A stretch of DNA of 64,000 nt from positions 16,926-80,925 of the forward strand of contig JBMONN010000024.1 in NCBI GenBank assembly GCA_049323935.1, in the 5' to 3' direction. The notes beneath the pieces were generated by a model. The model did not search any database and was not told where the DNA came from. It worked only from the letters and a program-made list of their open reading frames with translations. Both the position numbers and the translations under genes were made by a program. Positions 1 through 64,000 of this stretch are shown here, piece after piece (position 1 is the stretch's first letter; each line of letters begins with the position of its first letter). Source of the stretch: Thermodesulfobacteriota bacterium (lineage in GTDB: Bacteria > Desulfobacterota > Desulfobulbia > Desulfobulbales > SURF-16).

Positions 1-1
1 G

Positions 2-877
2 GAACGCAGCTGTGAGCTGCAGAAAACCCTGAAGCTCCTTCAGGCCAAAAAGGAAAGCGAATATCGCCGGGCCGCCGAGGTGCACAGCGGCAGGATGGCG
101 GCCCTGGGCGAGATGGCAACTTCCATGGCCCACGAAATCAACCAGCCGCTCAATGTCATCTCCATCACCGTGCAGGGCTGGCAGCTGCTGGAACGGCGCC
201 ACATGCTGACCAAGGAAAAGATGCTGGGCGACGTGCAGGTCCTGCTCGACAACGTCAATCGCATCACCCGCCTCATCGACCATGTCCGCACCCTCGGCCA
301 TCCCTGCCAGGATCTCTGCTCCTTTACCTTTGCCGATGTCCTGGCCGACGCCCTGTCATTGTGTCGCATGCAGTTTCATAATCACGGGATCACCGTCCGG
401 GTGGAGACGGAGGGCGAGGTGCCGCCGGTGCAGGCCATTCAGGCGGAATTTGAACAGGTGCTGCTCAATCTCCTCTCCAACTCGCGCTATGCCCTGGTGG
501 AAAAGGCAAGAACGGATGAGGAGTTCGAGCCGGTCATCACCATCCGCGTCTTCAGCAGGGGCGAGATGGGGTGTGTCGCCATTGAAGACAATGGCGGCGG
601 CATTGATCCCCTGGCCGAGGAAAACATCTTCGACCCCTTTTTCACGACCAAGCCGGCAGGGCAGGGTACCGGGCTGGGACTCAGTATCTCCCGCCAGCTC
701 ATGCGGAAATTCAACGGCGATCTGCGGCTCATGAATACCCCGGGCATGGGGGCCTGTTTCGAAATCTGCCTGCCCCATGTTGCCGAACACGGGAAAGGGG
801 AGGGCTGCCTCAGAGGGCGCGGAGATGTTCCGGTCGCAACGCCGTCCCGTCCGCCAGGGCATGATCGATCATGGTGA
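2..877 (+). CDS. sensor histidine kinase, C-terminal part (5' end upstream of window)
   Basis: Frame open from nt 2 (track start at 80 is an internal GTG). H-box MAHEINQPLN, N-box LLNLLSNSRYAL, G-boxes EDNGGGI and GTGLGLSISR indicate HisKA + HATPase_c. The 3' tail overlaps the convergent gene. Confidence 0.85.
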   Translation, partial: ERSCELQKTLKLLQAKKESEYRRAAEVHSGRMAALGEMATSMAHEINQPLNVISITVQGWQLLERRHMLTKEKMLGDVQVLLDNVNRITRLIDHVRTLGHPCQDLCSFTFADVLADALSLCRMQFHNHGITVRVETEGEVPPVQAIQAEFEQVLLNLLSNSRYALVEKARTDEEFEPVITIRVFSRGEMGCVAIEDNGGGIDPLAEENIFDPFFTTKPAGQGTGLGLSISRQLMRKFNGDLRLMNTPGMGACFEICLPHVAEHGKGEGCLRGRGDVPVATPSRPPGHDRSW

Positions 878-1697
878 GAATTTTTTCCTTGTCTCGGCTG
901 AGACGACAGTTGATGGGCAGATAGTTGGAGGCGTGATTGGCCTGGAACTGAACCCGCGTCGCGCTGATGTGCGTTATCATGGTGCGCAGCTCCCGCAGCA
1001 GTCCGTTTCGACTAGGAAGGTTAAATAGTTTCGCTTTCTCGGCAAGATAAAGCGGAGTGTTTGGAAGGAGCATGAGGGTGAGAGCGGCGATCTGGTTGGC
1101 GCCGGAGTCGGAGACGACCCGACCGGTGGCAATGGCGTGTTCCATGGAGCCGGCTTCGCCGCCGATACCGAGCAGGACGGTGACGGAGAGAAACAGGCCG
1201 GCCTCCCGCACCCGGCAACCGGCCCTGATCATGCCGGCGCTGTCCGTGCCCTTGCGGATCGTTGCCAGCACCGTGTCCGAACCGCTTTCCACCCCCATGT
1301 AGACCCGATCGAGCCCGAGCCGTTTCAGTTCGCCCAACTCTGCCGGCGATTTTGCCATGATCGACCGGGCATTGGCATAAAGGCTGACTCGGTTGACCCA
1401 GGGCAGCCTCTTCCGAATATCCTCCAGCAGGGGGACGAGACGCTTCTGCGGCAGGATCAGGGCGTCGCCGTCGGCGAGAAAGATCTTGTTCTGGCGGCGG
1501 CAGTATGTCGCGGCAAAATCGATGTCCGCATCGATCACCTCCCGTTCCTTGATGCGGAAACGGACATCCTTATAAGCCCCGCAGAAGGTGCAGCGGTTAT
1601 GGGAACAGCCCACCGTCACCTGCAGGATAATGGAATCGGCCTCGCTGGGAGGCCGTATCACATTGCCTTCGTAGTGCACATCAAGCGCTTTTTTCAA
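810..1697 (-). CDS. radical SAM protein (function unknown)
   Basis: CxxxCxxC cluster motif GCSHNRCTFCGAYK near the N-terminus; Elp3-like core; start overlaps the serC stop (operon). Confidence 0.8.
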   Translation of the reverse strand: MKKALDVHYEGNVIRPPSEADSIILQVTVGCSHNRCTFCGAYKDVRFRIKEREVIDADIDFAATYCRRQNKIFLADGDALILPQKRLVPLLEDIRKRLPWVNRVSLYANARSIMAKSPAELGELKRLGLDRVYMGVESGSDTVLATIRKGTDSAGMIRAGCRVREAGLFLSVTVLLGIGGEAGSMEHAIATGRVVSDSGANQIAALTLMLLPNTPLYLAEKAKLFNLPSRNGLLRELRTMITHISATRVQFQANHASNYLPINCRLSRDKEKILTMIDHALADGTALRPEHLRAL

Positions 1698-2760
1698 ATT
1701 CCTTCATGAATGCCACCAGATCAATGACACCCTGTTTGGGGAAGGCATTGTAGATCGAGGCGCGGATGCCGCCGATGGAGCGGTGCCCTTTGAGGCCGTC
1801 GAGCCCCTGTTTGGCTGCCTCCTCGATGAATTTCTTTTCCAGTTCCGGGGTGGGCAAATTGAAGGTGACGTTCATCAGCGAGCGGGAATCCTTGTGGGCA
1901 TGGCCCCGGAAAAAGTCGGAAGCATCGATGGCGTCATAGAGGATGGCCGCCTTTTCCCGGTTGATCTTCTCGATCGCCGGCACGCCGCCCATTTTTTTGA
2001 GCCATTTGCAGACCAGGCCGATGATGTAAATAGCGAAGCAGGGCGGGGTGTTGAACATCGACCCGTTGTCGGCGTGGGTCTTGTAACGGAACATGGTCGG
2101 CACGGTTTCCGGAACCCGGTCGAGCAGGTCGTCGCGGACGATGACCAGGGTGGCGCCGGCTGGCCCGATGTTCTTCTGCGCCCCGGCAAAAACCAGCCCG
2201 AAAGGTTCCATGGCAAAGGGCCGGGACATGATGTCGGAACTCATATCGCAGACCAGCATCTTGTCCGATTTCGGCATGGTGTGGAACTGGGTGCCGTAAA
2301 TGGTGTTGTTGGAGACAAAGTAGAGATACTCGGCATCAGGATCAACCGTGTAGTCGGAATCGACCGGCACATGGTCGTATTTATTTGGCTCACTTGAATA
2401 GGCGACATGGGCCGAGGCCACGATATTGGCCTCCTTGATCGCCTTTTTCGCCCAGACGCCGGTGTTGAGATACGAGCCCTTCTTGCCCGACCCGAGCAGA
2501 TTCATCGGCACCATGGCAAACTGGGTGGAGGCGCCGCCCTGCAGGAAGAGCACCTTGTAATGCGCCGGGATGTTCAGCAGTTCACGAACCAGGGCCTCCG
2601 CCTCTTCGGCCACCGCCATGAAATCCTTGCCGCGGTGGCTCAGCTCGATGAGACCGATGCCCCGGTTGTTGTAGTTGACGATATCGATGGCCGCCTGTTG
2701 CAGCACCTCAACGGGCAGGGTGGCGGGCCCTGGACTGAAATTGTAAATCCTCTCCGGCAT
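1681..2760 (-). CDS. serC: phosphoserine aminotransferase
   Basis: MPERIYNFSPGPATLPVEVLQ... is a typical SerC N-terminus. The internal ATG at 2760 gives 359 aa. The upstream 117 codons of the track ORF run through a repeat element and are not SerC-like. Confidence 0.9.
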   Translation of the reverse strand: MPERIYNFSPGPATLPVEVLQQAAIDIVNYNNRGIGLIELSHRGKDFMAVAEEAEALVRELLNIPAHYKVLFLQGGASTQFAMVPMNLLGSGKKGSYLNTGVWAKKAIKEANIVASAHVAYSSEPNKYDHVPVDSDYTVDPDAEYLYFVSNNTIYGTQFHTMPKSDKMLVCDMSSDIMSRPFAMEPFGLVFAGAQKNIGPAGATLVIVRDDLLDRVPETVPTMFRYKTHADNGSMFNTPPCFAIYIIGLVCKWLKKMGGVPAIEKINREKAAILYDAIDASDFFRGHAHKDSRSLMNVTFNLPTPELEKKFIEEAAKQGLDGLKGHRSIGGIRASIYNAFPKQGVIDLVAFMKEFEKSA

Positions 2761-2825
2761 GACGTGATCTCCTCCGGTTTTCCCGGTGTCTAAAAGAAAA
2801 TGAAAAAACAGCTCCCTTAAAAAAA

Positions 2826-2925
2826 TTACCACTGAGAACACAGTGGACACAGAGATTTTTTTTGCTATCTCCGCGTCCTCTGTGGTCTCTGTGGCTGATT
2901 TTGAGTGTTTATAAAATCTTACGTC
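2826..2925. repeat. family A intergenic inverted-repeat element (copy A1)
   Basis: Arms CCACTGAGAACACAGTGGACACAGAG (2829-2854) and CCTCTGTGGTCTCTGTGG (2877-2894) around a T-rich loop. Same architecture at 13.1, 31.6 and 32.9 kb. Confidence 0.6.
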
Positions 2926-2935
2926 GTGGCGCGCC

Positions 2936-4642
2936 CTACAGGACAATTCCCATCCGTCGCAAGGCACCGATCCCGCCCTGCAGGTTGCGGGTGCGGGGGC
3001 GGATCTGCTGGAGCAGACACATGGCGTCATAGGAACGGCTGCCGGCGTTGCAGACCAGGATGATTTCCCGATCAGCCGGCACCTCATCGATGCGGGCCAG
3101 CAGTTCGTCATTAGGAATATTCAGCCAGTGCGGCCCATATGTTGCGGCCAGCGGCGCGCCCTGGGCCGCGGCCCGCACGTCGAGAAAGAGATAATCGCCC
3201 TCCTCACGCTGGTTCAGTTTTTCCATGAAGATCGGGGCGTCGATCGGTCGGTTGCGGCCCTCCAGGATATTCTGGGCGGCATTGGCGAGGGTATTGATAA
3301 TATCCATAGCCGCCGCGTAGGGCGGAGAGTAAGGCAGTTCCAGGTTGGCGATATCCTGCACGGTCGGCCTGTACTTGAGGATCGCCGCCACCGCCCCGAT
3401 CCTGGCGAGCAGGGCGTCGCTGTGGGGGCCGATGCCTTGGACGCCGAGCACCCGCTGCGTTTTTTTCTCCACCACCATCTGCATAAAAAGCATGCCGCTG
3501 TCAGGGTAGAAGTGGGCCCGGTCCGCCTGGACGACAAAGGCGGCGATGGCGTCGAATCCCTGGGTCCGGGCCATGTCGAGACTGAGACCGGTCTTGGCCA
3601 CACAGTTGTCAAAGAGCTTAATGATGAAGCTGCCGACCACCCCGTCGAAGGTCTCCTGCCGACCGGCGAGATTGGAGCCGATGACCCGGCCCTGGCGGTT
3701 GGCCACGGAGCCCATCGGCGCATAGGTGTGGCCGCCGCTGACCAGATCAATCATTTCGACACAGTCGCCGCCGGCGTAGATGGCAGGATCGGAGGTCTGC
3801 ATCCTGCGGTTGACGACGATGCCGCCGAACGGTCCGATGGCAAGACCGGCCTCCCGGGCCAGTTGACTGTTGGGACGCACCCCGACGGCCATGATGACCA
3901 GATCGGCGTCAATGGTCCGTTTGTCTGTTTTGACCGCATGCACCTTGCCGTTTGCAACGAGAAAGGCCTCCGCCTTTTCCGAGGTATGGACAATGACGCC
4001 CTTTTCCTCCAGATGGTGACGGGCCATGGACGCAACGGTGGCGTCAACGATGCGGGGCAGGATCTGTTCCATCATTTCCACCACCACGGTTTCCACGCCC
4101 CACAGGTCAGTCATGGCCTCAGCCATTTCCAGACCGATGGCGCCGCCGCCGAGGACAACGGCCCGACTCACCTCGCCGCGGGACAGACGAGCCTTGATCT
4201 CCACCGCCTTGTGCAGATCACTGATGGTGAAAACGCCGTCCGCCTCGCTGCCGGGCAGGGGGGGGGCAAAGGGAGTACTGCCGGTGGCCAGTACCAGTTT
4301 GTCATAGGAGAGCAATTCTTCGGCGCCGCTGGCCAGATCGCGGACCAGTACCTGCTTTTCCCGACGGTCGATGCGAAGCGCCCGGGACAGCGTTTTGACG
4401 GCAAATCCCTTTTCCCGGGCGAAATAGGCGGCATCGCGCAGGCTGTGAAACGAGGTGGAACGCAGTCCTTCCGCTTCGGCGACATCCCCGCAGACATAAT
4501 AAGGAATGCCGCAACCGCCGTAAGAGATGACCGAGTCCTGATCAATAAGGGTTATTTCCGCTTCCGGGTCCAGCCGTCTGGCCCGGCTGGCCGCCTTTGG
4601 TCCCAGGGCCACCCCGCCGATGATAAGAATTTTCTGTCCCAT
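2936..4642 (-). CDS. FAD-dependent pyridine nucleotide-disulfide oxidoreductase (CoA-disulfide reductase/NADH oxidase-like) with C-terminal rhodanese domain
   Basis: KILIIGGVALGPKAA dinucleotide fold, redox Cys motif SYGGCGIPYY, second GGGAIGLE fold, C-terminal rhodanese-like CNAGSRS loop. ATG at 4642 is preceded by AGGAG. Confidence 0.8.
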   Translation of the reverse strand: MGQKILIIGGVALGPKAASRARRLDPEAEITLIDQDSVISYGGCGIPYYVCGDVAEAEGLRSTSFHSLRDAAYFAREKGFAVKTLSRALRIDRREKQVLVRDLASGAEELLSYDKLVLATGSTPFAPPLPGSEADGVFTISDLHKAVEIKARLSRGEVSRAVVLGGGAIGLEMAEAMTDLWGVETVVVEMMEQILPRIVDATVASMARHHLEEKGVIVHTSEKAEAFLVANGKVHAVKTDKRTIDADLVIMAVGVRPNSQLAREAGLAIGPFGGIVVNRRMQTSDPAIYAGGDCVEMIDLVSGGHTYAPMGSVANRQGRVIGSNLAGRQETFDGVVGSFIIKLFDNCVAKTGLSLDMARTQGFDAIAAFVVQADRAHFYPDSGMLFMQMVVEKKTQRVLGVQGIGPHSDALLARIGAVAAILKYRPTVQDIANLELPYSPPYAAAMDIINTLANAAQNILEGRNRPIDAPIFMEKLNQREEGDYLFLDVRAAAQGAPLAATYGPHWLNIPNDELLARIDEVPADREIILVCNAGSRSYDAMCLLQQIRPRTRNLQGGIGALRRMGIVL

Positions 4643-4718
4643 TGCAACTCCTGCCCGTATACCGGGCAACCCTGCTGAAAGATCCCGAAAGGCGACCAGA
4701 GTCGCATCCGCATGCATT

Positions 4719-4824
4719 GTCGAAATTGTAAAAAAAAACCACGATTGCGATGGTCGCTGTATTGTAACGGGTTGTTTTCACTTTCATACCCGCCATGGCT
4801 TGCGTTTTTTTTGCAAGACCGTCC
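4719..4824 (+). repeat. family B hairpin-bearing intergenic element (copy B1, degenerate hairpin)
   Basis: GTCGAAATTGT...ACGATTGCGAT, then TTGTAACGGGTTGTTTTCACTTTCATACCCGCCATGGCTTGCG, then TTGCAAGACC. Flanked by TGCATT at 4713-4718 and 4825-4830. Confidence 0.6.
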
Positions 4825-5075
4825 TGCATTCAATGGCTGAAAAAAGAGAAATAATAGTGTAAAGAGAGGTTGTTGTCATCTACTACTTGCTGGCATCGCG
4901 AAAAGTCTGGATCTCCTTATAATGCTGCGGCGGGATCGCGAAATGCTCGGCGTCCCCTCTGGATACCACCGCTTTCGCGACATCAGCGCGCCTTGGATAT
5001 CAAAACTGTTGCGTACTTGACGAACCAGTACTCTCCACGAGCGCATCACTCCTTGCATCCACAAAAAGGCAGCCC

Positions 5076-6020
5076 GTGACCACCAGCACTCCGAGAGCGC
5101 CGCTCATCATCCTTGTCGGCCCGACCGCCATCGGCAAAACGGAACTCTCCCTGACCCTTGCCGAAGTTTTCGGGTGTGAGATCATCTCCATGGACTCCAT
5201 GCAGATCTACCGTCACATGGATATCGGCACCGCCAAACCGAGTCGGGCCGAGCGGCAACGGGTGGTGCATCATCTGATCGATTATGTTGATCCGGACGAA
5301 CCGTATCACGTTGCCCGTTATACACGGGATGCGGAAGAGGCGATCGCCGGGGTGCGGAGCTGCGGCCGTCTGCCCATGCTGGTGGGGGGGACCGGCCTCT
5401 ATATGAAGGGGTTACTGGAAGGAATCTTTGCCATGCCCGAGGTGCCGGAGGAGATCCGGCAGCTGGTGCAAGCCGAGTTACAGAAAGAGGGAGCGGAAAC
5501 GCTTCACCGCAGACTGCAATCAATCGATCCGGAAAGCGCGGCCAGAATCCATCCCCATGATCCCCAGCGACTGGTTCGGGCCATGGAGGTCTGGCTGGCC
5601 ACCGGGACGCCATGGAGCACCCATCTCAATCGTCAGCAACAGGAAAAGGCTCGGCAGTCGGGCCAAAACCGCACCGTGCGGATCGGGTTGACCATGGAGC
5701 GACAGGAACTGTACACCCGCATCAACCATCGGGTGGGGCTGATGGTGAGCCAGGGACTGCTTGAAGAGGTGGAACGGCTGCTGGCCATGGGTTTTCCCCG
5801 CGAGCTCAACCCTATGCAATCCATTGGGTACCGGCACATGATCAATTTTATCGATCGCCTCTGGTCCTGGGAAAAAACCCTGGAGTTGCTGGCCAGGGAC
5901 ACCCGACGCTACGCCAAGCGTCAGCTTACCTGGTTTGGCCACGACGGTGCCATCAATTGGTTCCGGCCGGACGAAACGAACAAAATCAGAAATTTTATCC
6001 GTCAGGCCTTGGCTTGCTAA
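5076..6020 (+). CDS. miaA: tRNA dimethylallyltransferase
   Basis: P-loop ILVGPTAIGKTELSL, DSMQIYRHMDIGTAKP motif; GTG start. Confidence 0.9.
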   Translation: MTTSTPRAPLIILVGPTAIGKTELSLTLAEVFGCEIISMDSMQIYRHMDIGTAKPSRAERQRVVHHLIDYVDPDEPYHVARYTRDAEEAIAGVRSCGRLPMLVGGTGLYMKGLLEGIFAMPEVPEEIRQLVQAELQKEGAETLHRRLQSIDPESAARIHPHDPQRLVRAMEVWLATGTPWSTHLNRQQQEKARQSGQNRTVRIGLTMERQELYTRINHRVGLMVSQGLLEEVERLLAMGFPRELNPMQSIGYRHMINFIDRLWSWEKTLELLARDTRRYAKRQLTWFGHDGAINWFRPDETNKIRNFIRQALAC

Positions 6021-6062
6021 GACGACATCAGCGATATCTTAACAGAAAAGAGCAATATAACA

Positions 6063-7871
6063 ATGTTTCGTAAGGAAATCGTGCAACGTGTTGAAAATTC
6101 GTCAGCTTTTTCTGAAGCGCGCAAGTACGGTTTTACAGAACTTCAGAGTCGGATCATTGCCGGCCGGGCGACCCGCGCCAATGGCGAACTGAAATCCGTT
6201 CTCTTCCCGACCCTGAACAATCTCCACCACCCGAACAGTCTGGAGGATGGCGCAACTGCGGCCGCCGTCATCGTCGAGGCGATTCTTGAAAAAAAAAGAA
6301 TCGGCATCCTGACAGACTACGACGTGGACGGTATCTGTTCCCACGTCGTCGTCCACGAATCACTGCGCCATTTCGGGGTAAAAACCGACCTGCTGTCAAG
6401 TTTTATCGGACACCGGATGAACGACGGTTACGGCATCAGTCAGAACCTGGCCGATCGTATCCTCACGCAACACCAACAACCCAATCTTATCATCACCGCT
6501 GATTGCGGCTCCTCTGACGAAAAACAGATCAAAAGATTGAAAGAGGCGGGGATGACCGTCATTGTCACCGATCACCATGCCATTCCCGCCGAAGGCATTC
6601 CGGTCTCGGCGGCGGCAACGGTGAACCCGAGTCGCGAGGATTGCCGCTATCCGGACAAGCTCATATCCGGCTGCATGGTCAGCTGGCTGGTGATGTGTCT
6701 CGTTCGAAACGTTCTCAGAGAAAAAAAATATCTCTTTGAAACAGCGAACCAATTGGCAAGTCTTCTTGACTATGTTGCCCTGAGCACGGTGGCGGATGCG
6801 GTTTCCTTTTTCAGCGGCACCAACCGCGCCGTTGTCGTCAGCGGCTTACGGATCATCAACCGCAAAACCAAACCCTCATGGTTTTCATTGGCCTCCCTGC
6901 TTGGCAAAACCGATGATTCTCCCTTTACCGCCGAAGATCTCGCCTTTCAGGTAGCACCTCGCATCAATGCACGGGGCAGAATGGCCGACCCCTATGCAGC
7001 CCTTAATTTTTTTCTTGCCGAGAGTACGGAACAGGCGGAGGCACAGCTGCTTAAGCTCGAAAAGAACAACGAGCAACGCAAGAGCGCGGAAAGAGAAATG
7101 GTGAGAACCGCACGAAAAGAGGCAATGTGTCAGATTCGGTCGGGGCGACGGTCCATCGTCGTCGCTGACGCTGCTTTTCATCCCGGCGTGCAGGGGATAG
7201 TCGCCTCGCGGCTTGTCGATGACTGCGGCCGACCAGCCGTGGTATTGAGTCCTACCAAAGAAAGTGATATCTTGTCCGGATCGGTTCGCTCCGTTCCGGA
7301 GGTGGATGTTCGCAATGTTCTGCAAAAAATCCATGAAAAAAGGCCGGAGCTCTTTCTCTCCTTTGGCGGCCACAGTGGTGCTGCCGGGCTGAAGATTCGC
7401 CTGGAAAAGCTCGCGGAGTTCAGTGCCGCCTTTGAAAAGGTCGTCTGCGATGAAACGGCAGGACGTGTTCTCCGTCCGATCATCACCACTGATGGGCCGT
7501 TGCCGACCCGGGATATGACCTTTGAAACCATCGCTGAGCTACACGCCCTTGAACCCTTTGGCCGAGAGTTCGACGAGCCGGTTTTTGAGGGAATGTTCAC
7601 CGTGAAAAGGATTAGACCGGTGGGAGCCGAGTCGATTCATCTCGCCATGACCCTGGAGGCGAACAATGGCCGCACATTTCACGGGATCTGGTTTCGCGCC
7701 CTGGAGAACGCCGAAGAAGAGGTGTCGATCAAGGGGGGCGAGTTGATCCGCTGCGCCTTCAAGTTAAAAATAAACACCTTTCGCGGCAACACGAATATTC
7801 AGATGATGATCGAATATGCGGAAGCGAGTCAAAGGCTGCAAGGGGACCAGCGGAACAGGGCGGTGCAGTGA
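6063..7871 (+). CDS. recJ: single-stranded-DNA-specific exonuclease RecJ
   Basis: DHH family motifs DYDVDGICS, ITADCGSS, VTDHH, and a DHHA1-like GGHSGAAG. Confidence 0.9.
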   Translation: MFRKEIVQRVENSSAFSEARKYGFTELQSRIIAGRATRANGELKSVLFPTLNNLHHPNSLEDGATAAAVIVEAILEKKRIGILTDYDVDGICSHVVVHESLRHFGVKTDLLSSFIGHRMNDGYGISQNLADRILTQHQQPNLIITADCGSSDEKQIKRLKEAGMTVIVTDHHAIPAEGIPVSAAATVNPSREDCRYPDKLISGCMVSWLVMCLVRNVLREKKYLFETANQLASLLDYVALSTVADAVSFFSGTNRAVVVSGLRIINRKTKPSWFSLASLLGKTDDSPFTAEDLAFQVAPRINARGRMADPYAALNFFLAESTEQAEAQLLKLEKNNEQRKSAEREMVRTARKEAMCQIRSGRRSIVVADAAFHPGVQGIVASRLVDDCGRPAVVLSPTKESDILSGSVRSVPEVDVRNVLQKIHEKRPELFLSFGGHSGAAGLKIRLEKLAEFSAAFEKVVCDETAGRVLRPIITTDGPLPTRDMTFETIAELHALEPFGREFDEPVFEGMFTVKRIRPVGAESIHLAMTLEANNGRTFHGIWFRALENAEEEVSIKGGELIRCAFKLKINTFRGNTNIQMMIEYAEASQRLQGDQRNRAVQ

Positions 7872-8067
7872 TTTTCCCGGTGAAGGCATTCCGGGTAACA
7901 CATTGTTTTTTTTGAATGAAATTAAATTTAACATAATATACATTATGCGACATTTCGATTAGAGGGTTTTCTTTTTGAACGGCTGGTGCTAAATGTTCTA
8001 GATATTTTGTCGCAAGCTATACAGCTCGATCGTTTTTTTTGACAGCATCATCAACGGGAGTCACTTC

Positions 8068-9510
8068 ATGAACAGAGAGATCTATCAGGAACCGCTGGTC
8101 AGTCGTTATACCAGTCGGGAGATGCAGCAGATATTTTCGGAACAGACAAAATTTGCCACCTGGCGGCGCTGCTGGATCGCCCTGGCCGAGGCCCAGCACG
8201 AGCTTGGTCTGTCCCTCGTGACCCAGCCAATGATCGACGAGATGAAACGCTTTGAGACCGACATCAACTTTGATGTTGCCGCCCAAAAGGAAAAAGAAAT
8301 CCGTCACGATGTCATGGCCCATGTTTACGCCTATGGTTGCCAGTGCCCGACAGCTGAGCCGATCATTCATCTCGGCGCCACCTCGCAGTTTGTCGGCTGC
8401 AACACCGATCTTATTCTTCAGCGCCGAGCTCTCAACCTGATCACGAAGGCGCTGCTCAATGTCGTTGCCAACCTGGCCTCCTTCTGCCGGACTCACAAGG
8501 CCCTGGCCACCCTCGGCTACACCCATTATCAGCCTGCCCAGCCCACCACGGTCGGCAAGCGCCACACTCTTTACATTCAGGATCTGCTGATGGATCTTGA
8601 CTACATTGAACACCTGGAGAAGCAGTTCAAGGCCCGGGGAGCCAAGGGAACGGTCGGCACCCAGGCAACCTTTCTCGAACTCTTCAATGGCGACCATGAC
8701 AAAGTTCGTAAACTTGATAAACTTGTCGCCAAAAAGCTTGGATTTAACGATGTTTTTGATGTCACAGGCCAGACTTATACTCGGAAACTTGACATGAAGA
8801 TCGCCGAAACCCTGGCCGGTATTGGCGCGACGGCCCACAAATTCGCGGTGGATTTGCGGCTGCTCTCCAATCTCAAGGTCCAGGAAGAGCCCTTTGCCAG
8901 CGGCCAGGTCGGCAGTTCAGCCATGGCTTACAAGCGCAACCCCATGCGCAGTGAACGGATGACCGGTCTTGCCCGTAAGCTGATGGGCCTGCCTGCGGAT
9001 TTTGCCGCAACCTATGCTAATCAATGGTTTGAGCGAACCCTCGATGACTCGGCCATCCGAAGAATGGATATCCCACAGGCCTTTCTTTTGACCGATGCCA
9101 TACTAAAGCTTTATCTCAATATTACGTCAAAAATGGTTGTTTTTCCGCAACAGATTGCTCGTCATCTTCGAATGGAATTGCCTTTCATGGCCACTGAAAA
9201 AATTCTGATGGCCTCAGTCGAGAAAGGAAAAAGCCGTCAGGAGATGCATGAAATCATTAAAATCCACTCAGTGGCGGCCGGCAGGGTGGTGAAGGAGGAA
9301 GGCAAGGACAACGATCTTCTTCAGCGTCTCGGTGATGATCCGGCCATCCCCTTTACTGTGAAGGAGCTAGAGTCCATGGTGGGCAGCGGCGCTGAATTTG
9401 TCGGCCGGGCACCGGAGCAGACCGAGGAGTTTCTTACGGAAGTCGTTGAGCCGCGCCTTGAACGGTACAAGGCCCTGCTCGGCGCCGGTGATACAGAACT
9501 TTCGGTATGA
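8068..9510 (+). CDS. purB: adenylosuccinate lyase
   Basis: Fumarate lyase superfamily signature GSSAMAYKRNP; length and N-terminus (YQEPLVSRYTSREM) fit long-type PurB. Confidence 0.9.
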   Translation: MNREIYQEPLVSRYTSREMQQIFSEQTKFATWRRCWIALAEAQHELGLSLVTQPMIDEMKRFETDINFDVAAQKEKEIRHDVMAHVYAYGCQCPTAEPIIHLGATSQFVGCNTDLILQRRALNLITKALLNVVANLASFCRTHKALATLGYTHYQPAQPTTVGKRHTLYIQDLLMDLDYIEHLEKQFKARGAKGTVGTQATFLELFNGDHDKVRKLDKLVAKKLGFNDVFDVTGQTYTRKLDMKIAETLAGIGATAHKFAVDLRLLSNLKVQEEPFASGQVGSSAMAYKRNPMRSERMTGLARKLMGLPADFAATYANQWFERTLDDSAIRRMDIPQAFLLTDAILKLYLNITSKMVVFPQQIARHLRMELPFMATEKILMASVEKGKSRQEMHEIIKIHSVAAGRVVKEEGKDNDLLQRLGDDPAIPFTVKELESMVGSGAEFVGRAPEQTEEFLTEVVEPRLERYKALLGAGDTELSV

Positions 9511-9755
9511 CCGTTCCATGGCCGTATGCCGGCGAGATCAGGAAGCTTTATCTCCGCATCTCGCCGCGCCGCATTCACTATCTCAAATTTCTGCTTGAGG
9601 GCTATGACGGCATGGCGATTCTGTCCACCATTGATGCCGGCACCGGGCTCGTCGTCGTCCGTTATCCGGAATGGTTTACCTGTTTTCTTTTCGCCCTGCT
9701 CCGTGACATCGCCCCGTCGCTTTGTTCAGGATCACATGGAGAAGGATTGGGATGA
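9507..9755 (+). CDS. small conserved protein, DUF4911-like
   Basis: 82 aa, RRIHYLKFLLEGYDGMAILSTID motif. ATGA overlap with the purB stop and with the next gene's start. Family assignment is from memory only. Confidence 0.5.
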   Translation: MTVPWPYAGEIRKLYLRISPRRIHYLKFLLEGYDGMAILSTIDAGTGLVVVRYPEWFTCFLFALLRDIAPSLCSGSHGEGLG

Positions 9756-11065
9756 TCACGAAACTGTCTTTTTTTCTGCTGCTCTTCGTTGTCGTCTCCT
9801 GTCCTGCCCTCCTTTGCACCGAAGCTGCTGACAGGATCCCGGCACTGACCCTTGACGACTGCATCGCCGCGGTGCTTGCAGACAACCCTCAAATTGCAGC
9901 CAGTCGCGCCGAACTGGCCCGCCGCCGGGCAGTGGGAAGCGGGGTTCGTAAGGATCTTTACCCGACCCTCTCCGGTCAATATGCTTATCTGCACCAACCG
10001 GATGCCATGATTCTCCCGGGGGAGCAGTTTTCCTACGGTCTGGTGGCCGAGCAACCCCTTTATCGCGGCAGGGCCCTGGTGACCGCAGTGCGGCAGGCCG
10101 ATCTGGCGGTGGAAACCGCAGCCTCAGATCTGGAAGAAATGATCAACTCCCTTGTCTACGAGGCACATCTCCGGTATTATGAACTGTTGCGAACCACCAA
10201 ACAGGCCGAAGAGGCGGCTCAGGCGGTGCTCCGACTTCAGTCCCATGTCCGGGACGCGAGGGCCTTTTACGAGGCCGGTCTCATTCCAAAAAATGACATG
10301 TTGCAGAGTGAGGTTGAGCTTGCCCAGGGAGAACAGGATCTGGTTGACGCCGAAACCCGACTGACCCTGGCCCAAGCACGGCTCAATATACTGATGCAAC
10401 GGCCGGTTGACACCCCTCTGCAGGTGAGTGATCCTGCTGAGGTCTCTTTTCCTGAACCGTCCTGGCAGAATGCCGTCCGCGAAGCCTTGGCCCGGCGACC
10501 TGAGATGAGCCGCGCGGAGCAGGAAATTGTCATGGCAGAGAACGACATCATCCTGAAAAAAGCGCCCTATCTGCCATCAGTTTCCCTGTCCGCCTCTTAT
10601 GAACGTATGGGGGACGAGGTGAGCGGCGCTCCTTACTCCCACGGCCCCCATGAGGTGAAAACCATCAAGGCCATGGCCAGCTGGAAGTTGTGGACCTGGC
10701 GACAGGATCGTGACGAGGTCATCGCCGCGAAAGAAAATCTTACGAAAACAAAAGAGCTGGCAATAACAATCCGCAACGAGGTGACCCTTGACGTCAGAGA
10801 TGCCTTTCTTCGGCTGCAACAGGCGGAAAAGAGAATCGCTGTGACGGAAAAGGCCATCGAACACGCCCGGGAAAATTATCGGATCAACAAGGCGCAGTAT
10901 CAAGTTCAGCTTGCCACTTCCACTGCTGTCCTTGACGCCCAGACCCTGTTGACCCGGGCCATGACCAATTATCACGATGCCCTTTACGATTATCGTCTGG
11001 CAGTGGCGGCGCTGGACAGGGCAAAGGGTGCTTTCGCCACACTCTCAACGACCGAGAATGAATAA
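9752..11065 (+). CDS. TolC family outer membrane efflux protein
   Basis: Signal peptide MITKLSFFLLLFVVVSCPALL. Two repeated coiled alpha/beta halves with the typical TolC heptad patterns (YEAGLIPKNDMLQSEVELAQ..., YRINKAQYQVQLATSTAVLDAQ). Confidence 0.8.
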   Translation: MITKLSFFLLLFVVVSCPALLCTEAADRIPALTLDDCIAAVLADNPQIAASRAELARRRAVGSGVRKDLYPTLSGQYAYLHQPDAMILPGEQFSYGLVAEQPLYRGRALVTAVRQADLAVETAASDLEEMINSLVYEAHLRYYELLRTTKQAEEAAQAVLRLQSHVRDARAFYEAGLIPKNDMLQSEVELAQGEQDLVDAETRLTLAQARLNILMQRPVDTPLQVSDPAEVSFPEPSWQNAVREALARRPEMSRAEQEIVMAENDIILKKAPYLPSVSLSASYERMGDEVSGAPYSHGPHEVKTIKAMASWKLWTWRQDRDEVIAAKENLTKTKELAITIRNEVTLDVRDAFLRLQQAEKRIAVTEKAIEHARENYRINKAQYQVQLATSTAVLDAQTLLTRAMTNYHDALYDYRLAVAALDRAKGAFATLSTTENE

Positions 11066-12389
11066 AAAACTGCTTTACATCGAAACATTCGGCTGTCAGA
11101 TGAATGACCGGGATTCGGAAATCATGCGGCAGCTTTTAAGGCCCGGATACGACTCAGCCGCCTCGCTGCAGGAAGCCGATGCCATTATCGTCAACACCTG
11201 CAGCATCCGCGGCAAGGCTGAACAGAAGGCCTACAGTCTGCTTGGCGCCCTGCGCAGGAGAAAACGGGAAAAACCGGGCCTGATCATTGCCGCCACCGGC
11301 TGTGTTGCCCAGCAGGAGGGGGCGAAGATGCTTTCCCGGATGCCCCATGTCGATCTTGTCGTCGGACCGCAGCATATTTATCGCCTGCCCGATCTGTTCC
11401 GCCAGGCGGAATCCCGCAGCGGCGGCATCGTAGCCATTGAACAGGACACGTCCTTCCGGATCCCCCCTTTCCTTCCGTCCTTGCGCCATGGTCAGCCTCA
11501 CAAACGCTTTGTCACCATCATGCAGGGTTGCAACAATTTCTGCACCTACTGTATCGTTCCCTACACCCGTGGTCGGGAGATCAGCCGCCGGACCGATGAT
11601 ATCCTGACAGAGATTCGCCACCTGGCGGCCGGTGGTGTCCGCGAGATCACTCTGCTTGGCCAGAACGTCAACTCCTACGGCAACGACCAGCCGGTCAACG
11701 AACGTACCTCCTTTGCCAACCTGCTCCGCCAGGTTGCCGGGGTTGACGGGATCGAGAGAATCCGTTTTACCACCTCGAACCCCAAGGACCTCTCCGAGGA
11801 ATTGATGTGCTGCTTCACCGAACTGGAGAAGCTGTGTCATCATTTCCATCTGCCGGTGCAGGCGGGTTCCAACCAGGTGCTCAAACGGATGAATCGTCGA
11901 TACACCATTGAAAACTATCTGGAGAAAGTGGAGAAACTTCGCGCATACTGCCCGGAAATCGCCCTCACCACCGATATCATAGTTGGTTTTCCGGGAGAAA
12001 GTCGGCAGGATTTTGAGTCGACCATGGACCTGCTGCGTCTGGTGCGTTATCATGGCGCCTTTTCTTTCAAATATTCAAGCCGACCGCCGGCCCGATCCTG
12101 TGATTTTGCAGAGACGGTGAGTGAAGAGGAAAAGATCGAGCGACTGGCTGAACTGCAGGAGCTGCAAAAGGAGATCTCTCTTGCCCGCCATCGGGAGTAC
12201 ATCGGCAAAACAGTGCGCCTGATGGTTGAAGGGGAAAGCCGATCAGAGGACGGTAATCAGTGGGCCGGTCGCAGCAGCAGCAATCACACGGTCAACTTCA
12301 TCTCCCCTGCCCCGCTGTTTCCTGGACAGTTTGTTGATGTCATCATCCGCGAGGCCTGCCTCAACTCCCTGCGGGGCGAAATGCTATGA
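11058..12389 (+). CDS. miaB: tRNA-i6A37 methylthiotransferase
   Basis: LYIETFGCQMNDRDSE N-terminal cluster, radical SAM motif GCNNFCTYCIVPYTRG, C-terminal TRAM domain. ATG 11058 overlaps the tolC-like stop by 8 nt. Confidence 0.9.
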   Translation: MNKKLLYIETFGCQMNDRDSEIMRQLLRPGYDSAASLQEADAIIVNTCSIRGKAEQKAYSLLGALRRRKREKPGLIIAATGCVAQQEGAKMLSRMPHVDLVVGPQHIYRLPDLFRQAESRSGGIVAIEQDTSFRIPPFLPSLRHGQPHKRFVTIMQGCNNFCTYCIVPYTRGREISRRTDDILTEIRHLAAGGVREITLLGQNVNSYGNDQPVNERTSFANLLRQVAGVDGIERIRFTTSNPKDLSEELMCCFTELEKLCHHFHLPVQAGSNQVLKRMNRRYTIENYLEKVEKLRAYCPEIALTTDIIVGFPGESRQDFESTMDLLRLVRYHGAFSFKYSSRPPARSCDFAETVSEEEKIERLAELQELQKEISLARHREYIGKTVRLMVEGESRSEDGNQWAGRSSSNHTVNFISPAPLFPGQFVDVIIREACLNSLRGEML

Positions 12390-12438
12390 TCTTTTATTCC
12401 GTCAGGAACAAGATCCCATCACGAGAAGGAGAACACCC

Positions 12439-13086
12439 ATGATCGATCTGCATACCCACTGTTTCTTCAGCGACGGCGAACTGGTGCCGGCCGAACATCT
12501 GCGTCGGGTCGAGGTGCTCGGTTACGAGGCCATCGCCATCACCGATCATGCCGATTCCTCCAATATCGATTTTCTTGTTCCCCGCATTCTCAAAGCGGCC
12601 CAGGATATGAACCGCTACGCCACCACCCGGCTGCTGGCCGGCATCGAGCTGACCCATGTGCCGCCGGAACTGATGGCGCAATTGACTGCCCATGCACGCA
12701 AACTCGGGGCCCAGGTGGTGGTCGGCCATGGTGAGACCATTGTCGAACCGGTCCGGCCCGGCACCAACCGGGCAGCCATCGAGGCCGGCGTCGACGTGCT
12801 GGCTCATCCCGGCTTCCTCAGCCGTGAGGATGCCCGACTGGCGGCGGAAAAGGGGGTGATGATCGAGCTGTCCGGCCGCAAGGGGCATTCCCTCACCAAT
12901 GGCCATGTGGCGAAAATCGCCGAGGAGTGCGGGGCGCGGCTGGTGGTCAACGCCGATGCTCACGGACCGGGTGATTTTCTCACTGCTGAGATGGCTCGCA
13001 AGGTTGCTTTGGGCGCCGGGTTGAGCCATGAACGCTACGAGGGGATTCGCCGCGATATGGCGGACTTTGTCCGATCCATCAGATAA
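12439..13086 (+). CDS. PHP domain (histidinol-phosphatase family) protein
   Basis: MIDLHTHCFFSDG N-terminal metal motif, ITDHAD, NADAHGP. AAGGAG RBS lies before ATG 12439. Confidence 0.7.
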   Translation: MIDLHTHCFFSDGELVPAEHLRRVEVLGYEAIAITDHADSSNIDFLVPRILKAAQDMNRYATTRLLAGIELTHVPPELMAQLTAHARKLGAQVVVGHGETIVEPVRPGTNRAAIEAGVDVLAHPGFLSREDARLAAEKGVMIELSGRKGHSLTNGHVAKIAEECGARLVVNADAHGPGDFLTAEMARKVALGAGLSHERYEGIRRDMADFVRSIR

Positions 13087-13099
13087 GAGGCGGCGTTAA

Positions 13100-13215
13100 T
13101 TTTTTTTCTCCTCAGGGCACGGAGAACACGGAGCAAATATTCTGAATGACGAAATGACAATCAGTTATCTCCGTAAGCTCTGTGATCTCTGTGGTTGGTT
13201 TTCATTTTTCCTGTC
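13100..13215. repeat. family A inverted-repeat element (copy A2)
   Basis: Arms CAGGGCACGGAGAACACGGAG (13113-13133) and CTCCGTAAGCTCTGTGATCTCTGTGG (13169-13194). The right arm supplies the last codons and the stop of comEA. Confidence 0.6.
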
Positions 13216-13617
13216 GCCAAGCCGGCAATAGCCGATGATCCCGGCCAGCTTGGCCGGCCCGATGCCGGGCACGTCAAGCAGCTCGCTTATCCGGGAATAG
13301 CCATTACGCTTATCCCTGAGGGCGATAATCCGTTGGGAAATGGCGGGACCGATGCCGGGGATAATCTGCAGCAGTTCCGCGTCCGCCTGATTGAGATCGA
13401 TGGGAAGAAAAAAGAGTGGTGCGAACTCCTGCTGTTCGGCGGTTCGGAGCAGATGAGCCGGCGGCAGGTCAGCCGCCGGCGGGGTCTGATCGCGAAAAAA
13501 AAATGAAACCAGGCTGGACAGGACGATCAGCAGACCTGCGCCGAGGAGGACGACGATGCGCTCATCCCTGTCCTGACAGGCTTTTATCTCCTCAGGCCGG
13601 CTGTTTCCGTTTTTCAT
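13165..13617 (-). CDS. comEA: ComEA family helix-hairpin-helix DNA-binding protein
   Basis: N-terminal TM segment, then tandem HhH motifs LLQIIPGIGPAISQRI and LLDVPGIGPAKLAGI. Confidence 0.8.
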   Translation of the reverse strand: MKNGNSRPEEIKACQDRDERIVVLLGAGLLIVLSSLVSFFFRDQTPPAADLPPAHLLRTAEQQEFAPLFFLPIDLNQADAELLQIIPGIGPAISQRIIALRDKRNGYSRISELLDVPGIGPAKLAGIIGYCRLGDRKNENQPQRSQSLRR

Positions 13618-15193
13618 CCTTCATCAGTTTATAGCTGATACTGTCCACCAGCGCCTGCCAGCTTGCCTCAAGGATATCATGGGAGACACCGACGGTACCC
13701 CATTCGGACTCCTTGTCGCGTGATTCGATCAGCACCCTGACCCGGGCCCCGGTGCCATGCTCGCTGGCCAGGACGCGGACTCGGTAATCACTGAGCCACA
13801 TCTCGGCAAGGGTCGGATAAAACCGTGACAGGGCCTTGCGGAGAGCATTGTCCAAGGCATTGACCGGACCGTCGCCCAAGGCAGCGGTATGGACCATCTC
13901 ACCGCCCACCTCAAGACGAATGGTTGCCTCAGCCTGGGGCGGCTGATCCATATCGGTTTTCTGGTTGATGACCCGAAAACCGAGCAGGGTAAAGTATCGG
14001 CGCTGGACACCGAGAGCGCGGCGCATCAACAGCTCGAAAGACGCCTCTGCCCCTTCATACTGAAAACCCTGATCTTCGAGGGTCTTTAACTCCTTGAGGA
14101 TCGAGGTGACCACCGGATCATGACTGTCGAGGTCGATGCCGAACTTTTTCGCCTTGTGGAGGACATTGCTGCGACCCGACTGATCGGAAATGAGAATGCG
14201 GCGGATATTGCCGATCCTCTCCGGGTCGATGTGTTCGTAAGTCAGCGGGTTTCGCTTCACCGCGCTGACATGGATGCCGCCTTTGTGGGCAAAGGCCGAG
14301 GCGCCGACATAGGGCTGGTAGCGGTTGTGCGGCAGATTGGCCAGCTCGTTGATAAACCGGGAGGTCTCGCTGAGTTTTTTCAGATTGTTGGCGGCTGAGA
14401 ACTGATATCCCTGCTTCAGGGCCAGGGCCGGGATGACAGAGGTCAGATTACAGTTGCCGCACCGTTCACCATAGCCGTTGATGGTGCCCTGTACCTGGGA
14501 GGCGCCCATGGCAATGGCGACCAGGGAATTGGCCACCGCCGTTTCCGAATCGTTGTGGGCGTGGATGCCGAGTTCCACCTCGTGCCCGTGACGGGCCAGG
14601 AAATTGCGCACCTCCTGGAAGATCTCGGGCAGCTCGTTAGGCAAGGTGCCGCCGTTGGTGTCGCACAGCACCAGGATTTCCGCCCCGCCCCGCACCGCCC
14701 GATCGAGGCTTGCCAAGGCGTAGTCCCGGTTATGCTTGAAGCCGTCGAAAAAATGTTCGGCGTCGTAGAAGAGATGTCTGACATGGGGCCGGAGATGGGC
14801 CAGGGAATCCTCGATGATGAGCAGGTTGTCCTCCAGCTCGATGCGCAGCGCCTCACGGACATGGATATCCCAGCTTTTGCCGAAGATGGTGATTACCGGG
14901 GTGCGGGCCGCAATCAGGGCCTGCAGGTTGGCGTCGGCATCGACGGGATTATGAAAGAGCCGGGTGCTGCCAAAGGCGGCGAGCTGCACATGCTTGAGTT
15001 CATAATTGCGCATCTCATCGAAAAACCGGGTCGCCGCAGGATTAGCGCCGGGCCAGCCGCCTTCGACAAAATCGATACCCAGCTCGTCGAGTTTCAGGGT
15101 GACCCGCACCTTGTCCTCCACGGACAGGTTGAAGTTTTCCGCCTGGCATCCGTCACGCAGGGTGGTATCGTATATTGTCAGTCGTCTGCTCAT
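13592..15193 (-). CDS. cimA: citramalate synthase (2-isopropylmalate synthase family)
   Basis: LTIYDTTLRDGCQAENF HMGL-like N-terminus, HAHNDSETAVANS motif, C-terminal LeuA-dimer-like regulatory domain. The 533 aa length fits CimA-type enzymes. Confidence 0.8.
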   Translation of the reverse strand: MSRRLTIYDTTLRDGCQAENFNLSVEDKVRVTLKLDELGIDFVEGGWPGANPAATRFFDEMRNYELKHVQLAAFGSTRLFHNPVDADANLQALIAARTPVITIFGKSWDIHVREALRIELEDNLLIIEDSLAHLRPHVRHLFYDAEHFFDGFKHNRDYALASLDRAVRGGAEILVLCDTNGGTLPNELPEIFQEVRNFLARHGHEVELGIHAHNDSETAVANSLVAIAMGASQVQGTINGYGERCGNCNLTSVIPALALKQGYQFSAANNLKKLSETSRFINELANLPHNRYQPYVGASAFAHKGGIHVSAVKRNPLTYEHIDPERIGNIRRILISDQSGRSNVLHKAKKFGIDLDSHDPVVTSILKELKTLEDQGFQYEGAEASFELLMRRALGVQRRYFTLLGFRVINQKTDMDQPPQAEATIRLEVGGEMVHTAALGDGPVNALDNALRKALSRFYPTLAEMWLSDYRVRVLASEHGTGARVRVLIESRDKESEWGTVGVSHDILEASWQALVDSISYKLMKDEKRKQPA

Positions 15194-15205
15194 GATCTCT
15201 CCGTT

Positions 15206-16447
15206 TTACTGGTGTTCTTCCAATGGGGCATTTTCCTTATCCAGCTCAAAGGCGTCGTGGAGGGCGCGGACGGCGAGCTCGGTGTATTTTTCATCGATAA
15301 TGCAGGAGATCTTGATCTCCGAGGTGGAGATCATCAGAATATTGATGTTTTCCCGCGCCAGGATGTGAAACATGGTGGTGGCGATGCCGGAATGATTGCG
15401 CATGCCGACACCGACGATGGACACCTTGGCGATTTTCTGGTCACCGGTGACGCTTTCCGCCCCTATCTCTTTGGCGATCTTTTCCACGATCAGCATCGCC
15501 CGGTCATAATCGGTGCGGGGTACGGTGAAGGTCATGTCCGTCATTTCGCCTTCCCGGGTATTTTGAATAATCATGTCCACCACGATGCCGGCATCGGAAA
15601 TCGGATTGAAAATACGTGAGGCGATGCCCGGCTTGTCCGGCACCCTGGTGAAGGTGATGCGCGCCTCGTTCTTGTTGTATGTAACACCTGAAACCAGCAT
15701 GGACTCCATCATTTTATCCTCCTCAACGACCCATGTCCCCGGTGTCTGCGTAAAGGTCGACCGGACATGGACCGGTACTCTGTATCGTTTCGCCAGACCC
15801 ACGGAACGGATATCCAGCACCTTGGCGCCGAGGCTCGCGAGTTCCAGCATTTCATCATAGGTTATTCTGTCAATCTTGCGGGCGGACGGACAGACGTTGG
15901 GGTCGGTGGTGTAAACCCCCTCAACATCGGTATAGATTTCACACTCATCCGCCTTCAGGGCCGCGGCCAGGGCGACGGCCGTGGTGTCGGAACCGCCCCG
16001 GCCCAGGGTGGTGATGTCTCCCTCTTCCGTCACCCCCTGAAAACCGGCGACAACGACAATCCTGCCATGATTGAGATGATTTTTGATCAGGTCGGCGTTG
16101 ATCTCCTTGATGCGCGCCTTGGTGTGCATGGCATCGGTGCTGATCTTTACCTGGTCGCCGAGCAGGGAAACCGAATCAAACCCGGCCGCCTTGACCGCCA
16201 TGGCAAACAAAGCCACTGTGATCTGCTCACCGGTGGCCAGCAAAACATCCATCTCCCGCGGGTCGGGAATGGTCTGCATCTGTTTGCCGAGGGCGACCAG
16301 ACGGTTGGTCTCGCCGGCCATGGCCGACAGGACGACAACCATTTGGTTGCCTTTCCGGTGGTTTTCCATGACCCGGTCCGCTACGGCCTTGATTTTTTCC
16401 GGATTGGCAACAGAGGTACCGCCAAATTTTTGAACAATTAACGCCAT
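15206..16447 (-). CDS. lysC: aspartate kinase
   Basis: [14 protein letters not shown]-terminus, GRGGSDTTA motif, two C-terminal ACT domains. Start set at the internal ATG 16447. Confidence 0.9.
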
Positions 16448-16942
16448 TGAACGAAACACTCCTGTCAAAATTCGTGATGGGCGGTATCTGACGATACGCC
16501 CGATTGCATGACTTTACCCGGGATAACTCCTTTCGGAACGAGGCAGCGTCCCATGCCGGCATGAAAATTTCATGCAAAAGGCACAGGACTTGCGTATGCA
16601 CGCCGTCAGTGAGGGTCCGAAAGGATCATTAATTACCAGGAAACACGGCGGATTATCAAGGATAAAGAGAACTGGAACAAAAAAAGTCCATGCGGAAAAC
16701 AACACGAGCAGGTAGCGGCTACACAACATAACACATTAAAATATAAGCATATTTTCTTTTTTGCAAAATTAGGTATTGTAATAACAGACGGATCTTGCTA
16801 GAAAATTGATGATCGTTGCCGAAGGACGCAGAGGTTTTGCCGAAAAATCTCCCGTCCCATTTCGGCCGCCGGGACAAGCGTCTTTTGCGATACCGTCACC
16901 GGCAGAGCATGGTTTTTCATGCCTGCAAAAAGAGGACTTTTT

Positions 16943-18271
16943 ATGACGAAGGAACACAAAACGCTGCTGATGAATTTCGCCATTGTTGTTTTTGTCGCCG
17001 CCGGCATCATCGCCGGTCTTGCCCGTTTCCAGACCAACCTGTCTCCAGCCGACGCCACCGCATCATTATCGCCTGCTGAAGAGACCGAACCGCAACCCAA
17101 CGAACCAGCCGGCGATTACTTCCACACCCTGGTCGAAGGCCGGCTGCTGCGTGGCGAATCCCTGAGCGCGTCGCTGGCAAGAGACAACCTCCCGGCCGAG
17201 GTACGACGTCAGATCGTCGACTATCTGGCAGACTGCCTCGATTTTCGTCGTCTGCGTCCCAACGACACCTATCGTGTCTACCTGGACGAGGAGGGAAAAC
17301 TGCTCCGTTGCGAATACGAATCCGGTCCTCTCGACAGTTATTCCGTTATCAGGGAAAACGACGACACCTTTAAGGCACAGAAAGAGGCGGTTGACCTCAA
17401 CGTCAAGACCTGCATGGTTGACGGTGAGATTTCCTCTTCCCTCTTTGATGCTTTTTCCCGCTCCAATCTGCAACCCTCCCTGCTGTATGCCTTTGCCGAC
17501 ATCTTTGCCTCCCGGATCGATTTCAATACGGAAACCCGCAAAGGCGATACCTTCCGCCTCGTTTTTGAAGAGTATTACAAGGATGACTCTTTCATCGGCT
17601 ACGGCAAAATTCTCTTTGCCCGCTATCAGCAGATTGACTCCCATTCGTTCGAGGGCTATTACTACGCAACGGACGATCAGGAGCGTGGCGCCTACTATGA
17701 CGCCGCAGGCAATGAGCTCGGCGCCTTTTTCATCAAGTCTCCGGTTCCGGTCGGGCGGGTCACCTCCAGCTTCACCCATAATCGCCGGCATCCCATTCTC
17801 GGGGTTGTTCGCCCTCATCTCGGGGTTGATCTCGCCGCACCGGTCGGTACCCCGATCATGGCAGCGGCGGACGGCAAGGTGGTCTCCATGGGGTTTGAAG
17901 GCGGTTTCGGCCGACAGATCGTCCTTTCCCATCAGGGTGGGTACAAAACCTATTACGGTCATCTCTCTCGTTTTGGCAAAGATCTCAAAAAAGGCGGGAT
18001 GGTCAGCCAGAAGGATATTATCGGCTATGTCGGTTCTTCCGGTCTTTCCACTGGCCCCCATCTTGATTATCGGGTTGAGCATCGGGGCCACTTCAAGGAT
18101 CCCCTCACCCTGAAAATGGACGCTCGCAGCGTCCTGGCAGGCGCTGATCTGGAGCGTTTCCGGCAAAACATCACGGAACTGTCCAGTATGATCGCTTCCG
18201 CTTCCGCCCCCCAGACCCTCTATGTACGACGCATGGTGGTGCAGTCCGACGAAAAGATCAGGCTGCTGTAG
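16943..18271 (+). CDS. M23 family metallopeptidase
   Basis: N-terminal TM segment; catalytic motifs HLGVDLAAPVGTPI and GSSGLSTGPHLDY. Confidence 0.8.
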   Translation: MTKEHKTLLMNFAIVVFVAAGIIAGLARFQTNLSPADATASLSPAEETEPQPNEPAGDYFHTLVEGRLLRGESLSASLARDNLPAEVRRQIVDYLADCLDFRRLRPNDTYRVYLDEEGKLLRCEYESGPLDSYSVIRENDDTFKAQKEAVDLNVKTCMVDGEISSSLFDAFSRSNLQPSLLYAFADIFASRIDFNTETRKGDTFRLVFEEYYKDDSFIGYGKILFARYQQIDSHSFEGYYYATDDQERGAYYDAAGNELGAFFIKSPVPVGRVTSSFTHNRRHPILGVVRPHLGVDLAAPVGTPIMAAADGKVVSMGFEGGFGRQIVLSHQGGYKTYYGHLSRFGKDLKKGGMVSQKDIIGYVGSSGLSTGPHLDYRVEHRGHFKDPLTLKMDARSVLAGADLERFRQNITELSSMIASASAPQTLYVRRMVVQSDEKIRLL

Positions 18272-18276
18272 CGATC

Positions 18277-18747
18277 TTGTCCCCTCTTCCCTTCAATATT
18301 GTCCTGGTGGAGCCGGAAATTCCTCCCAACACCGGCAGTATCGCCCGTCTCTGCGGCGCGACTGATACGGTACTCCATCTGGTCCGGCCACTCGGATTCA
18401 GCACTGACAATCGCTATCTGAAACGCGCCGGTCTTGATTACTGGCAATACGTCACCATCACATACTGGGACAGTCTTGACCAGTTTCTTGCCGCCCAGAG
18501 GGAAACAAAACTCTTTTTTTTCAGCAAGAAGGCAGCACAACCTTATACCGGGGCGTCCTTCAATCCCGGCGATTTTCTCATCTTCGGCAAGGAAACAAAA
18601 GGGCTGCCAGCGGACATTCTTCGCCTCTATCATGACCGCTGTTATTTTCTCCCGATGTCAAACCCTCACATCAGAAGCCTCAATCTGGCCATGGCGGCTG
18701 GTATTGTCCTTTATGAAGCAATCCGGCAGCAGGAGTGTCGGAAATAA
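18277..18747 (+). CDS. trmL: tRNA (cytidine/uridine-2'-O)-methyltransferase, SpoU/TrmL type
   Basis: 156 aa SPOUT protein: FNIVLVEPEIPPNTGSIARLC, FGKETKGLP, SLNLAMAAGIVLYEA. Confidence 0.8.
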   Translation: MSPLPFNIVLVEPEIPPNTGSIARLCGATDTVLHLVRPLGFSTDNRYLKRAGLDYWQYVTITYWDSLDQFLAAQRETKLFFFSKKAAQPYTGASFNPGDFLIFGKETKGLPADILRLYHDRCYFLPMSNPHIRSLNLAMAAGIVLYEAIRQQECRK

Positions 18748-18834
18748 TTTTTTTCTCCTTTACCCGCTTTCTCCATCTTGCTATTATTTTTTTTATTTTC
18801 TAAACAAATTCCGCCCTTTTCTGATTTGCCGTAA

Positions 18835-20493
18835 ATGAAAAAAATTCTCGTTGTCGACAACAATCCCGTCATCAGAAAGCTCCTCTCTTCAGCCCTGGAA
18901 AAAGAAGATTTCACGGTCATGGCAGCAGAGGATGGACTTTCCGCCTTTGATCTGCTCTCCGGGTTCACCCCGGACATCATCTTTCTTGATCTGGTCATGC
19001 CGAACATCAACGGCGAACAATTCTGTCGGATGGTAGCGAAACGAAACGATCTCGCCGACACGACCATTATTGTCATCTCAGGCGTTGCCGTGGAGGCCGG
19101 GGGAGAATGTGAGATCCAGGGGGTACAGGCCTGCATTGCCAAAGGACCGAACCTGGTCCATCATGTTGTCCATGCCGCCCGCACCTTTTCCGGGAAAAAA
19201 CGCCCAAAAGATGCTCATCCGGTCTACGGAGCGGACGAGGTGTTTCCCCGGGAAATTTCACGGGAACTGCTGGCAGCCAATCGTCATCTGCGGGTGGTGC
19301 TCAACAACATGAGCGAAGGCATCATGGAGCTCGCCCCCGATAACAGAATTATCTTTGCCAATCCGGCGGCGGCTCTGCTGGCTGGGGTGGCTATGGAGAC
19401 GTTGCTTGCCCATGACTTTACCGCTCTTTTCACAGGAAAAGAGCGAGAGCGGGTCATTGATATTCTGCGCTGCGGACAAACGGAAATACCGGTCCGGATT
19501 GACGAGGAAAAACCGGTTTTCTTAAACAACCGGCAGGTTTCCATCCATTTTCTGCCTGTTCAGGATCGTGAAAGCCGAACCATCATCGCCATGATCAAGG
19601 ATATCAGTAAAACAAAAATTGCAGAAAACCGCCTCAAGGAGGCCAAGGATTATCTCTCGTCGATTTTCCATGCCGTGCAGGCCGGTATCCTTGTCATCGA
19701 TGCCGAAACAAACCGGATCGTTGATGCCAATCCCAAGGCACTTGAACTCTTCGGTCTGCGCAAAAACGAGATGGAAGGTCGTTTTTACGAGGAATTCGTT
19801 CCTTTTTCGCAGGATTATGATGGATCATCGGCGCTCGATAAACGGGACACCTTTCGTCCGGCGCGAACCAGAACCATCACCAACGGCCGGGGAGAGCAGA
19901 TCCATATTCTCAAAACCACGAGTGATTGTCTGATCAACGAGCGAAAATTTTTCATCAAAAGTTTCCTCGACATCTCCGAGCAGAAAAAACTGGAGGAGAA
20001 ACTCCATGTCCTGTCGATAACCGATGAGCTGACCGGTCTGCTCAATCGTCGAGGTTTTTTCATGATGGCCAACAAACAGCTCCGCATCGCCGACAGGAAT
20101 AAGGGCCGTCTGCTGCTGCTTTTTGCCGATGTTGACAATCTGAAAGTCGTCAACGATACCTATGGACATGATATCGGCGATGCCCTGCTGGTCAAGGTCA
20201 GCGCCATTCTTTCATCCTTCAGAAGCTCGGACATTATCGGTCGGCTGGGGGGGGATGAGTTTGCGGTGCTGGTCTCAGACAGCTCCGATGACGGCGGTGA
20301 ACAGAAACTGATCAACCGTTTTCAGGCCCTTCTCGATGAGGCGAACAGGACAAACGGCTTTGCTTTCGACATCAGCGTCAGCATCGGCGTCGCCACTTAT
20401 GACCGGGAGAAGATGCCTCGGGTAGACGAACTTATTGCCGAGGCGGACCGGAAGATGTACTTTTCGAAAAAAGACAAAAAAGCCTGCCGGTAA
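18835..20493 (+). CDS. response regulator receiver - PAS - GGDEF diguanylate cyclase
   Basis: REC domain (KILVVDNNP..., FLDLVMPNINGEQ), two PAS-like segments, and a GGDEF domain with RLGGDEFAVL. Confidence 0.85.
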   Translation: MKKILVVDNNPVIRKLLSSALEKEDFTVMAAEDGLSAFDLLSGFTPDIIFLDLVMPNINGEQFCRMVAKRNDLADTTIIVISGVAVEAGGECEIQGVQACIAKGPNLVHHVVHAARTFSGKKRPKDAHPVYGADEVFPREISRELLAANRHLRVVLNNMSEGIMELAPDNRIIFANPAAALLAGVAMETLLAHDFTALFTGKERERVIDILRCGQTEIPVRIDEEKPVFLNNRQVSIHFLPVQDRESRTIIAMIKDISKTKIAENRLKEAKDYLSSIFHAVQAGILVIDAETNRIVDANPKALELFGLRKNEMEGRFYEEFVPFSQDYDGSSALDKRDTFRPARTRTITNGRGEQIHILKTTSDCLINERKFFIKSFLDISEQKKLEEKLHVLSITDELTGLLNRRGFFMMANKQLRIADRNKGRLLLLFADVDNLKVVNDTYGHDIGDALLVKVSAILSSFRSSDIIGRLGGDEFAVLVSDSSDDGGEQKLINRFQALLDEANRTNGFAFDISVSIGVATYDREKMPRVDELIAEADRKMYFSKKDKKACR

Positions 20494-20516
20494 CGGCTGC
20501 TGCTCTCACCTGAACC

Positions 20517-20547
20517 AAAAAAGCCCGCAGATCATGCGGACTTTTTT
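20517..20547. terminator. candidate bidirectional rho-independent terminator
   Basis: A6 - GCCCGCA gatca TGCGGAC - T6 between convergent genes. The stem is short (5-6 bp). Confidence 0.45.
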
Positions 20548-20574
20548 GGTGGTTCCGGGAAATCAGCCTTCGCT

Positions 20575-21381
20575 TCAGTCAGTTTCCTTTCCACTCATGC
20601 TGTGCAGGGTAATGGCGCCGGCAAGGCCGACAAGGCCGAGATTGGCGGCTTTTTTTGCTTCTGGTCGCATTCGCGCAAGCAGGCTGCGGCGTAATGAGGC
20701 GACCGGCATGGTTGTCGGAGCTGAGGTGGTGGTCAACAGATGCATGTCCTTTTTTGAGCCGAAATAACGGGTGTTCGGTCCGATATTGACTGCATCCGAT
20801 GTCAAGCCGACGGCGCCCTCTTTGAGATAACGGGCAACCTCGGAATCCGGATCGTCGAGATCGCCGAAGATCCTGGCGTTGGCCAGACAGGTCTGGACAC
20901 AGGCCGGTTGCAGACCCAGCTCCACCCTGGGCAGACAATAGGTGCATTTATCGGCGATCCCCTCACCGCCTATTTCTTCGTTGGCGATAGCCTTATTGAC
21001 ATAACGGGCGCGATACGGACAGGCATCGGCGCAGGCGCCGCAGCCCAGACAGCGGTCCTGATCAATCTGCACCGTCCCGTTGAAGGGATGTTGATAGGTT
21101 GCCGCCACCTGGATGGTTTTGCTCTGGCCTGTTTTGCCGTCCTGGAATGTTTTTTCCACCGCATCAGCGGGACAGACGGCCACGCAGGGAGGGTTATTAC
21201 AATGGTTACAAAGGCCTGGGTAGTAGGTGGAGGCTAGGCCTTCCGGGGTATTGGCCGGTCCCAGCCGATGGACCCAGTTGCGACCCTTGTCGGAGGGAAC
21301 CTCCCACTCCGCTTTGCAGGCAACCGCACAGGCGTGACAGCCGACACATCTGTTCAAGTCAATGATCATTCCATATTGCAT
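20575..21381 (-). CDS. 4Fe-4S dicluster electron-transfer subunit (PsrB/DmsB/NrfC-like) with C-terminal TM helix
   Basis: Four ferredoxin Cys groups (CVGCHACAVACK, CNHCNNPPCVAVCP, CLGCGACADACP, CTYC...CVQTC). C-terminal hydrophobic stretch AANLGLVGLAGAITL. Confidence 0.85.
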   Translation of the reverse strand: MQYGMIIDLNRCVGCHACAVACKAEWEVPSDKGRNWVHRLGPANTPEGLASTYYPGLCNHCNNPPCVAVCPADAVEKTFQDGKTGQSKTIQVAATYQHPFNGTVQIDQDRCLGCGACADACPYRARYVNKAIANEEIGGEGIADKCTYCLPRVELGLQPACVQTCLANARIFGDLDDPDSEVARYLKEGAVGLTSDAVNIGPNTRYFGSKKDMHLLTTTSAPTTMPVASLRRSLLARMRPEAKKAANLGLVGLAGAITLHSMSGKETD

Positions 21382-21431
21382 AAGGGGTCTCCCTCCTCAA
21401 AAAAAATTCTCCATTGCGGCATTCCGCCCAA

Positions 21432-23663
21432 TCAGGTCGGCAGAGCAAAAGGTTTTCCATCCTTGACAATTTTTACAAAATTGTTGCGCATGCCGTGACA
21501 GCCTGTTTCCGGATCAACGGCAAGTTTGCTGATCAACTCCTGGTCATCAATTCCCTTGTTGCATCCCGCCGTCATCATGGGATTTTTTGAGCCATAGCCA
21601 TGGACGAGATAGAGAGTGTCCGAACGGATACCCGGTGTCGCCTTAACAATGCTTTTCCCGGCCGAGACAATTCCTTCACTGTTGATGAGCTGGATTTCGT
21701 CGCCGTCCTGCAGGCCCATTTTTTTGGCAACCTCGTCATTGATCCACACCGGGTTGATCGGCATTTCATGGTTGAGCCAGACATTGTTCTGGCTGCGATT
21801 AAAGGTATGCACCGGTGATCGCCCATAAACCAGACGGGCATAACCCGCGGGCGGTTCCTCAACCGGAAGATAGGTGGGGACGCCCGCAAAGCCGTTTTCC
21901 TCCAGTTCTTCGTTGTAGAGAAGTACCTCGAAATCCTCGGACACCCCATAGGGATTTTTACCGGGTCGCAGATGGATGCCCCCCTCTTCACGGATCTGGG
22001 CAAGGGAAAGATTGACCGAGGCAAGCTCTTTGTCGACCTTTTCCTCAAGACTGGCCACCGGAATCCTGTCGGCATAGCCCATCCGTGCCGCCAGCTGGTT
22101 GGTGATCCACACCTGATCCTTTCGTTCAAACATGGCATCAACGAGCGGCAGGCGCGGGGCGATAAACTGTTGGTGGGGATCAGCGAAATTCCACTGAGTG
22201 CCGGTTTTGATATAGTCATACCGTTCCAGATAACAGGCCTCGGGCAGCAGGATGTCCGCATACATGGTGATGTCGGTGGGCATGATATCGACACACATGA
22301 CAAAATCCATCTGTTGCAGCGCCTCAATGGTTTTCCGCTGGTTGGGGATGGTCTGCAGAGGGTTCTGCCCCCAAATGACCCAGGCTTTGATCGGATAGGG
22401 CTTTCCGGTGAGACAGGCTTCTCGGATCAGTTCGGTCGGGGTGCCCGGTGGGGAATACTGATGAACATCCCTGATGGCGCGGAGATTGAATTCGCCGCCA
22501 TGCTCTCCCCGGGGCCAGCCGATCCCCTTCACTTTAGGCCCTTTGGGTTTGACAAAACCGCCGGGTACTCCGATTGCACCGAGCAGAGCGGTGAGACAGG
22601 CCTGGGCGCGGATGCGCTGGAAGTCGTTGCCATGCCAGCTGACATGCCGACCGGGATGGATGGAGACATGCGGGGCATTGGCGGCGAGCAGCTCGGCTAC
22701 CTCCTTGATCTGGTCGGCGGGAACATCACAGATGGCGGCGGCCCAGTCCAGGGATGCATGGGCAATCCCATCCTTGAACTTCAGAAAGCCGACACAGTGA
22801 TTACCGACGAATTTCTTGTCGTATTTCCCTTCCTGCAGCAGATAATTCATCACCGCCTGCAGAAATGCGGTGTCCGTGCCCGGTTTGATCTGCACCCAGA
22901 TATGAGACTTGGCTGCAGCAGCCGAGTAACGGGGGTCGAGGACGACGAGTCTGGCGCCCTTTTCAAGACCTTTGAGGTATTTTTTCAGGTGTGAAACATG
23001 GACGTTTTCCCCAAGATGATCACCGACCAGGAAGATCACCTTGGCGTTCGCCATATCGACGTTTTCTCCGGGCGGGGTGCCGAAGGTGGCCATATAGCCC
23101 ATATCGCGAACGCCGCGACACTGAAAAAAAGACGCTTCGCTGACATTCTGGGTGCCGACGACGTTTTCCAGAAATTCCATGGGATATTTCGCCGACGCCC
23201 CATGGGGAAACATGGCAATACCATGGCCGCCGTATTTGTTAACCACCGTCTTCAGTCTAAAGGCGCACTCATCGAGCGCCTCCTCCCAGCTGATCTGTTT
23301 CCATTGGGGTCTTCCGCGCTGGCCGACGTTTTTCATCGGGTATTTCAGGCGGTCCGGATCGTAAAGCAGTTTGATACCGGCATTGCCCCGTGCGCAGATG
23401 GCGGTACCGTTATCGATACTTTTCGGATTCCCTTCCAGCTTGACAAGTTTTCCATCCCTCACCCTGCCTACCAGATTGCACCGCCAGAAACACATCTCAC
23501 AGATCCCGCCTGTTACCGTCTCAGTGGTTACAGCGCTGCCGGGCGCACTGATTTTTTTTGGCGTAAATCCTGTTTCCGCCTTCACCACTCTGGACAACGG
23601 CAGCGAGGCAACCGTCAGCGAAGCCGTCTGCAGGAATGTGCGTCGAGTCATTGTCTTGGCCAT
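21432..23663 (-). CDS. Tat-exported molybdopterin oxidoreductase catalytic subunit (DMSO reductase superfamily; Psr/Phs/Arr-like)
   Basis: Twin-arginine signal MAKTMTRRTFLQTASL; FS0 cluster motif CEMCFWRCNL...AICARG. Start set at the internal ATG 23663, directly after the chaperone gene's stop. Confidence 0.85.
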   Translation of the reverse strand: MAKTMTRRTFLQTASLTVASLPLSRVVKAETGFTPKKISAPGSAVTTETVTGGICEMCFWRCNLVGRVRDGKLVKLEGNPKSIDNGTAICARGNAGIKLLYDPDRLKYPMKNVGQRGRPQWKQISWEEALDECAFRLKTVVNKYGGHGIAMFPHGASAKYPMEFLENVVGTQNVSEASFFQCRGVRDMGYMATFGTPPGENVDMANAKVIFLVGDHLGENVHVSHLKKYLKGLEKGARLVVLDPRYSAAAAKSHIWVQIKPGTDTAFLQAVMNYLLQEGKYDKKFVGNHCVGFLKFKDGIAHASLDWAAAICDVPADQIKEVAELLAANAPHVSIHPGRHVSWHGNDFQRIRAQACLTALLGAIGVPGGFVKPKGPKVKGIGWPRGEHGGEFNLRAIRDVHQYSPPGTPTELIREACLTGKPYPIKAWVIWGQNPLQTIPNQRKTIEALQQMDFVMCVDIMPTDITMYADILLPEACYLERYDYIKTGTQWNFADPHQQFIAPRLPLVDAMFERKDQVWITNQLAARMGYADRIPVASLEEKVDKELASVNLSLAQIREEGGIHLRPGKNPYGVSEDFEVLLYNEELEENGFAGVPTYLPVEEPPAGYARLVYGRSPVHTFNRSQNNVWLNHEMPINPVWINDEVAKKMGLQDGDEIQLINSEGIVSAGKSIVKATPGIRSDTLYLVHGYGSKNPMMTAGCNKGIDDQELISKLAVDPETGCHGMRNNFVKIVKDGKPFALPT

Positions 23664-23664
23664 A

Positions 23665-24237
23665 CTACAACTCCTCCCGTGTGAAAAAATCGATGAGTTG
23701 CAACACCACCCGATAATAGGGATGGCACACTTCAGCAAGAACCCTGTTCCGGAATACGACAAACCATGGAGTAAAAAACCTTTCCAGAAACTGCTGCTCA
23801 CCCTGGTCATCTTTCGCCCGGGCAAGCAGGGCGAGGAATTCCAGCTCCGAAACAATATGGTCGGGAAGTTCATTGGTCCGGGTCAGGATAAAACCCTTTC
23901 CCCGGTAAAACATCCTGGTTTCCTCGGCAATTCTGCCGTAGAGGGTGCCGTCGCCTCCCGGATAATGGACTGAGGCGTATGGCGGGGCGATGGCACAGGG
24001 GACGCCGTTGACAAAAAGACGGGTATATTCAATCTGCAGATCTTCGATAAAATCCGCGGATTCTTTTTTGGCGTCTTCCAGTGCCGCGATGTCGGCATCA
24101 CAGCGAAGCTGAGTAAGGATGGAAAACAGCGCCGACCAGTAATCATCGGTAAACCAGACAGTGGTCGGATAGTGCATGGATTGGGCAAGAAAACGATAGA
24201 CATCCGCCATGGATATGGCGTCGCTGTTTTTCTCCAT
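23665..24237 (-). CDS. TorD/DmsD family redox-enzyme maturation chaperone
   Basis: 190 aa; YTRLFV...P...SVY-type motif (EYTRLFVNGVPCAIAPPYASVH), DHIVSELEFLALL. Sits immediately upstream of the Mo-enzyme. Confidence 0.7.
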   Translation of the reverse strand: MEKNSDAISMADVYRFLAQSMHYPTTVWFTDDYWSALFSILTQLRCDADIAALEDAKKESADFIEDLQIEYTRLFVNGVPCAIAPPYASVHYPGGDGTLYGRIAEETRMFYRGKGFILTRTNELPDHIVSELEFLALLARAKDDQGEQQFLERFFTPWFVVFRNRVLAEVCHPYYRVVLQLIDFFTREEL

Positions 24238-24365
24238 CCCTTTTCCCTATCAGTTTGTAAAAAAAACTTTCCTGGCTCTTTCGAGGCCGGTGCATGCGGC
24301 GGCACCTCCCTGTGCCGCTGGCGATTCATTTGTCAACGGGTTGTCATGCCGTTTTTGGAAATCAC

Positions 24366-24481
24366 CAGAACTTGATGGTCTTGCAACAACCCGCAAGCCG
24401 TGGCAAACGGGAAAGCGAAAACAACGAGTTACAAAAAACGGCCTGTCGGAATCGTCGTTTTTTACGATTCCGACAGAACTT
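24366..24481 (-). repeat. family B element (copy B2)
   Basis: Perfect hairpin GTCGGAATCGT/ACGATTCCGAC (24445-24474), core GTAACTCGTTGTTTTCGCTTTCCCG...GCCACGGCTTGCGGG on the minus strand. Flanked by CAGAACTT at 24366 and 24474. Confidence 0.7.
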
Positions 24482-24592
24482 CAACAGGGGACAAATGTTA
24501 CTGTTGTACTGGATGGAAACAGAGGTGTCAATGTTGATGTCGCAAAAAAAAAGACAAAACAAGAGGTGAGGCAGGGAGAATATGGAAGATAT

Positions 24593-25039
24593 TCAATCTG
24601 CTGCCGGAGATGCGACCTGATTAATGAGAGCGACAAGATCCGACGGAAGCCTGGTCAGTTTCCCGGCTTTATCCACCGAGGCATGCACCGTGAACCCTTT
24701 GACCAGCAGCCTGTTGTCGGCGGCGGTCAGGACATGATGATGGAAACGCCAGGAAAAGGAAGAAATCCGCTGCATAGAGGTCTTGATGGCAAGAAGGTCG
24801 TCATAGCGGGCCGGCGCCTTGTAGCGCAGGTAACTTTCCACCACCGGCAGGATAAAGCCGCGTTCCTCGATCTCCCGGTAGGAACAGACATATTCACGCA
24901 TGAAGTCGGAACGGCCCTGCTCGAAGAACCGGAGATAGGTGGCATTGTAAACCACTCCGCCGGCATCGGTGTCGCCATAGAGGACGCGACAGCAGGAGTG
25001 ATAAACCGGGTCGGTCAGTTTGATTTTGAGCGATGACAT
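24593..25039 (-). CDS. acyl-CoA thioesterase, YbgC/4HBT family
   Basis: Hot-dog fold motif VLYGDTDAGGVVYNATYLRFFEQGR. Start set at the internal ATG 25039; upstream codons lie in repeat B3. Confidence 0.8.
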   Translation of the reverse strand: MSSLKIKLTDPVYHSCCRVLYGDTDAGGVVYNATYLRFFEQGRSDFMREYVCSYREIEERGFILPVVESYLRYKAPARYDDLLAIKTSMQRISSFSWRFHHHVLTAADNRLLVKGFTVHASVDKAGKLTRLPSDLVALINQVASPAAD

Positions 25040-25070
25040 GGCTGTGCTGGTGACGTTACTATCAGAGGAA

Positions 25071-25243
25071 GTGTAACTCGTTGTTTTCGCTTTCCCGCCT
25101 GCCACGGCTTACGGGTTTTTGCGAGAACATCATTTTTGTCGGAATCGTGAAAAAACCACGATTCCGACGGACGCGCATTGTAACTTGTGGTTTTCACTCT
25201 CCCGACCGCCATGGCTTACGGGTTTTGGGAGAGCATCATTTTT
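25071..25243 (+). repeat. family B elements, tandem copies B3a (lacks hairpin) and B3b
   Basis: Core-M-hairpin-core-M arrangement. Perfect 12-bp hairpin GTCGGAATCGTG aaaaaac CACGATTCCGAC at 25138-25168. CATCATTTTT occurs at 25128 and 25234. The apgM stop codon lies in the last motif. Confidence 0.7.
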
Positions 25244-26447
25244 CCAGAACGAATCGGAAAAATTTTTCGCCGTTGGCGAAAAAGAGCGGGGAAGCAGCCC
25301 CGTTTCTCTCACTGAAACCGCCGCTATTTTTCTCCCCCGGATTGCGTGCATCAAACAGGGCAAAGGGAACCGGATCAGCGGTGTGCGTCTTCAGGCTCAG
25401 GGGGGTAAGATGATCCATACATACCACCAGTCGAAAATTTCCTCTACGCCGCATCTCGTCAAGAATGGGGCGAACGATTTTGTCGTCAAAATCCTCGATC
25501 GCTCTGATCTTTTCCTTGAGCAGTCCCTGATGACCGGCCTCGTCTGGCGCCTCAACATGGACAAGGACGAAATCCTTGTCCCGGATCGCGGCAAGCGCCG
25601 CATCGACCTTGCCCTGATAGTTGGTGTCCAGATATCCGGTGGCGCCGGGGACCGAGATAATATCGAGACCGGCATAAACACCGATGCCCTTCAGGAGATC
25701 CACCGCGGAAATAAGGGAACCGCTGATTCCGTAATTCTGCCCAAGGGTGGACATTTTCGGGGCTTTGCCCTGCCCCCAGAGCCAGACACCATTGGCCGGC
25801 GGTTTGCCCACCCTGATCCTCTCCCGGTTAACCGGATGTTTCTGCAGCACCTGTTCCGCTTTTTTCATAAACTCCATCAACAGGGGCTGCAACTCGTATT
25901 TCTTCCAAAAGGCGGTGACATCCTGACCTGTATAGTCATGGGGAGGAACAGTGACGAGTCCGGCCGGGTTGCCTCGGTAGACAAAGAGATGACGGTAGCT
26001 GACCCCTGGATAGAGACTGAATTTTTCGTTGACAACGGCATCATTGATGGCAACAACAAGCTCCCCGGCCTCATCGCTGCTGATATGGCCGCCACTGTAA
26101 TCAACCATAATGACCCGGTCGCCGTCATGACGCAGGGTCACCAGGTTGCAGCGAAAGGCAATCTCGTTTTCCGCAAGCTCCACCCCGAGGCTTGCGGCCT
26201 CCAAGGGAGAACGTCCGGTATAGACATCCTCCGGCCGGTAGCCGAGCAACGACAGATTGGCGACATCGCTGCCGGGTGGGAACCCTTGGGGAACGGTCTG
26301 GATTTGGCCAATTAAGCCATGGTTGGCAACAAAATCCATGGCGGGCGTGCTGGCCGCCTCCAAGGGGGTTTTGTCGCCAAGCGTCTCAAGGGGGAGATCC
26401 CCCATGCCGTCACCGACCAGAATGAGATATTTCATGTTATTCTTCAT
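25236..26447 (-). CDS. cofactor-independent phosphoglycerate mutase family (ApgM-type metalloenzyme); possibly a non-canonical homoserine kinase
   Basis: KYLILVGDGMGD N-terminus, HVEAPDEAGH motif of the alkaline-phosphatase/ApgM superfamily. 11-nt overlap with the hom stop. Confidence 0.75.
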   Translation of the reverse strand: MKNNMKYLILVGDGMGDLPLETLGDKTPLEAASTPAMDFVANHGLIGQIQTVPQGFPPGSDVANLSLLGYRPEDVYTGRSPLEAASLGVELAENEIAFRCNLVTLRHDGDRVIMVDYSGGHISSDEAGELVVAINDAVVNEKFSLYPGVSYRHLFVYRGNPAGLVTVPPHDYTGQDVTAFWKKYELQPLLMEFMKKAEQVLQKHPVNRERIRVGKPPANGVWLWGQGKAPKMSTLGQNYGISGSLISAVDLLKGIGVYAGLDIISVPGATGYLDTNYQGKVDAALAAIRDKDFVLVHVEAPDEAGHQGLLKEKIRAIEDFDDKIVRPILDEMRRRGNFRLVVCMDHLTPLSLKTHTADPVPFALFDARNPGEKNSGGFSERNGAASPLFFANGEKFFRFVLEK

Positions 26448-27744
26448 CGACTAAAATTCTGATTTTCATGGTCGGCGCCGTGGTCGTTTCCAGGGCGTCG
26501 ATCTCGAGCAGAGCCTTGCGCACGGCGTCTTCTCGCGCCTCGTAGGTACGCATGACGATGGGCACGGTACCCTTCTGTTCCCTGCCCTTCTGGATGACCG
26601 ACTCGATACTGATGTCGTGCTGGCCGAGAATGCCGGAGATTTTCGACAGCACCCCGGGCTTGTCCAGGGTGGAAAACCGAAAGTAATAGGGAAAGCTCAA
26701 CTCCTCCAGCGGGGTGATGCGGCGGGGAGCGATATGTTCGTGTCGATAGGACAGGCTCGGCACCCGATTGATCGCCCCACGGAGAATGTTGCGGGCGATG
26801 TCCACCACATCAGCAACGACGGCGCTGCCGGTCGGCATCTTGCCGGCGCCCTTACCATAGAGCAACACGTTTTCAACCATGTCGCCGGTGAAATAAAATC
26901 CGTTGTAGGCGCCATTGATATTGGCCAGCATGTGTTTTTCCGGCACCAGGGTCGGGTGGACCCGGGCCTCGACATGTTCGCCGTGGTTGCGACTGATGGC
27001 CAGCAGTTTGATGCGGTAACCGAATTCCTTGGCGAACTGGATGTCAATGGGCTCGATGCGGCTGATGCCCTCGCAGATGACATCTTCCAAATGAACGGTC
27101 ATGCCGTAAGCCATGGTCATGAGGATGACCAGTTTGTGGGCTGTGTCGATTCCCTCGATATCGTAGGTCGGGTCCGCCTCGGCGTAACCTTTGGCCTGAG
27201 CCTCGCGCAGGACCTCGGCAAAGGGGGTACCATGATCGGTCATCTGGGAGAGGATATAGTTGCCGGTGCCGTTCATAATACCCATGATGGACAGGATTTT
27301 GTTGGCCACCAGTCCTTCCTTCAGCGTCTTAATCAAAGGAATACCGCCGCCAACGCTTGCCTCGAAACCGATTTCCACGTTTTTTTCATGGGCTGCGGTG
27401 AACAGCTCCATCCCATGCTCGGAGAGCAGCGCCTTGTTGGCGGTGACCACATGCTTGCCGTGCCGGATCGCATCGAGGATCATGGTTTTAGCAATGGTCG
27501 TGCCGCCGATGAGCTCGATGACAATGTTAATCTCCGGGTCAGTGATGATCTCCGCCGCGTTGCGGGTCAAGACAACGTCGCCGAGATGAGAAGGCAGCCT
27601 TTCCACCGAGATGTCGGCCACCTTCTTCAAGACAATGGCTGCGCCGGTTTTTTTTCGTATACGTTCGGACTGTTCATGCAGTACCTGTGCGGTACCACTG
27701 CCAACGGTGCCAAATCCGATAAGTCCTACATTGATGACGTTCAT
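26437..27744 (-). CDS. hom: homoserine dehydrogenase
   Basis: NVGLIGFGTVGSG NAD fold, central catalytic domain, C-terminal ACT domain (GVLSKISGILG). Confidence 0.9.
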   Translation of the reverse strand: MNVINVGLIGFGTVGSGTAQVLHEQSERIRKKTGAAIVLKKVADISVERLPSHLGDVVLTRNAAEIITDPEINIVIELIGGTTIAKTMILDAIRHGKHVVTANKALLSEHGMELFTAAHEKNVEIGFEASVGGGIPLIKTLKEGLVANKILSIMGIMNGTGNYILSQMTDHGTPFAEVLREAQAKGYAEADPTYDIEGIDTAHKLVILMTMAYGMTVHLEDVICEGISRIEPIDIQFAKEFGYRIKLLAISRNHGEHVEARVHPTLVPEKHMLANINGAYNGFYFTGDMVENVLLYGKGAGKMPTGSAVVADVVDIARNILRGAINRVPSLSYRHEHIAPRRITPLEELSFPYYFRFSTLDKPGVLSKISGILGQHDISIESVIQKGREQKGTVPIVMRTYEAREDAVRKALLEIDALETTTAPTMKIRILVDEE

Positions 27745-27919
27745 GTTCCCTGTGGTCCTGTGAGAATGAAAAGTAGTTGAGGTAATTCCGAAAAAAATCA
27801 GAAATTATTACCTCCTTTCCCGGCATCTGTCAAAAAAAATACGGCCTAAAAAGGAACTTTTTCAGCAAAATTCCGTCCTTATTACCATTTATCTCTTTTC
27901 TCCATACAACAAAATTCTC

Positions 27920-27949
27920 TTGAAATAGTAGAAAAAGGGTATATATAAT
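27920..27949 (+). promoter_or_regulatory. candidate sigma70 promoter upstream of tolQ
   Basis: TTGAAA - 18 nt - TATAAT in the AT-rich 330-nt gap before tolQ. Sequence match only. Confidence 0.3.
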
Positions 27950-28077
27950 ATCTGATTTTCACGAGACGAAATGAAACTTTTTTTCGGGGCTCCTGGTCTC
28001 ACGTCATCCACTATCCCCACTTTTCATCCGGTTCACTCCATCTTGATCCAAACCTCAATCATGTTTAGGGAATTACC

Positions 28078-28776
28078 GTGCAAGAACTGAATATTTTTTC
28101 CATGTTTTGGAATGCAGGGCTGGTTGTCAAATTCGTCATGCTGCTTCTACTCTTTTTTTCGCTGATGTCCTGGTATATCGTTTTTCAAAAGCAAATGCTC
28201 TACAAGAAAGTCAGGACGGAATCGCAGGTTTTCCTAGATAAATTCTGGAGCAGCAAGACCCTGGCCGAGGCCTACAAGTCCGCCCTTGAGGCCTCCCTGT
28301 GCCCCGAGGCGGCAATCTTTCGCTCCGGCTACGCCGAATTACAGAAAATCGGCAGACGGAAAACCAATGGCGGAGCTGAACCGCAGACCCTTGACATGTG
28401 TCTTGCCGGTATGGAAAATCTCAAACGTGTTTTAACCAAATCCGTTGACCGGGAATCCTCTCTGCTCGGCGAATCCCTTTCCTTTCTTGCCACTACCGGC
28501 AGTTCCACCCCTTTTATCGGTCTGTTCGGCACGGTCTGGGGCATCATGGAATCCTTTAAGGAGATCGGCGCCCGCGGGTCCGCCTCTCTGGCCGTTGTCG
28601 CCCCCGGTATTTCCGAGGCTCTGGTAGCGACAGCCGCCGGACTGGCAGTCGCCATTCCGGCGGTTATCTTTTATAATTATTATTCGAATCAGGTCGAGGA
28701 ACTGGAAGGCAGCATGGCGAGCTTTGCCAGTGATTTTCTGAACCTTGTTGAACGTGATCTCATCTCGCGCTGCTAA
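28078..28776 (+). CDS. tolQ: Tol-Pal system protein TolQ (MotA/TolQ/ExbB family)
   Basis: Three TM segments; conserved LATTGSSTPFIGLFGTVWGI and APGISEALVATAAGL. GTG start. Confidence 0.85.
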   Translation: MQELNIFSMFWNAGLVVKFVMLLLLFFSLMSWYIVFQKQMLYKKVRTESQVFLDKFWSSKTLAEAYKSALEASLCPEAAIFRSGYAELQKIGRRKTNGGAEPQTLDMCLAGMENLKRVLTKSVDRESSLLGESLSFLATTGSSTPFIGLFGTVWGIMESFKEIGARGSASLAVVAPGISEALVATAAGLAVAIPAVIFYNYYSNQVEELEGSMASFASDFLNLVERDLISRC

Positions 28777-28791
28777 AAGAGGACAACTGCC

Positions 28792-29217
28792 ATGGGTATG
28801 GGACCGGTTGGGAAAAAAGGGAAACGAGCGGTAATGGCTGACATCAACGTCACTCCGCTGGTTGACGTCATGCTCGTTCTGCTCATTATCTTCATGGTCA
28901 CGGCGCCGATGATGACCGAGGGGGTTGATGTTAATCTGCCTGAAACAACGGCAAAACCCCTGCGTCAAGATGAACATCCGGTTATTATCTCCATTGATGA
29001 GAAAGGGACGATAGCGCTGGGCAAAATCCAGGGCAACATCAGCATCCTTCAGCAGGAACTCCACAAACTGGCCCAGGTCGATAAGGAAAAGACCATCCTC
29101 CTCAAGGCGGATAAAAACGTTCCCTACGGCATCGTTGCTCAGGCCATGGCCAGCGTCAAGGACGCCGGATTCAACAAGCTCGGCATGGTGACCAAGCCGG
29201 AGGAAAAGAGACCGTAA
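28792..29217 (+). CDS. tolR: Tol-Pal system protein TolR (ExbD/TolR family)
   Basis: INVTPLVDVMLVLLIIFMVTAP TM/aspartate motif; 141 aa. Confidence 0.85.
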   Translation: MGMGPVGKKGKRAVMADINVTPLVDVMLVLLIIFMVTAPMMTEGVDVNLPETTAKPLRQDEHPVIISIDEKGTIALGKIQGNISILQQELHKLAQVDKEKTILLKADKNVPYGIVAQAMASVKDAGFNKLGMVTKPEEKRP

Positions 29218-29220
29218 ACC

Positions 29221-30231
29221 ATGCCGATTGCCATGGACTTTTCAGATGAACGAAACCGCTTGACCACTATCGAGCGTTTTGTTGCCGAACAACGCAGGAA
29301 AACCATCTGTTTTGCGGTCGGCATCCATCTGCTGGTCACCCTGATCCTTGCCTTTCCCCTCTCGTTTTTTGACTTCAGGCAACGGGAGGAGATCTATACG
29401 GTCAATCTTTTTGACACGGCGGAACCGCAGCCTGTCAAAGGAACGCAGCCTGCTCCACCTCCGCCGCCGGCCAAAAAGATCGAGGCCCCGAAGGTGAAGA
29501 CGCCGCCTGTCCAGAAACCGGTGGAAAAACCGATAGAAAAACCGGTGATCAAGGAACCGATCGTCGAACCGGTTGTTCCCGAGCCGACTCCTGAGCCGGA
29601 GGTGGCGGAAGCGACTGAACCGGCCGAGGTCATCAGTCTCAAGCCCAGGGAATTAAAAAAGGATCTCAAACCGAAAAAGACCGAGACCGAGGTCAAAAAA
29701 TCGGAACCGAAAGCGGAGCCGAAACTTGACCCGAAAAAGGTTGACCAGGCCTTGGCGCGCATCAAGGAAAACTTGAACCGCCAGAAAGAACTGCAACGAC
29801 AGCGCGAACAGGAGGCCCAAGCCGCCATTGCCGCCGATGAGGCGGTTGCCAGACTGCGCGATGCCATTCATGCCCAGCAGGGAGGCAGGGGAACAGCAGA
29901 CTCCGCCGGTGCGGCCGGGGGCGGCAGTTCCGAGCTTGATGCGGCATTGAAACTGTATTACATTGCCGTATCCAACAAGATTCATGAAAACTGGATTCTT
30001 CCGGCCCTGCAGGATTGGAAGAATGACCTCAAGTCAGTGGTCGTTGTCCATGTGCAACGGGATGGTACGGTGAGCGATCATTATTTTGAAGAAAAATCGG
30101 AAAATCCCTATTTTGATCAGTTTGTCGAAAAAACTCTGAAACTCTCATTGCCGCTTCCTCCCTTCCCGCCGGGAATAAAGGAAGACAGTTTGGAAATCGG
30201 CCTTGTTTTTCGGCCCAGCGGTCTGGAATAA
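29221..30231 (+). CDS. tolA: TolA-like protein (TonB C-terminal fold)
   Basis: N-terminal TM, long Pro/Lys/Glu-rich spacer (PPPPPAKKIEAPKVKTPP...), coiled Lys/Glu region, C-terminal TonB/TolA-like domain. Position between tolR and tolB. Confidence 0.65.
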   Translation: MPIAMDFSDERNRLTTIERFVAEQRRKTICFAVGIHLLVTLILAFPLSFFDFRQREEIYTVNLFDTAEPQPVKGTQPAPPPPPAKKIEAPKVKTPPVQKPVEKPIEKPVIKEPIVEPVVPEPTPEPEVAEATEPAEVISLKPRELKKDLKPKKTETEVKKSEPKAEPKLDPKKVDQALARIKENLNRQKELQRQREQEAQAAIAADEAVARLRDAIHAQQGGRGTADSAGAAGGGSSELDAALKLYYIAVSNKIHENWILPALQDWKNDLKSVVVVHVQRDGTVSDHYFEEKSENPYFDQFVEKTLKLSLPLPPFPPGIKEDSLEIGLVFRPSGLE

Positions 30232-30260
30232 AAACAAACTACAACCTGTTAACTGCGACC

Positions 30261-31562
30261 ATGAAAAGACAAAATATTGCTGCATACTGCCTTGTTTTTC
30301 TGCTTGGAGTCCTGTTTCTTTCCCTGGCCGTGCCTGCTCTGGCAGGGAGACGAGTCAATCTCGATATTACCGGCGCCGAAGCCAGGAAAGTGCCTGTCGC
30401 TATTCCTTACTTTCAGGATCTAAACCGACCCGGCGAGATGCAGAAGGCGGGTCGCGATCTGGCCGTGCTTGCCGGCCGGGCCCTTGATTTTCACGGCTTT
30501 CTCAGGACGATCCCGCCGGAATCCTACGGCGGCAGGCAGGATGCGGACTGGGTCGGACTCGGCGCCGACTATGCCATACTTGGCCAGTACGTCGTCCTCG
30601 GCGATACGGTGAACATGGAAATCCGCCTGCAGGACGTGGCACAAAACAAAATGATACTCGGTCGCAAATTCAGCATGCACAGAAATCAAAGCAGAAAAAC
30701 GATACTCAAATACTGCGATCAGGTTATCGAGCAGCTGACCGGCATTCCTGGGGTGAGTACGACAAAAATTGCCTTTGTTTCAGACAGAACCGGCAACAAG
30801 GAAATCTATCTCGCCGACATCTTCGGCGAGTCGGTCCGCCAGGTAACACGCCACAAATTTCTTTCTCTGGCCCCCAGACTGTCTCCTGACGGCTCACGCC
30901 TGGCCTACACCTCCTATCATCGCGGCAACGCCAATCTCTACATCACCGATCTCTCCCAGGATAAGACCACCAAGGCCATTTCCCGACGGGTTGGACTCAA
31001 CATGGCACCGGCTTGGACCCCTGATGGCCGGACCATGCTGGTCACCCTGAGCAAGGACGGCAACCCCGATCTTTATCAGATGAACATGGACGGTTCGATT
31101 GTTCGACGACTGACCACCAATGCCGGAATCAATGTCTCCCCGAGTTTTTCACCGGACGGCAGTCAGATTGCCTTTGTCTCTGACCGCACCGGGCAGCCCC
31201 AGGTCTATATCATGGATTTCCATTCCGGCTCGACCCGCCGCCTGACCTACCAGGGCAACGAAAACACCACTCCGGCCTGGTCTCCGGACGGCAAATGGAT
31301 CGCTTACACCGCCCGGACTGATGGTTCCTATCAGCTTTTCAAGATTTCTCCGGAGGGCGGCGCTCCCATTCAGTTAACCGCATCAGGCGGGGACCATGAA
31401 GCACCGAGCTGGTCTCCCGACTCGCGGCAGATCGTCTTCAGTCGGACTGCCGGCAGCGGCAAAAAACTCTATGCCATTTTTCATAACGGTCAGGAAATGC
31501 GGCAGCTCTTTTCCCTGGATGGCAACCAGATCACTCCCCAATGGTCCACCCGGTTGGATTGA
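30261..31562 (+). CDS. tolB: Tol-Pal system beta-propeller protein TolB
   Basis: Signal peptide, N-terminal TolB domain, repeated WD40-like PD40 motifs (SPDGSRLAYTS, TPDGRTMLVT, SPDGSQIAFVSDR, SPDGKWIAYT, SPDSRQIVFS). Confidence 0.9.
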   Translation: MKRQNIAAYCLVFLLGVLFLSLAVPALAGRRVNLDITGAEARKVPVAIPYFQDLNRPGEMQKAGRDLAVLAGRALDFHGFLRTIPPESYGGRQDADWVGLGADYAILGQYVVLGDTVNMEIRLQDVAQNKMILGRKFSMHRNQSRKTILKYCDQVIEQLTGIPGVSTTKIAFVSDRTGNKEIYLADIFGESVRQVTRHKFLSLAPRLSPDGSRLAYTSYHRGNANLYITDLSQDKTTKAISRRVGLNMAPAWTPDGRTMLVTLSKDGNPDLYQMNMDGSIVRRLTTNAGINVSPSFSPDGSQIAFVSDRTGQPQVYIMDFHSGSTRRLTYQGNENTTPAWSPDGKWIAYTARTDGSYQLFKISPEGGAPIQLTASGGDHEAPSWSPDSRQIVFSRTAGSGKKLYAIFHNGQEMRQLFSLDGNQITPQWSTRLD

Positions 31563-31613
31563 TGAAGATGCTGCCCTGTCGATAATGCACAACAGTTTTT
31601 TTCGACGGACATA

Positions 31614-31757
31614 ACTTTGACAAACCCGTAAAAAGTCTTTTTTCACCACAGAGCGCACTGAGATCGCAGAGAAAAAGTATTTAATTACATTCATTTATAT
31701 CTTGGCACTCTGTGGTCTCTGTGGTTAATTTGCATTTTTTACGAGATCATCAACCTT
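31614..31757 (+). repeat. family A element (copy A3)
   Basis: CTTTGACAAACCCGTAAAAAGTCTTTTTTCACCACAGAGCGCACTGAGA...CTCTGTGGTCTCTGTGGTT...TTTTACGAGATCATCAAC. It fills most of the tolB-cpoB gap and is an inverted copy of A4. Confidence 0.7.
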
Positions 31758-31769
31758 AAGAGGTCATCA

Positions 31770-32813
31770 ATGAAGATTCTTTGCACACGCACCTCGTTTT
31801 TTGTTGCGTTGGGTCTCCTCCCCCTGCTGTCCGGCTGTGTGACTGACCAGGATTTTCGCGGTCTTCAGCTTCAGCTCCGCAACCTGGATAACAGAATGGT
31901 TGAAATGGAAAGAGAGTTGAATCATCTGCGCAGTAATGCCGGTTCGTCGGTCGAGGTGATGCGGAAACAGCAGGCCGGCATGGGCAGCACCATCGATCGC
32001 CTGAATTCCGAAATGATGCAGATCAAAGGACAGCTTGATGAATCACGTCACCGCTATCGCAGCCTGCAGGAGGAAAACCAGAAGTTACAGGAAGAGATCA
32101 CCCAGCTTCAGAAAAAAACCGAAGCGCAGGTCGGCGCGCAGCGGATGAGTGTGGTTGAACCTGGAGCGAACGAAATTGATGCCCGCCTCTCTTCCGTCCA
32201 AACCAACCAGGCCGCGATGGAGGAGGAAAAGGCCAGAGAGGCCGCCCTGGCGGCGGAACTGGCGCGGAAAGAGGCTGAACTCGTCCAAAACACTGGACAA
32301 CCCCGCGAAATTTCGGCGGAAAAGAGCAAAAAAGTCCCCGGAAGCGCAGAGTCAGCGGCTGTGGTACCAGCAGCAGACACCCGCACTGCAACCGCCATTC
32401 AACCCAACCAGTCGTCCGGCAAGCCCCAGACCAAGACTTCGGGGAATACCATGTATGATGAGGGACTGGAACTGTTCAAGGCAAAAAAATACAAAGAGGC
32501 ACAGAAGGTCTTTACCGAGTTTGCCCAAAAACATCCGAAGGATGAGCTGGCGATAAGCGCCAGATTCTGGATCGGCGACTGCCTTTTCAATCAGGATGAG
32601 TTTGCCATGGCCATTCTGGAGTACCAGAACGTCATCGCCGACTATCCGAACCACGCCAAGGCGCCGGCTGCCCTCTTCAAGCAAGGAATGGCCTTTGAAA
32701 AACTGCAGGACATCGAGACCGCCAGAATCGTTTATAACAAGATCCTGTCCGAATATCCGAACAGCGACCAGGTCGAACCGGCCAGCAGCAGACTGAAAAA
32801 GTTGGAGGAGTAG
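31770..32813 (+). CDS. cpoB: Tol-Pal system protein CpoB/YbgF homologue, predicted lipoprotein
   Basis: Lipobox LLSGC, coiled-coil N-domain, low-complexity linker, C-terminal TPR (YbgF-type: YDEGLELFKAKKYKEAQKVF..., YPNHAKAPAALFKQGMAFEKL). Confidence 0.75.
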   Translation: MKILCTRTSFFVALGLLPLLSGCVTDQDFRGLQLQLRNLDNRMVEMERELNHLRSNAGSSVEVMRKQQAGMGSTIDRLNSEMMQIKGQLDESRHRYRSLQEENQKLQEEITQLQKKTEAQVGAQRMSVVEPGANEIDARLSSVQTNQAAMEEEKAREAALAAELARKEAELVQNTGQPREISAEKSKKVPGSAESAAVVPAADTRTATAIQPNQSSGKPQTKTSGNTMYDEGLELFKAKKYKEAQKVFTEFAQKHPKDELAISARFWIGDCLFNQDEFAMAILEYQNVIADYPNHAKAPAALFKQGMAFEKLQDIETARIVYNKILSEYPNSDQVEPASSRLKKLEE

Positions 32814-32827
32814 TACCGAGCACCACC

Positions 32828-32990
32828 CTTCGGAATGGCATTTACGATTCCGACAAAAATGATGGTCTCGTAAAACTGAAAATCAACCACAGAGACCGCC
32901 GCAGAGATAACTAATTGTAATAAAAGATGTTTCCTCTGTGTTCTCAGTGCGCTCTGTGGTGAAAAAAGACTTTTTACGAGTTTGTCAAAA
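32828..32990 (-). repeat. composite repeat: family B hairpin remnant + family A element (copy A4)
   Basis: CGGAATGGCATTTACGATTCCGAC, then AAAAATGATGGTCTCGTAAAA, then AACCACAGAGACC...CTCTGTGTTCTCAGTGCGCTCTGTGGTGAAAAAAGACTTTTTACGAGTTTGTCAAA, which is the reverse complement of A3. Confidence 0.7.
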
Positions 32991-33003
32991 ATCAGTGAAA
33001 AGC

Positions 33004-33041
33004 AAAAAAAGGCCGGGAATTATCAATCCCCGGCCTTTTTT
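33004..33041. terminator. bidirectional rho-independent terminator
   Basis: A7 - GGCCGGG (33011-17), 11-nt loop, CCCGGCC (33029-35) - T6, between convergent cpoB and ppsA. Confidence 0.65.
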
Positions 33042-33066
33042 CTTTTTGTCTTCCTAACGGGATGGA

Positions 33067-35517
33067 TCAGGGAGCGATGCCCAGCTCTTTCTCCTTTTCA
33101 TGGACAGCGAGTCGCGTCTTGATCGCCGTGTCGGGGATCAGGCTCATCGAATCAATGCCGCACTCGACCAGGAAGGTGGCAAACTCGGGAAAATCACTGG
33201 GCGCCTGGCCACAGATGCCGATTTTCTTTCCTCGCCTTTTCGCGGTATCGATGACCATGCGCACCATGGTTTTTACCGCGTCATTGCGCTCATCGAAGAT
33301 GTGGGCAATGAGATCCGAGTCACGGTCCAGGCCAAGGGTGAGCTGGGTCAGGTCGTTGGAACCGATGGAGAAGCCGTCGAACACATCGGCAAAGGCATCG
33401 GCGGCAATGACGTTGCTCGGGATCTCGCACATGACGTAGATCTCAAGGCCATTCTCTCCCTGCACCAGGCCGCATTCCTTCATCACCTGGACAACCTTCT
33501 TCCCCTCTTCCGGGGTTCGGCAAAAAGGCACCATCAGCTTGATATTGGTCAGGCCCATGTCATTGCGCGCCTTCAGCAGGGCCTGGCATTCCAATTCAAA
33601 GGCCGGCCGGTATTTCTCGTCATAATAACGGGAAGCACCGCGCCAGCCGATCATCGGGTTGCTCTCCTCCGGCTCATAGAGTTTGCCGCCCACCAGGTTG
33701 GCATACTCGTTACTCTTGAAATCAGAGAGGCGGACGATAACGTCCTTGGGATAAAAACCGGCGCCGATACGGCCGACTCCCTCGGCCAGCTTGTCGATGA
33801 AGAACTGTTTCTTGTCGTTCGGATAAGCAGAGGTTCTTTTCTCGATTTCCGTGACCACTGCGGCGATCTTTGCGTCACCGGCTGCCCGCTTCTTCAGATC
33901 CTCGAAATTATAGAGGGCGAGAGGGTGGATGCCAATATGGGAGTTAATGATGAACTCTTCGCGGGCCAAGCCGACACCTTCATTGGGGATCTGTCCCTCG
34001 GAAAAGGCCTTTTCCGGGATACCGACGTTCATCATGATCTTGGTGCGGGTGGCGGGCACCGAATCGAGATCAAGTCTTTCCACTTCATACTTGAGCAGAC
34101 CCTTGTAGATATAACCGGTTTCACCCTCGGCGCAGCTGATGGTGACGTCAGTACCGGTCTTGATGACCTCGGAACCATTTTCCGTGCCGATAACACAGGG
34201 AATGCCAAGTTCACGGGAGATGATGGCGGCATGGCAGGTCCGGCCGCCACGATTAGTGACAATGGCGCTGGCGATCTTCATGATCGGTTCCCAGTCCGGA
34301 TCGGTCATGTCGGTGACCAGGACCTCGCCCTTCTTGAATTCACCGATGTGGGCGGTATCTTTGATGACATGGGCGACTCCCTGACCAATCTTGGTACCCA
34401 CCGCCTGACCCTCGACAATAACCTCGCCCTTTTCCTTGAGGACATAGGTCTCCATGGTTTTCTTGCATGCCTGAGAATGGACGGTTTCCGGACGGGCCTG
34501 GACGATGTAGAGTTTACCGGTGCCGACCGTGACGCCGTCACCGTCCTTGGCCCACTCGATATCCATTGCCTTGTTGTAATGATCCTCGATGATGCAGGCC
34601 CACCGGGCGAGCTGGAGGATCTCATCGTCATTCAAGACATACATGCCGCGCTCCGCCGGAGTGGTGTCGACGTTTTTCACCGGCGACTGCGCGCCCGGCT
34701 CGGCATTGTAAATCATTTTCATCTCCTTGCTGCCGACCCGCTTACTGACGATGGGTTTCTTCCCCTGGTGGAGGGTAGGCTTGAAAATGTAGTATTCGTC
34801 GGGATTGACCGCACCCTGGACGACGTTCTCCCCCAGACCCCACGCACCGGTGAGAAACACGGCATCCTTGAAACCGCTCTCCGTATCGATGGAGAACATG
34901 ACACCGGAAGAGGCGGAGTCGCTGCGCACCATCTTCTGGACGGTGATGGAGAGATAAACATCGAACTGACCGAATCCCTTGTCATGGCGATAGGAGATGG
35001 CGCGGTTGGTGAAAAGGCTGGCAAAGCATTTCCGGCAGTTCTCAATAAGGTTGTCATAACCGTGGACGTTGAGGTAGGTTTCCTGCTGGCCGGCAAAGGA
35101 GGCATCGGGCAGGTCCTCGGCGGTGGCGGAAGAGCGGACCGCAACATCGACATTCGGGCCGTATTCCGCCTCCATTTTTTTATAGGCTTCGATGATCTCC
35201 TGGCGCAGATCATCGGGAAATTCGGCGTGCCGGATGATGTGGCGCACCTTCTCGCCCCGCTCCGAGAGATTTTTCATATCATGGGTATCAAGATCGGCGA
35301 GCACCTCCCTGATGGCCGCTTCAACCCCGGCTTTCTCAAGAAGATACCGGTAGGCGTAGGCGGTGATGGCAAAACCGTGGGGTACGGCGACCCCCTTGGA
35401 GGTGAGTTTCTGATACATCTCACCAAGAGAGGCGTTCTTTCCGCCGACCATCGGCACGTCTTCGATCCCGATATCATCAAACCAGAGAATAAACGCCTTA
35501 TCGTGACTCTTTCCCAT
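33067..35517 (-). CDS. ppsA: phosphoenolpyruvate synthase
   Basis: 816 aa; N-terminus VPMVGGKNASLGEM, phosphohistidine swivel motif GGRTCHAAIISRELGIPCV, C-terminal PEP-utilising TIM barrel (GSNDLTQLTLGLDRDS). Confidence 0.9.
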   Translation of the reverse strand: MGKSHDKAFILWFDDIGIEDVPMVGGKNASLGEMYQKLTSKGVAVPHGFAITAYAYRYLLEKAGVEAAIREVLADLDTHDMKNLSERGEKVRHIIRHAEFPDDLRQEIIEAYKKMEAEYGPNVDVAVRSSATAEDLPDASFAGQQETYLNVHGYDNLIENCRKCFASLFTNRAISYRHDKGFGQFDVYLSITVQKMVRSDSASSGVMFSIDTESGFKDAVFLTGAWGLGENVVQGAVNPDEYYIFKPTLHQGKKPIVSKRVGSKEMKMIYNAEPGAQSPVKNVDTTPAERGMYVLNDDEILQLARWACIIEDHYNKAMDIEWAKDGDGVTVGTGKLYIVQARPETVHSQACKKTMETYVLKEKGEVIVEGQAVGTKIGQGVAHVIKDTAHIGEFKKGEVLVTDMTDPDWEPIMKIASAIVTNRGGRTCHAAIISRELGIPCVIGTENGSEVIKTGTDVTISCAEGETGYIYKGLLKYEVERLDLDSVPATRTKIMMNVGIPEKAFSEGQIPNEGVGLAREEFIINSHIGIHPLALYNFEDLKKRAAGDAKIAAVVTEIEKRTSAYPNDKKQFFIDKLAEGVGRIGAGFYPKDVIVRLSDFKSNEYANLVGGKLYEPEESNPMIGWRGASRYYDEKYRPAFELECQALLKARNDMGLTNIKLMVPFCRTPEEGKKVVQVMKECGLVQGENGLEIYVMCEIPSNVIAADAFADVFDGFSIGSNDLTQLTLGLDRDSDLIAHIFDERNDAVKTMVRMVIDTAKRRGKKIGICGQAPSDFPEFATFLVECGIDSMSLIPDTAIKTRLAVHEKEKELGIAP

Positions 35518-35645
35518 GTTTTTTACTCCTTAGAAATAATTGACTGAAATAGACACTTCGCTAATGTCGTTCTGACTTTTCCGGAAAAACAGTATGCTTA
35601 CGGCCAAGGAAACTCTCTTTATGTGCGGGACCATCAACCTTTAAC

Positions 35646-35716
35646 AAAATCGTAAAAAGCGACGATTCCGACCCGCCTGCCATGGTTTGCCAGTTTTTGC
35701 GGGAACATCAACTTTT
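35646..35716 (+). repeat. family B element, short variant (copy B5)
   Basis: AAAATCGTAAAAAGCGACGATTCCGAC - CCGCCTGCCATGGTTTGCC - TTGCGGGAACATCAACTTTT. Lacks the GTAACTCGTTGTTTTCAC core. Confidence 0.55.
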
Positions 35717-35933
35717 CCAGGAAAAATTTTGCGCCTTTGGCAAAAGACACTGCGCAGCATTTTCCGAAGAATTACAAAGCGATCTATCCTGCGCACCGGC
35801 CGTTGTTTTTTGCCCCTTCTATATAGCTAATCTCTGGTGCATGGTCAATAAAGAATGTCCTGTCGAGGCTGTTCCGTATGGCGAGAGGATCGACTCCCCT
35901 TCTCCACAATTTTTCAGACAGTTGCGCCGGGTC

Positions 35934-36899
35934 TCAGCCGCGGCTCAACTGCTCAATGCACTCCTGCATGCGGGCAATCAGGTTGTCAAGTTCCGGCTTG
36001 GTTACCTGATCGTCGGCACCCACCGCCTCCCCTTTTCGGCGCAATGCATCGTTGATCATGGAGGAAAAGAGAATAAGAGGAATTTTACGGTACGCCGGAT
36101 CCTTCTTGACCCGCATGCAGAGGTGGTGCCCATCCATCCGCGGCATTTCAATGTCGGAAATGATGGCCAGTATCTTTTTATCCACCTCGCCTTTCCCCCG
36201 CAGTTCCTCCAGAAAGTCGAAGGCCGCCTGGCCGTCCGGTTTTGGAATGACCTTGAACCCCGAACTCTGCAGGGTTTTCGTCAACTGCATGAGCACTACC
36301 CGGGAGTCATCGACAACCAGGACCGACTTATCGTATTTGTCCTCGATTTTCTGCACATCCTCCTCGCGCAGGTGAGACTTGACCACCATGCTCGGATCGA
36401 TGGTGCCGACCAGACGCTCGAAATCAACCATCTGAATAATGAGATTGTCAACCTGACAGATACCGGTAATGCTCTGGCTGGATGCGATCAGATGGGGTGG
36501 GGGCGTGATCTGCGACCACGAAATGCGGTATACCTTGTCAACACCATGGGTAATAAAACCAAATGCCTTGCCGTTTAAATCGGCAACAATCACCACCCAT
36601 TTTCGCTCACCCGGTTTCTGTTCTTCGGTCTGGTAGCCGAACCAGTCACAGAGATCGATGAGGGGGATGGTATGGTTGCGTAACAGAAAAACCCCCCTGA
36701 CACAGGAGACGCTATTGGCCACTCTGGTGATTTCCTCCGGATAGGCGACCAGTTCCCGAACCTTGGCAGCATTAATTCCATAGGTGTTTTTGTGGAGTTT
36801 ACCGGTATCAGGGTCGAGCCATTCGAGATAAAAGGTAATGACCTCAAGTTCGTTGGTGCCGACCTCAAGCAGGATAGAACTTTTGGCTTGCTGGGTCAT
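35934..36899 (-). CDS. cheV: chemotaxis protein CheV (CheW domain + receiver domain)
   Basis: N-terminal CheW-like domain (LLEVGTNELEVITFYLE...), C-terminal REC (VLVVDDSRVV..., SDIEMPRMDG, K at LFSS). ATG 36899 has a GGAGA RBS. Confidence 0.8.
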   Translation of the reverse strand: MTQQAKSSILLEVGTNELEVITFYLEWLDPDTGKLHKNTYGINAAKVRELVAYPEEITRVANSVSCVRGVFLLRNHTIPLIDLCDWFGYQTEEQKPGERKWVVIVADLNGKAFGFITHGVDKVYRISWSQITPPPHLIASSQSITGICQVDNLIIQMVDFERLVGTIDPSMVVKSHLREEDVQKIEDKYDKSVLVVDDSRVVLMQLTKTLQSSGFKVIPKPDGQAAFDFLEELRGKGEVDKKILAIISDIEMPRMDGHHLCMRVKKDPAYRKIPLILFSSMINDALRRKGEAVGADDQVTKPELDNLIARMQECIEQLSRG

Positions 36900-37233
36900 T
36901 GCGTTCTCCATACTGATTACAGGAAAGCCCCGGCGTCGGGATACTCCCGGCTGCCGACGCACATCACCTTTCCCTTGCCTCGCTGCTGCCGGTCGCTCAA
37001 ATCTGTCATGTCGGCGGGAGATGGGAGCAGTGAAACCATTATAGAACATTTCATTTTCAAAATACCAGCGACAAAATACGGATAGTCCCCATGAAGCGGG
37101 GTCTTGTCTTCGCCTCCGTGCTGTGTTAAGTTCATCATACGAGCGTCATCGTGCGAGAAAACAGGCAGCCGTTCGACATTCTCCAGCATCTCTTGGCAGG
37201 CGGTTAACCGGTTTTCCGGATGCTTGCGACGCC

Positions 37234-37349
37234 ATCAACTTTGTCGAAATCGTCAAAAGCCACGATTCCGACGGTCCGTGTTTTGCGACTCATTGTTTTC
37301 ACTTTCCCGCCCGCCATGGTTTGCGGGTTGTTACGAGACGATCAACTTT
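37234..37349 (+). repeat. family B element (copy B6)
   Basis: Hairpin GTCGAAATCGT/ACGATTCCGAC, core ...CATTGTTTTCACTTTCCCGCCCGCCATGGTTTGCGGG, TTACGAGACG. Exact 9-nt ATCAACTTT at 37234 and 37341. Ends 6 nt before the nfu RBS. Confidence 0.7.
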
Positions 37350-37368
37350 CATAAAAGGAGACTTTTCC

Positions 37369-37590
37369 ATGCGGGAAAAAGTTCAGGATGCACTGGATCG
37401 GATCAGGCCGACCCTGCAGAAGGATGGGGGTGACGTGCTGTTGGTCGATGTACTGGAAAATGGCGTGGTCAAGGTACAGCTCACCGGGGCCTGCAAGGGG
37501 TGTCCCATGTCGCAACGCACTCTGAAGGAGGGAATTGAAAAATTTCTCAAATCAGAGGTAGCGGAAGTCAACGCGGTCGAGGCAATTTAG
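37369..37590 (+). CDS. NifU C-terminal domain (Nfu-type Fe-S scaffold) protein
   Basis: 73 aa, IRPTLQKDGGDV...GACKGCPMS CxxC motif. AAGGAG RBS at 37355. Confidence 0.8.
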   Translation: MREKVQDALDRIRPTLQKDGGDVLLVDVLENGVVKVQLTGACKGCPMSQRTLKEGIEKFLKSEVAEVNAVEAI

Positions 37591-37600
37591 CTCACTCTTT

Positions 37601-38068
37601 TTACTTGTGATAACCGCTGCCGCTCTTGATGGAGTATGCGCGGTAAATCTGTTCCAACAACAGCAGCCGGGCCATCTCGTGGGTGAAAGTCATGGCCGAA
37701 AGGCTCAGTACCAGGTCCGCCCTGCGGACAACCGTTTCGGCAAGACCGTGCGGCCCACCGACAAGAAACGCGACAACCTGCCGGCCCTGACTTTCCCAGT
37801 CAGTAAAAAGGGCGGCGAATTCCTCTGACGACAGAAAACGACCGGCTGGATCAAGGGCCACGACAAAAGCCGATTTCCCGCATTTTTCCAACAGGAGACG
37901 ACCCTCACTCTCACGGATCAGCGCCGGCTCCTGTCCTCCCTTTATTTCCCTGACCGTCTTGATTTCCAGCCGGGCATAATGGCTGATCCGTCCGGCAAAA
38001 TCTTCGATCCCGACCCTCAGGTATCCTTCTTTTGTCTTACCCGGGGAGATCACCTCAAGCCGCATCAC
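37601..38068 (-). CDS. rlmH: 23S rRNA (pseudouridine1915-N3)-methyltransferase RlmH
   Basis: 155 aa SPOUT protein, FLVGGPHGL and LSLSAMTFTHEMARLLLLEQIYRA motifs. Confidence 0.85.
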   Translation of the reverse strand: MMRLEVISPGKTKEGYLRVGIEDFAGRISHYARLEIKTVREIKGGQEPALIRESEGRLLLEKCGKSAFVVALDPAGRFLSSEEFAALFTDWESQGRQVVAFLVGGPHGLAETVVRRADLVLSLSAMTFTHEMARLLLLEQIYRAYSIKSGSGYHK

Positions 38069-38454
38069 CGATTTCCCATTTTATCCAGCTCTGCAGAAAA
38101 AATCCGGCAGAACTCTTCGTATCCCAACGAGGCGTTGATCCCCGGGCAGGAGGCGCTGATCGCCAGGAAATTGCCGGAATCGGCTAGAATGCTCGGATGC
38201 AGCGGCCACTGACTGCAGCGCCATGGCTTACCGGGATGAATCGTACAACCGTTCTTAAAAAAAATACAGTGGCCATCGGCAATCTTCATCTGCACGATTC
38301 CGTCGGTGACACGCAGAAATTTTTCCACCACCTCGTGTTCCGGCATACCGAGATACGCTGTCATTCTTTGCAGGTCAGCCTTGTCCAGGGAGACGGTCGT
38401 CTCGCCCTGACAGCAATACCCGCACTGTTTGCAAGCAAAGATGTTTTCTTCCAT
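38065..38454 (-). CDS. YkgJ family cysteine-cluster (zinc/iron-chelating) protein
   Basis: CKQCGYCCQG CxxCxxCC motif. The start is uncertain (38454 or 38487). The stop overlaps the rlmH start. Confidence 0.6.
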   Translation of the reverse strand: MEENIFACKQCGYCCQGETTVSLDKADLQRMTAYLGMPEHEVVEKFLRVTDGIVQMKIADGHCIFFKNGCTIHPGKPWRCSQWPLHPSILADSGNFLAISASCPGINASLGYEEFCRIFSAELDKMGNR

Positions 38455-38497
38455 TTTCCCGAATGTCCCGCTCTTAAAAAAAATCATCAGCAGATGA

Positions 38498-39061
38498 TCA
38501 AGCCCTGCCGATAATTTCACCAAAAATACTGATATCAATGCCGTGTTTGGCGGTGATCTTCTCCCACATCTGTTCCGGATCCGTTGCGAAAATATCCTCA
38601 AAGTCGGCAGGAAGGGTGAGCCAGCCATCAACGGAAAGCTCATTTTCAAGTTGGCCGGGTGCCCAGCCGGAGTAGCCGAGGCAGAAACGGTAGTGGTGCG
38701 GCCCCCGTCCGGCGGCGATGTCGCGAAGGATCAAAGCGTCGCGGGACAGATGCACCTGACTGGTGATTGGAAAGCACTGTCTCGCCCGATAATCACTGGA
38801 GTGCAGAATAAATACCGCCTCGATCTCCACCGGGCCGCCAAAATAAAGTGATGGCAGCAGAATCTCCGGAGTCGGCATGTCCATGCTCTCGTAAAGCGCC
38901 GCCAGCGAGACATCCTCGATGGGATCGTTCAGGACCAGACCCATGGCGCCATCTTCCGCAGTATGGCTGCACAGGTAGATCACCTTGCGGGCAAACCTGG
39001 GATCAGGCATCTGTGGCGTGGCGATGAGAAAATAACCGGTGAGGCTGTCCATGATCGGCAC
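38498..39061 (-). CDS. YqgE/AlgH family protein (UPF0301)
   Basis: LTGYFLIATPQMPDPRFARKVIYLCSHTAEDGAMGLVLN and GYSGWAPGQLENE are family hallmarks. Confidence 0.8.
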   Translation of the reverse strand: MPIMDSLTGYFLIATPQMPDPRFARKVIYLCSHTAEDGAMGLVLNDPIEDVSLAALYESMDMPTPEILLPSLYFGGPVEIEAVFILHSSDYRARQCFPITSQVHLSRDALILRDIAAGRGPHHYRFCLGYSGWAPGQLENELSVDGWLTLPADFEDIFATDPEQMWEKITAKHGIDISIFGEIIGRA

Positions 39062-39287
39062 CGTTCATGCTTTGATGGCGTCGCAAAAGTCGCCAACTGC
39101 TTCGTTGCTGTTACCTTATCTTGTCACTGCGGCGTATCTGAGTACGCCTCATTTTTGACGATTTTTGCTTAGCCATCCCCAAAATTGACTTTTCGCGAGA
39201 TCATCATGCTTCAATGAAATGAATCCAGTACTGTGCAGCTTAGCAGAGCGTGCCGGAGTGTCAAGGAGATATCAGCAGGTGCCCGAA

Positions 39288-39397
39288 ATAATGATGGACT
39301 CGCAAATCCGTAAACCACAGTAGGCGGGAAAGTGAAAACAACGAGTTACAAAACATGGTCCGTCGGAATCGTGACTTTTACGATTCCGACGGATAAT
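39288..39397 (-). repeat. family B element (copy B7)
   Basis: Perfect hairpin CGTCGGAATCGT gactttt ACGATTCCGACG (39361-39391), core on the minus strand. ATAAT at 39288 and 39393. Confidence 0.7.
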
Positions 39398-39426
39398 CGT
39401 CGGTTGTCGATTTCCAAAAAGGCTGT

Positions 39427-40839
39427 TCAGAAAAAATCGTTCTCCGATGAGCACACCACACGATTTCTTCCCGAGTTTTTAGCCGTATACAAGGCCTGAT
39501 CAGCGGCACGAAAGAGGTGAGTCGGTTGACTGAATTTCCTTTCCCCATGTGCTGCCGTTCCGATGCTGATCGTCACAGACAGCGCGATTTTCTCACAAAA
39601 AAAATGGTGTGACGCCACAGCTTCCCGCAGTTTTTCGGCAATTGCGCATGCGTGTTCTCTGTCGGTCTCCGGCAGCAATACCGCGATTTCTTCTCCCCCG
39701 TAACGGGCGACGATGTCCGTCGCGCGGATGCTTTTTTTCAGCAACTTTGCCATCTCGGCAAGGACGACGTCGCCGCAGACATGACCGTAGGTATCATTTA
39801 TGTTTTTGAAATAATCAACATCAAGAATGAGAAGCGACAGATGATGGTGGTATCGTTTTGCCCGTTCATATTCTTTAGCAAACTTTTCCAAAAAACAGCG
39901 TCGATTTGCCAGTCCGGTCAAGGCATCGGTGGTCGACAGCGTTTCCAGTTGCCTGTTTACCGCAAGCAGTTCATTGTTGGCCTTTATCAATTCGTCCTGC
40001 TGAGCAACGATTTCCTTGCCCATGGTGCTGATGGCTGTTGCCAGACGACCCATCTCGTCATTTCTTCTGACGATGTCCGAATCGAAATGTTGTCCTTTGG
40101 CGATCAGCTCTGTTCCGACTATCATTTTTTTTACCGGGCGACTAACGAAACGATTAAGATAAATAAAAATCAGAATCGAGGTGACAAAAAAACTGGTAAC
40201 GGCAAGTGCTGAATAAATCTTCTCCAGAAAGGCGATTTCCCTGTCTACCTGATCAAGGGAGATCACGACATCAAGGGTTCCGAGAATGGTCGAATCCTGC
40301 GGATGAGCATGACAGGAGGCAGAGGAACAGCCGGGCTCATTATAAATGGGATTAACAATGCCCAGGGAGCGGCTGCCGTCAGGAGCGGTGATAAAACGCG
40401 TCCGACTCTGCAGTTCAAGAGTTTTGGGAGGCTGGGGGAATTTATGGCAAATCGCACAGGCATAATCAGTAATATCTGCGGTGGTCCCTCGTTCTTCATC
40501 CTTGCTTGAAAAAATTATCCGGCCTTCTTTGTGAAAAATGCGAATACTTTCGACATTTTCCTGTTGAGCAACGTTGTTGATGATCTGAGTGATGTCCTCC
40601 CACACATTGTTCATCATGCTGTATCGGGTACCGAGCTTGATAGTGTTGCTGAAACGGTCCGCCTCGGTGAGAACGCTGTTGAGGATGTTTTCCTTGACGT
40701 AGTTGATGCTGAAAAATGAAAAAAAACCCATGCTGACAAACAGAATTGTCCCAACTCCCAGGATGAGCTTCAGAAAGAGACTCTGGCTTTTGGGCACAAT
40801 GTCCATTTTTCTCTTTCTCCCCTCCTGCTGCAGGATCAT
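39427..40839 (-). CDS. membrane sensor diguanylate cyclase (periplasmic domain with c-type haem motifs - HAMP-like - GGDEF)
   Basis: Two TM segments flank a periplasmic region of about 160 aa that contains CAICH (CXXCH) and CSSASCH (CX4CH). C-terminal GGDEF domain with RYGGEEIAVL. The start may be ATG 40806. Confidence 0.8.
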   Translation of the reverse strand: MILQQEGRKRKMDIVPKSQSLFLKLILGVGTILFVSMGFFSFFSINYVKENILNSVLTEADRFSNTIKLGTRYSMMNNVWEDITQIINNVAQQENVESIRIFHKEGRIIFSSKDEERGTTADITDYACAICHKFPQPPKTLELQSRTRFITAPDGSRSLGIVNPIYNEPGCSSASCHAHPQDSTILGTLDVVISLDQVDREIAFLEKIYSALAVTSFFVTSILIFIYLNRFVSRPVKKMIVGTELIAKGQHFDSDIVRRNDEMGRLATAISTMGKEIVAQQDELIKANNELLAVNRQLETLSTTDALTGLANRRCFLEKFAKEYERAKRYHHHLSLLILDVDYFKNINDTYGHVCGDVVLAEMAKLLKKSIRATDIVARYGGEEIAVLLPETDREHACAIAEKLREAVASHHFFCEKIALSVTISIGTAAHGERKFSQPTHLFRAADQALYTAKNSGRNRVVCSSENDFF

Positions 40840-41098
40840 TTTTCTGGATCAGCCGATATGACCAGTAGGCGCAAGGTGTCCGATCAGGCCGCCAGCAGGG
40901 AAATACCATTCGCGCCGAGCAGCGCAAGGACGGATGATCCCCATTCCCTTCACCATTGATCAACCTGTGCGAAGATTTTTTTTAATGGATTGATCTAGTT
41001 GTAGAAAAATTTATCGACTATATCAATGCAATAATCACAAAAAAAGGAAAGCAACATCCCTCCGCCGGCATGTTCTCTCCTTATTTTTGTCTCTTTCC

Positions 41099-41159
41099 TG
41101 GTGCCCGGAGCGAGAATCGAACTCGCACAGCAACGAGTGCCGAGGGATTTTAAGTCCCT
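41099..41159 (-). pseudogene. 3' half of tRNA-Leu(UAA): displaced att copy, not a complete tRNA
   Basis: The minus strand reads AGGGA-CTTAAAA-TCCCT (anticodon arm, UAA), long variable arm CGGCACTCGTTGCTGTGC, T arm GAGTTCGATTCTC, acceptor 3' strand GCTCCGGGCA + CCA. No D arm or 5' acceptor strand lies upstream (ATTATGATATCAT instead). Confidence 0.8.
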
Positions 41160-41527
41160 ATGATATCATAATCTAATTATATGTTTTTATGGAAATTTTA
41201 TTTCACAACAATGCCATTTGTTCCATTTTTGTTCCATTTAGTATATTTTCACCGAGTACGAAACAACAAATCCGAAAATAAAAATGTGAGGCCAGACTGG
41301 TTCTTTCAAGTCTTTCAATTATTAGCGCCGGCGAGAAAGCCAGCCAATTCCAGCGGTGAGAAACGCCGCCACTGCCAACGGTCACGAACCCAGCCATTAT
41401 CATTTTCTTACCTGATTTTTTCATTTTTCTCTATTTACTTCCTCGCATTTTGTTCATCTGGTTCTTTTCCTTCCTGATTTTCCGTTTCTTCCCCAAGGTT
41501 GTATGGTGTCCCGCGGAGGTGGGAGCC

Positions 41528-41959
41528 ATGTCGAACCTGAAGATCCGCTGCGCCCATTGCAGATGCCTGTTTCTCCCCAACCCGCGGGTAAAAAATCAGT
41601 GCTATTGCGGTAAAAAGCCCTGTCAGGCGGCGAGGAAGAACCGCTGGTTAAAGCAGAAGCTGGCCACCGATGATGATTATCGTCTCATGAAAAAGGAGTG
41701 CCAGCAAGACTGGGCCAGGCGACATCCTGCATACTGGCGGCAATACCGCCGAAGGCGCCAGCAATATACGGACAGAAACCGGCAGCAGCAGAAATTTCGT
41801 CGACGCGGTGTGCTGGCCGTTACCAAAGTTGTCAAGAAAGACGCGTTAGATGTATTTTATGACGTAAAACCGGGAAGATACTTCCTGGTCCCCTTTACGG
41901 GGAAAAACGTTGCAAAGAAAGACGCGTTAATGGTCAATATTTCCCCAATTACAGCATGA
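41528..41959 (+). CDS. hypothetical Cys-rich, highly basic protein
   Basis: GGAGGTGGGAG RBS before ATG 41528. N-terminus CAHCRC-x14-CYC-x5-C (zinc-ribbon-like), Arg/Gln-rich middle, duplicated KKDAL peptide. No family recognised. Confidence 0.4.
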   Translation: MSNLKIRCAHCRCLFLPNPRVKNQCYCGKKPCQAARKNRWLKQKLATDDDYRLMKKECQQDWARRHPAYWRQYRRRRQQYTDRNRQQQKFRRRGVLAVTKVVKKDALDVFYDVKPGRYFLVPFTGKNVAKKDALMVNISPITA

Positions 41960-42012
41960 TAGGAGGATTGACGCCAAGAAAGACCCGATAGCTTTTTGCT
42001 TCCTGCCCAGGC

Positions 42013-42456
42013 ATGATTCGCCGCAGGAGGTGCATCATGATCAGCAAACATCCCCTTGTGCCCCAGCGGCTTCGCAGTGTCAGCGGAAGCTTCGCCTGCA
42101 TCGAGCATCGCTTTCTGCGTGATGGTTTCTGGGCCGTCCTCACCCAGCATGAACTGCTGCTCTATTTCTTTTTGCTCCTGGCCGCTGACCGGCAGGGGCT
42201 CTCCTATTACGGCTACGACAGAATCTGCACGCTGCTGCAGATCTCACTCGATGAGTACATTCTCGCCCGGGACGGATTGATCGCCAAGGACCTTGTCGCC
42301 TTTGACGGCCGGCTTTTCCAGGTCCTTTCCCTGCCTGATGTTGCTTGCCGGCAGCCGCCCCGGCTGCTTGACAACCGGCAGGATATGATCCGCCACGATC
42401 CGGCCACCATCAGCCAGCTCATTACCACGAGCCTTGGAGGAGACCATCATGATTGA
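42013..42456 (+). CDS. hypothetical protein, possible winged-helix DNA-binding protein, translationally coupled to istA
   Basis: 147 aa; its stop at 42454-56 overlaps the istA ATG at 42449. ELLLYFFLLLAADRQGLSYYGYDRICTLLQISLDEYILARDGL resembles a wHTH/DnaD-like segment. No family assigned. Confidence 0.45.
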   Translation: MIRRRRCIMISKHPLVPQRLRSVSGSFACIEHRFLRDGFWAVLTQHELLLYFFLLLAADRQGLSYYGYDRICTLLQISLDEYILARDGLIAKDLVAFDGRLFQVLSLPDVACRQPPRLLDNRQDMIRHDPATISQLITTSLGGDHHD

Positions 42457-43927
42457 ACAACGGACCATCTTCGAGATTCACCGCCTGGCCAACGACGGAC
42501 TTTCCATCCGCCAGATCGCCAAACGGGTGGGCCATGATCGCGCCACCGTCGCCGAGTATCTGCGCGAGCCCCAGCCCAGGCGGCCGACCTTTACCCGACC
42601 GAGTAAGCTTGACGCCTTCACCGGGGAGATCGACAGCCTCCTGGAGCGAGACCCCGATGTCAAGGCCACGGTGATCATGCAGCGGCTGGCCGCCAAGGGC
42701 TTTACCGGCAGGCTTTCCATTTTACGGGCGCACCTGCGCAAGGTCCGCAAACGGCACGCCAGGGCCTTCATCCGTTTCGAATCGGCCCCCGGCGAGCAAT
42801 GCCAGGTGGACTGGGGCCATTTCGGCAGTCTCGACTACGGCGCAACCTCGCGCAAGCTTTACTGCCTGGCGGTCATCGAGAGCCACAGCCGCATGCTTTA
42901 CCTGGAGTTCACCCATTCCCAACGCCAGGAAGCACTGCATCGCGGGCTGCTTAATGCCTTTCTCTTTTTCGGCGGCTCACCGAAAACCCTGGTGCATGAC
43001 AACATGCTCACCGCCGTCATCGAGCGCGACGGCCCGCTGATCCGTTTCAACGGGGCCTTCCTCGATTTTCTGCGCCCCTTGAAGATCACGCCCCGGCCCT
43101 GCAACGTCCGGCAGCCTCAGGAGAAGGGCAAGGTTGAAAAGGGCGCCATCCATTTCATCCGCCACAATTTCTGGCCCCTGCGGACCTTTACCGGCCTGCG
43201 CGACGTGCAGGCCCAGGCGGACTTGTGGCGCGACCGGGTGGCCAATGTCAGGGTGCATGCCACCACCGGCCAGCGGCCGGTTGACCGTATCCAGTCAGGC
43301 GCCATGCAACCCTTGCCGCAGCTTACGGCCGATTGCCGGGATACGGCGCTTGCCAAGGTGCACACCGATTTCTGCATCCACTTCGACGGCAACACCTATA
43401 CCGTCCCGCCCTGGTTGATCGGCAAAACCGTGGTCGTTAAGGCCGATCATTACCGGCTGACCATCTACTTCAAGGAAAAGGCCGTCGCCGAACATGCGCG
43501 CTCCTGGCAACGGCGGCAACGCCTCGAACTGCCGGCCCATCGCGAGGCGGCCAGAAAACACCTCAGCAACCACTACCGCTCCGCCGAGGTCGCGGCCTTG
43601 CTCAGCCTGGGAGAGGCGGCCAAGGACTACTTCGAACGGATGGCCGGCGCCAATCTGCCGGTGCGGAAAAACGTGCAACGCCTCCTCTATCTCAAAGATG
43701 AATACGGCGCCCATGCCATCCTCGAGGCCATGAAACGCGCTGCCGCCCATAATGCCTACGGCGCCCACTATATCGAAAACATCCTCTACCAGCAGATGAC
43801 CCCGCAGCGCAGCCATCCGCCCGTCACCCTCAAACAGCAGGAGCTCAACCGCATCCGGCTCGAAGAGCCCTCGCTTATGGATTACGATAGCTTTGTCGTC
43901 AAAAAAAGGAGCCGGGGCCATGACTGA
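42449..43927 (+). CDS. istA: IS21 family transposase IstA
   Basis: N-terminal HTH (GLSIRQIAKRVGHDRATV), DDE core (QVDWGHF..., HDNMLT..., ...GKVEKG...). Classic position before istB. Confidence 0.9.
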   Translation: MIEQRTIFEIHRLANDGLSIRQIAKRVGHDRATVAEYLREPQPRRPTFTRPSKLDAFTGEIDSLLERDPDVKATVIMQRLAAKGFTGRLSILRAHLRKVRKRHARAFIRFESAPGEQCQVDWGHFGSLDYGATSRKLYCLAVIESHSRMLYLEFTHSQRQEALHRGLLNAFLFFGGSPKTLVHDNMLTAVIERDGPLIRFNGAFLDFLRPLKITPRPCNVRQPQEKGKVEKGAIHFIRHNFWPLRTFTGLRDVQAQADLWRDRVANVRVHATTGQRPVDRIQSGAMQPLPQLTADCRDTALAKVHTDFCIHFDGNTYTVPPWLIGKTVVVKADHYRLTIYFKEKAVAEHARSWQRRQRLELPAHREAARKHLSNHYRSAEVAALLSLGEAAKDYFERMAGANLPVRKNVQRLLYLKDEYGAHAILEAMKRAAAHNAYGAHYIENILYQQMTPQRSHPPVTLKQQELNRIRLEEPSLMDYDSFVVKKRSRGHD

Positions 43928-44657
43928 TCGAGAACGGCTGCGCAAAAAACTTCACGATCTGCGCCTGCACGCCATGGCCGCTCAGCTTGACGAAATACTT
44001 GACCGGGCCGGCGCCAAAAACAACGGCCCGGCCGAGGTGCTGGCCAAACTGGCCGACATCGAAGCCGAACACCGCTGGCATAACAGTATTGCCCTGCGCT
44101 GGCGGCAGTCAGCCCTCAATGAAAAACTCACCGTCGACCAGTTCGACTTCCACCATCACAGCTCCAGAAATGAGCAGAAAACCCGTCTCCTCAACCTGTT
44201 CTCTCTCGACTTTGTCAGCCGGCACATGGATGTCATTCTCATCGGCAACCCCGGCACCGGCAAGACCTTTATCGCCAAGGCCCTTGCCTATGCCGCCTGC
44301 AACGCCAATATCAAAGTGCTCTTCACCACGGCCATGGACATGATCAACAACCTGATCGCCGCCGAGGCTGATCGGTCATTGCTCAAAAAACTCACATTTT
44401 ACCAAACTCCGGAACTCCTGGTCTGTGACGAACTCGGGTATCTTTCGCTGGGCCAACAGGGATCAAACCTCTTCTTCCAGGTAATCAGCCACAGGCATAA
44501 ACAAAAGTCGACCATGCTGACGACTAACCTGCCGTTCACTGACTGGGGGAATGTCTTCGATTCCACTACCGTGGCCACCGCCATCGCTGACCGACTCGTA
44601 CACAACTCGGAGGTCCTTGTTCTGGGAGGAAAAAGCTATCGCAGAAAGGAAAAATGA
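43920..44657 (+). CDS. istB: IS21 family helper ATPase IstB
   Basis: Walker A GNPGTGKTF, Walker B LLVCDELGY. AAGGAG RBS; the ATG overlaps the istA end. Confidence 0.9.
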   Translation: MTDRERLRKKLHDLRLHAMAAQLDEILDRAGAKNNGPAEVLAKLADIEAEHRWHNSIALRWRQSALNEKLTVDQFDFHHHSSRNEQKTRLLNLFSLDFVSRHMDVILIGNPGTGKTFIAKALAYAACNANIKVLFTTAMDMINNLIAAEADRSLLKKLTFYQTPELLVCDELGYLSLGQQGSNLFFQVISHRHKQKSTMLTTNLPFTDWGNVFDSTTVATAIADRLVHNSEVLVLGGKSYRRKEK

Positions 44658-44952
44658 GATAAAAACTGAAATTTAGAAGACGAAAAGACTGCCGGAGCGT
44701 CTGCCTTGAAGGCGGCCGGAAACGAGGCATTGTGCGCTTAAGTCACCGGTATTGCGCGGTGCTGCGTCCACCGGCGATGATGGCGGGATTTTGTTCCGCT
44801 GCTTTTGGCGGGGTTTCTGCTCGCTGTCAATATTCAATTGCCTTAAATGCCAGTCGCAGGAATACTACATCATGACGATTACTCGTAAAATATCTTAAAC
44901 GGCCTGATAATTTTCCCATCCTCGCTTCTCTCCCATTGATCCGCTGAAAGTT

Positions 44953-45537
44953 TTACGCGGACCTCGGCACATGAACTTTTTTATCAGCCAACCTTTTTTC
45001 CAAGTTGGCAATCCGTGCGTCCATCTCTTTCATCTGGTTCCGCAACGCCAGGTTTTCTTTTTTCGTGCTGACTGCTTCATGTAATGCATCGACCAACTCA
45101 GCCAGGACAGTACTGTAAGGTGTGTCCGACTCCAGGATCTCAACCACCTTCATAATTTTTTCAGAAATACTTGGCTGGTTCTCACCGGATTTAAGAGGAG
45201 ACTTTGAATCGATGGCTCTTCTCTCGCTCTTCGCCATATCGGTGCGCATCGGCGTTGTATGCACCCCTCCCCTATTCCCTGCCGAAATTATTATATCTTC
45301 TTCTCCCCCAAGAATACGACGGCCAAGGGCAAGCATATCCTCGTAAGCCATATTGAAGTAGCTGGTGATTTTAGCCCGCACTTCTTCTGACCCCGGCTTT
45401 CGGCCTTTGACAATGGCATTCAGGTAGCCACGGTCAATATTCTGTTGGCCAGCCAGTCGACTTTGCGCACCTCGTCCCTCTTGAGTCAAGAGATATGAGA
45501 GCGCCACATGAAACTGATTCGAAATTGATTGATCCAT
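44953..45537 (-). CDS. XRE/cI-like HTH transcriptional regulator with C-terminal coiled coil
   Basis: HTH QSRLAGQQNIDRGYLNAIVKGRK. No S24 peptidase domain. Heptad-like C-terminus (LRNQMKEMDARIANLEKRL). Confidence 0.7.
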   Translation of the reverse strand: MDQSISNQFHVALSYLLTQEGRGAQSRLAGQQNIDRGYLNAIVKGRKPGSEEVRAKITSYFNMAYEDMLALGRRILGGEEDIIISAGNRGGVHTTPMRTDMAKSERRAIDSKSPLKSGENQPSISEKIMKVVEILESDTPYSTVLAELVDALHEAVSTKKENLALRNQMKEMDARIANLEKRLADKKVHVPRSA

Positions 45538-45648
45538 AGGTCAACAATAGACCATATGCTCAATAAATAAAAGAAAAAACGGATATTTCGGTTTTTTTCG
45601 CACATTTTAAGTTGACAAAATAGACTACTTTTAATAACAAAATTTGCC
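45538..45648. promoter_or_regulatory. divergent control region between cI-like and Cro-like genes
   Basis: Perfect -35 TTGACA at 45612. Two AATAGAC boxes (45546-52 and 45619-25), 73 nt apart; the second lies in the spacer after the -35. Confidence 0.4.
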
Positions 45649-45870
45649 ATGAAGACTACATCAAAGAAAATTACTCAGCGAGAGATAGCCAAGTCGGCCA
45701 AAATCGGTCCTGATTTTTTGAGTCACATTATTCGAGGCCGGCGGCGCTGTCCTCCGGCAGTTGCTCTTCGCCTGGAAGAAGCAACCGGCATCAGCAGGGT
45801 GACCTGGGTGTGGGGAAGTCCTGAGGAGATCAGGTCAGCACTAACTGAACACGCCTCAAAAGCAGGTTAA
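45649..45870 (+). CDS. Cro/XRE-like small HTH protein
   Basis: 73 aa, ITQREIAKSAKIGPDFLSHIIRGRR HTH; divergent from the cI-like gene. Confidence 0.65.
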   Translation: MKTTSKKITQREIAKSAKIGPDFLSHIIRGRRRCPPAVALRLEEATGISRVTWVWGSPEEIRSALTEHASKAG

Positions 45871-45873
45871 ATA

Positions 45874-46197
45874 ATGGATATCGAATCCCGTCTCGCAGCC
45901 ATAGAAGAGAGCCAGCGCGAAATACTCAAGTTGTTGAGCAAGGGGAACAATTCCCTGCCGATGACCATGGGACTCAAGCAGGCGGCGGCCTATGCCGGCT
46001 ATTCACCGGACCATTTCAGGCGATTGGCTGTTGAGCAACGAATTATTCCTTTTTCCAGACCTTCAGGCCAACAAAAAGGCAAGTTACTGTTCAGGAAAGC
46101 GGATCTGGATAGGTTTCTGGACTCATCAACAAAAGGAAAAAAAGAGCTGAAGCAACCAGGACGCAAGAGAAAATCAAAAGATATTCGGTTGTGGTAA
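45874..46197 (+). CDS. excisionase/MerR-superfamily HTH DNA-binding protein (Xis/AlpA-like)
   Basis: 107 aa, MGLKQAAAYAGYSPDHFRRLAVEQRIIPFSRP...LFRKADLDRFL is the typical helix-turn-helix_17/excisionase pattern. Confidence 0.6.
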   Translation: MDIESRLAAIEESQREILKLLSKGNNSLPMTMGLKQAAAYAGYSPDHFRRLAVEQRIIPFSRPSGQQKGKLLFRKADLDRFLDSSTKGKKELKQPGRKRKSKDIRLW

Positions 46198-46203
46198 GGC
46201 AGC

Positions 46204-47079
46204 GTGGAGACAGTTGACGATAGTTTCATGAACGGCCTGAAGGGACTGTCACCAGAGCTTCAGAAAAAAATAAAGGACCTGGCCGAAAACCCACAGCTGC
46301 CTGTCTGGCATGAGGAGACCCGTGGCGTACCAAATCTCTGTTTGCGATCAGCCCTCTTTGGCGTAATTCAACGCGGTCGCAGAAAGGCGGTAAAGGGTGA
46401 GCTGGTTGCCGCGGTAAAGGGACTTGATATCCGCTATACCGGCTGGCGTCTGGATCAGGGTGATTTTGACGTTTTGGCTCATGCACTCCATCTTGCATCA
46501 CGACAGCAGGAACAATCACCTTCATGCCATGTGCAGTTTTCAGCTAAAGGGTTTCTGCGAGGAATCGGCCGAACGTCCGGTAAATCCGGGCGGGACTGGC
46601 TAAAAGATTCATTACGGCGTTTAACCGCCTCGGCTGTTGAGATCAAGGCGGAAATCCGGCATGGATGCTGGGCGGAATCTTACACCTATGCCGGTTCGTT
46701 GATCGATGAATTTTACTACAACGTTCGGGAAAGAACCTATTTCCTGAAAATAAACCCTAAACTCGCTTCCCTGTTTGATGCCGGCTGGACCATGTTGCAG
46801 TGGCCACAAAGAATTCTTCTCAAGACCGATCTGGCTAAATGGCTGCACGGTTTTTATGCCAGTCATGCCGTCCCTTATCCGGTGAAAGTTGCAACATTGA
46901 AACATTTATGCGGTTCCGAATGCAATCGGTTGTCTGATTTCCGGGGCAAGTTACGAACCGCATTGGAAGAACTGAGCAAATGTGGCGTTCTTGAATCCTG
47001 GGAAATAGACCGGCAAGACAAGGTTCATGTGCAAAAGAAGAAAAATATTAGCGGCAATGACAAAAATCAGGGGGCATAG
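46204..47079 (+). CDS. TrfA-like plasmid replication initiator
   Basis: GVPNLCLRSALFGVIQRGRR, IRYTGWRLDQGDFDVL, INPKLASLFDAGWT and WLHGFYASHAVPYPVKVATL match remembered TrfA family blocks. Iterons lie immediately downstream. The start may be ATG 46228. Confidence 0.7.
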   Translation: METVDDSFMNGLKGLSPELQKKIKDLAENPQLPVWHEETRGVPNLCLRSALFGVIQRGRRKAVKGELVAAVKGLDIRYTGWRLDQGDFDVLAHALHLASRQQEQSPSCHVQFSAKGFLRGIGRTSGKSGRDWLKDSLRRLTASAVEIKAEIRHGCWAESYTYAGSLIDEFYYNVRERTYFLKINPKLASLFDAGWTMLQWPQRILLKTDLAKWLHGFYASHAVPYPVKVATLKHLCGSECNRLSDFRGKLRTALEELSKCGVLESWEIDRQDKVHVQKKKNISGNDKNQGA

Positions 47080-47239
47080 CGGTCGCATGGGGTGGGCATA
47101 ACAGTCGCAGCGACGGGGCATAGCGGTCGTAAAGGGTGGGCATAACGGTCGCGCATGGGGGGCATAACAGTCGTAAGGGTGGGCATAGCGGTCGCGGAGA
47201 GGTGGGCATAGCAGTCGCACAAAGGGGGCATAGCGGTCG
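47072..47239 (+). repeat. iteron array: 8 direct copies of GGGCATARCRGTCG
   Basis: Copies start at 47072, 47093, 47116, 47138, 47160, 47181, 47203 and 47226 (spacing 21-23 bp, about two helical turns), overlapping and following the rep stop codon. Confidence 0.85.
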
Positions 47240-47289
47240 TAAATCAAAATTAACAAATTTCCCGAAACACTTGCAGCCAAGGAGATTGC

Positions 47290-47340
47290 GGAGGATGGCC
47301 GCATCCTCCTAATCATTTTTAATCTTATTTTAATCTTTTG
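47290..47340 (+). other. GC hairpin followed by AT-rich repeats (candidate terminator / DNA unwinding element of oriV)
   Basis: GGAGGATG gccg CATCCTCC (47290-47309), then TAATCATTTTTAATCTTATTTTAATCTTTT with TTTTAATCTT twice. Confidence 0.4.
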
Positions 47341-47372
47341 TGCATGGGGCATGTAAGAGGCCTGAAACAAAA

Positions 47373-47906
47373 ATGACACGACCAGTCGCAAATATTCAGC
47401 AAACAGACAGCAACGAAATGTGGGCAATGGCAATGCAGTGGGTCTCGGGCAACCGCAAACTCATACGCCAGATTGCATCGCCCTATATCCGGCACATGGC
47501 GGCAGACAGCAATGATCTCTTCCAGGAGGCGGCTATAGCTGCCTACAAAGCGCTGATCTCTTCACAAAAAAAGGAAAAACCAAATCAGTTTGTTCCCTTC
47601 TTCCGGGTCATTTTCAAAACAAACTGCATCAGGCTGGCATCGGGAATTCAGACGGTGCAAAGCCTGGAAGATTATCAACTCCCTTGTCCAGAAAAGCCGG
47701 AGGAGTCGGATGAACTGGAAACCGGCAGGATTGAAGAGGCATTGCAAGCCGTCAGTAAACGGCAGCGGGAAATCTGCATCTGGCTTTTGCAGCAGCCGGA
47801 ACCGGTCAGCACCCCGGATCTGGCCAGGGAGTTCAAGGTCAGCCGGCGACATGCCTGCCGCCTGATCAGCAGCAGTATTGAGCGCATTTCGGGAACGGCT
47901 CGATGA
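47373..47906 (+). CDS. sigma-70 family (ECF-like) RNA polymerase sigma factor
   Basis: Region 2-like DSNDLFQEAAIAAYKAL...FFRVIFKTNCIRLA and region 4 HTH SKRQREICIWLL...STPDLAREFKVSRRHACRLISSSIERI. Confidence 0.6.
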   Translation: MTRPVANIQQTDSNEMWAMAMQWVSGNRKLIRQIASPYIRHMAADSNDLFQEAAIAAYKALISSQKKEKPNQFVPFFRVIFKTNCIRLASGIQTVQSLEDYQLPCPEKPEESDELETGRIEEALQAVSKRQREICIWLLQQPEPVSTPDLAREFKVSRRHACRLISSSIERISGTAR

Positions 47907-48361
47907 ATGTGACGATCACGGAATACGCGGCAGCGTCGCTCATCCCCAAACGCATTCTCCGCTATCTGCACCGTGAAGGAATCATCCAGGATCCTCTCCG
48001 CCCGGAAGACCGGATCGGTCTGCAATTCCTCGAAAAGATCTGGGGCCGGAAAGAGGTGCTTCGAGCTCAATTAACCAAACTCTCCATGAAGGCCCGTCTC
48101 AGTTTTATCAGAACCGCCGACTTCTCAACCAAGTGGGAACGATATGCCTACAGCCGCTTCCGCAACCAGGAGCCGGGGAAAAAGCTGGCCATGCAATCGG
48201 TGATCGAGGAGATCGAAACCACCTTCTTTTTTCGACTGAACAAACAGCAGAGAAACCGGCTGTATAAGATCCGCAACCGGGCCCAGGTTGCCAGGCACCG
48301 GGATAAAATCCTGCCGAAGTTGAACGGCAACCTCTCTTACAGAGCACAAACAAATAAGTAA
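47903..48361 (+). CDS. hypothetical protein with N-terminal MerR-like HTH
   Basis: ITEYAAASLIPKRILRYLHREGII resembles the MerR-type HTH. 4-nt overlap with the sigma gene's stop. Confidence 0.4.
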   Translation: MNVTITEYAAASLIPKRILRYLHREGIIQDPLRPEDRIGLQFLEKIWGRKEVLRAQLTKLSMKARLSFIRTADFSTKWERYAYSRFRNQEPGKKLAMQSVIEEIETTFFFRLNKQQRNRLYKIRNRAQVARHRDKILPKLNGNLSYRAQTNK

Positions 48362-48483
48362 TAAACAGCATTTATTGGCCGCTTACCGGAAAAGAAAAAT
48401 TCAACTCTGCCGGGTAAATCCGGACAAAAAGTTTGGAAGACCGGTCACACGATCAGGAAAAAGAAAACAGAGGTGAGACAACA

Positions 48484-49212
48484 ATGAAAAAAACTCTTCT
48501 ACTGTCAACTGCCTGTTTGTTCTGCTACGCGTCTCTAACCCGGGCCGATACCTGCGGTGACGAGGCTCGTTTCATCCTGCATAGCACCTATCCCTCTTTT
48601 TCCTTCGAAACAGTGAGCCCTACGCCGATAGATGATCTCTGCGAGGTGGCTTCCGAAAAGAACACCATCTATTTCGCACCAAAGACAGGCCATATCATCT
48701 TCGGGGAAATCTGGAGCAAAGAAGGCAGCAACATTACCGCGGAAGAGCAGGAAAAAAGAATTACCCGCTCACTTGACGCCTTGCCGCTTGCCAAGGCGGT
48801 AAAAATCGGCAGCGGCTCCAATACGGTCATCGAGATAACCGACCCTGATTGCCCATATTGCCGCAAAGGTTCAGAATTCTTTGCCGGCAGGACTGATGTG
48901 ACCAGATATATCTTTTTCATGCCGCTCGATCAGATGCATCCCGGCGTCAACCGCAAGGCGGAATTCATCCTGGCCGCCAAGGATCAGGCCAAGGCGTATG
49001 AGCAGGTGATGTCAGGGGCCTATGACCACTCCCCGCTTCCGGAATTCACCCCTGCCGGCTTGCTTGATGAGCACCGAAAGATCGCTGCAGGACTGCGGAT
49101 CAGTTCAACCCCCAGATACTGGATCAACGGTCAGCCGGTATCCGGATTCAACCCCACTCAAATTGAGAAAATTCTCAGCAATACCGGCCGGGAAAAGGCC
49201 GGTGACCATTAA
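48484..49212 (+). CDS. DsbC-like thiol:disulfide interchange protein
   Basis: Signal peptide MKKTLLLSTACLFCYASLTRA; thioredoxin-fold active site DPDCPYCRK. A typical companion of F-type tra operons. Confidence 0.75.
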   Translation: MKKTLLLSTACLFCYASLTRADTCGDEARFILHSTYPSFSFETVSPTPIDDLCEVASEKNTIYFAPKTGHIIFGEIWSKEGSNITAEEQEKRITRSLDALPLAKAVKIGSGSNTVIEITDPDCPYCRKGSEFFAGRTDVTRYIFFMPLDQMHPGVNRKAEFILAAKDQAKAYEQVMSGAYDHSPLPEFTPAGLLDEHRKIAAGLRISSTPRYWINGQPVSGFNPTQIEKILSNTGREKAGDH

Positions 49213-49230
49213 TCTTTACGAGGACATGAT

Positions 49231-49590
49231 ATGAAGAAAGTAAAAAATCCCGTGATCCGTCTTGGCGGCCTGTTCCCCATGGGCTGTAAACACAAGAAAT
49301 CAATCATCACCCTGATGGTTTTCGGGGCGACATGTCTGCTTGCCGCAAGCAGGGCGAATGCCTTCAACGCCCCGGCCGCGGGCACCTTTGCCTTTGATAT
49401 TTACGATATCGGGGTCAATCAGATCCTGAAAGGCCCCATCGGTTTTGCCGCCGGGGTCGGGTCCATGGTGGCCGCCTCGGTCATGGCCATCCGGCAGATG
49501 CTGTTGCCGGCTGCGGCGACCGTGCTTGGCGGCGCCTTTCTTCTCAAGGCCGACAGTGTTGTTACCTCTCTGGGCGCGCTGATCGGGTAA
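49231..49590 (+). CDS. TraA-like propilin (candidate)
   Basis: Long leader ending ...AASRANA|FNAP, then about 70 aa with two hydrophobic segments. Sits directly before traL. Confidence 0.5.
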   Translation: MKKVKNPVIRLGGLFPMGCKHKKSIITLMVFGATCLLAASRANAFNAPAAGTFAFDIYDIGVNQILKGPIGFAAGVGSMVAASVMAIRQMLLPAAATVLGGAFLLKADSVVTSLGALIG

Positions 49591-49595
49591 GCCAG

Positions 49596-49874
49596 ATGTC
49601 GGACAACGTAAAAAGAGCCTTTCCCCAATATCTTTCCGCGCCGTTTCAGATCCTCTGGTACGAAAGCGACGAGCTGGCCCTGTTCATGTTCTTTCTGGTC
49701 CTGGCCCTGATGTACGGCAATGTTTTCTGGTTGCTGCTCATTCCCGGGCCATATATCTACAGCCGGATCAAACGGCAGAACCCCCGGGGTTTTCTCTGTC
49801 ATCTACTCTACATGGCGGGACTCATCAGGATGAAAAATTATCCATCGTATTTTGAGAAGGTTTTCATCGAATAG
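49596..49874 (+). CDS. traL: type-F conjugative transfer protein TraL
   Basis: 92 aa, LSAPFQILWYESDELALF..., one TM segment, RGFLCHLLYMAGL motif; synteny traL-E-K-B. Confidence 0.8.
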   Translation: MSDNVKRAFPQYLSAPFQILWYESDELALFMFFLVLALMYGNVFWLLLIPGPYIYSRIKRQNPRGFLCHLLYMAGLIRMKNYPSYFEKVFIE

Positions 49875-49880
49875 GCCGCC

Positions 49881-50438
49881 ATGCACATGAGTATTTTCCT
49901 CCAGAAAACCAGCAACCTGTTCACTGAAAACAGGCTGCTGAAATTTGTGATCGTCGTGCTTACCATGGCCATGGTGGTCAACTCCTTGCTGGTGAACCGG
50001 GCGATCAAATACCAGCGGGTCATCCTGATCCCGCCTAAAATCACCGGCAGTATAGAATTTGTGGAAGGGAAACCCTCTGACCAGTACATCCGTGATCTGG
50101 CCCGGAGAATGGTGAGTCTTGCCGCCACCTATTCACCGGCCACAGCCAGGAATCAATTTGATGAATTCCTCGGATTCTACGCTCCCGACGCCTACCCCGA
50201 GGCCGCCAAAGCCTGGTATGCCCTGGCCGGCCGGGTTGAGGAAAGCCAGGTCAGCACGGTCTTTTATCTGCGCAACCTGATCCTGGACAGCAAAAGTCAG
50301 CGCCTGGAATTAAGCGGCGATCAGCGGCAGTTTGCCGAGGACCGGCTCATTGAATCCGGCCGGAAGACCTATGAGGCCAGATACAGTATCGAGGACGGCC
50401 GGTTTTTCCTCATCTCGTTTCTGGAAAAGCATCCGTAG
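49881..50438 (+). CDS. traE: type-F conjugative transfer protein TraE
   Basis: 185 aa, N-terminal TM (LLKFVIVVLTMAMVVNSLL), then RVILIPP...; size and position as TraE. Confidence 0.8.
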   Translation: MHMSIFLQKTSNLFTENRLLKFVIVVLTMAMVVNSLLVNRAIKYQRVILIPPKITGSIEFVEGKPSDQYIRDLARRMVSLAATYSPATARNQFDEFLGFYAPDAYPEAAKAWYALAGRVEESQVSTVFYLRNLILDSKSQRLELSGDQRQFAEDRLIESGRKTYEARYSIEDGRFFLISFLEKHP

Positions 50439-50459
50439 CGGCGGAAGTGGAGGGATAAG

Positions 50460-51206
50460 ATGTTTAAATTCTGTTCGATGATAATCATACTGGCCCTGTT
50501 TGTTGTTGCTCCTGTTCTGGCCGACCAACTCACCGGCCCGATTCCGCCGGAGGTAACGACCGCGGTGGATCTGTCCTCTTCCGATGTCAACCGGATCAAT
50601 TGCCCCGGTACGATCAATGATCTGATTTTTTCCAAGGAAAAAGGGATTGAAGGGCATTTTGTGGGGAGTAACGCCTTTGTCAAATTTGCCATCACCGTAG
50701 AAGGTGATGAAAAACTCTACGCGGATACGCCCAGCGAGCTATTCGTCAGCTGCAACAACACCATTTATACCCTGATTGCCACGCCTAAAAGAATCCCTTC
50801 CGTCACCCTGCGCCTGGCACCCTCTCCATCCCAGGACCTGAAACAGAATATCGACCACTACCAGGCCCTGCCTTTTGAGAAAAAGGTGCTGCAGCTGGTG
50901 CGCGAAGCCTACCTGCAGGAGTATCAGGAGAGCTACCGGATAGCCGCGGCTGACGTAGAAGTCAACATCTCCGCTGATTTGACCGCCCGCCTGCAAAAGA
51001 TCGTGGATGTTGAAGGGGTGGGCCTGCGCTTGAAGGAATATCTGGTACGACCGACTGCTGACCAACCTGTCAGTATCACGGAAAAGGATTTCCTGAAATC
51101 CCGGCTGGGTGAACGGATCATTGCCGTGGCGGTCGAAGACCATACCATTGGGCCGGGCAAGCCGTCCCGTGTCTTTATTGTCGAGCAACGGGGAGAGGAG
51201 TCGTGA
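50460..51206 (+). CDS. traK: type-F conjugative transfer protein TraK (VirB9-like)
   Basis: Signal peptide, SSSDVNRINCPG motif; size and synteny. Confidence 0.8.
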   Translation: MFKFCSMIIILALFVVAPVLADQLTGPIPPEVTTAVDLSSSDVNRINCPGTINDLIFSKEKGIEGHFVGSNAFVKFAITVEGDEKLYADTPSELFVSCNNTIYTLIATPKRIPSVTLRLAPSPSQDLKQNIDHYQALPFEKKVLQLVREAYLQEYQESYRIAAADVEVNISADLTARLQKIVDVEGVGLRLKEYLVRPTADQPVSITEKDFLKSRLGERIIAVAVEDHTIGPGKPSRVFIVEQRGEES

Positions 51207-52378
51207 GCCTGAAAGAACGTTTTAATTCTCTGAGCCCTCTGCGGAAGAAAATCTGCATCTGGTCCCTGGTAGGCGCGGCTATGCTGATTATCGTGGTCGC
51301 GGGATATAAGACCAGCCGGAATCCGCAATCGGAGTCAACCGCGAGACTGGAAAAAACCCGGGAGATTTCCCTGGACCCGGATCTGATCGAGAAAACCATG
51401 CTGCGGGAACAACGCAAAGAGATCGAGAACATGCAGGCCCAGATCAAAAAACTCGCAGATGATGAGGAAGACAGGCGGCAGTCGGAAAATTTTCCACCAC
51501 CAATTCCAGCCGAAAACCAGTTCCCGGAGATCCCTTCCGCTGACCAGGTGGAACAATCCGCCTCCTCACCTTATTTCGGTACCCCTGTTTCCCCCAGATT
51601 CCCGGCTCCGCCGATGCCGCAGACTCCGCCGCCTCCAATGGAAGAAAAAGTCATCGGCGGCATTGGTATCCTCTCCAACCAGAGCGCCCTGTCTCCGGTT
51701 GTTGCTGACCAGGGGGATAAAAAAAAAGAGAACCGGACGGTCTATCTGCCGCCATCATTTATGGAGGCCATGTTGCTGACCGGTTTCGATGCTTCTACCT
51801 CGGGGGAAGGCAAGAACAACCCGGAACCGCTTCTGCTGCGCATCCAGGCCCCGGCGGTACTGCCCAATGATGTCAAAGCCAATCTACGGGGCTGCTTCAT
51901 CATTGCCGAGGCGGTCGGACGGCTCAATAAGGAACGGGCCGATGTGCGACTGGTGTCCTTGTCCTGCATCGGCCGCAACGGCCAGGCGGTGATTGATACC
52001 ACGGTCAAGGGCTTTGTGACGGACAGCGACAGCAAGGTGGGGCTTTCCGGACGGGTGGTTTCCAAAATGGGGGCCGCTACCGCCAGGGCGGTGGTGGCCG
52101 GTATTTTCGGCGGTGCGGGTAACGCCCTGCAGGCTTCCTCCCTCACCCAATCGACCTCGGCCCTGGGCACCACAAGCTTTGTTGACAGTGATCAACTGGC
52201 CAAGTCGGCGGCTGGCGGCGGTCTGGCCGAAGGCTCAAAGACCCTGCAGGAACTCTATCTCGATCTGGCCAAACAGGCCACGCCGGTGATCGAGGTCGGG
52301 GCCGCCAAACAGGTGACGGTGGTCATTTCGGAAGGGAAGCAGTTGGAAATTAAGGAGTTCGAAAGAGAAACACTGTAG
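51203..52378 (+). CDS. traB: type-F conjugative transfer protein TraB (VirB10-like)
   Basis: N-terminal TM, Pro-rich linker (PPPIPAENQFPEIP...PPMPQTPPPP), C-terminal TrbI/VirB10 beta-domain. 4-nt overlap with traK. Confidence 0.8.
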   Translation: MSLKERFNSLSPLRKKICIWSLVGAAMLIIVVAGYKTSRNPQSESTARLEKTREISLDPDLIEKTMLREQRKEIENMQAQIKKLADDEEDRRQSENFPPPIPAENQFPEIPSADQVEQSASSPYFGTPVSPRFPAPPMPQTPPPPMEEKVIGGIGILSNQSALSPVVADQGDKKKENRTVYLPPSFMEAMLLTGFDASTSGEGKNNPEPLLLRIQAPAVLPNDVKANLRGCFIIAEAVGRLNKERADVRLVSLSCIGRNGQAVIDTTVKGFVTDSDSKVGLSGRVVSKMGAATARAVVAGIFGGAGNALQASSLTQSTSALGTTSFVDSDQLAKSAAGGGLAEGSKTLQELYLDLAKQATPVIEVGAAKQVTVVISEGKQLEIKEFERETL

Positions 52379-52391
52379 CAATCCGGGAAAA

Positions 52392-52976
52392 TCAAGAACG
52401 CACGAATTCCAGTAATGGTTGGTATTGACGCCTGTCCGCAGCCTGGAGCGCCGCGATGTAACGTTGCCGGCAGTCTCCTGGGTGAACCAGATTTTCGCTG
52501 CCCCATGTGAAACGAGGCCGGCCAAGAACATGGACAAGGAGCAGATCCGCCATGAGTCTTGCATGGCGACCATTGCCGTTTGCAAAGAGATGTATGGATA
52601 CGAGACGATGATGAAATCGTGCCGCAATCTCATCAGGGGGATAGCTGTTAAGATCGATCCATGTTTGCACATCGTCCAACAGATTTTTCAGACTTGTGCC
52701 GATTGCCCAGCATTCAACACCGATATTCTTCCCGCTGCGGCGGAATTCGCCGGCCCATCGCCAGACAGTGCCGAACATTCGTTTGTGAAGCCGGCAAACA
52801 AAATCCACACTGAGCAGATCCCTGGGTTTGCGTCGCAACGCCCACACCTCGGCTTCGGCAATATTGTCCTGCTCCCAGCGGTCGAGTTCGCTTCTGTTGG
52901 TGATATGCGGAAGAAGCAGGCCTTTCGCCTCGTCAGGATCAAGAGGGGTTGCTCCTGGAGGATAATCATACTGCAT
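52392..52976 (-). CDS. Fic domain protein ('mobile mystery protein B' type)
   Basis: Fic active-site motif HLFANGNGRHAR (HxFxxGNGRxxR). 194 aa; start overlaps the upstream HTH gene by 11 nt. Confidence 0.85.
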   Translation of the reverse strand: MQYDYPPGATPLDPDEAKGLLLPHITNRSELDRWEQDNIAEAEVWALRRKPRDLLSVDFVCRLHKRMFGTVWRWAGEFRRSGKNIGVECWAIGTSLKNLLDDVQTWIDLNSYPPDEIAARFHHRLVSIHLFANGNGRHARLMADLLLVHVLGRPRFTWGSENLVHPGDCRQRYIAALQAADRRQYQPLLEFVRS

Positions 52977-53442
52977 CGTTGTCGTCCCACAATTCTTTCG
53001 GCATATTTCGGATCAAGGCATCCACTTCCGCTTCAATCGCCTTTTTCTGTTCGGCGGCGGAGAGCTGTTGCGCTTCGAGAAGCATCGTGTGCGAGACCCT
53101 TGCCAGCCGTTTCCCGGCAAGAATTTCCGCGCGCCGGTGCACAATAGCAGCCAGGCTGTCACGAGGCAGCAAGGCATAGACAAAAACGCAATCCAGGGCC
53201 TCGGCAGCCTGGCGCATGGTTTTGATGGTAACAGAATCACTCAGTTCTTTCTTCTCCAGGCTGGTAACCCATGGTGGAGAAACCCCAAGGCGCTGGGCAA
53301 ACTGTCTCCCCGACATCCCCAGGGCTTCTCTGATGGCACGCAGCCAGCCTTTGGCCGGACGTTGTACGTCGCGCAAACATGAGAGGCGGGCAAATGTTGT
53401 TTCCAACTGCTCCTGTATCAGTCGTCTATGAAGAGGCTTCAT
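52966..53442 (-). CDS. XRE-type HTH partner of Fic ('mobile mystery protein A' type)
   Basis: HTH LRAIREALGMSGRQFAQRLGVSPPWVTSLEKKE. 158 aa; coupled to the Fic gene. Confidence 0.75.
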   Translation of the reverse strand: MKPLHRRLIQEQLETTFARLSCLRDVQRPAKGWLRAIREALGMSGRQFAQRLGVSPPWVTSLEKKELSDSVTIKTMRQAAEALDCVFVYALLPRDSLAAIVHRRAEILAGKRLARVSHTMLLEAQQLSAAEQKKAIEAEVDALIRNMPKELWDDNDAV

Positions 53443-53688
53443 TTTATTAACCTTTAGATTAATTATTGTTTCATCTATATTAATCTATAAATTAATTATT
53501 TCAACACAAAATTAATACATAGGTTAATATAACGCAGAATAAACCATAATCAGCTTCGTTTTTATTCAAAAAACCAGCCCTCTCTTTCCAGGTGGTGGCA
53601 CATGCCGTTTATCCTTTTAAGGTCATCCCCTCGAAAAAGAGAAGAAAAGCCTTTTTTCCAGACAATCCATATTCCGGAAACTTTACTG

Positions 53689-54105
53689 ATGAAACCATCT
53701 TCCAATTTTGCACCCTGCAGTTTCTTCTTCCTTCTCCTCCTGCTGCTGCTTTCTGGCTGCGGTGCGGCCTTGAATCCCTATCATGAAAATTTCAACTGCG
53801 ATGCTCCGGACGATGCTGGAAAGTGCGTTGATACCAAGACAGCCTATGAAGAGGCGGTGCGCACTCCTCAAATCCCGGAACAAAAGTCCGCCGCTCCCGA
53901 GGAAGATGTTGAAGCAGCCCGGCTTTCCCGGCTTGCGGAGCTGCTTAAAGAACCACAGACGCCGATGATCGAGCCGCCGCGCATTCTGCGGGTGCTGATC
54001 CTGCCCTACAAGGGAAACGGCGATCTGTTCATGGCCCGTTACGCCTATCTGCAGGTGGAATTGGCCAAGTGGGGGCTGACCGGCATTGACGAGGGTATTG
54101 AATAA
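53689..54105 (+). CDS. traV: type-F conjugative transfer lipoprotein TraV
   Basis: Lipobox LLLSGC, then NPYHENFNCDAPDDAGKC (paired Cys of TraV). Position before traC. Confidence 0.75.
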   Translation: MKPSSNFAPCSFFFLLLLLLLSGCGAALNPYHENFNCDAPDDAGKCVDTKTAYEEAVRTPQIPEQKSAAPEEDVEAARLSRLAELLKEPQTPMIEPPRILRVLILPYKGNGDLFMARYAYLQVELAKWGLTGIDEGIE

Positions 54106-54107
54106 CG

Positions 54108-56606
54108 ATGCTGGCCTTTATCGATCAACTGCTGTTCGGCTCAGAAGGTGGTCTCAAACTCGCCGAGTTGCGCAAAATGGTCCATCGGGATTCCTTTTCC
54201 AATTACCTCAACTATGTCGCTTATGATCCGGAAAGCGAAACCTACCGGAACCAGGACAACACAATCGGCATGCTGTGGGAGTGCACGCCGCTTGCCTTTG
54301 CCGGGGTAAAGACCCTGAAAACCCTGGAAGGTCTGTTTCGGGCCGGGCTGCCCATGGATGCGGTGCTGCAGTTCATCTTCCATGCCGATCCCCATGTCGA
54401 GCCGATGCTGGCACTCTTTAAGCGTTCACGCATCCGGAATCATCCGCTGGTGCATGCCAACCTGGAGGCTGTGAGCGCCTTTGTCCGCGGCGGGGTTGAC
54501 GGGGTACATGAAAGCGCCGGCATCCCCATCCGCAATTTCCGGCTGTTTGTGGCGGTCAAGCTGCCGCAGAAAAGCCGGGAGGCCAGAGACAGCGTGATTA
54601 AGGAAATCAAGCGGCAGATCCACGAGACCCTGGCCGCCACGCATCTCCATCCGCGCCACATGGGGCCGGAGCAGCTGCTGGAATGGATCCGTCGTTTCCT
54701 GAACCGCTACCCGCAAGGGTATCCCGACCGCAACATCAGCCAGTATGATCCATACGTGCCGATCCGCAAGCAGATCATCACCAGCGACACGATAATCACA
54801 GACCAGGGTGATTGCCTGAAGGTGGGCGACAAGTATTTCTGCTGCACCACGCCCAAGGTATTTCCCAAGGAGGTAGATCCGCTGCAGACCAATACGCTCT
54901 TCGGCGGCATCTGGGGCCTGATCTCGGACGCCGATCAGATCAAGACCGGTTTCCTCTATGCGGTGAATGTCATTTTCGAACCACTCTCCAGCACCCTGCA
55001 TGCCAAATGCAATCTGGTTCTGCAGCAGGAGGCGGTGGGCTCCTTTTCCCCATCGCTGCGGCGAAAACAGGACGAATACCTGCACGCGGCCGACGATCTC
55101 GATAAAGGCATCCCGTTTGTCAAGGTCATGCCCATACTCTGGACCTGGAGCACGGACAAGGACAAGGCGCTGGATTCCATGGTCCGGGCCAGGCGCATGT
55201 GGGAGAGTTGCGGCTACACCATGCAGCAGGACTGGGGAATTCTGAAGATCATGTTCCTGGCCGCCCTGCCTTTCGGTCTTTACACAGAGGGCAGGACGCT
55301 TGCGAACATCAACCGCGATTTCATCGCCCCGGTGCCCACGGTCACGGCCATTCTGCCGGTGCAGGCTGATTTCGCCGGCGCCGGACTGCCGAAGCTGCTT
55401 TTCCTGGGCCGCAAGGGGCAACTGGCCGGGCTCGATTTCTTCGATGCCGGGGCCATCAACCAGAATGTCTTCTGCTGCGCCAGTTCCGGCAGCGGCAAAA
55501 GCTTTCTGGTCAACTCCATATCGTTCAACTATTACGCCACCGGGGCACTGATCCGCATCGTCGATATCGGCGGCAGCTACAAGAAAATGACCACCATGCT
55601 CGGGGCCCGCTATCTGGACTTCCAGCCGGGCATCCCGGTATGCCTGAATCCTTTCACCCATATCGAAGACCCGGATGAGGAACTCAAAAGCGTCACCGCC
55701 GTTTTCGCCCAGATGGCCTATTCCAACTCCGCCGTGAGCCGGCCGGACGATACCGAAATGAACCTGATCCGCAACGCGGTGCGCTGGGCCTGGCAGCAGG
55801 AAGGCAACAACGCGGACGCCGATACCGTCTACCGTTTTCTATCCCGTTTCCCGGATGTGCCGGAGGCAAACCTTGGCGAGATCGCCGGCAACAAAAACCT
55901 TTCCGAGGCAGCAAGCAAGCTGGCTTTCAATATCCGGGAGTTCACCAGCCAGGGAGCCCATGCCCGTTTCTTCACCGGCCCCTCCACTTTCGACATCCGC
56001 CAGGATGAATTCGTGGTCCTGGAACTGGAGCATCTCAAGGTGCAGCCGGAACTTTACCGGGTGGTGACCCTACTGGTCATCAACGCCGTGACCCAGGACC
56101 TCTACCTCTCGGATCGCTCCCGGCCGCGCTTGATCATCTTTGACGAGGCCTGGCAGTTCATGGGCGAGGCCGCCATGCTGGCCCCGGTCATCAGCGAAGG
56201 TTATCGCCGGGCGCGGAAATACCAGGGCTCGTTCATGGTTATCACCCAGTCGCTCTTTGACCTGAAGAGCTTCGGTGCGGTGGGCGAGGTGATCAAGTCC
56301 AATTCCGCCTTCAAGATCCTGCTGGAATCCCAGGATTTCAGCGTCGCCAAACAGGAAGGACTCATCGATTACGACGATTTTACCACCGAGTTACTCAAAA
56401 GCGTCAAATCCAAGCCGCCGAAATATTCGGAACTCTTTTTCGACACCCCGTTCGGCAATGGCGTGCTGCGGCTGGTGGTCGACCCTTACACCTATTACAT
56501 CTACACCTCCAATCCCCGGGAAATCGCCGCCATGGAAAAACTGGTCAAAGAGGGCAAGGACTATGATCAAGCCATCCGCGAGATGGTGCGTCGTCATCGC
56601 GCTTAG
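54108..56606 (+). CDS. traC: type-F conjugative transfer ATPase TraC (VirB4 family)
   Basis: 832 aa, Walker A CASSGSGKSF, Walker B LIIFDEAWQF. Confidence 0.9.
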   Translation: MLAFIDQLLFGSEGGLKLAELRKMVHRDSFSNYLNYVAYDPESETYRNQDNTIGMLWECTPLAFAGVKTLKTLEGLFRAGLPMDAVLQFIFHADPHVEPMLALFKRSRIRNHPLVHANLEAVSAFVRGGVDGVHESAGIPIRNFRLFVAVKLPQKSREARDSVIKEIKRQIHETLAATHLHPRHMGPEQLLEWIRRFLNRYPQGYPDRNISQYDPYVPIRKQIITSDTIITDQGDCLKVGDKYFCCTTPKVFPKEVDPLQTNTLFGGIWGLISDADQIKTGFLYAVNVIFEPLSSTLHAKCNLVLQQEAVGSFSPSLRRKQDEYLHAADDLDKGIPFVKVMPILWTWSTDKDKALDSMVRARRMWESCGYTMQQDWGILKIMFLAALPFGLYTEGRTLANINRDFIAPVPTVTAILPVQADFAGAGLPKLLFLGRKGQLAGLDFFDAGAINQNVFCCASSGSGKSFLVNSISFNYYATGALIRIVDIGGSYKKMTTMLGARYLDFQPGIPVCLNPFTHIEDPDEELKSVTAVFAQMAYSNSAVSRPDDTEMNLIRNAVRWAWQQEGNNADADTVYRFLSRFPDVPEANLGEIAGNKNLSEAASKLAFNIREFTSQGAHARFFTGPSTFDIRQDEFVVLELEHLKVQPELYRVVTLLVINAVTQDLYLSDRSRPRLIIFDEAWQFMGEAAMLAPVISEGYRRARKYQGSFMVITQSLFDLKSFGAVGEVIKSNSAFKILLESQDFSVAKQEGLIDYDDFTTELLKSVKSKPPKYSELFFDTPFGNGVLRLVVDPYTYYIYTSNPREIAAMEKLVKEGKDYDQAIREMVRRHRA

Positions 56607-59058
56607 TGTGCTCTCTCAAGCCCGTTATGTGATGGCGGCTGATCCGACCTCGGCGGCTCGTGACGCAGCTGGCGCAGCGCTTAAGCAATTCGGATCAAGC
56701 GAGGCCATCCGCCGGAATGCCTCCCTGCCGCTCACTTCAGGCGAAACGCAGCTCTCGACCATCGACGGATCGGATGCCGCCGCCGTGCAGATCAGCCATC
56801 CCTCATCTTCAGCCTTTCTCACGGTCGCTGTCCAGAGAGCTGCCAGCGGCGATCTCACCCCGGTCCGGGTACGACAGGATCTCGATTTCGACGGCACTTT
56901 CGACTACAGCTATCAGCCTCCCTTGCCGATCTCCGGCATCTGCGCCAACGGTGTCATATCCTGTGATGTCGGCACCTGGGATCATTGCCGGACCTATAGC
57001 TGGATCAGCGACTGCGCCGGACGCGCGAATCTGACGGCCAGCCCCATGAGCACCCTGGCCGGCTGCTATTGTGTGAACCAGAGCTGCGGCAGCCCCGGCA
57101 ATCCGCGGGACATACTCAAGGACCTGGGCGGCGGTGCGGTGGCGGTGGTGCAGGAACGGAAAAGCGGGTATGCCGTGTCCAGGGTCGAGCTGACCGATTC
57201 CGCCATCAGCTATTACGGCCAGAACAACAGCGGCTCCCAAACAGGCGTGATGCCGCAGTCAGCATATTTTAACCAGCCCTCCACCATGGCCGGTGACGTC
57301 GATGCCGTAGTGGCAAACCAAACCGCCGATCCTGGCAGCTACTATTCCATGGTGAGCACCAGCATGGCCGAGCGGGGAGCCGCCACCAGTTTGCAGTCCT
57401 GCAGCATAAACCGTATTGTCACGGTGGAACAACTCTCACGGTCCTGCCCTGACGGCAAGCCACCCGACCCGATCTCGGGCCTATGCGTCGAATGGCGAGG
57501 ATCGGGGTCTTCTTCCGGGTATATATTTTTGTCCATCCCCGGTACCGTCCAAATAGCAAATGACCGGATACGACTCTCGATCGACAACATTGGTACAGGG
57601 AGTTGGGTCGAACTCAGAGGCACCGGCATCTCCCAGGCAGCATTTTTTTTCATCGAAGTGGCGGATAACCGCATACGCGCTGGCACTACCAGGTTTGGCA
57701 CGGGGGCCTGGATAAATTTGACCGGCTCCGGCAGGTCACAGGCGCCTTTCTTCGGGATCGAGGTTTCAGACGGTCGATTACGCTTTATCAGTATAGGAGG
57801 CAGCGTCGGCCAATGGGTTCGCTTTCTTTCCGAAAGCGATGCCGTCTGCACATACAAGGCGGCAGATACCATTAACGACCTGTGCAGCGCCATGGCAGAT
57901 AATCCAGATTGTTCCCTGCAGGAAGAAACCGTGGACTCGGTACAAATCTTCCGGAACTTCCAGCCTACCGGCCTTGCTCCGCTACCCTCGGTCAGAAGCT
58001 TCACCGCCTCATCGCCCTGTAACGCCGGTGAGCCGCCCTATGGCATGACCATTACCAGGAACTGGTGGCGGAAGGATCGCACTTACGTCTGCACCGGAAA
58101 CAACAATTTCGATTTCAGCGATGCCGCACGCAGGGTGGACACCATTACCAGTTCGGTTGAAGACAATACGCCATCCCGGGCGAACTTCGCTTTTACCGAT
58201 GCCAGAAAGGATCATGAGACCGGGGCATGGACGGTGGATGAGCAGACCGTGACCATCCCCGAGCTTGATCCGCCGCCTGACTGTGAAATGGTCTGCAAGA
58301 CGAGAAAGCAGGTAGAGGACAGCCAGGCTGGTGTAAACGGAGTGAGCACCGATTATCAGAATTCACCCACCAGGTACGACATTTTTTATCATGTCTGCGA
58401 TCTTGATAACAATTGCCCGAAAGGACCCGGAGAGGTCATCGTGGATGACTGCCGGTGTCTTGACGAATTCGCCGAAGCTGCTGCTGCCATGACGGTGCTT
58501 GACGAGGCTGGCCGCGACATGACATGTATCGATGGAGGAACCACCGCCAGCGGAGATTGTCTGGGTGAAATCAGAATCTTTGACGGCAGACGTTCGGAAT
58601 GTCTTGAGAACGGCTGGTCTACCTCATTTTTCAACTGCTGTGATGATTCGGCCGGCAGCTTTCTGTTTCTCAAGGAACATTGCCCTGACGCCAGCATCGA
58701 AACGGTTCAGGCCAAACAGGCGGGACGGGCTCATTATATCGGCACCTACTGCAAAAAAGACGTTCTGTTTATCGGCTGCGTGCAGGAGGCGGAAACATAC
58801 TGCTTGTTCAACTCCAAGCTTGGCCGGATCATCCATGAACAGGGCCGCATGCAACTGCAGAAATTCAACCCCAACGGCAACTGGGGCTCGGCACGTTCAC
58901 CCAACTGCGAAGGTTTCACCCCGGAAGAGTTTCAGATGCTTGATTTCTCGAAGATGGACTTTTCTGAGGTGTTTGGCGACATCGTGCCCTTGCCTGCGGC
59001 CCTGATGGAAAACGATGTCCAGGGTGCGATCAACGATTTCCAGAACAAGATGCGGTGA
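56563..59058 (+). CDS. traN: mating-pair stabilisation protein TraN (enlarged, about 830 aa)
   Basis: Signal peptide, many Cys, and the C-terminal TraN hallmark FFNCCDD...GCVQEAETYCLFNSKLGRIIHEQGRMQL...WGSARSPNCEGFTPEEFQMLDFSKMDFSEVF. Confidence 0.8.
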   Translation: MIKPSARWCVVIALSVLSQARYVMAADPTSAARDAAGAALKQFGSSEAIRRNASLPLTSGETQLSTIDGSDAAAVQISHPSSSAFLTVAVQRAASGDLTPVRVRQDLDFDGTFDYSYQPPLPISGICANGVISCDVGTWDHCRTYSWISDCAGRANLTASPMSTLAGCYCVNQSCGSPGNPRDILKDLGGGAVAVVQERKSGYAVSRVELTDSAISYYGQNNSGSQTGVMPQSAYFNQPSTMAGDVDAVVANQTADPGSYYSMVSTSMAERGAATSLQSCSINRIVTVEQLSRSCPDGKPPDPISGLCVEWRGSGSSSGYIFLSIPGTVQIANDRIRLSIDNIGTGSWVELRGTGISQAAFFFIEVADNRIRAGTTRFGTGAWINLTGSGRSQAPFFGIEVSDGRLRFISIGGSVGQWVRFLSESDAVCTYKAADTINDLCSAMADNPDCSLQEETVDSVQIFRNFQPTGLAPLPSVRSFTASSPCNAGEPPYGMTITRNWWRKDRTYVCTGNNNFDFSDAARRVDTITSSVEDNTPSRANFAFTDARKDHETGAWTVDEQTVTIPELDPPPDCEMVCKTRKQVEDSQAGVNGVSTDYQNSPTRYDIFYHVCDLDNNCPKGPGEVIVDDCRCLDEFAEAAAAMTVLDEAGRDMTCIDGGTTASGDCLGEIRIFDGRRSECLENGWSTSFFNCCDDSAGSFLFLKEHCPDASIETVQAKQAGRAHYIGTYCKKDVLFIGCVQEAETYCLFNSKLGRIIHEQGRMQLQKFNPNGNWGSARSPNCEGFTPEEFQMLDFSKMDFSEVFGDIVPLPAALMENDVQGAINDFQNKMR

Positions 59059-59160
59059 GGGGGGATTATATTTTGTCTGAAAAGTGCGCTTGAAGTCATA
59101 ACCTGTTGCAAACAGCATATAACTTTTCCATCGAAGAAACTGCTTGACCTTAACCTTGTT

Positions 59161-59210
59161 ATGGATAAAATTACTTACACAAGTTAATAAGTGTAAGGAT
59201 ATTTATCCAT
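59161..59210. promoter_or_regulatory. 50-bp near-perfect palindrome overlapping the abiEi start codon (candidate AbiEi operator)
   Basis: ATGGATAAAATTACTTACAC - aagttaataa - GTGTAAGGATATTTATCCAT. The 20-nt arms match at 17 of 20 positions. The right arm ends in the ATG at 59209. Confidence 0.5.
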
Positions 59211-59829
59211 GGAAAAACGTTCGGAACAACAAACTGCTCATGATAAAGCAATGCTGATCCTGAAAGAGCATGGAGGAACCCTGCGAACAGGCGAGGCTCT
59301 CAAGGCCGGAATTCACCCAAGGGTTCTTTACTCTCTTCGGGATCAAGAAAAAATCGAACAGGTATCGCGTGGCGTATACAGACTTTCCAACCTGCCCCCT
59401 ATATCAAACCCGGATCTCGTATCCGTCGCCCTTCGGGTTCCCAAGGCTGTGATTTGTCTGATTTCAGCACTTTCTTTCCATCACCTCACAACCCAGGTTC
59501 CTCATAAGGTTGCCATTGCGCTTGAAAGAGGGACTGAATCCCCCAGGATTGATTTTCCTCCTGTTTCCATTCACCGGTTCACCAAGGAAGCCTATTATGC
59601 CGGCGTCGAAAAACACGAAATCGATGGGGTGGAAATTCTCGTCTATAGCCCGGAAAAGACAATTGCCGATTGTTTCAAATTCCGCAACAAACTGGGGCTC
59701 GATGTCGTCCTGGAAGCTCTCAAACTCTATAAGGAAAGGGGGAGACTCAATACAGAAGAACTGATGCGGTATGGGCATATATGCCGGGTGTCGAAGATCA
59801 TGAAGCCATACCTGGAGGCGATGGTATGA
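59209..59829 (+). CDS. abiEi: type IV toxin-antitoxin system antitoxin AbiEi
   Basis: N-terminal wHTH LRTGEALKAGIHPRVLYSLRDQEKIEQVSRGVYRL. 206 aa; ATGA overlap with the next gene. Confidence 0.8.
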   Translation: MEKRSEQQTAHDKAMLILKEHGGTLRTGEALKAGIHPRVLYSLRDQEKIEQVSRGVYRLSNLPPISNPDLVSVALRVPKAVICLISALSFHHLTTQVPHKVAIALERGTESPRIDFPPVSIHRFTKEAYYAGVEKHEIDGVEILVYSPEKTIADCFKFRNKLGLDVVLEALKLYKERGRLNTEELMRYGHICRVSKIMKPYLEAMV

Positions 59830-60743
59830 ATGGAAAAACTCCGAAAAATATTGCCGCCTCGGTCCGTCAACGCTTGCTCAACAAGGCCAGACACGACAAG
59901 CGCCCCTTTAATGAACTGCTGCAATTCTTTGCCATTGAGCGTTTTCTATTCAGGTTGTCGCAGTCACCTCATGCGGAAAAGTTTATTTTAAAAGGCGCAT
60001 TGATGCTCAGAGCCTGGCAGGCCCCCTTCTTTCGGCCAACCATGGACATAGACATGCTCGGCCGGAACACCAGAAACGAGGTAGAAAAGATCATAAAGCA
60101 GATACGCGAGATCTGCCAGGTTTCGGTTGAACCTGAAGACGGATTGCAATTCGATACGGGCAATATTGCCGGGGAGAGAATCACCGAGGACGCCGATTAT
60201 GAAGGCGTGCGGGTGCGATTTACCGCCCGGCTTGAAACGACCAGAATTCCAATGCAGATTGATATCGGCTTTGGCGACGTGGTTGTCCCAGGTCCCCAGG
60301 TGGCGATCCTTCCCGCTATTCTGGATTTTCCCCCACCTCAACTGATTGGTTACAGCCTGGAGAGTGCTATTGCTGAAAAATTCGAGGCAATGGTAAAGCT
60401 GGGCGAATTGAACAGTCGCATGAAGGACTTTTATGATATCTGGCTGCTTTCCAGACAATTCGATTTCATGGGTGAGCGACTCAAGGACGCGATGTCCGAA
60501 ACATTGAAAAATCGTGGGACAAATCTTCCATCCGAAATTGTTGCATTCTCAAATTCTTTCCTTTCGATGAAAAGCGGACAATGGCAGGCTTTTCACAGAA
60601 GACTCGGACAAGAAAACATTCCTGCGGATTTTGCCGAGATCATACGCCAAGTTAAAATTTTCCTTTATCCAATTGTGGAATCCATTCGGTCAGGTATGGC
60701 AACGCCTTCCAGTTGGGAAGCGCCCGGTCCTTGGGAATCATAG
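59826..60743 (+). CDS. abiEii: AbiEii/AbiGii family nucleotidyltransferase toxin
   Basis: SVRQRLLNKARHDKRPFNELLQFFAIERFLFRLSQSP...FILKGALML N-terminal signature, and DIDMLG/DIGFGD nucleotidyltransferase acidic motifs. Confidence 0.85.
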   Translation: MNGKTPKNIAASVRQRLLNKARHDKRPFNELLQFFAIERFLFRLSQSPHAEKFILKGALMLRAWQAPFFRPTMDIDMLGRNTRNEVEKIIKQIREICQVSVEPEDGLQFDTGNIAGERITEDADYEGVRVRFTARLETTRIPMQIDIGFGDVVVPGPQVAILPAILDFPPPQLIGYSLESAIAEKFEAMVKLGELNSRMKDFYDIWLLSRQFDFMGERLKDAMSETLKNRGTNLPSEIVAFSNSFLSMKSGQWQAFHRRLGQENIPADFAEIIRQVKIFLYPIVESIRSGMATPSSWEAPGPWES

Positions 60744-60820
60744 ACATTCCTTCAGAGCTTCAATCTGTCCCAAATTTTCCCCTTTCAATCCTAAAACGTC
60801 ACATCCCTGGAAAAAAGTGA

Positions 60821-60856
60821 GTAGCGGACCATAGCCGCTACATCTGAACTTTTTAT
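60821..60856 (+). terminator. weak candidate terminator after abiEii
   Basis: GTAGCGG accatag CCGCTAC, then ATCTGAACTTTTT. The T-run is 9 nt from the stem. Confidence 0.3.
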
Positions 60857-60871
60857 GCCGGCAGGGGAGAC

Positions 60872-61495
60872 GTGCGTTTTCAAGCAATCTTTGTAACAGC
60901 AATATTTATCTGTATGTTGGATGCCGATGTCTCTTTTGCCAGGCATCTCGGCACGGTGGGGCACGTTTATCCCGTTGTGGAGCCGGGCGCTTTGGCCGAG
61001 ATCCAGGAAGCGGCTGCGCGGGTGGACTGGGAAAAGGCAATCGACCGGCAGAAGAAGCTGGCGATGATCAAGAATTTCAGGCCCAGTGATCTGCATCCTT
61101 TGCCGGTTTCAAAGGAGGACAGGTCCTTCCTGGTTGACATGACCTACACCCTGGATAGCGATATACCGGCCGGGAAGGGCGGTGTGCTGTATCCCAGGGG
61201 CTTTTCTTTCAATCCCCTGGACTATGTCAGCCTCACGAGTACCCTGGTGGTGATCGATGCGGATGACCGGCGTCAGGTCGACTGGTTCAAGACCTCGCCA
61301 TATGCCGAGGATTACCGGACCCGGTTGATTCTCTCCGGTGGTGATTACTACGATCTCTCCGAGGAGCTTGACCGGCCTGTCTTTTATCTCATGGATACCG
61401 TTGCCCGACGGTTGAAGCTCGCGGCCGTGCCGTCGGTTATCCGGCAGCAGGATAATATGCTGCTGGTGCGGGAGGTAATGCTTCCTCATGAGTAG
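60872..61495 (+). CDS. traW: type-F conjugative transfer protein TraW
   Basis: Signal peptide, LGTVGHVYPVVEPGALAEIQE motif typical of TraW. GTG start. Confidence 0.8.
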   Translation: MRFQAIFVTAIFICMLDADVSFARHLGTVGHVYPVVEPGALAEIQEAAARVDWEKAIDRQKKLAMIKNFRPSDLHPLPVSKEDRSFLVDMTYTLDSDIPAGKGGVLYPRGFSFNPLDYVSLTSTLVVIDADDRRQVDWFKTSPYAEDYRTRLILSGGDYYDLSEELDRPVFYLMDTVARRLKLAAVPSVIRQQDNMLLVREVMLPHE

Positions 61496-62495
61496 ATATA
61501 TCGTAATTATCGCGTTTTTCCTGATTACGTTTTGGCCTCCTGGTTCCAATGCAGCCGTCAAGAGCGGCCAGTTCGTCAATCCCATCACCGATATCGCCTG
61601 GCAGGAGATCTTCCCGATCAAGATCGCGGGTATCACCATTGCCGGAGCATCCGGCAATTACGACACCCCTGATCCGGCATCAAGTCCGGTCTGTGTCTGC
61701 CCGGCCCCGCCTCCCATCTTTTATCGGATCGGTATTTCCGTGAGTTTCTGGGAGCCGGCCCGGATGATCGAGACCGTGGCCACGCCATACTATTTCCCCT
61801 CCCTTGGTTTTGGCCTTGACCTGGCCTCCACCAAGGGGTTTCTGTCGGGTAAGAACCATAGCTTGAATGATGCCCTGCCGGATCAATCCACTTTTGCCCA
61901 GGCCCATTATCTGCTTTTCCCGGTCTGGAGCATACTGGGTCTGTTAACCGATTTTGTCTGCGTCGAGCATTCCGGTTTTGACGTGGCCTATATCACCGAG
62001 ATCGACCCGCTCTGGCAGGACGACGAACTGGCCTTTATCATCCAGCCGGAGGCCCTGCTTTTTGCCAACCCATTCGCCCAGATGGCCTGTATTGCCGATT
62101 CGGTGGCGGTCAATGCCTACCGCCCCCTGGAAGCCCTTTACTGGTGCGTGGGCAGCGGCGGTTCCACCTATCCCATGACCGGCCATGTTGATGACGACAA
62201 CATCATTCAGGCTAACTCCACCATCGCGGCCCGAATGATCTATAAACTCGCACGGGAACTGCTGATCTGCGACACCGGCCTGAATCTCTGTTACTGCGTA
62301 CCGACGCCTATCTGGTACAAGCCCAATTACAAGCTGCAGGCCGTCCGCCCGGCGGTGAACAAAAAGGCCTGGCCCATCGGCAAGAGTGCCTTTTTTTACG
62401 GTGCCAATCTCAATCCGCCTTACCGGAGCGGCAAGGGGCCGGGAGATGAATTTCTGTGGATGGTTTTCAGGAAAAGGGCATGTTGCGCGTTTTAA
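61488..62495 (+). CDS. traU: type-F conjugative transfer protein TraU
   Basis: FVNPITDIAWQEIFPIKIAG, PVCVCPAPPP, SFWEPARMIETV...YYFPSLG TraU blocks. Confidence 0.9.
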   Translation: MSRYIVIIAFFLITFWPPGSNAAVKSGQFVNPITDIAWQEIFPIKIAGITIAGASGNYDTPDPASSPVCVCPAPPPIFYRIGISVSFWEPARMIETVATPYYFPSLGFGLDLASTKGFLSGKNHSLNDALPDQSTFAQAHYLLFPVWSILGLLTDFVCVEHSGFDVAYITEIDPLWQDDELAFIIQPEALLFANPFAQMACIADSVAVNAYRPLEALYWCVGSGGSTYPMTGHVDDDNIIQANSTIAARMIYKLARELLICDTGLNLCYCVPTPIWYKPNYKLQAVRPAVNKKAWPIGKSAFFYGANLNPPYRSGKGPGDEFLWMVFRKRACCAF

Positions 62496-63328
62496 AGAGG
62501 ATAACCGTCATGGCCGGGGCGATGATCCTTCTCGCCCTTTATCTTGCTGCCGGGCATGCATTTGCCGGCGGCAAGTCAGTCAATGATCTCAAGATGAATG
62601 ACATCGCCGGCGTTTTGCAGGAGGCTCAGGAGAAAGCAAAGGAACTGCAGCTTTCGGAACAGTACCCGGCGGATGACTGTGGCTGCCAGGATGCGGCAGG
62701 AAAGCTCATGGATAAATTCAACGCACCGGACCATCAGGCCAAGATGCGCGACGAGCAGCAGCGGCTGCGGGAAACCATATTCAAGGACATCCTCACCGAA
62801 TTCATGCCGCAAGGCGAGCAACATTCACCGCCCGATACAGCCTCCAACTCGGCACAACTCTATCTTTTTGTCTCAAGTTCGGTACCGCTCACCACGCTGC
62901 GCAACTATGCGGCCATGATTGACCATGCCCGCTCCGGCCAGGTGACCATGGTACTGCGGGGTTTTGTCGGCGGCATGAAGGAAATCCGGCCTACCATGGA
63001 ATTTATCGGCGAAATCCTGAAAAAAGACCCGGCCTGCGATTTCATGGAAGAAAAATACCCCGCAAGGAGGCATAAATGCGACAGCTACCAGGTGAATATC
63101 CAGGTCGATCCACTGCTTTTCCAGCGCTTTGCCATTGATGAAGTGCCTGCCCTGGCATATTTGCCGGTCAGTGAGAGCGATACCGAAGGAAAGGAGGCAG
63201 AACCGCTGATCGTAAACGGCGATGCGGGCCTGGATTACCTGCTGGAACGAATAAACAGAGAGGCCAAGCGCGCGGATCTCAACAGGCTTATTGCCGCTTT
63301 GCGAGGCAGAACAGGGAATGGAAATTGA
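62480..63328 (+). CDS. trbC: type-F pilin assembly protein TrbC
   Basis: Signal peptide, LYLFVSSSVPLTTLRNYA...VLRGFVGG, IDEVPALAY motifs. Confidence 0.75.
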   Translation: MLRVLKRITVMAGAMILLALYLAAGHAFAGGKSVNDLKMNDIAGVLQEAQEKAKELQLSEQYPADDCGCQDAAGKLMDKFNAPDHQAKMRDEQQRLRETIFKDILTEFMPQGEQHSPPDTASNSAQLYLFVSSSVPLTTLRNYAAMIDHARSGQVTMVLRGFVGGMKEIRPTMEFIGEILKKDPACDFMEEKYPARRHKCDSYQVNIQVDPLLFQRFAIDEVPALAYLPVSESDTEGKEAEPLIVNGDAGLDYLLERINREAKRADLNRLIAALRGRTGNGN

Positions 63329-63329
63329 A

Positions 63330-63665
63330 ATGAACGACAAGTCAGACGGAAAAACAAAACCTACTCCCAAAAAACATGGGCCCGGTTTTATAGCCGCCGC
63401 CTTTATCGCCTTGGTGGTGAGCCTTGTCACGACCATAGGCGTTGTCACGTTCTATGACCGGCGATACGCTCAGAAAATCGTGACCATGGATTTGCAGGGG
63501 TATATCCGTGACCAGCGGGACAAGGCGGTCAGCGGCGCAATATCCGATGCAGAGTTGCGCAAGAACATCGATGCCATGGAAGCGGCACTGCTGGCTGCAC
63601 CGCCCAATCACATTGTGCTCTTGAAAGAGGTGGTACTGAGGAATGCCGGGGAAATCAAACCTTAA
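63330..63665 (+). CDS. small single-TM protein, TrbI(F-type)-like
   Basis: 111 aa, TM FIAAAFIALVVSLVTTIGVV, then IVTMDLQGYIRDQ...VLLKEVVL. Size and position resemble F-type TrbI. Confidence 0.45.
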   Translation: MNDKSDGKTKPTPKKHGPGFIAAAFIALVVSLVTTIGVVTFYDRRYAQKIVTMDLQGYIRDQRDKAVSGAISDAELRKNIDAMEAALLAAPPNHIVLLKEVVLRNAGEIKP

Positions 63666-64000
63666 ACCCTCGACCCCATGGATAATCCCGGTGATAATGA
63701 CCGCGGCCCTGGCCATGGGCTTATGGCTCCCCGGCCATATCAGCGTGACGCTCACCCCGTCCCTCGGCTACCGCGTTTTCTTTCTGACCGAGCCGGAATC
63801 TCGGAATTTCAGACAAGGAGAATATCTCTTGTTTGGCAAGCATCTCGATCAAGCGCAAACAGACCGGCTGCTGAAAAAAGTTGGCTGCGCACCGGGCCAA
63901 AGGCTCAGTGCCGTTGAGGGGAAGTTTTCCTGTGACGGCCATTTTCTCGGCAGGGCTTTGGCCCGTGATGCAAAGGGCAACCCGTTGCCGCAATTCATCT
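63643..64000 (+). CDS. S26 signal-peptidase-like conjugal transfer protein (TraF/TrhF type), 3' end beyond the window
   Basis: Not in the supplied track because it has no stop in the window. Own translation: MPGKSNLKPSTPWIIPVIMTAALAMGLWLPGHISVTLTPSLGYRVFFLTEP...GEYLLFGK...LLKKVGCAPGQRLS. The frame is open to nt 64000. Confidence 0.6.
   Translation, partial: MPGKSNLKPSTPWIIPVIMTAALAMGLWLPGHISVTLTPSLGYRVFFLTEPESRNFRQGEYLLFGKHLDQAQTDRLLKKVGCAPGQRLSAVEGKFSCDGHFLGRALARDAKGNPLPQFI

Follow-up and report, generated by a model that had tools for sequence, protein, structure and literature searches.

Family B and its neighbours in the window

The window (the whole 64-kb stretch of DNA analysed here) carries several families of short repeats, one of which, family B, is built of three modules designated H, C and M. 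A search with an nhmmer profile of the five full copies identified 5 full and 3 partial copies of this ~103-nt element in the 64-kb window (Table 1), and recovered every locus that had been listed in the first-pass annotation of this DNA. The full copies matched the profile at 4713-4829(+), 24368-24481(-), 25133-25244(+), 37236-37349(+) and 39286-39396(-), with E values of about 1e-30 to 1e-35, and the partial copies at 25070-25136 (C-M only), 35645-35716 (short) and 32816-32859 (H only). All copies in the window are intergenic, as had been reported, and there was no significant nhmmer match beyond 39.4 kb, which bears out their reported absence from the right-hand 23 kb. By chance, 0 matches to the hairpin pattern would be expected, and the M motif gave 14 matches against 0.45 expected. 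The family B core ranged from 99 to 106 nt, with nearly all of the 46 copies at 100-103 nt; it has no coding capacity, as no ORF is possible. The stem of H, previously described as perfect in four copies, is perfect in three (24445-24474, 25138-25168 and 39362-39390), with one mismatch in the copy at 37243 and a degenerate H in the copy at 4719.

Table 1. Family B copies and other elements of the same superfamily in the window.
Feature	Position	Strand	Evidence or flanking duplication
Family B copy 1, degenerate, old	4718..4824	+	nhmmer E=4e-30; duplication TGCAT 4713-4717 / 4825-4829
Family B copy 2, 103 nt, perfect 11-bp H	24373..24475	-	duplication AGTTC 24476-24480 / 24368-24372
5'-truncated family B unit, C-M only	25072..25132	+	nhmmer profile positions 49-115; L013 comparison
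Family B copy 3, 102 nt, perfect 12-bp H	25137..25238	+	duplication TTTT 25133-25136 / 25239-25242
Family A MITE (TGACAAACCCGTAAAAAG...TTTTTACGAGATCATCA)	31618..31752	+	flanks ACTT and ACCT
Remnant of family B left end, H with damaged 3' arm	32820..32855	-	profile match
Family A MITE, second copy	32860..32987	-	duplication TTTT either side
Chimeric 70-nt deletion derivative	35641..35710	+	duplication ACCT/ACTT 35637-35640 / 35711-35714
Family B copy, 103 nt	37242..37344	+	duplication ACTT 37238-37241 / 37345-37348
Third MITE family (TGATGGCGTCGCAAAAGTC...TTTTCGCGAGATCATCA)	39073..39206	+	duplication TGCTT 39068-39072 / 39207-39211
Family B copy, 100 nt	39292..39391	-	duplication TTATC/TTATT 39392-39396 / 39287-39291

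Several copies lie close to genes or to one another. The 5'-truncated unit is directly upstream of the full copy 3, with the 4-nt TTTT (25133-25136) as the only spacer, and the minus-strand phosphoglycerate mutase gene takes its TGA stop from the terminal TCA of copy 3. The copy at 37242 was inserted ahead of nfu, 24 nt from its start codon and next to a resident M-like sequence at 37224-37237, and the copy at 39292 is 35 nt downstream of a GGDEF gene, counted from its stop. The chimera at 35641 joins a family-A-type left end to the 3' arm of H and the C-M portion of family B, and a resident, solo M-like end is present upstream of it at 35623-35636. Between the H remnant at 32820 and the right end of a neighbouring family A element there are 4 nt, TTTT. 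We considered whether the pair of family A elements (~135 nt) around ORF 31770-32813 might delimit an insertion sequence, and rejected this, because that ORF encodes a TPR/YbgF-like Tol-Pal protein and the flanking elements are therefore two independent MITEs.

Terminal repeats, target duplications and empty sites

The family B element is bounded by 5'-TG and CA-3' and has imperfect terminal inverted repeats: when the left end (TGTCGGAATCGTAAAAAGCC) was aligned with the reverse complement of the right end (TGATGGTCTCGCAAAAACCC), 14-15 of 20 positions (~70-75%) were identical. Both ends are variant forms of a 20-bp repeat, TGATGGTCTCGTAAAAAGTC, found at the borders of many Desulfobacterota MITE families; the family B left end is identical to this canonical repeat at 15 of 20 positions. 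Module H consists of the left terminal repeat and, next to it on the inner side, an inverted copy of that repeat's first 12 nt, and module M is the right terminal repeat. The 32-nt H palindrome also occurs alone, as a mini-element with TG...CA ends, and M is also present in family A of the same window and in TGATGGTCTCGTAAAAAGTC-ended MITEs across Desulfobacterota. Family B may have originated by fusion of a 32-nt H mini-element with a C-M right half. Literature searches with the end sequences, and for MITEs in Deltaproteobacteria/Desulfobacterota, returned no account of family B or of its wider superfamily, and the earlier statement that this is not a named family stands as far as the searchable literature goes.

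The short direct repeats that had been noticed around several copies are real and copy-specific, but their limits had been drawn too wide, which we corrected by setting the ends of the element at TG...CA. With these bounds, an exact duplication of at least 4 nt was present at 30 of 46 family B copies, as compared to ~6% in permuted pairs; it measured 4 nt in 16 copies, 5 nt in 11 and 6-7 nt in 3. When the ends were anchored at GTCGG/CATCA, the flanks matched exactly over at least 5 nt in 31 of the 46 copies, against 2.75 expected from permutation (at most 9 in 2000 trials). The interpretation of the flanking repeats as target duplications, previously offered as one of two, is supported by their copy-specificity and by frequencies far above the permutation expectation. 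About one third of family B copies had no exact duplication, these being either old copies or cases of T-run ambiguity. The duplication length in family B was not fixed (4, 5, occasionally 6-7 nt).

A set of 39 canonical elements from many Desulfobacterota MAGs, in which both 17-mers were found within 2 mismatches and 90-235 nt apart, displayed the same behavior. The duplication was exactly 4 nt in 23 of the 39 and 4-5 nt in 26 (versus ~2.6% when permuted), and it was preceded by A in 33 and followed by T in 37. Upon insertion, 4 bp (sometimes 5) are duplicated at A|NNNN|T sites.

The end of another element was located 3-6 nt upstream of 15 of the 46 family B copies. Each insertion would recreate next to itself the preferred site (...TCA|NNNN|T...), so that new copies would land 4-6 nt from resident ends, and landing there could give rise to arrays of the B-B and A-B type in head-to-tail order, to the '1.5-unit' locus and to long apparent direct repeats, ATCAACTTT among them. 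That one third of copies abut another element's end would account for the tandem and 1.5-unit arrays and for the longer 'direct repeats' reported. In ATCAACTTT, the extra ATCA is the end of a resident M-like sequence that matches the element's own end, and the trailing T is, on one side, the element's first base and, on the other, the base preferred at the target.

Comparison with related genomes identified filled and empty alleles of the same sites. In six assemblies (L155-L159 and L163), the nfu upstream region is empty and reads ...GC TTACGACGCCATCA ACTT TCAC..., with one M-like sequence and one ACTT, while L030 and L160-L162 have the filled allele. The DNA inserted in the window and in L030 is exactly the 103-nt element plus a second ACTT, and the resident M matches the upstream copy. 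We withdrew a 'permuted insertion' at nfu, in which the resident M would be the downstream one, since the actual sequences showed it to be an artefact of mismatch reporting next to the joint. The third-family MITE is flanked by its duplication in the window (TGCTT|element|TGCTT), as opposed to a clean empty site with a single TGTTT in CAZUZJ010000016.1, and it is also missing in the X9 lineage. The X9-lineage contig likewise lacks the first family A copy (joint 31617->31758), and has region 32819-32996, which spans the second family A copy, replaced. Family B copy 1 was also found in all three related lineages represented by metagenome contigs, and copy 2 in L013 and in the X9, X12 and X2 contigs. 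At the copy 3 locus there are three structural alleles among relatives, and the number of units at 25.1 kb depends on the strain. CAZUZJ010000016.1 has an orthologue of the copy at 39292 with an exact TTATT duplication, and at the site orthologous to the chimera it contains a family-A-like element and a full B copy. In L029, a family-A-type element with TGTT duplicated lies inside a B copy.

Family B is not confined to the window. In related genomes, 53 nhmmer matches were obtained in 36 loci and a C-module scan added 18 loci; the genomes of two related Desulfobulbia species contain more than 70 copies, and k-mer depth over the element in the metagenome contigs was ~90x single-copy depth. Four 103-nt cores that are 100% identical occur at four loci of one genome, and the flanks and duplications differ between these loci; two identical copies were also found in a second subfamily, and the presence or absence of copies differs between near-identical strains. 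Family B has moved recently in this group of uncultured Desulfobulbia. The first-pass annotation had named window-only copies, a lack of polymorphic sites and fixed-consensus flanks as observations that would count against mobility; the genome-wide spread, the empty sites and the copy-specific duplications are the opposite of all three.

The nature of family B

Family B had been suggested to be either a REP/MITE-like mobile element or a structured RNA, and of these only the MITE is supported, by the inverted repeats, duplications, empty sites and identical dispersed copies. If the host retained family B as a structured RNA or a cis-regulatory element (a small RNA, terminator or attenuator) and its dispersal were secondary, this would be in keeping with folding z-scores that reach -3.2, and with the terminator-like score of H followed by GTTTTG/GTTTTTTG in two copies (24477-24442 and 39393-39359) just downstream of same-strand genes. 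A predicted terminator fitted both the scan and the gene context in 2 of the 5 full window copies, the others facing the wrong way or lying in divergent regions, and a scan for a sigma-54 or sigma-70 promoter in M or C showed no enrichment and unfit spacing. The consensus fold consisted of the H hairpin only, with a covariation term of about 0 (+0.08). As our first covariation alignment was uninformative, its loci having been fetched by exact hairpin match, we repeated the analysis on 21 copies fetched via the C module and not H. Pairs in H were broken or wobble in 18 of these copies, and 0 of the 30 changed pairs were compensated. Orientation relative to neighbouring genes was even over four classes (12, 10, 9 and 9), Rfam yielded no match for family B at the gathering threshold or even at E<=1, and copies are present or absent between near-identical strains. 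We rejected a structured non-coding RNA family, which is very unlikely, because H decays without compensatory changes, orientation is random with respect to genes and there is no Rfam match. Host effects are probably incidental, and may include a hairpin and T-tract after some genes, a donated stop codon, and the 107 nt added to the nfu leader.

The same free decay of H after insertion argues against a REP or REPIN, in which H would be a REP sequence recognised and spread by a RAYT (a domesticated IS200-like Y1 transposase). H is indeed a perfect 11-12 bp palindrome of REP-like size, intergenic copies are many and in both orientations, and solo H units exist. However, REPs and REPINs make no target duplications, whereas those of family B are copy-specific and 4-5 bp long; the mobile unit extends 70 nt past the palindrome to a conserved CA and is bounded by TG...CA repeats common to elements that lack H, and no RAYT was seen in the fetched loci, which makes this reading extremely improbable. 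A palindrome-associated element derived from the IS200/IS605 family, moved by single-strand 'peel and paste' with subterminal hairpins and inserted 3' of a fixed tetra- or pentanucleotide, could explain the left-end hairpin and the weak stem (CCCGC...GCGGG) near the right end. This is barely credible, given that the right-hand stem shows no covariation and that this family has neither terminal inverted repeats nor duplications and requires that a conserved target motif adjoin the left end, whereas family B has terminal repeats and its abutting 4-5 nt vary by copy and are repeated on the other side; the empty sites also disfavour it. The repeats might also have spread without transposition, by recombination or site-specific integration at M, which would act as an attachment-like site for a circular H-C-M unit. 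Several copies do lie between two M-like sequences (37224/37331, 35623/35697 and 25116/25222), the number of units at 25.1 kb varies between strains, and the 35641-35710 element was formed by deletion between homologous ends. We nevertheless regard spread by recombination or integration at M as very improbable, as about 30 of the 46 copies have no upstream M-like sequence and still have a 4-5 nt duplication, the nfu insert is exactly the element plus ACTT with its resident M matching the upstream copy, and the A|NNNN|T sites at which canonical members insert are unrelated. Recombination reshapes family B copies after insertion without accounting for their dispersal.

Family B is therefore very probably a MITE, that is, a non-autonomous element with TG...CA inverted repeats of the TGATGGTCTCGTAAAAAGTC superfamily that makes 4-5 bp duplications at A|NNNN|T. 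It has several of the features by which MITEs are recognised, being small and non-coding, with terminal inverted repeats, copy-specific duplications and dispersed copies that show presence and absence. The kind of element is ordinary; the family and its superfamily are those for which we found no description.

The mobilising enzyme and comparison with known systems

Identical copies imply a live transposase. Among about 180 fetched loci, each of 8 kb around an exact match, we found no autonomous element or cognate transposase with these ends. All intervals between inverted M pairs 0.5-5 kb apart (about 160 fetched loci) enclosed housekeeping genes, all-against-all clustering of 1622 ORFs from the fetched loci produced only kinases, regulators and ABC proteins and no recurrent transposase-like ORF near ends, six solitary M ends had nothing in common, and a plasmid BLAST found nothing. 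An IS3-like element at the end of L030 (next to family A) and in L164 was rejected as the mobiliser, as its ends are unrelated; contig ends truncate it. Insertion sequences are usually missing from MAG assemblies. From the TG...CA ends and duplication length only, we infer that the enzyme may be a DDE transposase of the IS3 kind; family B has the TG...CA termini and a duplication in the 3-5 bp range, traits that are also common to some other DDE families (IS21, IS481). It is also conceivable, although unlikely, that TGATGGTCTCGTAAAAAGTC defines a large MITE superfamily across several Desulfobacterota orders that is mobilised not by an ordinary linked IS but by a transposase, new or domesticated, whose gene is not bounded by matching ends. 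If so, the A|NNNN|T rule would make the elements self-nucleating, leading to mixed arrays and composites such as family B and an A+B pair flanked by ACTT.

These results turn about one unexplained repeat per 5 kb in uncultured Desulfobulbia into an annotated class of mobile DNA, with a simple diagnostic (TG...CA ends, the 20-bp repeat, and a 4-bp duplication at A|NNNN|T) that detects relatives across Desulfobacterota MAGs. The elements break short-read assemblies and are a source of contig ends and mis-joins, and they differ between strains that are 93-97% identical, making them useful strain markers. Insertions in gene leaders and 3' ends (nfu, the GGDEF gene, a thioesterase gene and the phosphoglycerate mutase gene) could alter expression.

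REPIN/REP-RAYT systems resemble family B in being short, abundant intergenic palindromes, but REPINs lack target duplications and TG...CA repeats common to elements with no hairpin, and rely on a RAYT gene that is linked and single-copy. RUP and BOX of Streptococcus pneumoniae and ERIC/IRU of enterobacteria are likewise small intergenic repeats. RUP is a MITE of ~107 bp whose proposed mobiliser is an IS630-type transposase, and BOX has a modular boxA-B-C structure with a variable number of modules, comparable to H/C/M. RUP, BOX and ERIC are unrelated to family B in sequence; RUP duplicates TA, BOX has no clear terminal repeats or duplications, and the modularity of family B, unlike that of BOX, comes from fusion and deletion between elements with common ends.

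The IS3 family (IS407, IS150 and IS3 groups) has termini of the form 5'-TG(A)...(T)CA-3', with 20-40 bp inverted repeats and duplications of 3-5 bp, and for IS911 and related elements insertion next to sequences like their own ends and head-to-tail junctions are documented. The family B ends and duplications measured here are similar to these in termini, duplication length and end-adjacent insertion, with the difference that no transposase gene bounded by family B ends was found in the fetched loci. TG ends, with duplication lengths in an overlapping range, occur in IS21 and IS481 as well.

The Correia elements (NEMIS) of Neisseria are about 100-150 bp and non-coding, with inverted repeats, a short duplication, subfamilies and around a hundred or more intergenic copies, and have incidental effects on neighbouring genes as terminators, promoters or processing sites. 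Family B is like them in all of these respects: size, lack of coding capacity, inverted repeats, short duplication, many intergenic copies, subfamilies and, probably, incidental gene effects. Correia elements differ in duplicating TA and in having 26-bp repeats of unrelated sequence, whereas in family B the duplication at A|NNNN|T is of 4-5 variable bp, the ends are TG...CA, and H contains an extra, internal inverted copy of the left end.

Family B copies in the window and beyond

Reading the sequence directly, we found the H (hairpin), C and M modules of family B, an intergenic element of about 103 nt, where the first-pass annotation had placed them. A profile HMM built from five full family B copies and run on the window recovered five full copies (E 1e-30 to 1e-35) as well as partial ones, and no significant match to the right of 39.4 kb. 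The hairpin pattern is expected zero times in the window by chance, and the M motif occurred 14 times against 0.45 expected; the copy number of family B in the window far exceeds chance, and the repeated element is real. The hairpin had been described as perfect in four window copies; perfect stems exist, but in three. The direct repeats reported at the flanks are likewise real, but their limits had been set too generously.

Coordinates of family B copies and of other elements of the same superfamily in the window
Feature	Position	Strand	Remark
Family B full copy	4713-4829	+	profile HMM
Family B full copy	24368-24481	-	profile HMM
Family B full copy	25133-25244	+	profile HMM
Family B full copy	37236-37349	+	profile HMM
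Family B full copy	39286-39396	-	profile HMM
Family B C-M half unit	25070-25136		profile HMM
Family B short copy	35645-35716		profile HMM
Family B H-only remnant	32816-32859		profile HMM
Family A	31618-31752	+	ends of same kind as family B
Family A	32860-32987	-	ends of same kind as family B
Third MITE	39073-39206		ends of same kind as family B

A scan for the exact hairpin, in a collection with one genome per species, returned 36 loci (with 53 nhmmer matches within them), nearly all in two uncultured Desulfobulbia/Thermodesulfobacteriota MAGs, Betzabe_MAG078 (JBMONO01) and SRP093185_co1_3 (CAZUZJ01). Its identity of about 96% to JBMONO010000026.1 places the window in that species. A C-module scan added 18 loci, confined to the same two species, and k-mer depth over family B in metagenome contigs was about 90 times the single-copy depth, which suggests, as a rough figure, about a hundred copies per genome-equivalent. 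Family B is therefore genome-wide rather than confined to the window.

Terminal repeats and target duplications

Alignment of 46 family B copies with their flanks revealed a constant core of 100-103 nt, outside which lie short copy-specific sequences repeated on both sides. Anchored at GTCGG/CATCA, these flanks matched exactly over at least 5 nt in 31 of the 46 copies, compared with 2.75 expected from permuted flank pairs (maximum 9 across 2000 trials).

The M 17-mer, TTTTTRCGRGACCATCA, occurred at 120 or more loci in the collection scan, and among the loci listed most were in Desulfobacterales, Syntrophales, Syntrophorhabdus, Desulfuromonadales and Desulfobulbia MAGs. Because a 17-mer with two degenerate positions has an estimated few hundred chance matches in this collection of ~600 Gb, the few matches in unrelated phyla may be chance. 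At these loci M typically forms an inverted pair with a spacing of 90-235 nt, and such pairs are small elements with the ends TGATGGTCTCGTAAAAAGTC...GACTTTTTACGAGACCATCA. In the canonical elements (Desulfobacterota members with the standard 20-bp terminal repeat), the 4 nt before TG equalled the 4 nt after CA in 23 of 39, and a 5-nt match was seen in 3 of 39, against 1.5% and 1.1% of permuted pairs, respectively; an A preceded the duplication in 33 of 39 and a T came after it in 37.

Finding M as an inverted terminal repeat elsewhere allowed the boundaries of family B to be set. If the T preceding GTCGG is counted as its first base, the element fits the canonical frame. Its left end, TGTCGGAATCGTAAAAAGCC, agrees with the canonical repeat in 15 of 20 positions, and in 14-15 of 20 with its own right end read as the reverse complement. 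When the element is bounded by TG...CA, the duplications were of 4 nt in 16 copies, 5 nt in 11 and 6-7 nt in 3 (of 46), with a T after the duplication in 40. These shared ends and this frame allow the modules to be renamed: M forms the terminal repeat on the right, H combines the terminal repeat on the left with an inverted, internal copy of that repeat, and C is the body specific to family B. The H palindrome (32 nt) also stands alone at two loci (L005 5673-5707; L018 2061-2093), where it has TG...CA ends and repeated flanks, and may be the superfamily's smallest mobile member.

Family A is ~130-135 nt long, with a CACAGAG-rich body and a right-end motif in common with family B, and its two copies in the window lie inverted around a TPR/YbgF-like gene of the Tol-Pal cluster. 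Further fragments resembling its body (CTCTGTGGTCTCTGTGG...) are at 2878-2918 and 13178-13218. Between the convergent ybgF-like and PEP-synthase-like genes, a GC-rich hairpin with A- and T-run flanks (33005-33035) looks like an ordinary bidirectional terminator beside the MITE cluster. At least five tandem ~22-nt repeats of the GGGCATARCRGTCGC type at 47069-47243 are iteron-like in look and unrelated to family B.

Empty sites and rearranged copies

Contigs coding for an identical Nfu protein fell into two classes, with and without family B upstream. The site is filled in the window, on the Betzabe MAG contig (locus L030) and at three other related loci (L160-L162); it is empty in six assemblies, including the CAZUZJ species genome, which read ...GGACGC TTACGACGCCATCA ACTT TCACAAAAGGAG and are missing precisely the 103 nt of the element and one ACTT. 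A separate ~40-nt indel distinguishes the window lineage from the empty-site lineage in the cheV-like/nfu intergenic region (37153-37212). The third MITE, at 39.07 kb, is flanked by TGCTT on both sides in the window versus a single TGTTT in CAZUZJ010000016.1, a clean empty site. Three independent metagenomes contain a ~93%-identical lineage whose contigs lack the plus-strand family A copy. At L029 (3885-4135) a family B copy is split by a family-A-type element, with TGTT duplicated; this nested insertion provides an 'empty site' control within the data.

Four family B copies in the Betzabe MAG have 100% identical cores at four loci with differing flanks and duplications, and a fifth differs from them by a single change. 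Two copies of a second subfamily are also identical to each other; across the family, pairs of copies are on average 86% identical. Such identical cores at separate loci reflect recent bursts. The copies at 4718 and 24373 are common to all lineages examined, that at 39292 is shared with the CAZUZJ species (with an exact TTATT duplication there), and the nfu copy is limited to the window's species; family B copies differ in age.

Synteny with the 96%-identical Betzabe MAG stops at about window position 39296 (window 39286-39300 versus L030 7300-7576). Past this break, L030 carries a family A element, 3 nt further on the left end of an IS3-like element (OrfA-like start MRKKRYNYTSAEKVFILK), and then the contig end; the window continues with a GGDEF gene and the ~23-kb ICE noted earlier.

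The end of another superfamily element lies 3-6 nt upstream in 15 of 46 family B copies. The preferred target is ...A-NNNN-T..., and each element ends in ...TCA, with its 4-nt duplication and in most cases a T behind it, so that each insertion would itself provide a suitable new target next to the element. Repeated use of this site would generate head-to-tail B-B and A-B arrays, with the spacer shared as duplication. The sequence already resident at nfu was an M-like end, TTACGACGCCATCA-ACTT-T, which is why a 9-nt repeat had been reported there.

The 25.1 kb locus has three structural alleles among relatives: one full copy in the X9/X12 lineage of metagenome contigs, C-M only in Betzabe-like strains and, in the window, C-M together with a full copy. 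At this locus the TGA stop of a minus-strand phosphoglycerate mutase (apgM-like) gene (25236-25238) is the reverse complement of the terminal TCA of family B, and the insertion therefore sets the protein's present C-terminus. The short copy (window 35641-35710) is represented in the CAZUZJ species by a family-A-like element and a full family B copy, with ACTT on either side of the pair. In the window, a deletion has joined the two left ends at their homologous ATCGTAAAAAG, and a further 33 nt have been lost internally. Recombination clearly reshapes family B copies after insertion, and composite elements may move as units.

Nature of the element and its mobilisation

The first-pass annotation had left open a REP/MITE-like mobile element or a structured RNA family. 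Family B had no Rfam match, whether at the gathering threshold or with E<=1. Folding a consensus of 35 copies gave the H hairpin only, with no covariation, in a set biased by having been fetched by exact hairpin match. When 21 copies were fetched via the C module instead, 18 had at least one non-Watson-Crick pair in H, and the 30 changed pairs comprised 20 one-sided mismatches, 9 G-T pairs, 1 two-sided mismatch and no compensated pair. Once inserted, H decays as neutral DNA does. Orientation relative to neighbouring genes was even (12, 10, 9 and 9 over four classes, from crude gene calls), and the structured RNA reading was rejected. H followed by GTTTTG is terminator-like and lies directly after a same-strand gene in two window copies, where it may have incidental effects on genes.

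Neither a REP element moved by a RAYT nor an IS200/IS605-type element makes duplications or involves terminal inverted repeats, both of which family B shows; we rejected these readings, and with them the REP part of the earlier proposal. The MITE part, with the flanking repeats as target duplications, is borne out by the copy-specific duplications, the empty sites and the identical copies at different loci. We consider family B very probably a trans-mobilised MITE: its structure is that of a MITE in all but an autonomous partner, which was not among the loci searched. Within the fetched loci there was no transposase gene between the longer inverted M pairs and no recurrent transposase-like ORF near superfamily ends; solitary M ends had nothing in common, and a plasmid search for the family gave no match. 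The IS3-like element at the Betzabe contig end was rejected as the mobiliser's source, its ends being unrelated to M. Among insertion sequences, the combination of TG(A)...(T)CA ends and 3-5 bp duplications suggests a DDE transposase of the IS3 type, which may move family B, at somewhat less than even confidence for IS3 specifically; an IS21- or IS481-type enzyme is also possible.

Text searches for the end sequences and for MITEs in Deltaproteobacteria/Desulfobacterota returned no relevant paper, and family B and the wider superfamily appear to be without a published name within the literature searched. The family is of use for annotation and strain typing and is unsurprising in principle. 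It works like classical bacterial MITEs such as Correia, RUP and ERIC.

What the first reader, a model, noticed from the sequence alone, without database searches (positions are those of the whole stretch)
41099..64000. Integrated F-type conjugative element bounded by a displaced 3' half of tRNA-Leu(UAA)
- 41099-41159 (minus strand) carries the anticodon arm (UAA), long variable arm, T arm, 3' acceptor strand and CCA of a tRNA-Leu.
- The D arm and 5' acceptor strand are absent. This is the signature of the distal att copy left by a tyrosine-integrase element inserted into a tRNA 3' end.
- Given the fragment's orientation, the element must lie at higher coordinates. That side holds IS21, a cI/Cro-like pair, an Xis-like gene, TrfA with iterons and an almost complete MPF-F gene set.
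- Neither chromosomal repeat family (A or B) was seen right of 41.1 kb, which supports a foreign origin.
- The intact tRNA-Leu, the integrase, the relaxase/T4CP and traF/H/G should lie beyond nt 64000.
- An F-type ICE in a Desulfobacterota-like genome is not a commonly described combination.
Basis: partly seen in the sequence, partly recalled or inferred. Interest (0 to 1): 0.7.

Follow-up and report, generated by a model that had tools for sequence, protein, structure and literature searches.

The report
tRNA-Leu-bounded F-type conjugative element
The stretch from 41.1 kb to the window's end is one end of a conjugative element integrated into a tRNA-Leu gene of a Desulfobulbales-like chromosome; this is an ordinary kind of mobile DNA, but the family is undescribed and carries a plasmid-type TrfA replicon.

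Summary
41099-41159 (minus strand) is the 3' 61 nt of tRNA-Leu(UAA), identical to intact tRNA genes in two Desulfobulbia-type MAGs. No complete tRNA is present.

To its right lie:
- two TTGTTCCATTT repeats;
- a ~3.6-kb IS21 block;
- divergent HTH regulators;
- an Xis-like gene;
- TrfA with 7.8 x 22-bp iterons;
- MPF-F genes traL/E/K/B/V/C/N/W/U/trbC.

To its left are housekeeping genes and chromosomal repeats.

Relatives settle the interpretation. The same fragment / 57-61 nt / repeat motif / regulator / TrfA layout recurs in other genomes. The fragment is tRNA-Leu(UAA) in DB1-like MAGs and tRNA-Arg(UCU) in a complete 5.1-Mb chromosome. In that chromosome the intact tRNA, the same motif, a tyrosine integrase and a coupling protein lie ~112 kb away, in the predicted orientation.

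In the window's own sequencing run, a contig carries the tRNA-Leu 3' end, the motif and an integrase gene. Its depth (32.6) matches the chromosome (31-36) and the element (29-34).

The window's own far end could not be read, and no relaxase was seen anywhere.

Verdict: a real integrative conjugative element and a new member of a known kind. The TrfA/iteron replicon in an F-type element is the unusual feature. Interest is moderate to low.

The parts
41099..41159 (-). Displaced 3' part (61 nt) of tRNA-Leu(UAA), from anticodon arm to CCA; attR core. 41099-41129 (T arm, acceptor strand, CCA) is the 31-nt block shared with the tRNA-Leu that sits next to the integrase.
41218..41239 (-). Two tandem TTGTTCCATTT units (minus strand: TGGAACAAAAATGGAACAAA), 57 nt from the fragment. 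Putative arm-type integrase-binding sites of the P arm. The same 20-mer lies just upstream of int in relatives.
   Evidence: the binding role is inferred
41240..44880 (+). About 3.6-kb block absent from the DB1 relative: two small ORFs (41450-41959, 42013-42456), then IS21-family istA (42434-43927) and istB (43893-44657). The ends of the IS were not defined.
44953..45537 (-). It is the first backbone gene next to attR in all relatives.
   Evidence: no family hit
45649..45870 (+). HTH_3 (Cro/XRE-type) regulator, divergent from the gene above.
45874..46197 (+). HTH_17 protein (Xis/AlpA/MerR-type); candidate excisionase or regulator.
46204..47079 (+). TrfA-family replication initiator. The probable start is 46228, as in the 100%-identical 283-aa database protein.
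47072..47243 (+). 7.8 copies of the 22-bp iteron GGGCATAGCGGTCGC..., followed by A+T-rich 11-mers at 47317-47337. Putative oriV; the same array is present in relative L003.
47340..48361 (+). Two conserved backbone genes: a weak sigma-70/ECF-like protein (47340-47906) and an unknown 152-aa protein (47903-48361).
48433..49212 (+). DsbC-like thiol:disulfide isomerase.
49231..49590 (+). Candidate propilin (TraA-like): signal peptide plus two hydrophobic segments, immediately upstream of traL.
   Evidence: (weak TrbC/VirB2 pilin hit); inferred from position
49596..52378 (+). traL (49596-49874), traE (49881-50438), traK (50460-51206), traB (51203-52378).
52392..53442 (-). Fic-domain protein (52392-52976) and HTH_3 partner (52966-53442). 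The pair is conserved between traB and traV in relatives.
53602..59058 (+). traV (53602-54105), traC, the VirB4-type ATPase (54108-56606), and traN (ORF 56458-59058; the true start is probably later).
59209..60743 (+). AbiEi/AbiEii toxin-antitoxin or abortive-infection pair inserted between traN and traW. It is absent from the variant element in run X2.
60872..63328 (+). traW (60872-61495), traU (61488-62495), trbC (62456/62480-63328).
63291..64000 (+). Weak TrbI_Ftype-like ORF (63291-63665) and a partial S26 signal-peptidase-like ORF (63643 to the window end).
   Evidence: both below the Pfam cut-offs

Best explanation
41099-64000 is the integrase-distal part of an integrative conjugative element (ICE) sitting in the chromosomal tRNA-Leu(UAA) gene.

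How it works (inferred, except where marked as shown):
- A tyrosine integrase recombined the element's attP with the tRNA gene. The crossover was most likely in the anticodon loop, because tRNA identity ends there in three independent elements.
- The element carries its own copy of the tRNA 3' part, which restores the gene at the far end (attL, next to int).
- The displaced 3' half at 41099-41159 marks attR. This is shown by the sequence.
- The two TTGTTCCATTT repeats 57 nt inside the element are probably arm-type integrase sites.

The backbone then runs as follows: divergent HTH regulators, an Xis-like HTH_17 gene, TrfA with its iteron oriV, and an F-type mating-pair-formation operon. An IS21 block, a Fic/HTH pair and an AbiE pair are inserted in it.

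On induction the element would excise as a circle, could be maintained or amplified from the TrfA/iteron origin, and would transfer through the F-type pilus system. The T4CP and relaxase needed for that would be encoded beyond the window.

The element belongs to a family widespread in Desulfobulbales whose integrases target different tRNA genes.
For: 1. The fragment is real and truncated exactly at the anticodon stem.

2. The left side is chromosomal: RecJ, adenylosuccinate lyase, homoserine dehydrogenase, the Tol-Pal cluster, a PEP-utilising enzyme and RlmH, plus repeat families that stop at 39.4 kb. The right side carries TrfA, iterons and MPF-F genes.

3. The end architecture is conserved: tRNA 3' fragment (minus strand), 57-61 nt, the TTTGTTCCATTTTTGTTCCA motif, the regulator gene, HTH_3, HTH_17, TrfA.
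   - L003/L004: a tRNA-Leu(UAA) fragment with a different variable arm and different left flank.
   - L005: a tRNA-Arg(UCU) fragment.

4. In the complete 5.11-Mb chromosome holding L005, an intact tRNA-Arg(tct), the motif, int, cargo, HU and a T4CP lie about 111.7 kb away. The intact tRNA and the fragment are on the same strand, and TrfA lies between them.

5. L007 and L017 each carry an intact tRNA-Leu(taa) followed by the motif and an integrase of this subfamily.

6. In run X1, which holds 99% of the window's words, a 1299-nt contig begins with 41128..41099. It continues through the motif into an int gene 97% identical to L007's, at depth 32.6. The chromosome is at 31-36 and the unique element contigs at 29-34.

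7. A related strain in run X3 has the same flank and the same fragment followed by a variant P arm at equal depth (13.2 and 13.7).
Against: - The integrase, the intact tRNA-Leu, the T4CP and the relaxase of this particular element are not in the window. Its 97,259-bp source contig could not be fetched.
- Logan's k=31 graph cannot tell attL/attR from attP/attB, because the shared core is exactly 31 nt. Integration therefore rests on the contig as given, on equal depth and on relatives.
- No relaxase was seen in any locus.
- Modules reshuffle in this family. In L006 the int/tRNA-Arg(tcg) end lies next to the TrfA module. In L017 the same integrase type carries non-conjugative cargo. The X1 integrase contig is therefore linked to this element only by inference.
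- An IS21 block sits only about 80 bp from the putative arm sites, and several chromosomal relatives look decayed or interrupted after traB.
Confidence: 0.85

Rival explanations
1. The element is integrated as described but is no longer self-transmissible. It would be a decaying or domesticated ICE that lacks a working integrase, relaxase or T4CP, or is crippled by the IS21 and AbiE insertions.
For: - Several chromosomal relatives keep TrfA to TraB and are then followed by IS elements or unrelated genes.
- An IS21 block abuts the P arm.
- No relaxase was seen anywhere.
- The far end was not read.
Against: - Every tra gene in the window is a full-length ORF with near-complete profile coverage.
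- A 93-95% identical variant sits in a different, more abundant organism of the same habitat. Its depth (~250) matches that organism's (~207-286), which implies recent transfer.
- An int gene with an intact 5' part is present at matching depth.
Confidence: 0.15
2. The element is an extrachromosomal TrfA plasmid carrying an attP with a tRNA-like core, and the chromosome has an empty intact tRNA-Leu. On this reading the window's contig is a chimeric join through the shared 31-nt core.
For: - A TrfA/iteron replicon is present.
- The k=31 graph is equally compatible with attP plus attB.
Against: - Chromosome, element and int contig all have the same depth (31-36, 29-34 and 32.6).
- The same junction type is found integrated in a closed chromosome and in other MAGs.
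- Inference: modern assemblers use k well above 31, so a 31-nt repeat should not cause a chimera.
- A related strain in X3 shows the flank and the fragment plus P arm at equal depth.
Confidence: 0.06
3. The tRNA fragment is a scar of an older, unrelated island. On this reading the F-type element merely lies beside it and has other boundaries.
For: - The IS21 block separates the fragment and motif from the backbone.
- In L003 the DNA left of the fragment is also mobile-element-like (ParA, AbiEii, transposase), which shows that islands can stack.
Against: - Fragment, motif and regulator gene are adjacent, without an IS, in L003/L004 and L005, with the same spacing and two different tRNA targets.
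- The motif recurs beside int in this family.
Confidence: 0.03

Closest known systems
SXT/R391 family ICEs (MPF-F; Vibrio and Providencia)
   Same: A chromosomally integrated element with an F-type mating-pair-formation set (TraL/E/K/B/V/C/N/W/U/TrbC, a DsbC-like protein) and a tyrosine integrase. It is plasmid-like in that it replicates and partitions (PMC4489591).
   Different: From my own knowledge, SXT integrates into prfC, not a tRNA, and its replication depends on the relaxase and oriT, not on a TrfA/iteron origin. There is no detectable nucleotide similarity here. The host phylum differs.
pKLC102 / PAPI-1 / ICEclc-type elements (MPF-G)
   Same: tRNA-gene integration by a tyrosine integrase that leaves a displaced 3' tRNA fragment. 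From my own knowledge, pKLC102 also has an oriV and can exist as a plasmid, so it is an ICE-plasmid hybrid.
   Different: Their transfer system is MPF-G, not MPF-F. The replication and partition genes are different, and there is no TrfA.
RK2/IncP-type TrfA-oriV replicon
   Same: A TrfA-family initiator (Pfam PF07042, 55.5 bits against a cut-off of 22) with an adjacent array of direct 22-bp repeats and an A+T-rich stretch.
   Different: The match to the family is distant (E = 6e-15). The iteron sequence differs from RK2's 17-mers (my own knowledge). The replicon is joined to MPF-F rather than MPF-T genes and to an integration module.
F, R27 and pNL1-like MPF-F conjugative plasmids
   Same: The gene repertoire and order of the pilus-assembly operon. 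traU gives weak nucleotide hits to sphingomonad plasmids.
   Different: This element is integrated in a chromosome at a tRNA gene, and it has a different replicon.
tRNA-targeting tyrosine integrase islands as catalogued in Islander
   Same: A regenerated tRNA at the int end and a displaced 3' fragment at the other end (PMC4383910). The fragment starts at the anticodon loop or stem, as in the anticodon-loop sublocation class (Williams 2002, from my own knowledge).
   Different: Nothing in principle. This integrase subfamily (350-360 aa, Int_N plus Phage_integrase) is uncharacterised.

Membership tests
Integrative conjugative element (ICE) | Lies in a chromosome between att sites, one of which is a displaced target fragment | tested here: met
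   attR fragment at 41099-41159 with a housekeeping flank on the left. The same architecture is closed by attL in a complete-chromosome relative. The window's own attL is not in the window.
Integrative conjugative element (ICE) | Encodes an integrase | tested here: inconclusive
   There is none in the window. Run X1 holds a contig with the tRNA-Leu 3' end, the motif and int at single-copy depth. Physical linkage to this element is not shown.
Integrative conjugative element (ICE) | Complete conjugation set: VirB4-type ATPase, T4CP, relaxase and MPF genes (criteria of PMC5587801) | tested here: inconclusive
   TraC (VirB4-type) and at least 9 MPF-F genes are present. A T4CP was seen only in relative L016. 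A relaxase was not seen anywhere.
Integrative conjugative element (ICE) | Excises to a circle and transfers | not testable with these tools
   Only k=31 contigs are available, and the shared core is 31 nt.
MPF-F (F-type) mating-pair-formation system | Type-specific genes TraL, TraE, TraK, TraB, TraV, TraC, TraW, TraU, TrbC, TraN, TraF, TraH, TraG | tested here: met
   Ten of the thirteen are found, above the Pfam cut-offs or with a strong but sub-cut-off NCBIfam hit for TraW. TraF, TraH and TraG are not in the window.
TrfA/iteron theta replicon | A TrfA-family initiator next to an array of iterons | tested here: met
   PF07042 at 55.5 bits against a cut-off of 22. 7.8 x 22-bp repeats lie at 47072-47243, and the array is conserved in L003. 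Replication activity was not tested.
IS21 family insertion sequence | istA (HTH plus rve) followed by istB (AAA+ IstB), bounded by terminal inverted repeats | tested here: inconclusive
   istA and istB are clear. The terminal repeats and target duplication could not be defined.
AbiE (type IV toxin-antitoxin / abortive infection) | AbiEi antitoxin-regulator followed by an AbiEii nucleotidyltransferase | tested here: met
   PF13338 and PF08843 are both above their cut-offs.

The most novel reading that the evidence does not exclude
This is the first recognised family of F-type ICE-plasmid hybrids. After excision the circle would be maintained by a TrfA/iteron theta replicon, a feature not found in any MPF-F ICE in the 2017 census (PMC5587801). 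The family would be spread across Desulfobulbales, with its integrase retargeted among tRNA-Leu(UAA), tRNA-Arg(UCU) and tRNA-Arg(UCG).
Probability: 0.4. Interest if true: 0.5.

Novelty: new member of a known kind. Interest (0 to 1): 0.35.

Why it matters
It shows that the simple 'displaced tRNA half' signature correctly located the boundary of an ICE in an uncultured sulfur-cycle bacterium.

It also defines a previously undescribed element family that moves between co-occurring Desulfobulbales. Two variants sit in two organisms of one biofilm study.

The native TrfA/iteron origin, the tRNA-specific integrase with its att site, and the F-type transfer genes are candidate parts for genetic tools in Desulfobulbales. 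To my knowledge few such tools exist for this group.

The F-type plus TrfA-replicon combination adds a data point to the ICE-plasmid continuum.

Tried and rejected
- **Exact-protein look-ups.** Look-ups of window proteins (TrbC with two different starts, and TraU) to extend the contig all found nothing on record.
- **Genome-contig scan.** The scan with the 61-nt fragment found only two non-syntenic MAGs with intact tRNA-Leu. There was no second copy from the source genome.
- **Plasmid database.** It gave only 143-nt traU hits at 76% and one 52-nt istB hit.
- **IMG/VR scans.** Scans with TraU and with the integrase found nothing.
- **Second IS21 copy.** I considered that an IS21-mediated inversion explains why L006 has int next to TrfA. 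I rejected this for the window because in X1 one unbranched contig runs from the fragment through the IS at single-copy depth.
- **Depth excess.** I first read the depths 28 against 37 at the junction as excess element copies. Wider sampling showed the chromosome at 31-36, so there is no excess.
- **IS21 ends.** Attempts to define them by inverted repeats were inconclusive.

Full report
**1. The observation**

On the minus strand, 41159 to 41099 reads AGGGA CTTAAAA TCCCT, then CGGCACTCGTTGCTG, then TGCGAG TTCGATT CTCGC, then TCCGGGCA CCA. That is the anticodon arm with anticodon UAA, a long variable arm, the T arm, the 3' acceptor strand and CCA.

- ARAGORN reports no tRNA in the whole window.
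- Rfam has no hit at gathering score.
- In permissive mode the only hit is a sub-threshold tRNA-clan match (24.2 bits against 47). Its 'D arm' is the palindrome ATGATATCAT just inside the element.
- The 61 nt occur exactly in two intact tRNA-Leu(taa) genes of other MAGs, L001 (Desulfobulbia) and L002.
- BLAST similarity to those loci ends at 41159/41160, and nothing else in them resembles the window.

So the fragment is a real 5'-truncated tRNA-Leu(UAA) gene.

**2. The two sides of the fragment**

The left side carries chromosomal housekeeping genes:
- RecJ, adenylosuccinate lyase, a LeuA-type synthase, homoserine dehydrogenase, TolA/TolB/YbgF, a PEP-utilising enzyme, RlmH, AlgH and GGDEF proteins.
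- Two dispersed repeat families whose last copy ends at 39379. In the source metagenome these repeats have about ten-fold excess k-mer depth.

The right side carries, in order:
- two TTGTTCCATTT repeats at 41218-41239;
- IS21 istA/istB, preceded by two small ORFs;
- a 194-aa HTH-like/coiled-coil protein on the minus strand, then HTH_3, HTH_17 and TrfA;
- 7.8 x 22-bp iterons at 47072-47243, followed by A+T-rich 11-mers;
- two conserved unknown genes, a DsbC-like protein and a propilin-like ORF;
- TraL, TraE, TraK and TraB;
- a minus-strand Fic/HTH pair;
- TraV, TraC and TraN;
- AbiEi/AbiEii;
- TraW, TraU and TrbC;
- weak TrbI-like and S26-peptidase-like ORFs at the window edge.

**3. Relatives fix the boundary**

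TrfA has hundreds of homologues, many labelled Desulfobulbaceae, Desulfocapsa or Desulforhopalus. Several lie on contigs from 0.1 Mb up to 5.6 Mb, which means they are chromosomal.

The contexts share the order regulator(-), HTH_3, HTH_17, TrfA, two unknown genes, OmpA or DsbC, pilin, TraL/E/K/B and onwards. The DB1-like loci L003/L004 are 61-93% identical in protein from the regulator gene through TraC.

The exact 20-mer TTTGTTCCATTTTTGTTCCA lies just beyond the 3' end of the regulator gene in L003 and L004. It also occurs there with 1-2 mismatches in L005, L009 and L010.

A minus-strand tRNA 3' fragment lies 57-61 nt further out:
- L003/L004: tRNA-Leu(UAA), with another variable arm and another left flank.
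- L005: tRNA-Arg(UCU).
- L009/L010: only a degenerate tRNA-Arg(CCU)-like remnant (my reading; ARAGORN finds no tRNA there), 53 nt from the motif.

The window differs from L003 only by the ~3.6-kb IS21-containing block (41240-44880) between the motif and the regulator gene. The fragment therefore belongs to this backbone and marks its end.

**4. The far end, seen in a closed genome**

L005 lies on a 5,109,700-bp contig. An integrase homologue on the same contig (L016) is preceded by an intact tRNA-Arg(tct) and by GAGGAACAAAAAATGGAACAAAAAAT. It is followed by cargo genes, HU, three unknown genes and a T4CP on the opposite strand.

In record coordinates the intact tRNA starts at about 2,687,847 and the fragment ends at about 2,799,594. 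Both are on the same strand, and TrfA lies between them. That gives an element of about 112 kb with the canonical layout: tRNA, int, element, displaced fragment.

The fragment and the intact tRNA agree over the anticodon arm (20 nt), the T loop and the acceptor end. They differ by compensatory changes in the T stem.

**5. The integrase for tRNA-Leu**

A gapped pattern (tRNA T arm to CCA, 105-125 nt, then the 20-mer) hit one JGI contig, L007. It carries an intact tRNA-Leu(taa), 115 nt, the 20-mer, then an integrase start. L017 shows the same thing with a 74%-identical integrase.

L007's tRNA shares the anticodon arm and the last 31 nt with the window fragment, but it has a different variable arm.

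**6. The window's own sample**

Run X1 (biofilm metagenome) holds 99% of the window's k-mers. Its Logan contigs break at exactly the 31-mer 41099-41129.

Two contigs enter that node from the left:
- the window's left flank;
- a 1299-nt contig at depth 32.6. Laid on L007, this contig covers 11126-12172 at 97% identity. It is therefore the tRNA-Leu 3' end, the P' arm and int.

The depths are 31-36 for chromosome contigs, 29-34 for contigs unique to the element and 32.6 for the int contig. That is a 1:1:1 ratio.

Because the shared core equals k, the graph cannot tell attL/attR from attP/attB. This is the main remaining gap.

The source contig is 97,259 bp long but could not be retrieved.

**7. 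Mobility in the habitat**

- X1 also holds a 9-13x variant of the element.
- In X2 (same study) this variant is at about 250x, matching an abundant organism there (207-286x). That organism's tRNA-Leu equals the window fragment. The variant lacks the AbiE pair and the regulator gene.
- X3 (a subsurface metagenome) has a ~94% identical left flank. It also has a contig in which 41101-41155 is followed by a different P arm, both at about 13x.

In the X3 variant and L003, tRNA identity ends at the equivalent of window position 41155, just past the anticodon loop; in the window it runs on to 41159, through the anticodon stem. This argues for a crossover in the anticodon loop (inference).

**8. Caveats from relatives**

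- L006 (a 5.56-Mb chromosome) has tRNA-Arg(tcg), the motif and int directly beside HTH_17/TrfA, and IS66 copies after traB.
- L005, L009, L011 and L012 run from TrfA to TraB and then into IS elements or unrelated genes within the 10 kb that could be seen.
- L013 has int preceded only by a tRNA remnant and a defence-like island.

Modules therefore reshuffle and decay, and no relaxase was observed anywhere.

**9. Comparison with what is known**

The principle is textbook: the regenerated tRNA and the displaced fragment mark the ends of the island (PMC4383910).

From the 2017 ICE census (PMC5587801):
- ICEs of type F are few.
- 30% of ICEs flank tRNAs, with Leu among the commonest.
- No theta-replication protein was found in a type F ICE.

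SXT/R391 elements replicate, but through their relaxase (PMC4489591).

Searches for ICEs in Desulfobulbaceae or cable bacteria found no description.

This is therefore a new member of a known kind. Its distinctive combination is MPF-F, a TrfA/iteron replicon and a tRNA-targeting integrase.

**10. Verdict**

Confidence is about 0.85 that this is the attR-proximal part of an integrated conjugative element. Interest is moderate to low (0.35).

Noticed in passing
window 4734-4811, 24369-24475, 25072-25227, 32841-32875, 35648-35715, 37242-37349, 39304-39379: A dispersed ~75-110-nt repeat family in both orientations (REP/MITE-like), found only in the chromosomal part. In runs X1 and X2 its k-mer depth is about 10 times the flanking depth, so it is high-copy in the genome or community.
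   Followed up: partly
window 2878-2918, 13178-13218, 31708-31748: A second short repeat family starting CTCTGTGGTCTCTGTGG; again only left of 41 kb.
   Followed up: no
window 31581-31702 and 32903-33024: A 122-nt inverted repeat (77% complementary) brackets the YbgF/CpoB-like TPR gene of the Tol-Pal cluster.
   Followed up: no
L005, L006, L009, L011, L012 (about 9.4-16 kb in each, except L012 about 4-10.5 kb): Several chromosomal relatives carry HTH_17, TrfA, two unknown genes, OmpA, pilin and TraL/E/K/B, and then pass straight into IS elements or unrelated genes at the same point after traB. This is either a recurrent decay or interruption point, or a conserved partial module.
   Followed up: partly
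L006 7621-10915: In a closed 5.56-Mb chromosome, intact tRNA-Arg(tcg), the motif and int lie directly next to HTH_17/TrfA. A degenerate inverted copy of the motif sits at 9047-9066. The att/int module is inverted relative to the window type.
   Followed up: partly
window 58834-60774 and 44822-45623, seen through run X2: The abundant variant element in X2 (~250x) lacks the AbiE pair and the regulator-gene region; depth there is about 0. It appears to reside in a different, more abundant organism whose intact tRNA-Leu equals the window fragment.
   Followed up: partly
window 41320-44685, seen through runs X2-X20: The IS21 block, including the two upstream ORFs, is found at 93-96% identity as one unit in X2 and X3. 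Runs X4-X20 (groundwater, soil, rock and drinking-water metagenomes) each hold 12-21% of the words of 38000-44000, but I did not check which part. The unit's ends and the role of the ORFs at 41450-41959 and 42013-42456 are unresolved.
   Followed up: partly
L013 1-9497: Upstream of an integrase of this family, in place of a tRNA, there is a short tRNA-3'-end remnant. Beside it is a defence-like island: an N6 methyltransferase, an SNF2 helicase, a 1761-aa DEAD/MZB helicase and an HTH_17 protein.
   Followed up: no
window 52392-53442 (minus strand): A Fic-domain protein plus an HTH partner are conserved at 80-86% between traB and traV in L003, L004 and L008, so they seem to be a fixed accessory of the backbone.
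   Followed up: partly

Follow-up and report, generated by a model that had tools for sequence, protein, structure and literature searches.

The IncP-1 plasmids (RK2/RP4, R751) combine a Rep of the Pfam TrfA family with eight direct iterons at 22-23 bp spacing and with an AT-rich unwinding element of phased repeats that lies ~50-70 bp away from these. Their oriV is separate from trfA, which is under Kor control; perfect DnaA boxes adjoin the iterons of R751, and RK2 has boxes too. Two small free plasmids, pNWAT02 of Nitrosococcus watsonii (NC_014317, 5.6 kb) and an 8-kb plasmid of Azotobacter chroococcum (NZ_CP066314), are built differently: an array of 5-6 iterons with a 22-bp period starts from the trfA stop codon, and CTAATC..TTAATC(..TTAATC) repeats follow ~60-70 bp past the iterons. 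Neither replicon has an integrase, an att site or transfer genes. Replication modules are also found in integrated elements. In SGI1 (S004-repA-oriV), the iterons lie just downstream of rep and the origin is silent until excision, after which the element is kept at 4-8 copies (PMC7826253), while some yicC-specific SGI1-like islands carry the gene for a Pfam TrfA homologue under an inducible promoter (PMC8409611). Conjugative elements such as ICEBs1 (relaxase-driven rolling circle) and TnGBS1/2 (theta mode) are stabilised when the excised circle replicates (PMC7826253). Replicative integrated elements are already known (SGI1, TnGBS, TrfA-encoding islands), and the locus described here is a new example of a known design.

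The window, i.e. the whole stretch of 64,000 nucleotides analysed here, contains a trfA gene followed by iterons and an AT-rich block. We consider it likely that this region (46204-47341) is an iteron-type (theta) replicon which belongs to the left-end regulatory region of an integrated F-type conjugative element and is used after excision. The data support a location of the TrfA module inside such an element, which occupies a tRNA-Leu gene in a bacterium of Desulfobulbaceae type and in which the module probably lets the excised element copy itself as a circle.

The trfA gene (46204-47079, + strand) encodes a TrfA-family replication initiator of 291 amino acids when read from the GTG at 46204; databases place the start at the ATG at 46228, giving 283 amino acids, and we take the length of the protein to fit the short TrfA-33 form of IncP-1. 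The product had been called TrfA-like from the letters of the DNA, and a profile search of 46204-47079 bears this out, with a match to Pfam PF07042 of 55.5 bits (gathering score 22; E 5.9e-15; profile positions 38-281 of 282). No model matching this protein was returned by an NCBIfam profile scan, and a PDB sequence search gave no match. However, when an AF2 model (mean pLDDT 73, pTM 0.69) was compared with the PDB using Foldseek, the best matches were RctB domains 2-3 (E 2e-8), RepE54, 9a0w and 2nra, and the predicted structure has the winged-helix initiator fold common to RepE, Pi and RctB. The entry 9a0w is a TrfA-DNA model and 2nra is Pi-iteron. TrfA homologues numbered 483; trfA genes annotated in 613 plasmid records encode proteins that are 40-48% identical to that of the window. 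The dN/dS of trfA is 0.06-0.2, with no internal stops over dS >1, and purifying selection, as read from these substitution patterns, acts on the gene.

The iteron array (47072-47239, + strand, 36% AT) consists of eight direct repeats of the core GGGCATARCRGTCG with a period of 21-23 bp, the first of which overlaps the last codons and the stop of the trfA ORF. All eight copies listed in the initial annotation are present, two of them one nucleotide further on than given there (47094 for 47093 and 47204 for 47203), so that the cores start at 47072, 47094, 47116, 47138, 47160, 47181, 47204 and 47226. The iteron geometry, with its spacing of 21-23 bp or roughly two turns of the helix, holds as described (22-22-22-22-21-23-22), and both spacing, including its irregular pattern, and position are kept in relatives. 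No further match to GGGCATARCRGTCG exists in the 64 kb, even with 2 mismatches allowed, and none of 100 shuffled sequences reached eight matches.

We compared the locus with 103 related loci, 71 of which were testable for an origin. Both the iteron array and the TAATC block described below are present in 67 of the 71, the other 4 lacking both, and the block is missing only where the iterons are missing. The arrays of the 67 comprise 2-8 copies with a mode of 8, some being shortened to 2-5, and the module is retained across many genera. In alignment A1, iteron cores are invariant while spacers vary among loci. Each array is homogeneous for iterons of either the ..TCG or the ..TCA type, and the type tracks the TrfA clade. 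Because number, spacing and position are conserved in 67/71 loci and the iteron subtype co-varies with the TrfA clade, the repeats can be read as TrfA iterons, and the comparison supports the view that they behave as cognate iterons of this TrfA. In two loci (L017, L019), tra proteins are 95-99% identical to those of the window while TrfA is only 71% identical and the iterons are of the other type, from which it appears that the Rep and its iterons travel together as a single cassette. In four relatives, an intact trfA persists under selection with no origin in the vicinity, a hint that TrfA may do more than fire the origin.

Downstream of the array lies a variable spacer of ~70 bp (47240-47309, + strand), AT-rich at 47240-47262 (83% AT), GC-richer thereafter and poorly conserved in A1. 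The perfect 8-bp GC hairpin noted earlier does exist within it, at 47290-47309 with a 4-nt loop, but it is no part of the conserved origin: it is specific to the window, being already disrupted in a relative (L022) that is 98% identical to the window element, and pairing is found in 41.7% of cells across relatives vs 41.2% in shuffles. Unconserved and no better than shuffles, the hairpin was ruled out as a terminator or origin structure. The spacer is followed by the candidate DNA unwinding element (47310-47341, + strand, 88% AT), which is nearly invariant in 15 aligned loci. The initial annotation had described a DUE-like stretch holding TTTTAATCTT twice; both copies are there (47317 and 47328) and the type of element was rightly recognised, but the underlying structure is one of three phased TAATC units, TAATCaTTtTT (47310), TAATCtTAtTT (47320) and TAATCtTTtgT (47331). 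Loci have a single TAATC-N6-TAATC, invariably placed immediately 3' of the iterons. The window units (TAATCnTTnTT) differ at one position from TAAACnTTnTTTT, the consensus 13-mer of the RK2 unwinding element, of which TrfA requires the exact sequence (PMC4081077). TAATC repeats recur in pNWAT02 (3 copies) and in the Azotobacter plasmid (2 copies), and a scan of R751 for the motif found none; the block thus marks a sub-lineage of TrfA rather than all TrfA origins. Together, these comparisons support its assignment as a specific TrfA-type unwinding element shared with real plasmids.

DnaA boxes, which had been raised as possible neighbours of the iterons, are absent: the window holds none (TTATCCACA, at most 1 mismatch) within 12 kb, and among 69 family origins none is conserved in position and none is enriched. 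This lowers the likeness to RK2, where boxes are present, yet on its own is not enough to discount an origin, since such boxes are a feature of RK2-type origins and not of every iteron origin. Compared with IncP-1, the window thus has a Rep of the same family, the same number of iterons at nearly the same spacing and a similarly placed unwinding element, but its array begins inside the last codons of trfA, unlike the IncP-1 layout, and plasmid TrfA proteins are <50% identical to its own. The iteron of R751, taken as the IncP-1 reference sequence for origin comparison, is GCCCCTCAAGTGTCA and is unrelated in detail to GGGCATARCRGTCG; when the window repeats were compared with IncP iterons, 6-7 of 15 positions agreed in either orientation, which we judged not meaningful. 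With iterons that differ from those of R751, F-type rather than P-type transfer genes and an integrated state, the element is not an IncP-1 plasmid.

The closest match in origin anatomy is with pNWAT02 and NZ_CP066314, which resemble the window in both the array running from the end of trfA and the TAATC repeats beyond it, the Azotobacter iteron also sharing GGGATAGCG with the window core. They nevertheless differ in being free plasmids with fewer iterons than the window's eight, in their TrfA proteins, which are only 41-43% identical to that of the window, and, for pNWAT02, in a perfect DnaA box that follows the TAATC block. Such a compact layout, i.e. iterons from the stop codon, a spacer and three TAATC repeats without DnaA boxes, is shared with small gammaproteobacterial plasmids and could seed vectors for the Desulfobulbales, which are poorly accessible to genetics. 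In its integrated way of life, the window element resembles SGI1. However, the SGI1 Rep is of the Rep_3/IncN2-N3 type with four iterons, whereas the window has TrfA with eight; SGI1-like islands are mobilisable and need an IncC helper and the AcaCD activator, whereas the window element has its own F-type transfer genes, putative regulators and sigma factor; and those islands occupy trmE, yicC or dusA in Gammaproteobacteria, as opposed to tRNA-Leu in Desulfobulbales. ICEBs1 replicates via its relaxase and oriT, with no Rep-iteron origin, and TnGBS elements use a DDE transposase and reside in Firmicutes, with no TrfA or iteron module described for the latter in the text consulted (PMC7826253).

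That the replicon lies within an integrated element, as first suggested, is confirmed by the tRNA-Leu remnant at the left end and by unrelated flanks in a relative. The remnant (41099-41160, - strand), which we assign as attL, preserves the 3' part of a tRNA-Leu(UAA) gene, starting with the anticodon stem-loop and ending at CCA. It gives a weak truncated match to the Rfam tRNA clan under relaxed settings (E 0.012); Rfam and tRNA scans of the window returned nothing at gathering thresholds, and ARAGORN found no whole tRNA at 41099-41160. The same remnant is present in L022 and L001, with unrelated DNA on its left. In sequencing run X1, the assembly graph branches exactly at 41099-41128, and a second contig begins with the same 30-nt core. 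Next to the remnant, the 11-mer TTTGTTCCATT occurs as a tandem pair (41217-41239, + strand). This motif is found beside tRNA remnants or intact tRNAs in many relatives (L001, L008, L012, L015, L020, L022, L028, L037, L073, L074 and others), and another X1 contig has a second copy at a distance of 115 nt from the same tRNA 3' end; the 11-mers probably serve the att region as arm-type sites for recombinase binding. An IS21-family insertion of 3.5 kb (41321-44839, + strand; IstA 42434-43927, IstB 43893-44657 and two extra ORFs; Pfam rve/Mu-transpos_C_2 and IstB_IS21) is flanked by a 7-bp duplication, TTCAATT, and is missing from L022, where 41320 abuts 44840. It interrupts the left arm of the element and is no part of the replicon.

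No tyrosine recombinase (integrase) is encoded within the 64 kb window. In six relatives (L020, L073, L074, L086, L119, L120), the same regulator/TrfA module is directly preceded by an intact tRNA-Leu(CAG), by the arm motif and by a tyrosine recombinase, and in two of these (L073, L074) tRNA-Leu, integrase, regulators, TrfA, iterons and tra operon are all on one contig. A closed Desulfopila chromosome of 6.3 Mb contains two family copies with the same end structure; a search of it for the far att end found the 30-nt core to be unique. In L037, an integrase abuts a 49-nt tRNA core followed by the left arm and TrfA. This junction was not assigned with confidence as attP, because the flank of L040, through which the L037-type integrase might have been linked to a conjugative element, contains only a methylase and unknown genes, and because an unrelated 5.6 kb island in L042 uses the same int/att system. 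The right end of the element falls outside the window.

Between the left arm and trfA lie three early genes, whose assignment as regulators is weak. The leftmost conserved gene of the element ('cI-like', 44953-45537, - strand) is divergent from the others, its position and orientation being kept across the family. Its product has a faint N-terminal HTH and a C-terminal coiled coil and no significant match in Pfam or NCBIfam, and its position suggests a repressor. It is followed by genes for a small HTH_3 (XRE/Cro-like) protein in conserved synteny (45649-45870, + strand; Pfam HTH_3, E 2.2e-6) and for an HTH_17 (AlpA/excisionase-like) protein (45874-46197, + strand; Pfam HTH_17, 28.4 bits for a cut-off of 27; NCBIfam excisionase-family domain, a weak 17.7 bits vs a cut-off of 28.8). 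These two genes and trfA form, in this order, an operon with gaps of 4 bp and then 6 bp. Directly after the origin is the gene for an ECF-type sigma-70 factor (47373-47906, + strand), whose ATG start is conserved in A1 and which scores 42.4 bits vs a cut-off of 42.9 with NCBIfam TIGR02937 (E 5e-11) and weakly with Pfam Sigma70_r2; no sigma-70 promoter is predicted between the origin and this gene. The F-type transfer operon lies 3' of the sigma factor gene and, in the window, runs from TraL (49596) through TrbC (63328), comprising the genes TraL, E, K, B, V, C, N, U and TrbC; in the close relatives L131 and L132, TraF, TraH and TraG_N follow, and we regard the mating-pair formation (type IV secretion) system as complete. 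Searches of the window and, in relatives, of the 10 kb past TraU found no relaxase, coupling protein or oriT, and a genome scan based on TrbC returned no relatives.

The read depth of the island had been proposed as a means of detecting an episomal form. In run X1, the only sample holding the exact window element, it corresponds roughly to chromosomal copy number (29-37 for the element vs 25-30 for the chromosome, about 1.0-1.3 times chromosomal), and there is thus no sign of an episome in X1. The slight excess is flat, includes the possibly multi-copy IS and co-occurs with low-depth variant contigs of related elements that share words; no depth gradient extends into the chromosomal flank. Because the repeated core equals the assembler's word in length, X1 contigs cannot reveal attP or attB, and since run X9 contains only 95-99% variants of the element, its depth is unusable as copy number. 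No informative RNA run was found. Given roughly chromosomal depth in one informative sample, autonomous replication is inferred, on good grounds, for the excised state.

We propose that, in the integrated state, the operon of HTH_3, the Xis-like HTH_17 and trfA would be off, presumably via the divergent regulator, and the origin silent. Upon induction, the element would excise and TrfA would be made, its monomers occupying all eight iterons along the same helical face. Iteron-bound TrfA may then open the adjacent TAATC element and attach to one of the two strands, whereupon the host helicase and replisome would be loaded, apparently without DnaA boxes. The circle would replicate as a low-copy plasmid, which would keep it in dividing cells and provide more copies for transfer or re-integration. 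Replication only after excision is made plausible by the precedent of SGI1 (PMC7826253).

Several other explanations must be weighed against this replicon model. TrfA and its iterons could have been repurposed, either to control transcription from the early operon into the sigma factor and tra genes or to titrate the Reps of related incoming elements (incompatibility/exclusion). The array does lie exactly between the early operon and the sigma factor gene at the head of the tra region, with no predicted promoter between, and the four relatives with a selected trfA but no origin, together with the lack of copy-number excess and of DnaA boxes, would suit such a role. However, a TAATC element has no obvious use in transcriptional control, yet it is conserved like the iterons, always co-occurs with them, fits the RK2 DUE consensus and is found in small plasmids whose sole annotated replication protein is TrfA, while iteron copy number and spacing are typical of origins; we regard repurposing as unlikely. 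Chromosome-level depth and absent DnaA boxes would equally be expected of a fossil, i.e. the non-functional remnant of a TrfA plasmid that merged with an integrative element in the past, and some relatives have indeed only 2-5 iterons or none. But decay would hardly leave trfA at such low dN/dS without stops, iteron cores and DUE invariant next to diverged spacers, Rep and iteron subtype co-varying, and the module in 67/71 loci of many genera; neither frameshifts in most trfA copies nor neutral iteron divergence was seen, and a fossil is very improbable.

We give as little credence to an origin that fires in place, amplifying the element and its flanks while integrated in the manner of prophage escape replication. 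There is no sequence obstacle to this and the element is ~1.1-1.3 times as deep as its flanks, but this small excess is flat, comes with the IS and the variant contigs noted above and shows no gradient into the chromosomal flank, and an unregulated extra origin in a chromosome is usually harmful. Finally, a free plasmid could have been wrongly joined to a chromosomal contig, the join running through the repeated 30-nt tRNA core where the X1 graph branches, and the L037 contig having an integrase-core-left-arm junction as in a circle. Such an artefact is scarcely credible: a junction with a partial tRNA is the hallmark of site-specific integration and not of a chimera, the same end recurs in independent assemblies at different tRNA-Leu genes with different flanks, two copies lie in the closed 6.3 Mb chromosome, and the depth equals that of the chromosome. 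For annotation, this cautions that a TrfA gene with iterons on a contig does not prove a plasmid.

The replicon model provides a well-resolved, self-transmissible example from relatives of sulfate reducers and cable bacteria, further blurring the line between ICEs and plasmids, and the ~70 family origins constitute a natural data set for the co-evolution of Rep, iterons and unwinding element and for cassette exchange. More tentatively, and with considerable doubt on our part, the Desulfobulbales elements might be true ICE-plasmid hybrids, living as low-copy circles in some hosts (L037 being the circular form), firing without DnaA boxes and swapping the Rep-iteron cassette, at the conserved TAATC block, from one to another of their nearly identical transfer backbones as an incompatibility determinant. 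If so, exchangeable cassettes would allow several related elements to live side by side in the same genome. Pairs of co-resident elements in MAG150, Desulfopila IMCC35008 and Emb289P4bin76 have iterons of different types or no iterons.

The open reading frame (ORF) at 46204-47079 had been described in the initial annotation as a TrfA-like replication initiator (Rep), and a profile search bears this out: it scores 55.5 bits with Pfam TrfA (PF07042; cut-off 22) over almost the full profile. Annotated trfA genes in 613 plasmid records share 40-48% identity with it, and among its 483 homologues the nearest (60-98%) are from Desulfobulbaceae-type genomes and metagenomes. The best matches of an AlphaFold model of the protein (pLDDT 73) were the iteron-binding initiators RctB, RepE, TrfA and Pi; PDB by sequence and NCBIfam returned no match. 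Across relatives, trfA contains no stop codons and dN/dS is 0.06-0.2, including where dS exceeds 1. Its start is ambiguous, i.e. the longest ORF begins with GTG at 46204 (291 aa) and the database protein P0001 with ATG at 46228 (283 aa).

The eight direct repeats reported 3' of this gene are all present on the + strand, 21-23 bp apart and running from the last trfA codons. The core, GGGCATARCRGTCG, is located at 47072, 47094, 47116, 47138, 47160, 47181, 47204 and 47226 (spacing 22-22-22-22-21-23-22 bp), the first copy overlapping the final codons of the ORF. No other copy was found in the 64 kb with 2 mismatches allowed, and none of 100 shuffles reached eight matches. We then collected loci encoding TrfA relatives, 31 from genomes and 77 from metagenomes, and examined the 71 in which trfA is followed by 330 bp or more of sequence. 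An iteron array was observed in 67 of them, most often with eight copies (6-8 copies in 57). Alignment of 15 loci showed invariant iteron cores and variable spacers between them; the 21/23 irregularity in spacing is also conserved among relatives.

The same 67 loci contain a block of phased TAATC repeats, and the four iteron-less loci are also devoid of it. Each locus has a single TAATC-N6-TAATC motif, which lies in every case on the same strand and directly 3' of the iterons; in the window it is observed once against 0.03 expected. The AT-rich segment noticed earlier, with TTTTAATCTT duplicated, is indeed there, the copies being at 47317 and 47328. In the 15-locus alignment, CTAATCaTtTtTAATCTtatTTTAATCtT is nearly invariant. 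The block consists of three units, TAATCaTTtTT, TAATCtTAtTT and TAATCtTTtgT, and the TAATC stretch is 88% AT, versus 36% for the iterons. In RK2, TrfA binds one strand of the unwinding element, whose 13-mer consensus is TAAACnTTnTTTT, and the exact sequence of all four 13-mer repeats is required for binding and replication (Wegrzyn et al. 2014, PMC4081077). The window units fit this consensus save for the fourth base. The block is therefore read as a specific TrfA-type unwinding element, more than plain AT-rich DNA. The stretch 3' of the last iteron, in contrast to this block, is poorly conserved. It includes the 8-bp hairpin of the initial annotation, which exists at 47290-47309 but is not conserved across relatives: it is already broken in L022, a 98% relative, and is paired in 41.7% of cells versus 41.2% in shuffles. 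It was therefore ruled out as a conserved part of the origin.

Two small plasmids have the same layout. For pNWAT02 (5.6 kb) and an 8-kb Azotobacter plasmid, the record annotates no replication protein other than a related TrfA, and a 22-bp-period iteron array begins at the trfA stop codon; about 60-70 bp past the array lies CTAATC..TTAATC..TTAATC in the former and CTAATC..TTAATC in the latter. R751 likewise has an AT-rich region and eight iterons, spaced 22-23 bp; it differs in having two perfect DnaA boxes and no TAATC motif. A search for DnaA boxes near the window origin (at most one mismatch) came back empty over 12 kb. Among 69 family origins, none was found at a conserved position, and the overall rate was 0.16 per kb versus a background of 0.24 per kb. 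The origin may need no DnaA box to fire, or the box used by the host may be divergent.

When loci were ordered by TrfA similarity, their arrays sorted into ..TCG or ..TCA types, each array being homogeneous (typically 7/7 or 8/8). In two relatives, L017 and L019, the transfer proteins are 95-99% identical to those of the window, but their TrfA shares 71% identity and their iterons belong to the other subtype; similarity picks up again directly 3' of the TAATC block. Together, these patterns indicate that Rep and iterons are inherited and exchanged between backbones as one unit, as a protein and its binding sites would be. The regions compared were 10001-11140 in L017 and 2402-3540 in L019 against 46204-47400 in the window. 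In the four iteron-less relatives (L021, L023, L091 and L092), trfA is intact and under purifying selection; no origin was found within 10 kb of it, nor any tandem array within 10 kb on either side of it in L021 and L023.

The integrated setting proposed for this replicon was confirmed at its left border. Left of about 41 kb, genes are of housekeeping type (TolB, a CpoB-like protein, PEP synthase, RlmH). At 41099-41160, on the - strand, lies a tRNA-Leu(UAA) 3' remnant, from the anticodon stem-loop to the CCA end, recognised by sequence and a weak Rfam tRNA clan match and not called by ARAGORN. L022 has the same remnant and following DNA, and wholly different DNA on the left. Beside the remnant is a pair of 11-mers, TTTGTTCCATT (41217-41239). 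In relatives the motif is also found at junctions with tRNA-Leu(CAA) or (CAG), and in a JGI contig, L037, at a tRNA-Arg junction; it is therefore likely an arm-type recombinase site. Desulfopila sp. IMCC35008 harbours two family members in its closed 6.3 Mb chromosome; in one of them, the same pair comes after a tRNA-Leu(CAA) remnant. Six loci display, on single contigs, intact tRNA-Leu(CAG), TTTGTTCCATT, a tyrosine recombinase, regulators, TrfA, iterons and an F-type tra operon. Homology among relatives regularly ends just left of the window's first conserved element gene. Between that gene and the remnant, in the left arm, sits a 3.5-kb IS21-family insertion (41321-44839; IstA, IstB and extra ORFs at 41450-41959 and 42038-42434) with a 25-bp terminal repeat (41329-41396) and a 7-bp TTCAATT target duplication; it is absent from L022. 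The window encodes TraL, E, K, B, V, C, N, U and TrbC, a set extended in close relatives by TraF, TraH and TraG; the element's integrase, relaxase and coupling protein lie outside the window.

We next asked whether an extrachromosomal form could be detected. Only sequencing run X1 contains both flank and element at about 99% of words, and exact-match contigs were used. Word depth was 24.8-30.1 for chromosome contigs and 29.4, 35.7 (trfA and iterons), 31.2 and 36.8 (IS-containing part) for element contigs, i.e. about 1.0-1.3 times chromosomal; low-depth variants of related elements share words. Word depth in X1 does not point to an amplified episome. The X1 graph branches at a 30-nt tRNA core, with which a second contig of similar depth begins, its arm motif 115 nt away, as expected for the element's other end; at contig level, attL/attR and attP/attB look the same here. 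L037 carries, in this order, a tyrosine recombinase (integrase), 49 nt of the 3' half of tRNA-Arg(UCG), the left arm and the regulator (junction region 1-1400), followed by a TrfA identical to the window's. Relatives of its integrase are always located some 30 nt from an intact tRNA; L037 departs from them exactly at the anticodon stem. The junction has the structure of an attP and would be the joint of a circular form, or else another element joined in tandem, which would look alike; the L037 integrase and att system also occurs on an unrelated 5.6 kb island. In L038-L045, a family of tyrosine recombinases is always positioned about 30 nt from an intact tRNA for Arg, Lys, Thr or Pro; the L042 member is part of a 5.6 kb island (5358-11017) with 48-nt direct repeats at its ends, an AAA_21 ATPase and a weak REP_ORF2-G2P match. 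In X9, a second biofilm sample from the study behind X1, IS and element variants (95-99%; window 41340-52255) reach depths of 60-250, chromosome-like contigs being at 22-45; other, more abundant hosts probably carry the family there.

The operon containing trfA is tightly packed: genes for an HTH_3 protein and a weakly excisionase-like HTH_17 protein come first and trfA third, and the operon diverges from a putative regulator. Directly 3' of the origin, an ECF-type sigma-70 factor gene (47373-47906; TIGR02937, 42.4 bits, just below the 42.9 cut-off), conserved in the family, heads the transfer region. The most economical reading of these conserved parts would be a four-part scheme: the operon would be silent during the integrated state; induction would yield the excision helper and TrfA jointly; TrfA would occupy the iterons, open the TAATC element and launch theta replication of the circle; and the sigma factor would switch on transfer. 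SGI1 offers a parallel to such a scheme: induction of its Rep-iteron replicon coincides with that of excision, and 4-8 copies are kept (PMC7826253). Replicating integrated elements are already established (ICEBs1, TnGBS, SGI1), and yicC-specific SGI1-like islands are known to encode TrfA homologues (PMC8409611); a full-text search, incomplete in coverage, for TrfA, ICE and iterons jointly gave no account of the present family. What the family adds is a large, naturally occurring set of Rep-iteron-DUE cassettes that co-vary, their exchange between backbones and a TrfA origin devoid of DnaA boxes.

Two further features were observed in the transfer region. An AbiEi/AbiEii toxin-antitoxin (abortive infection) pair (59209-60743) lies within the tra operon, with traN on one side and the traW-like gene and traU on the other. 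A 33-bp AT-rich tandem repeat (1.9 copies, 53438-53500), in a 450-bp gap upstream of traV, could be a promoter or oriT-like region.
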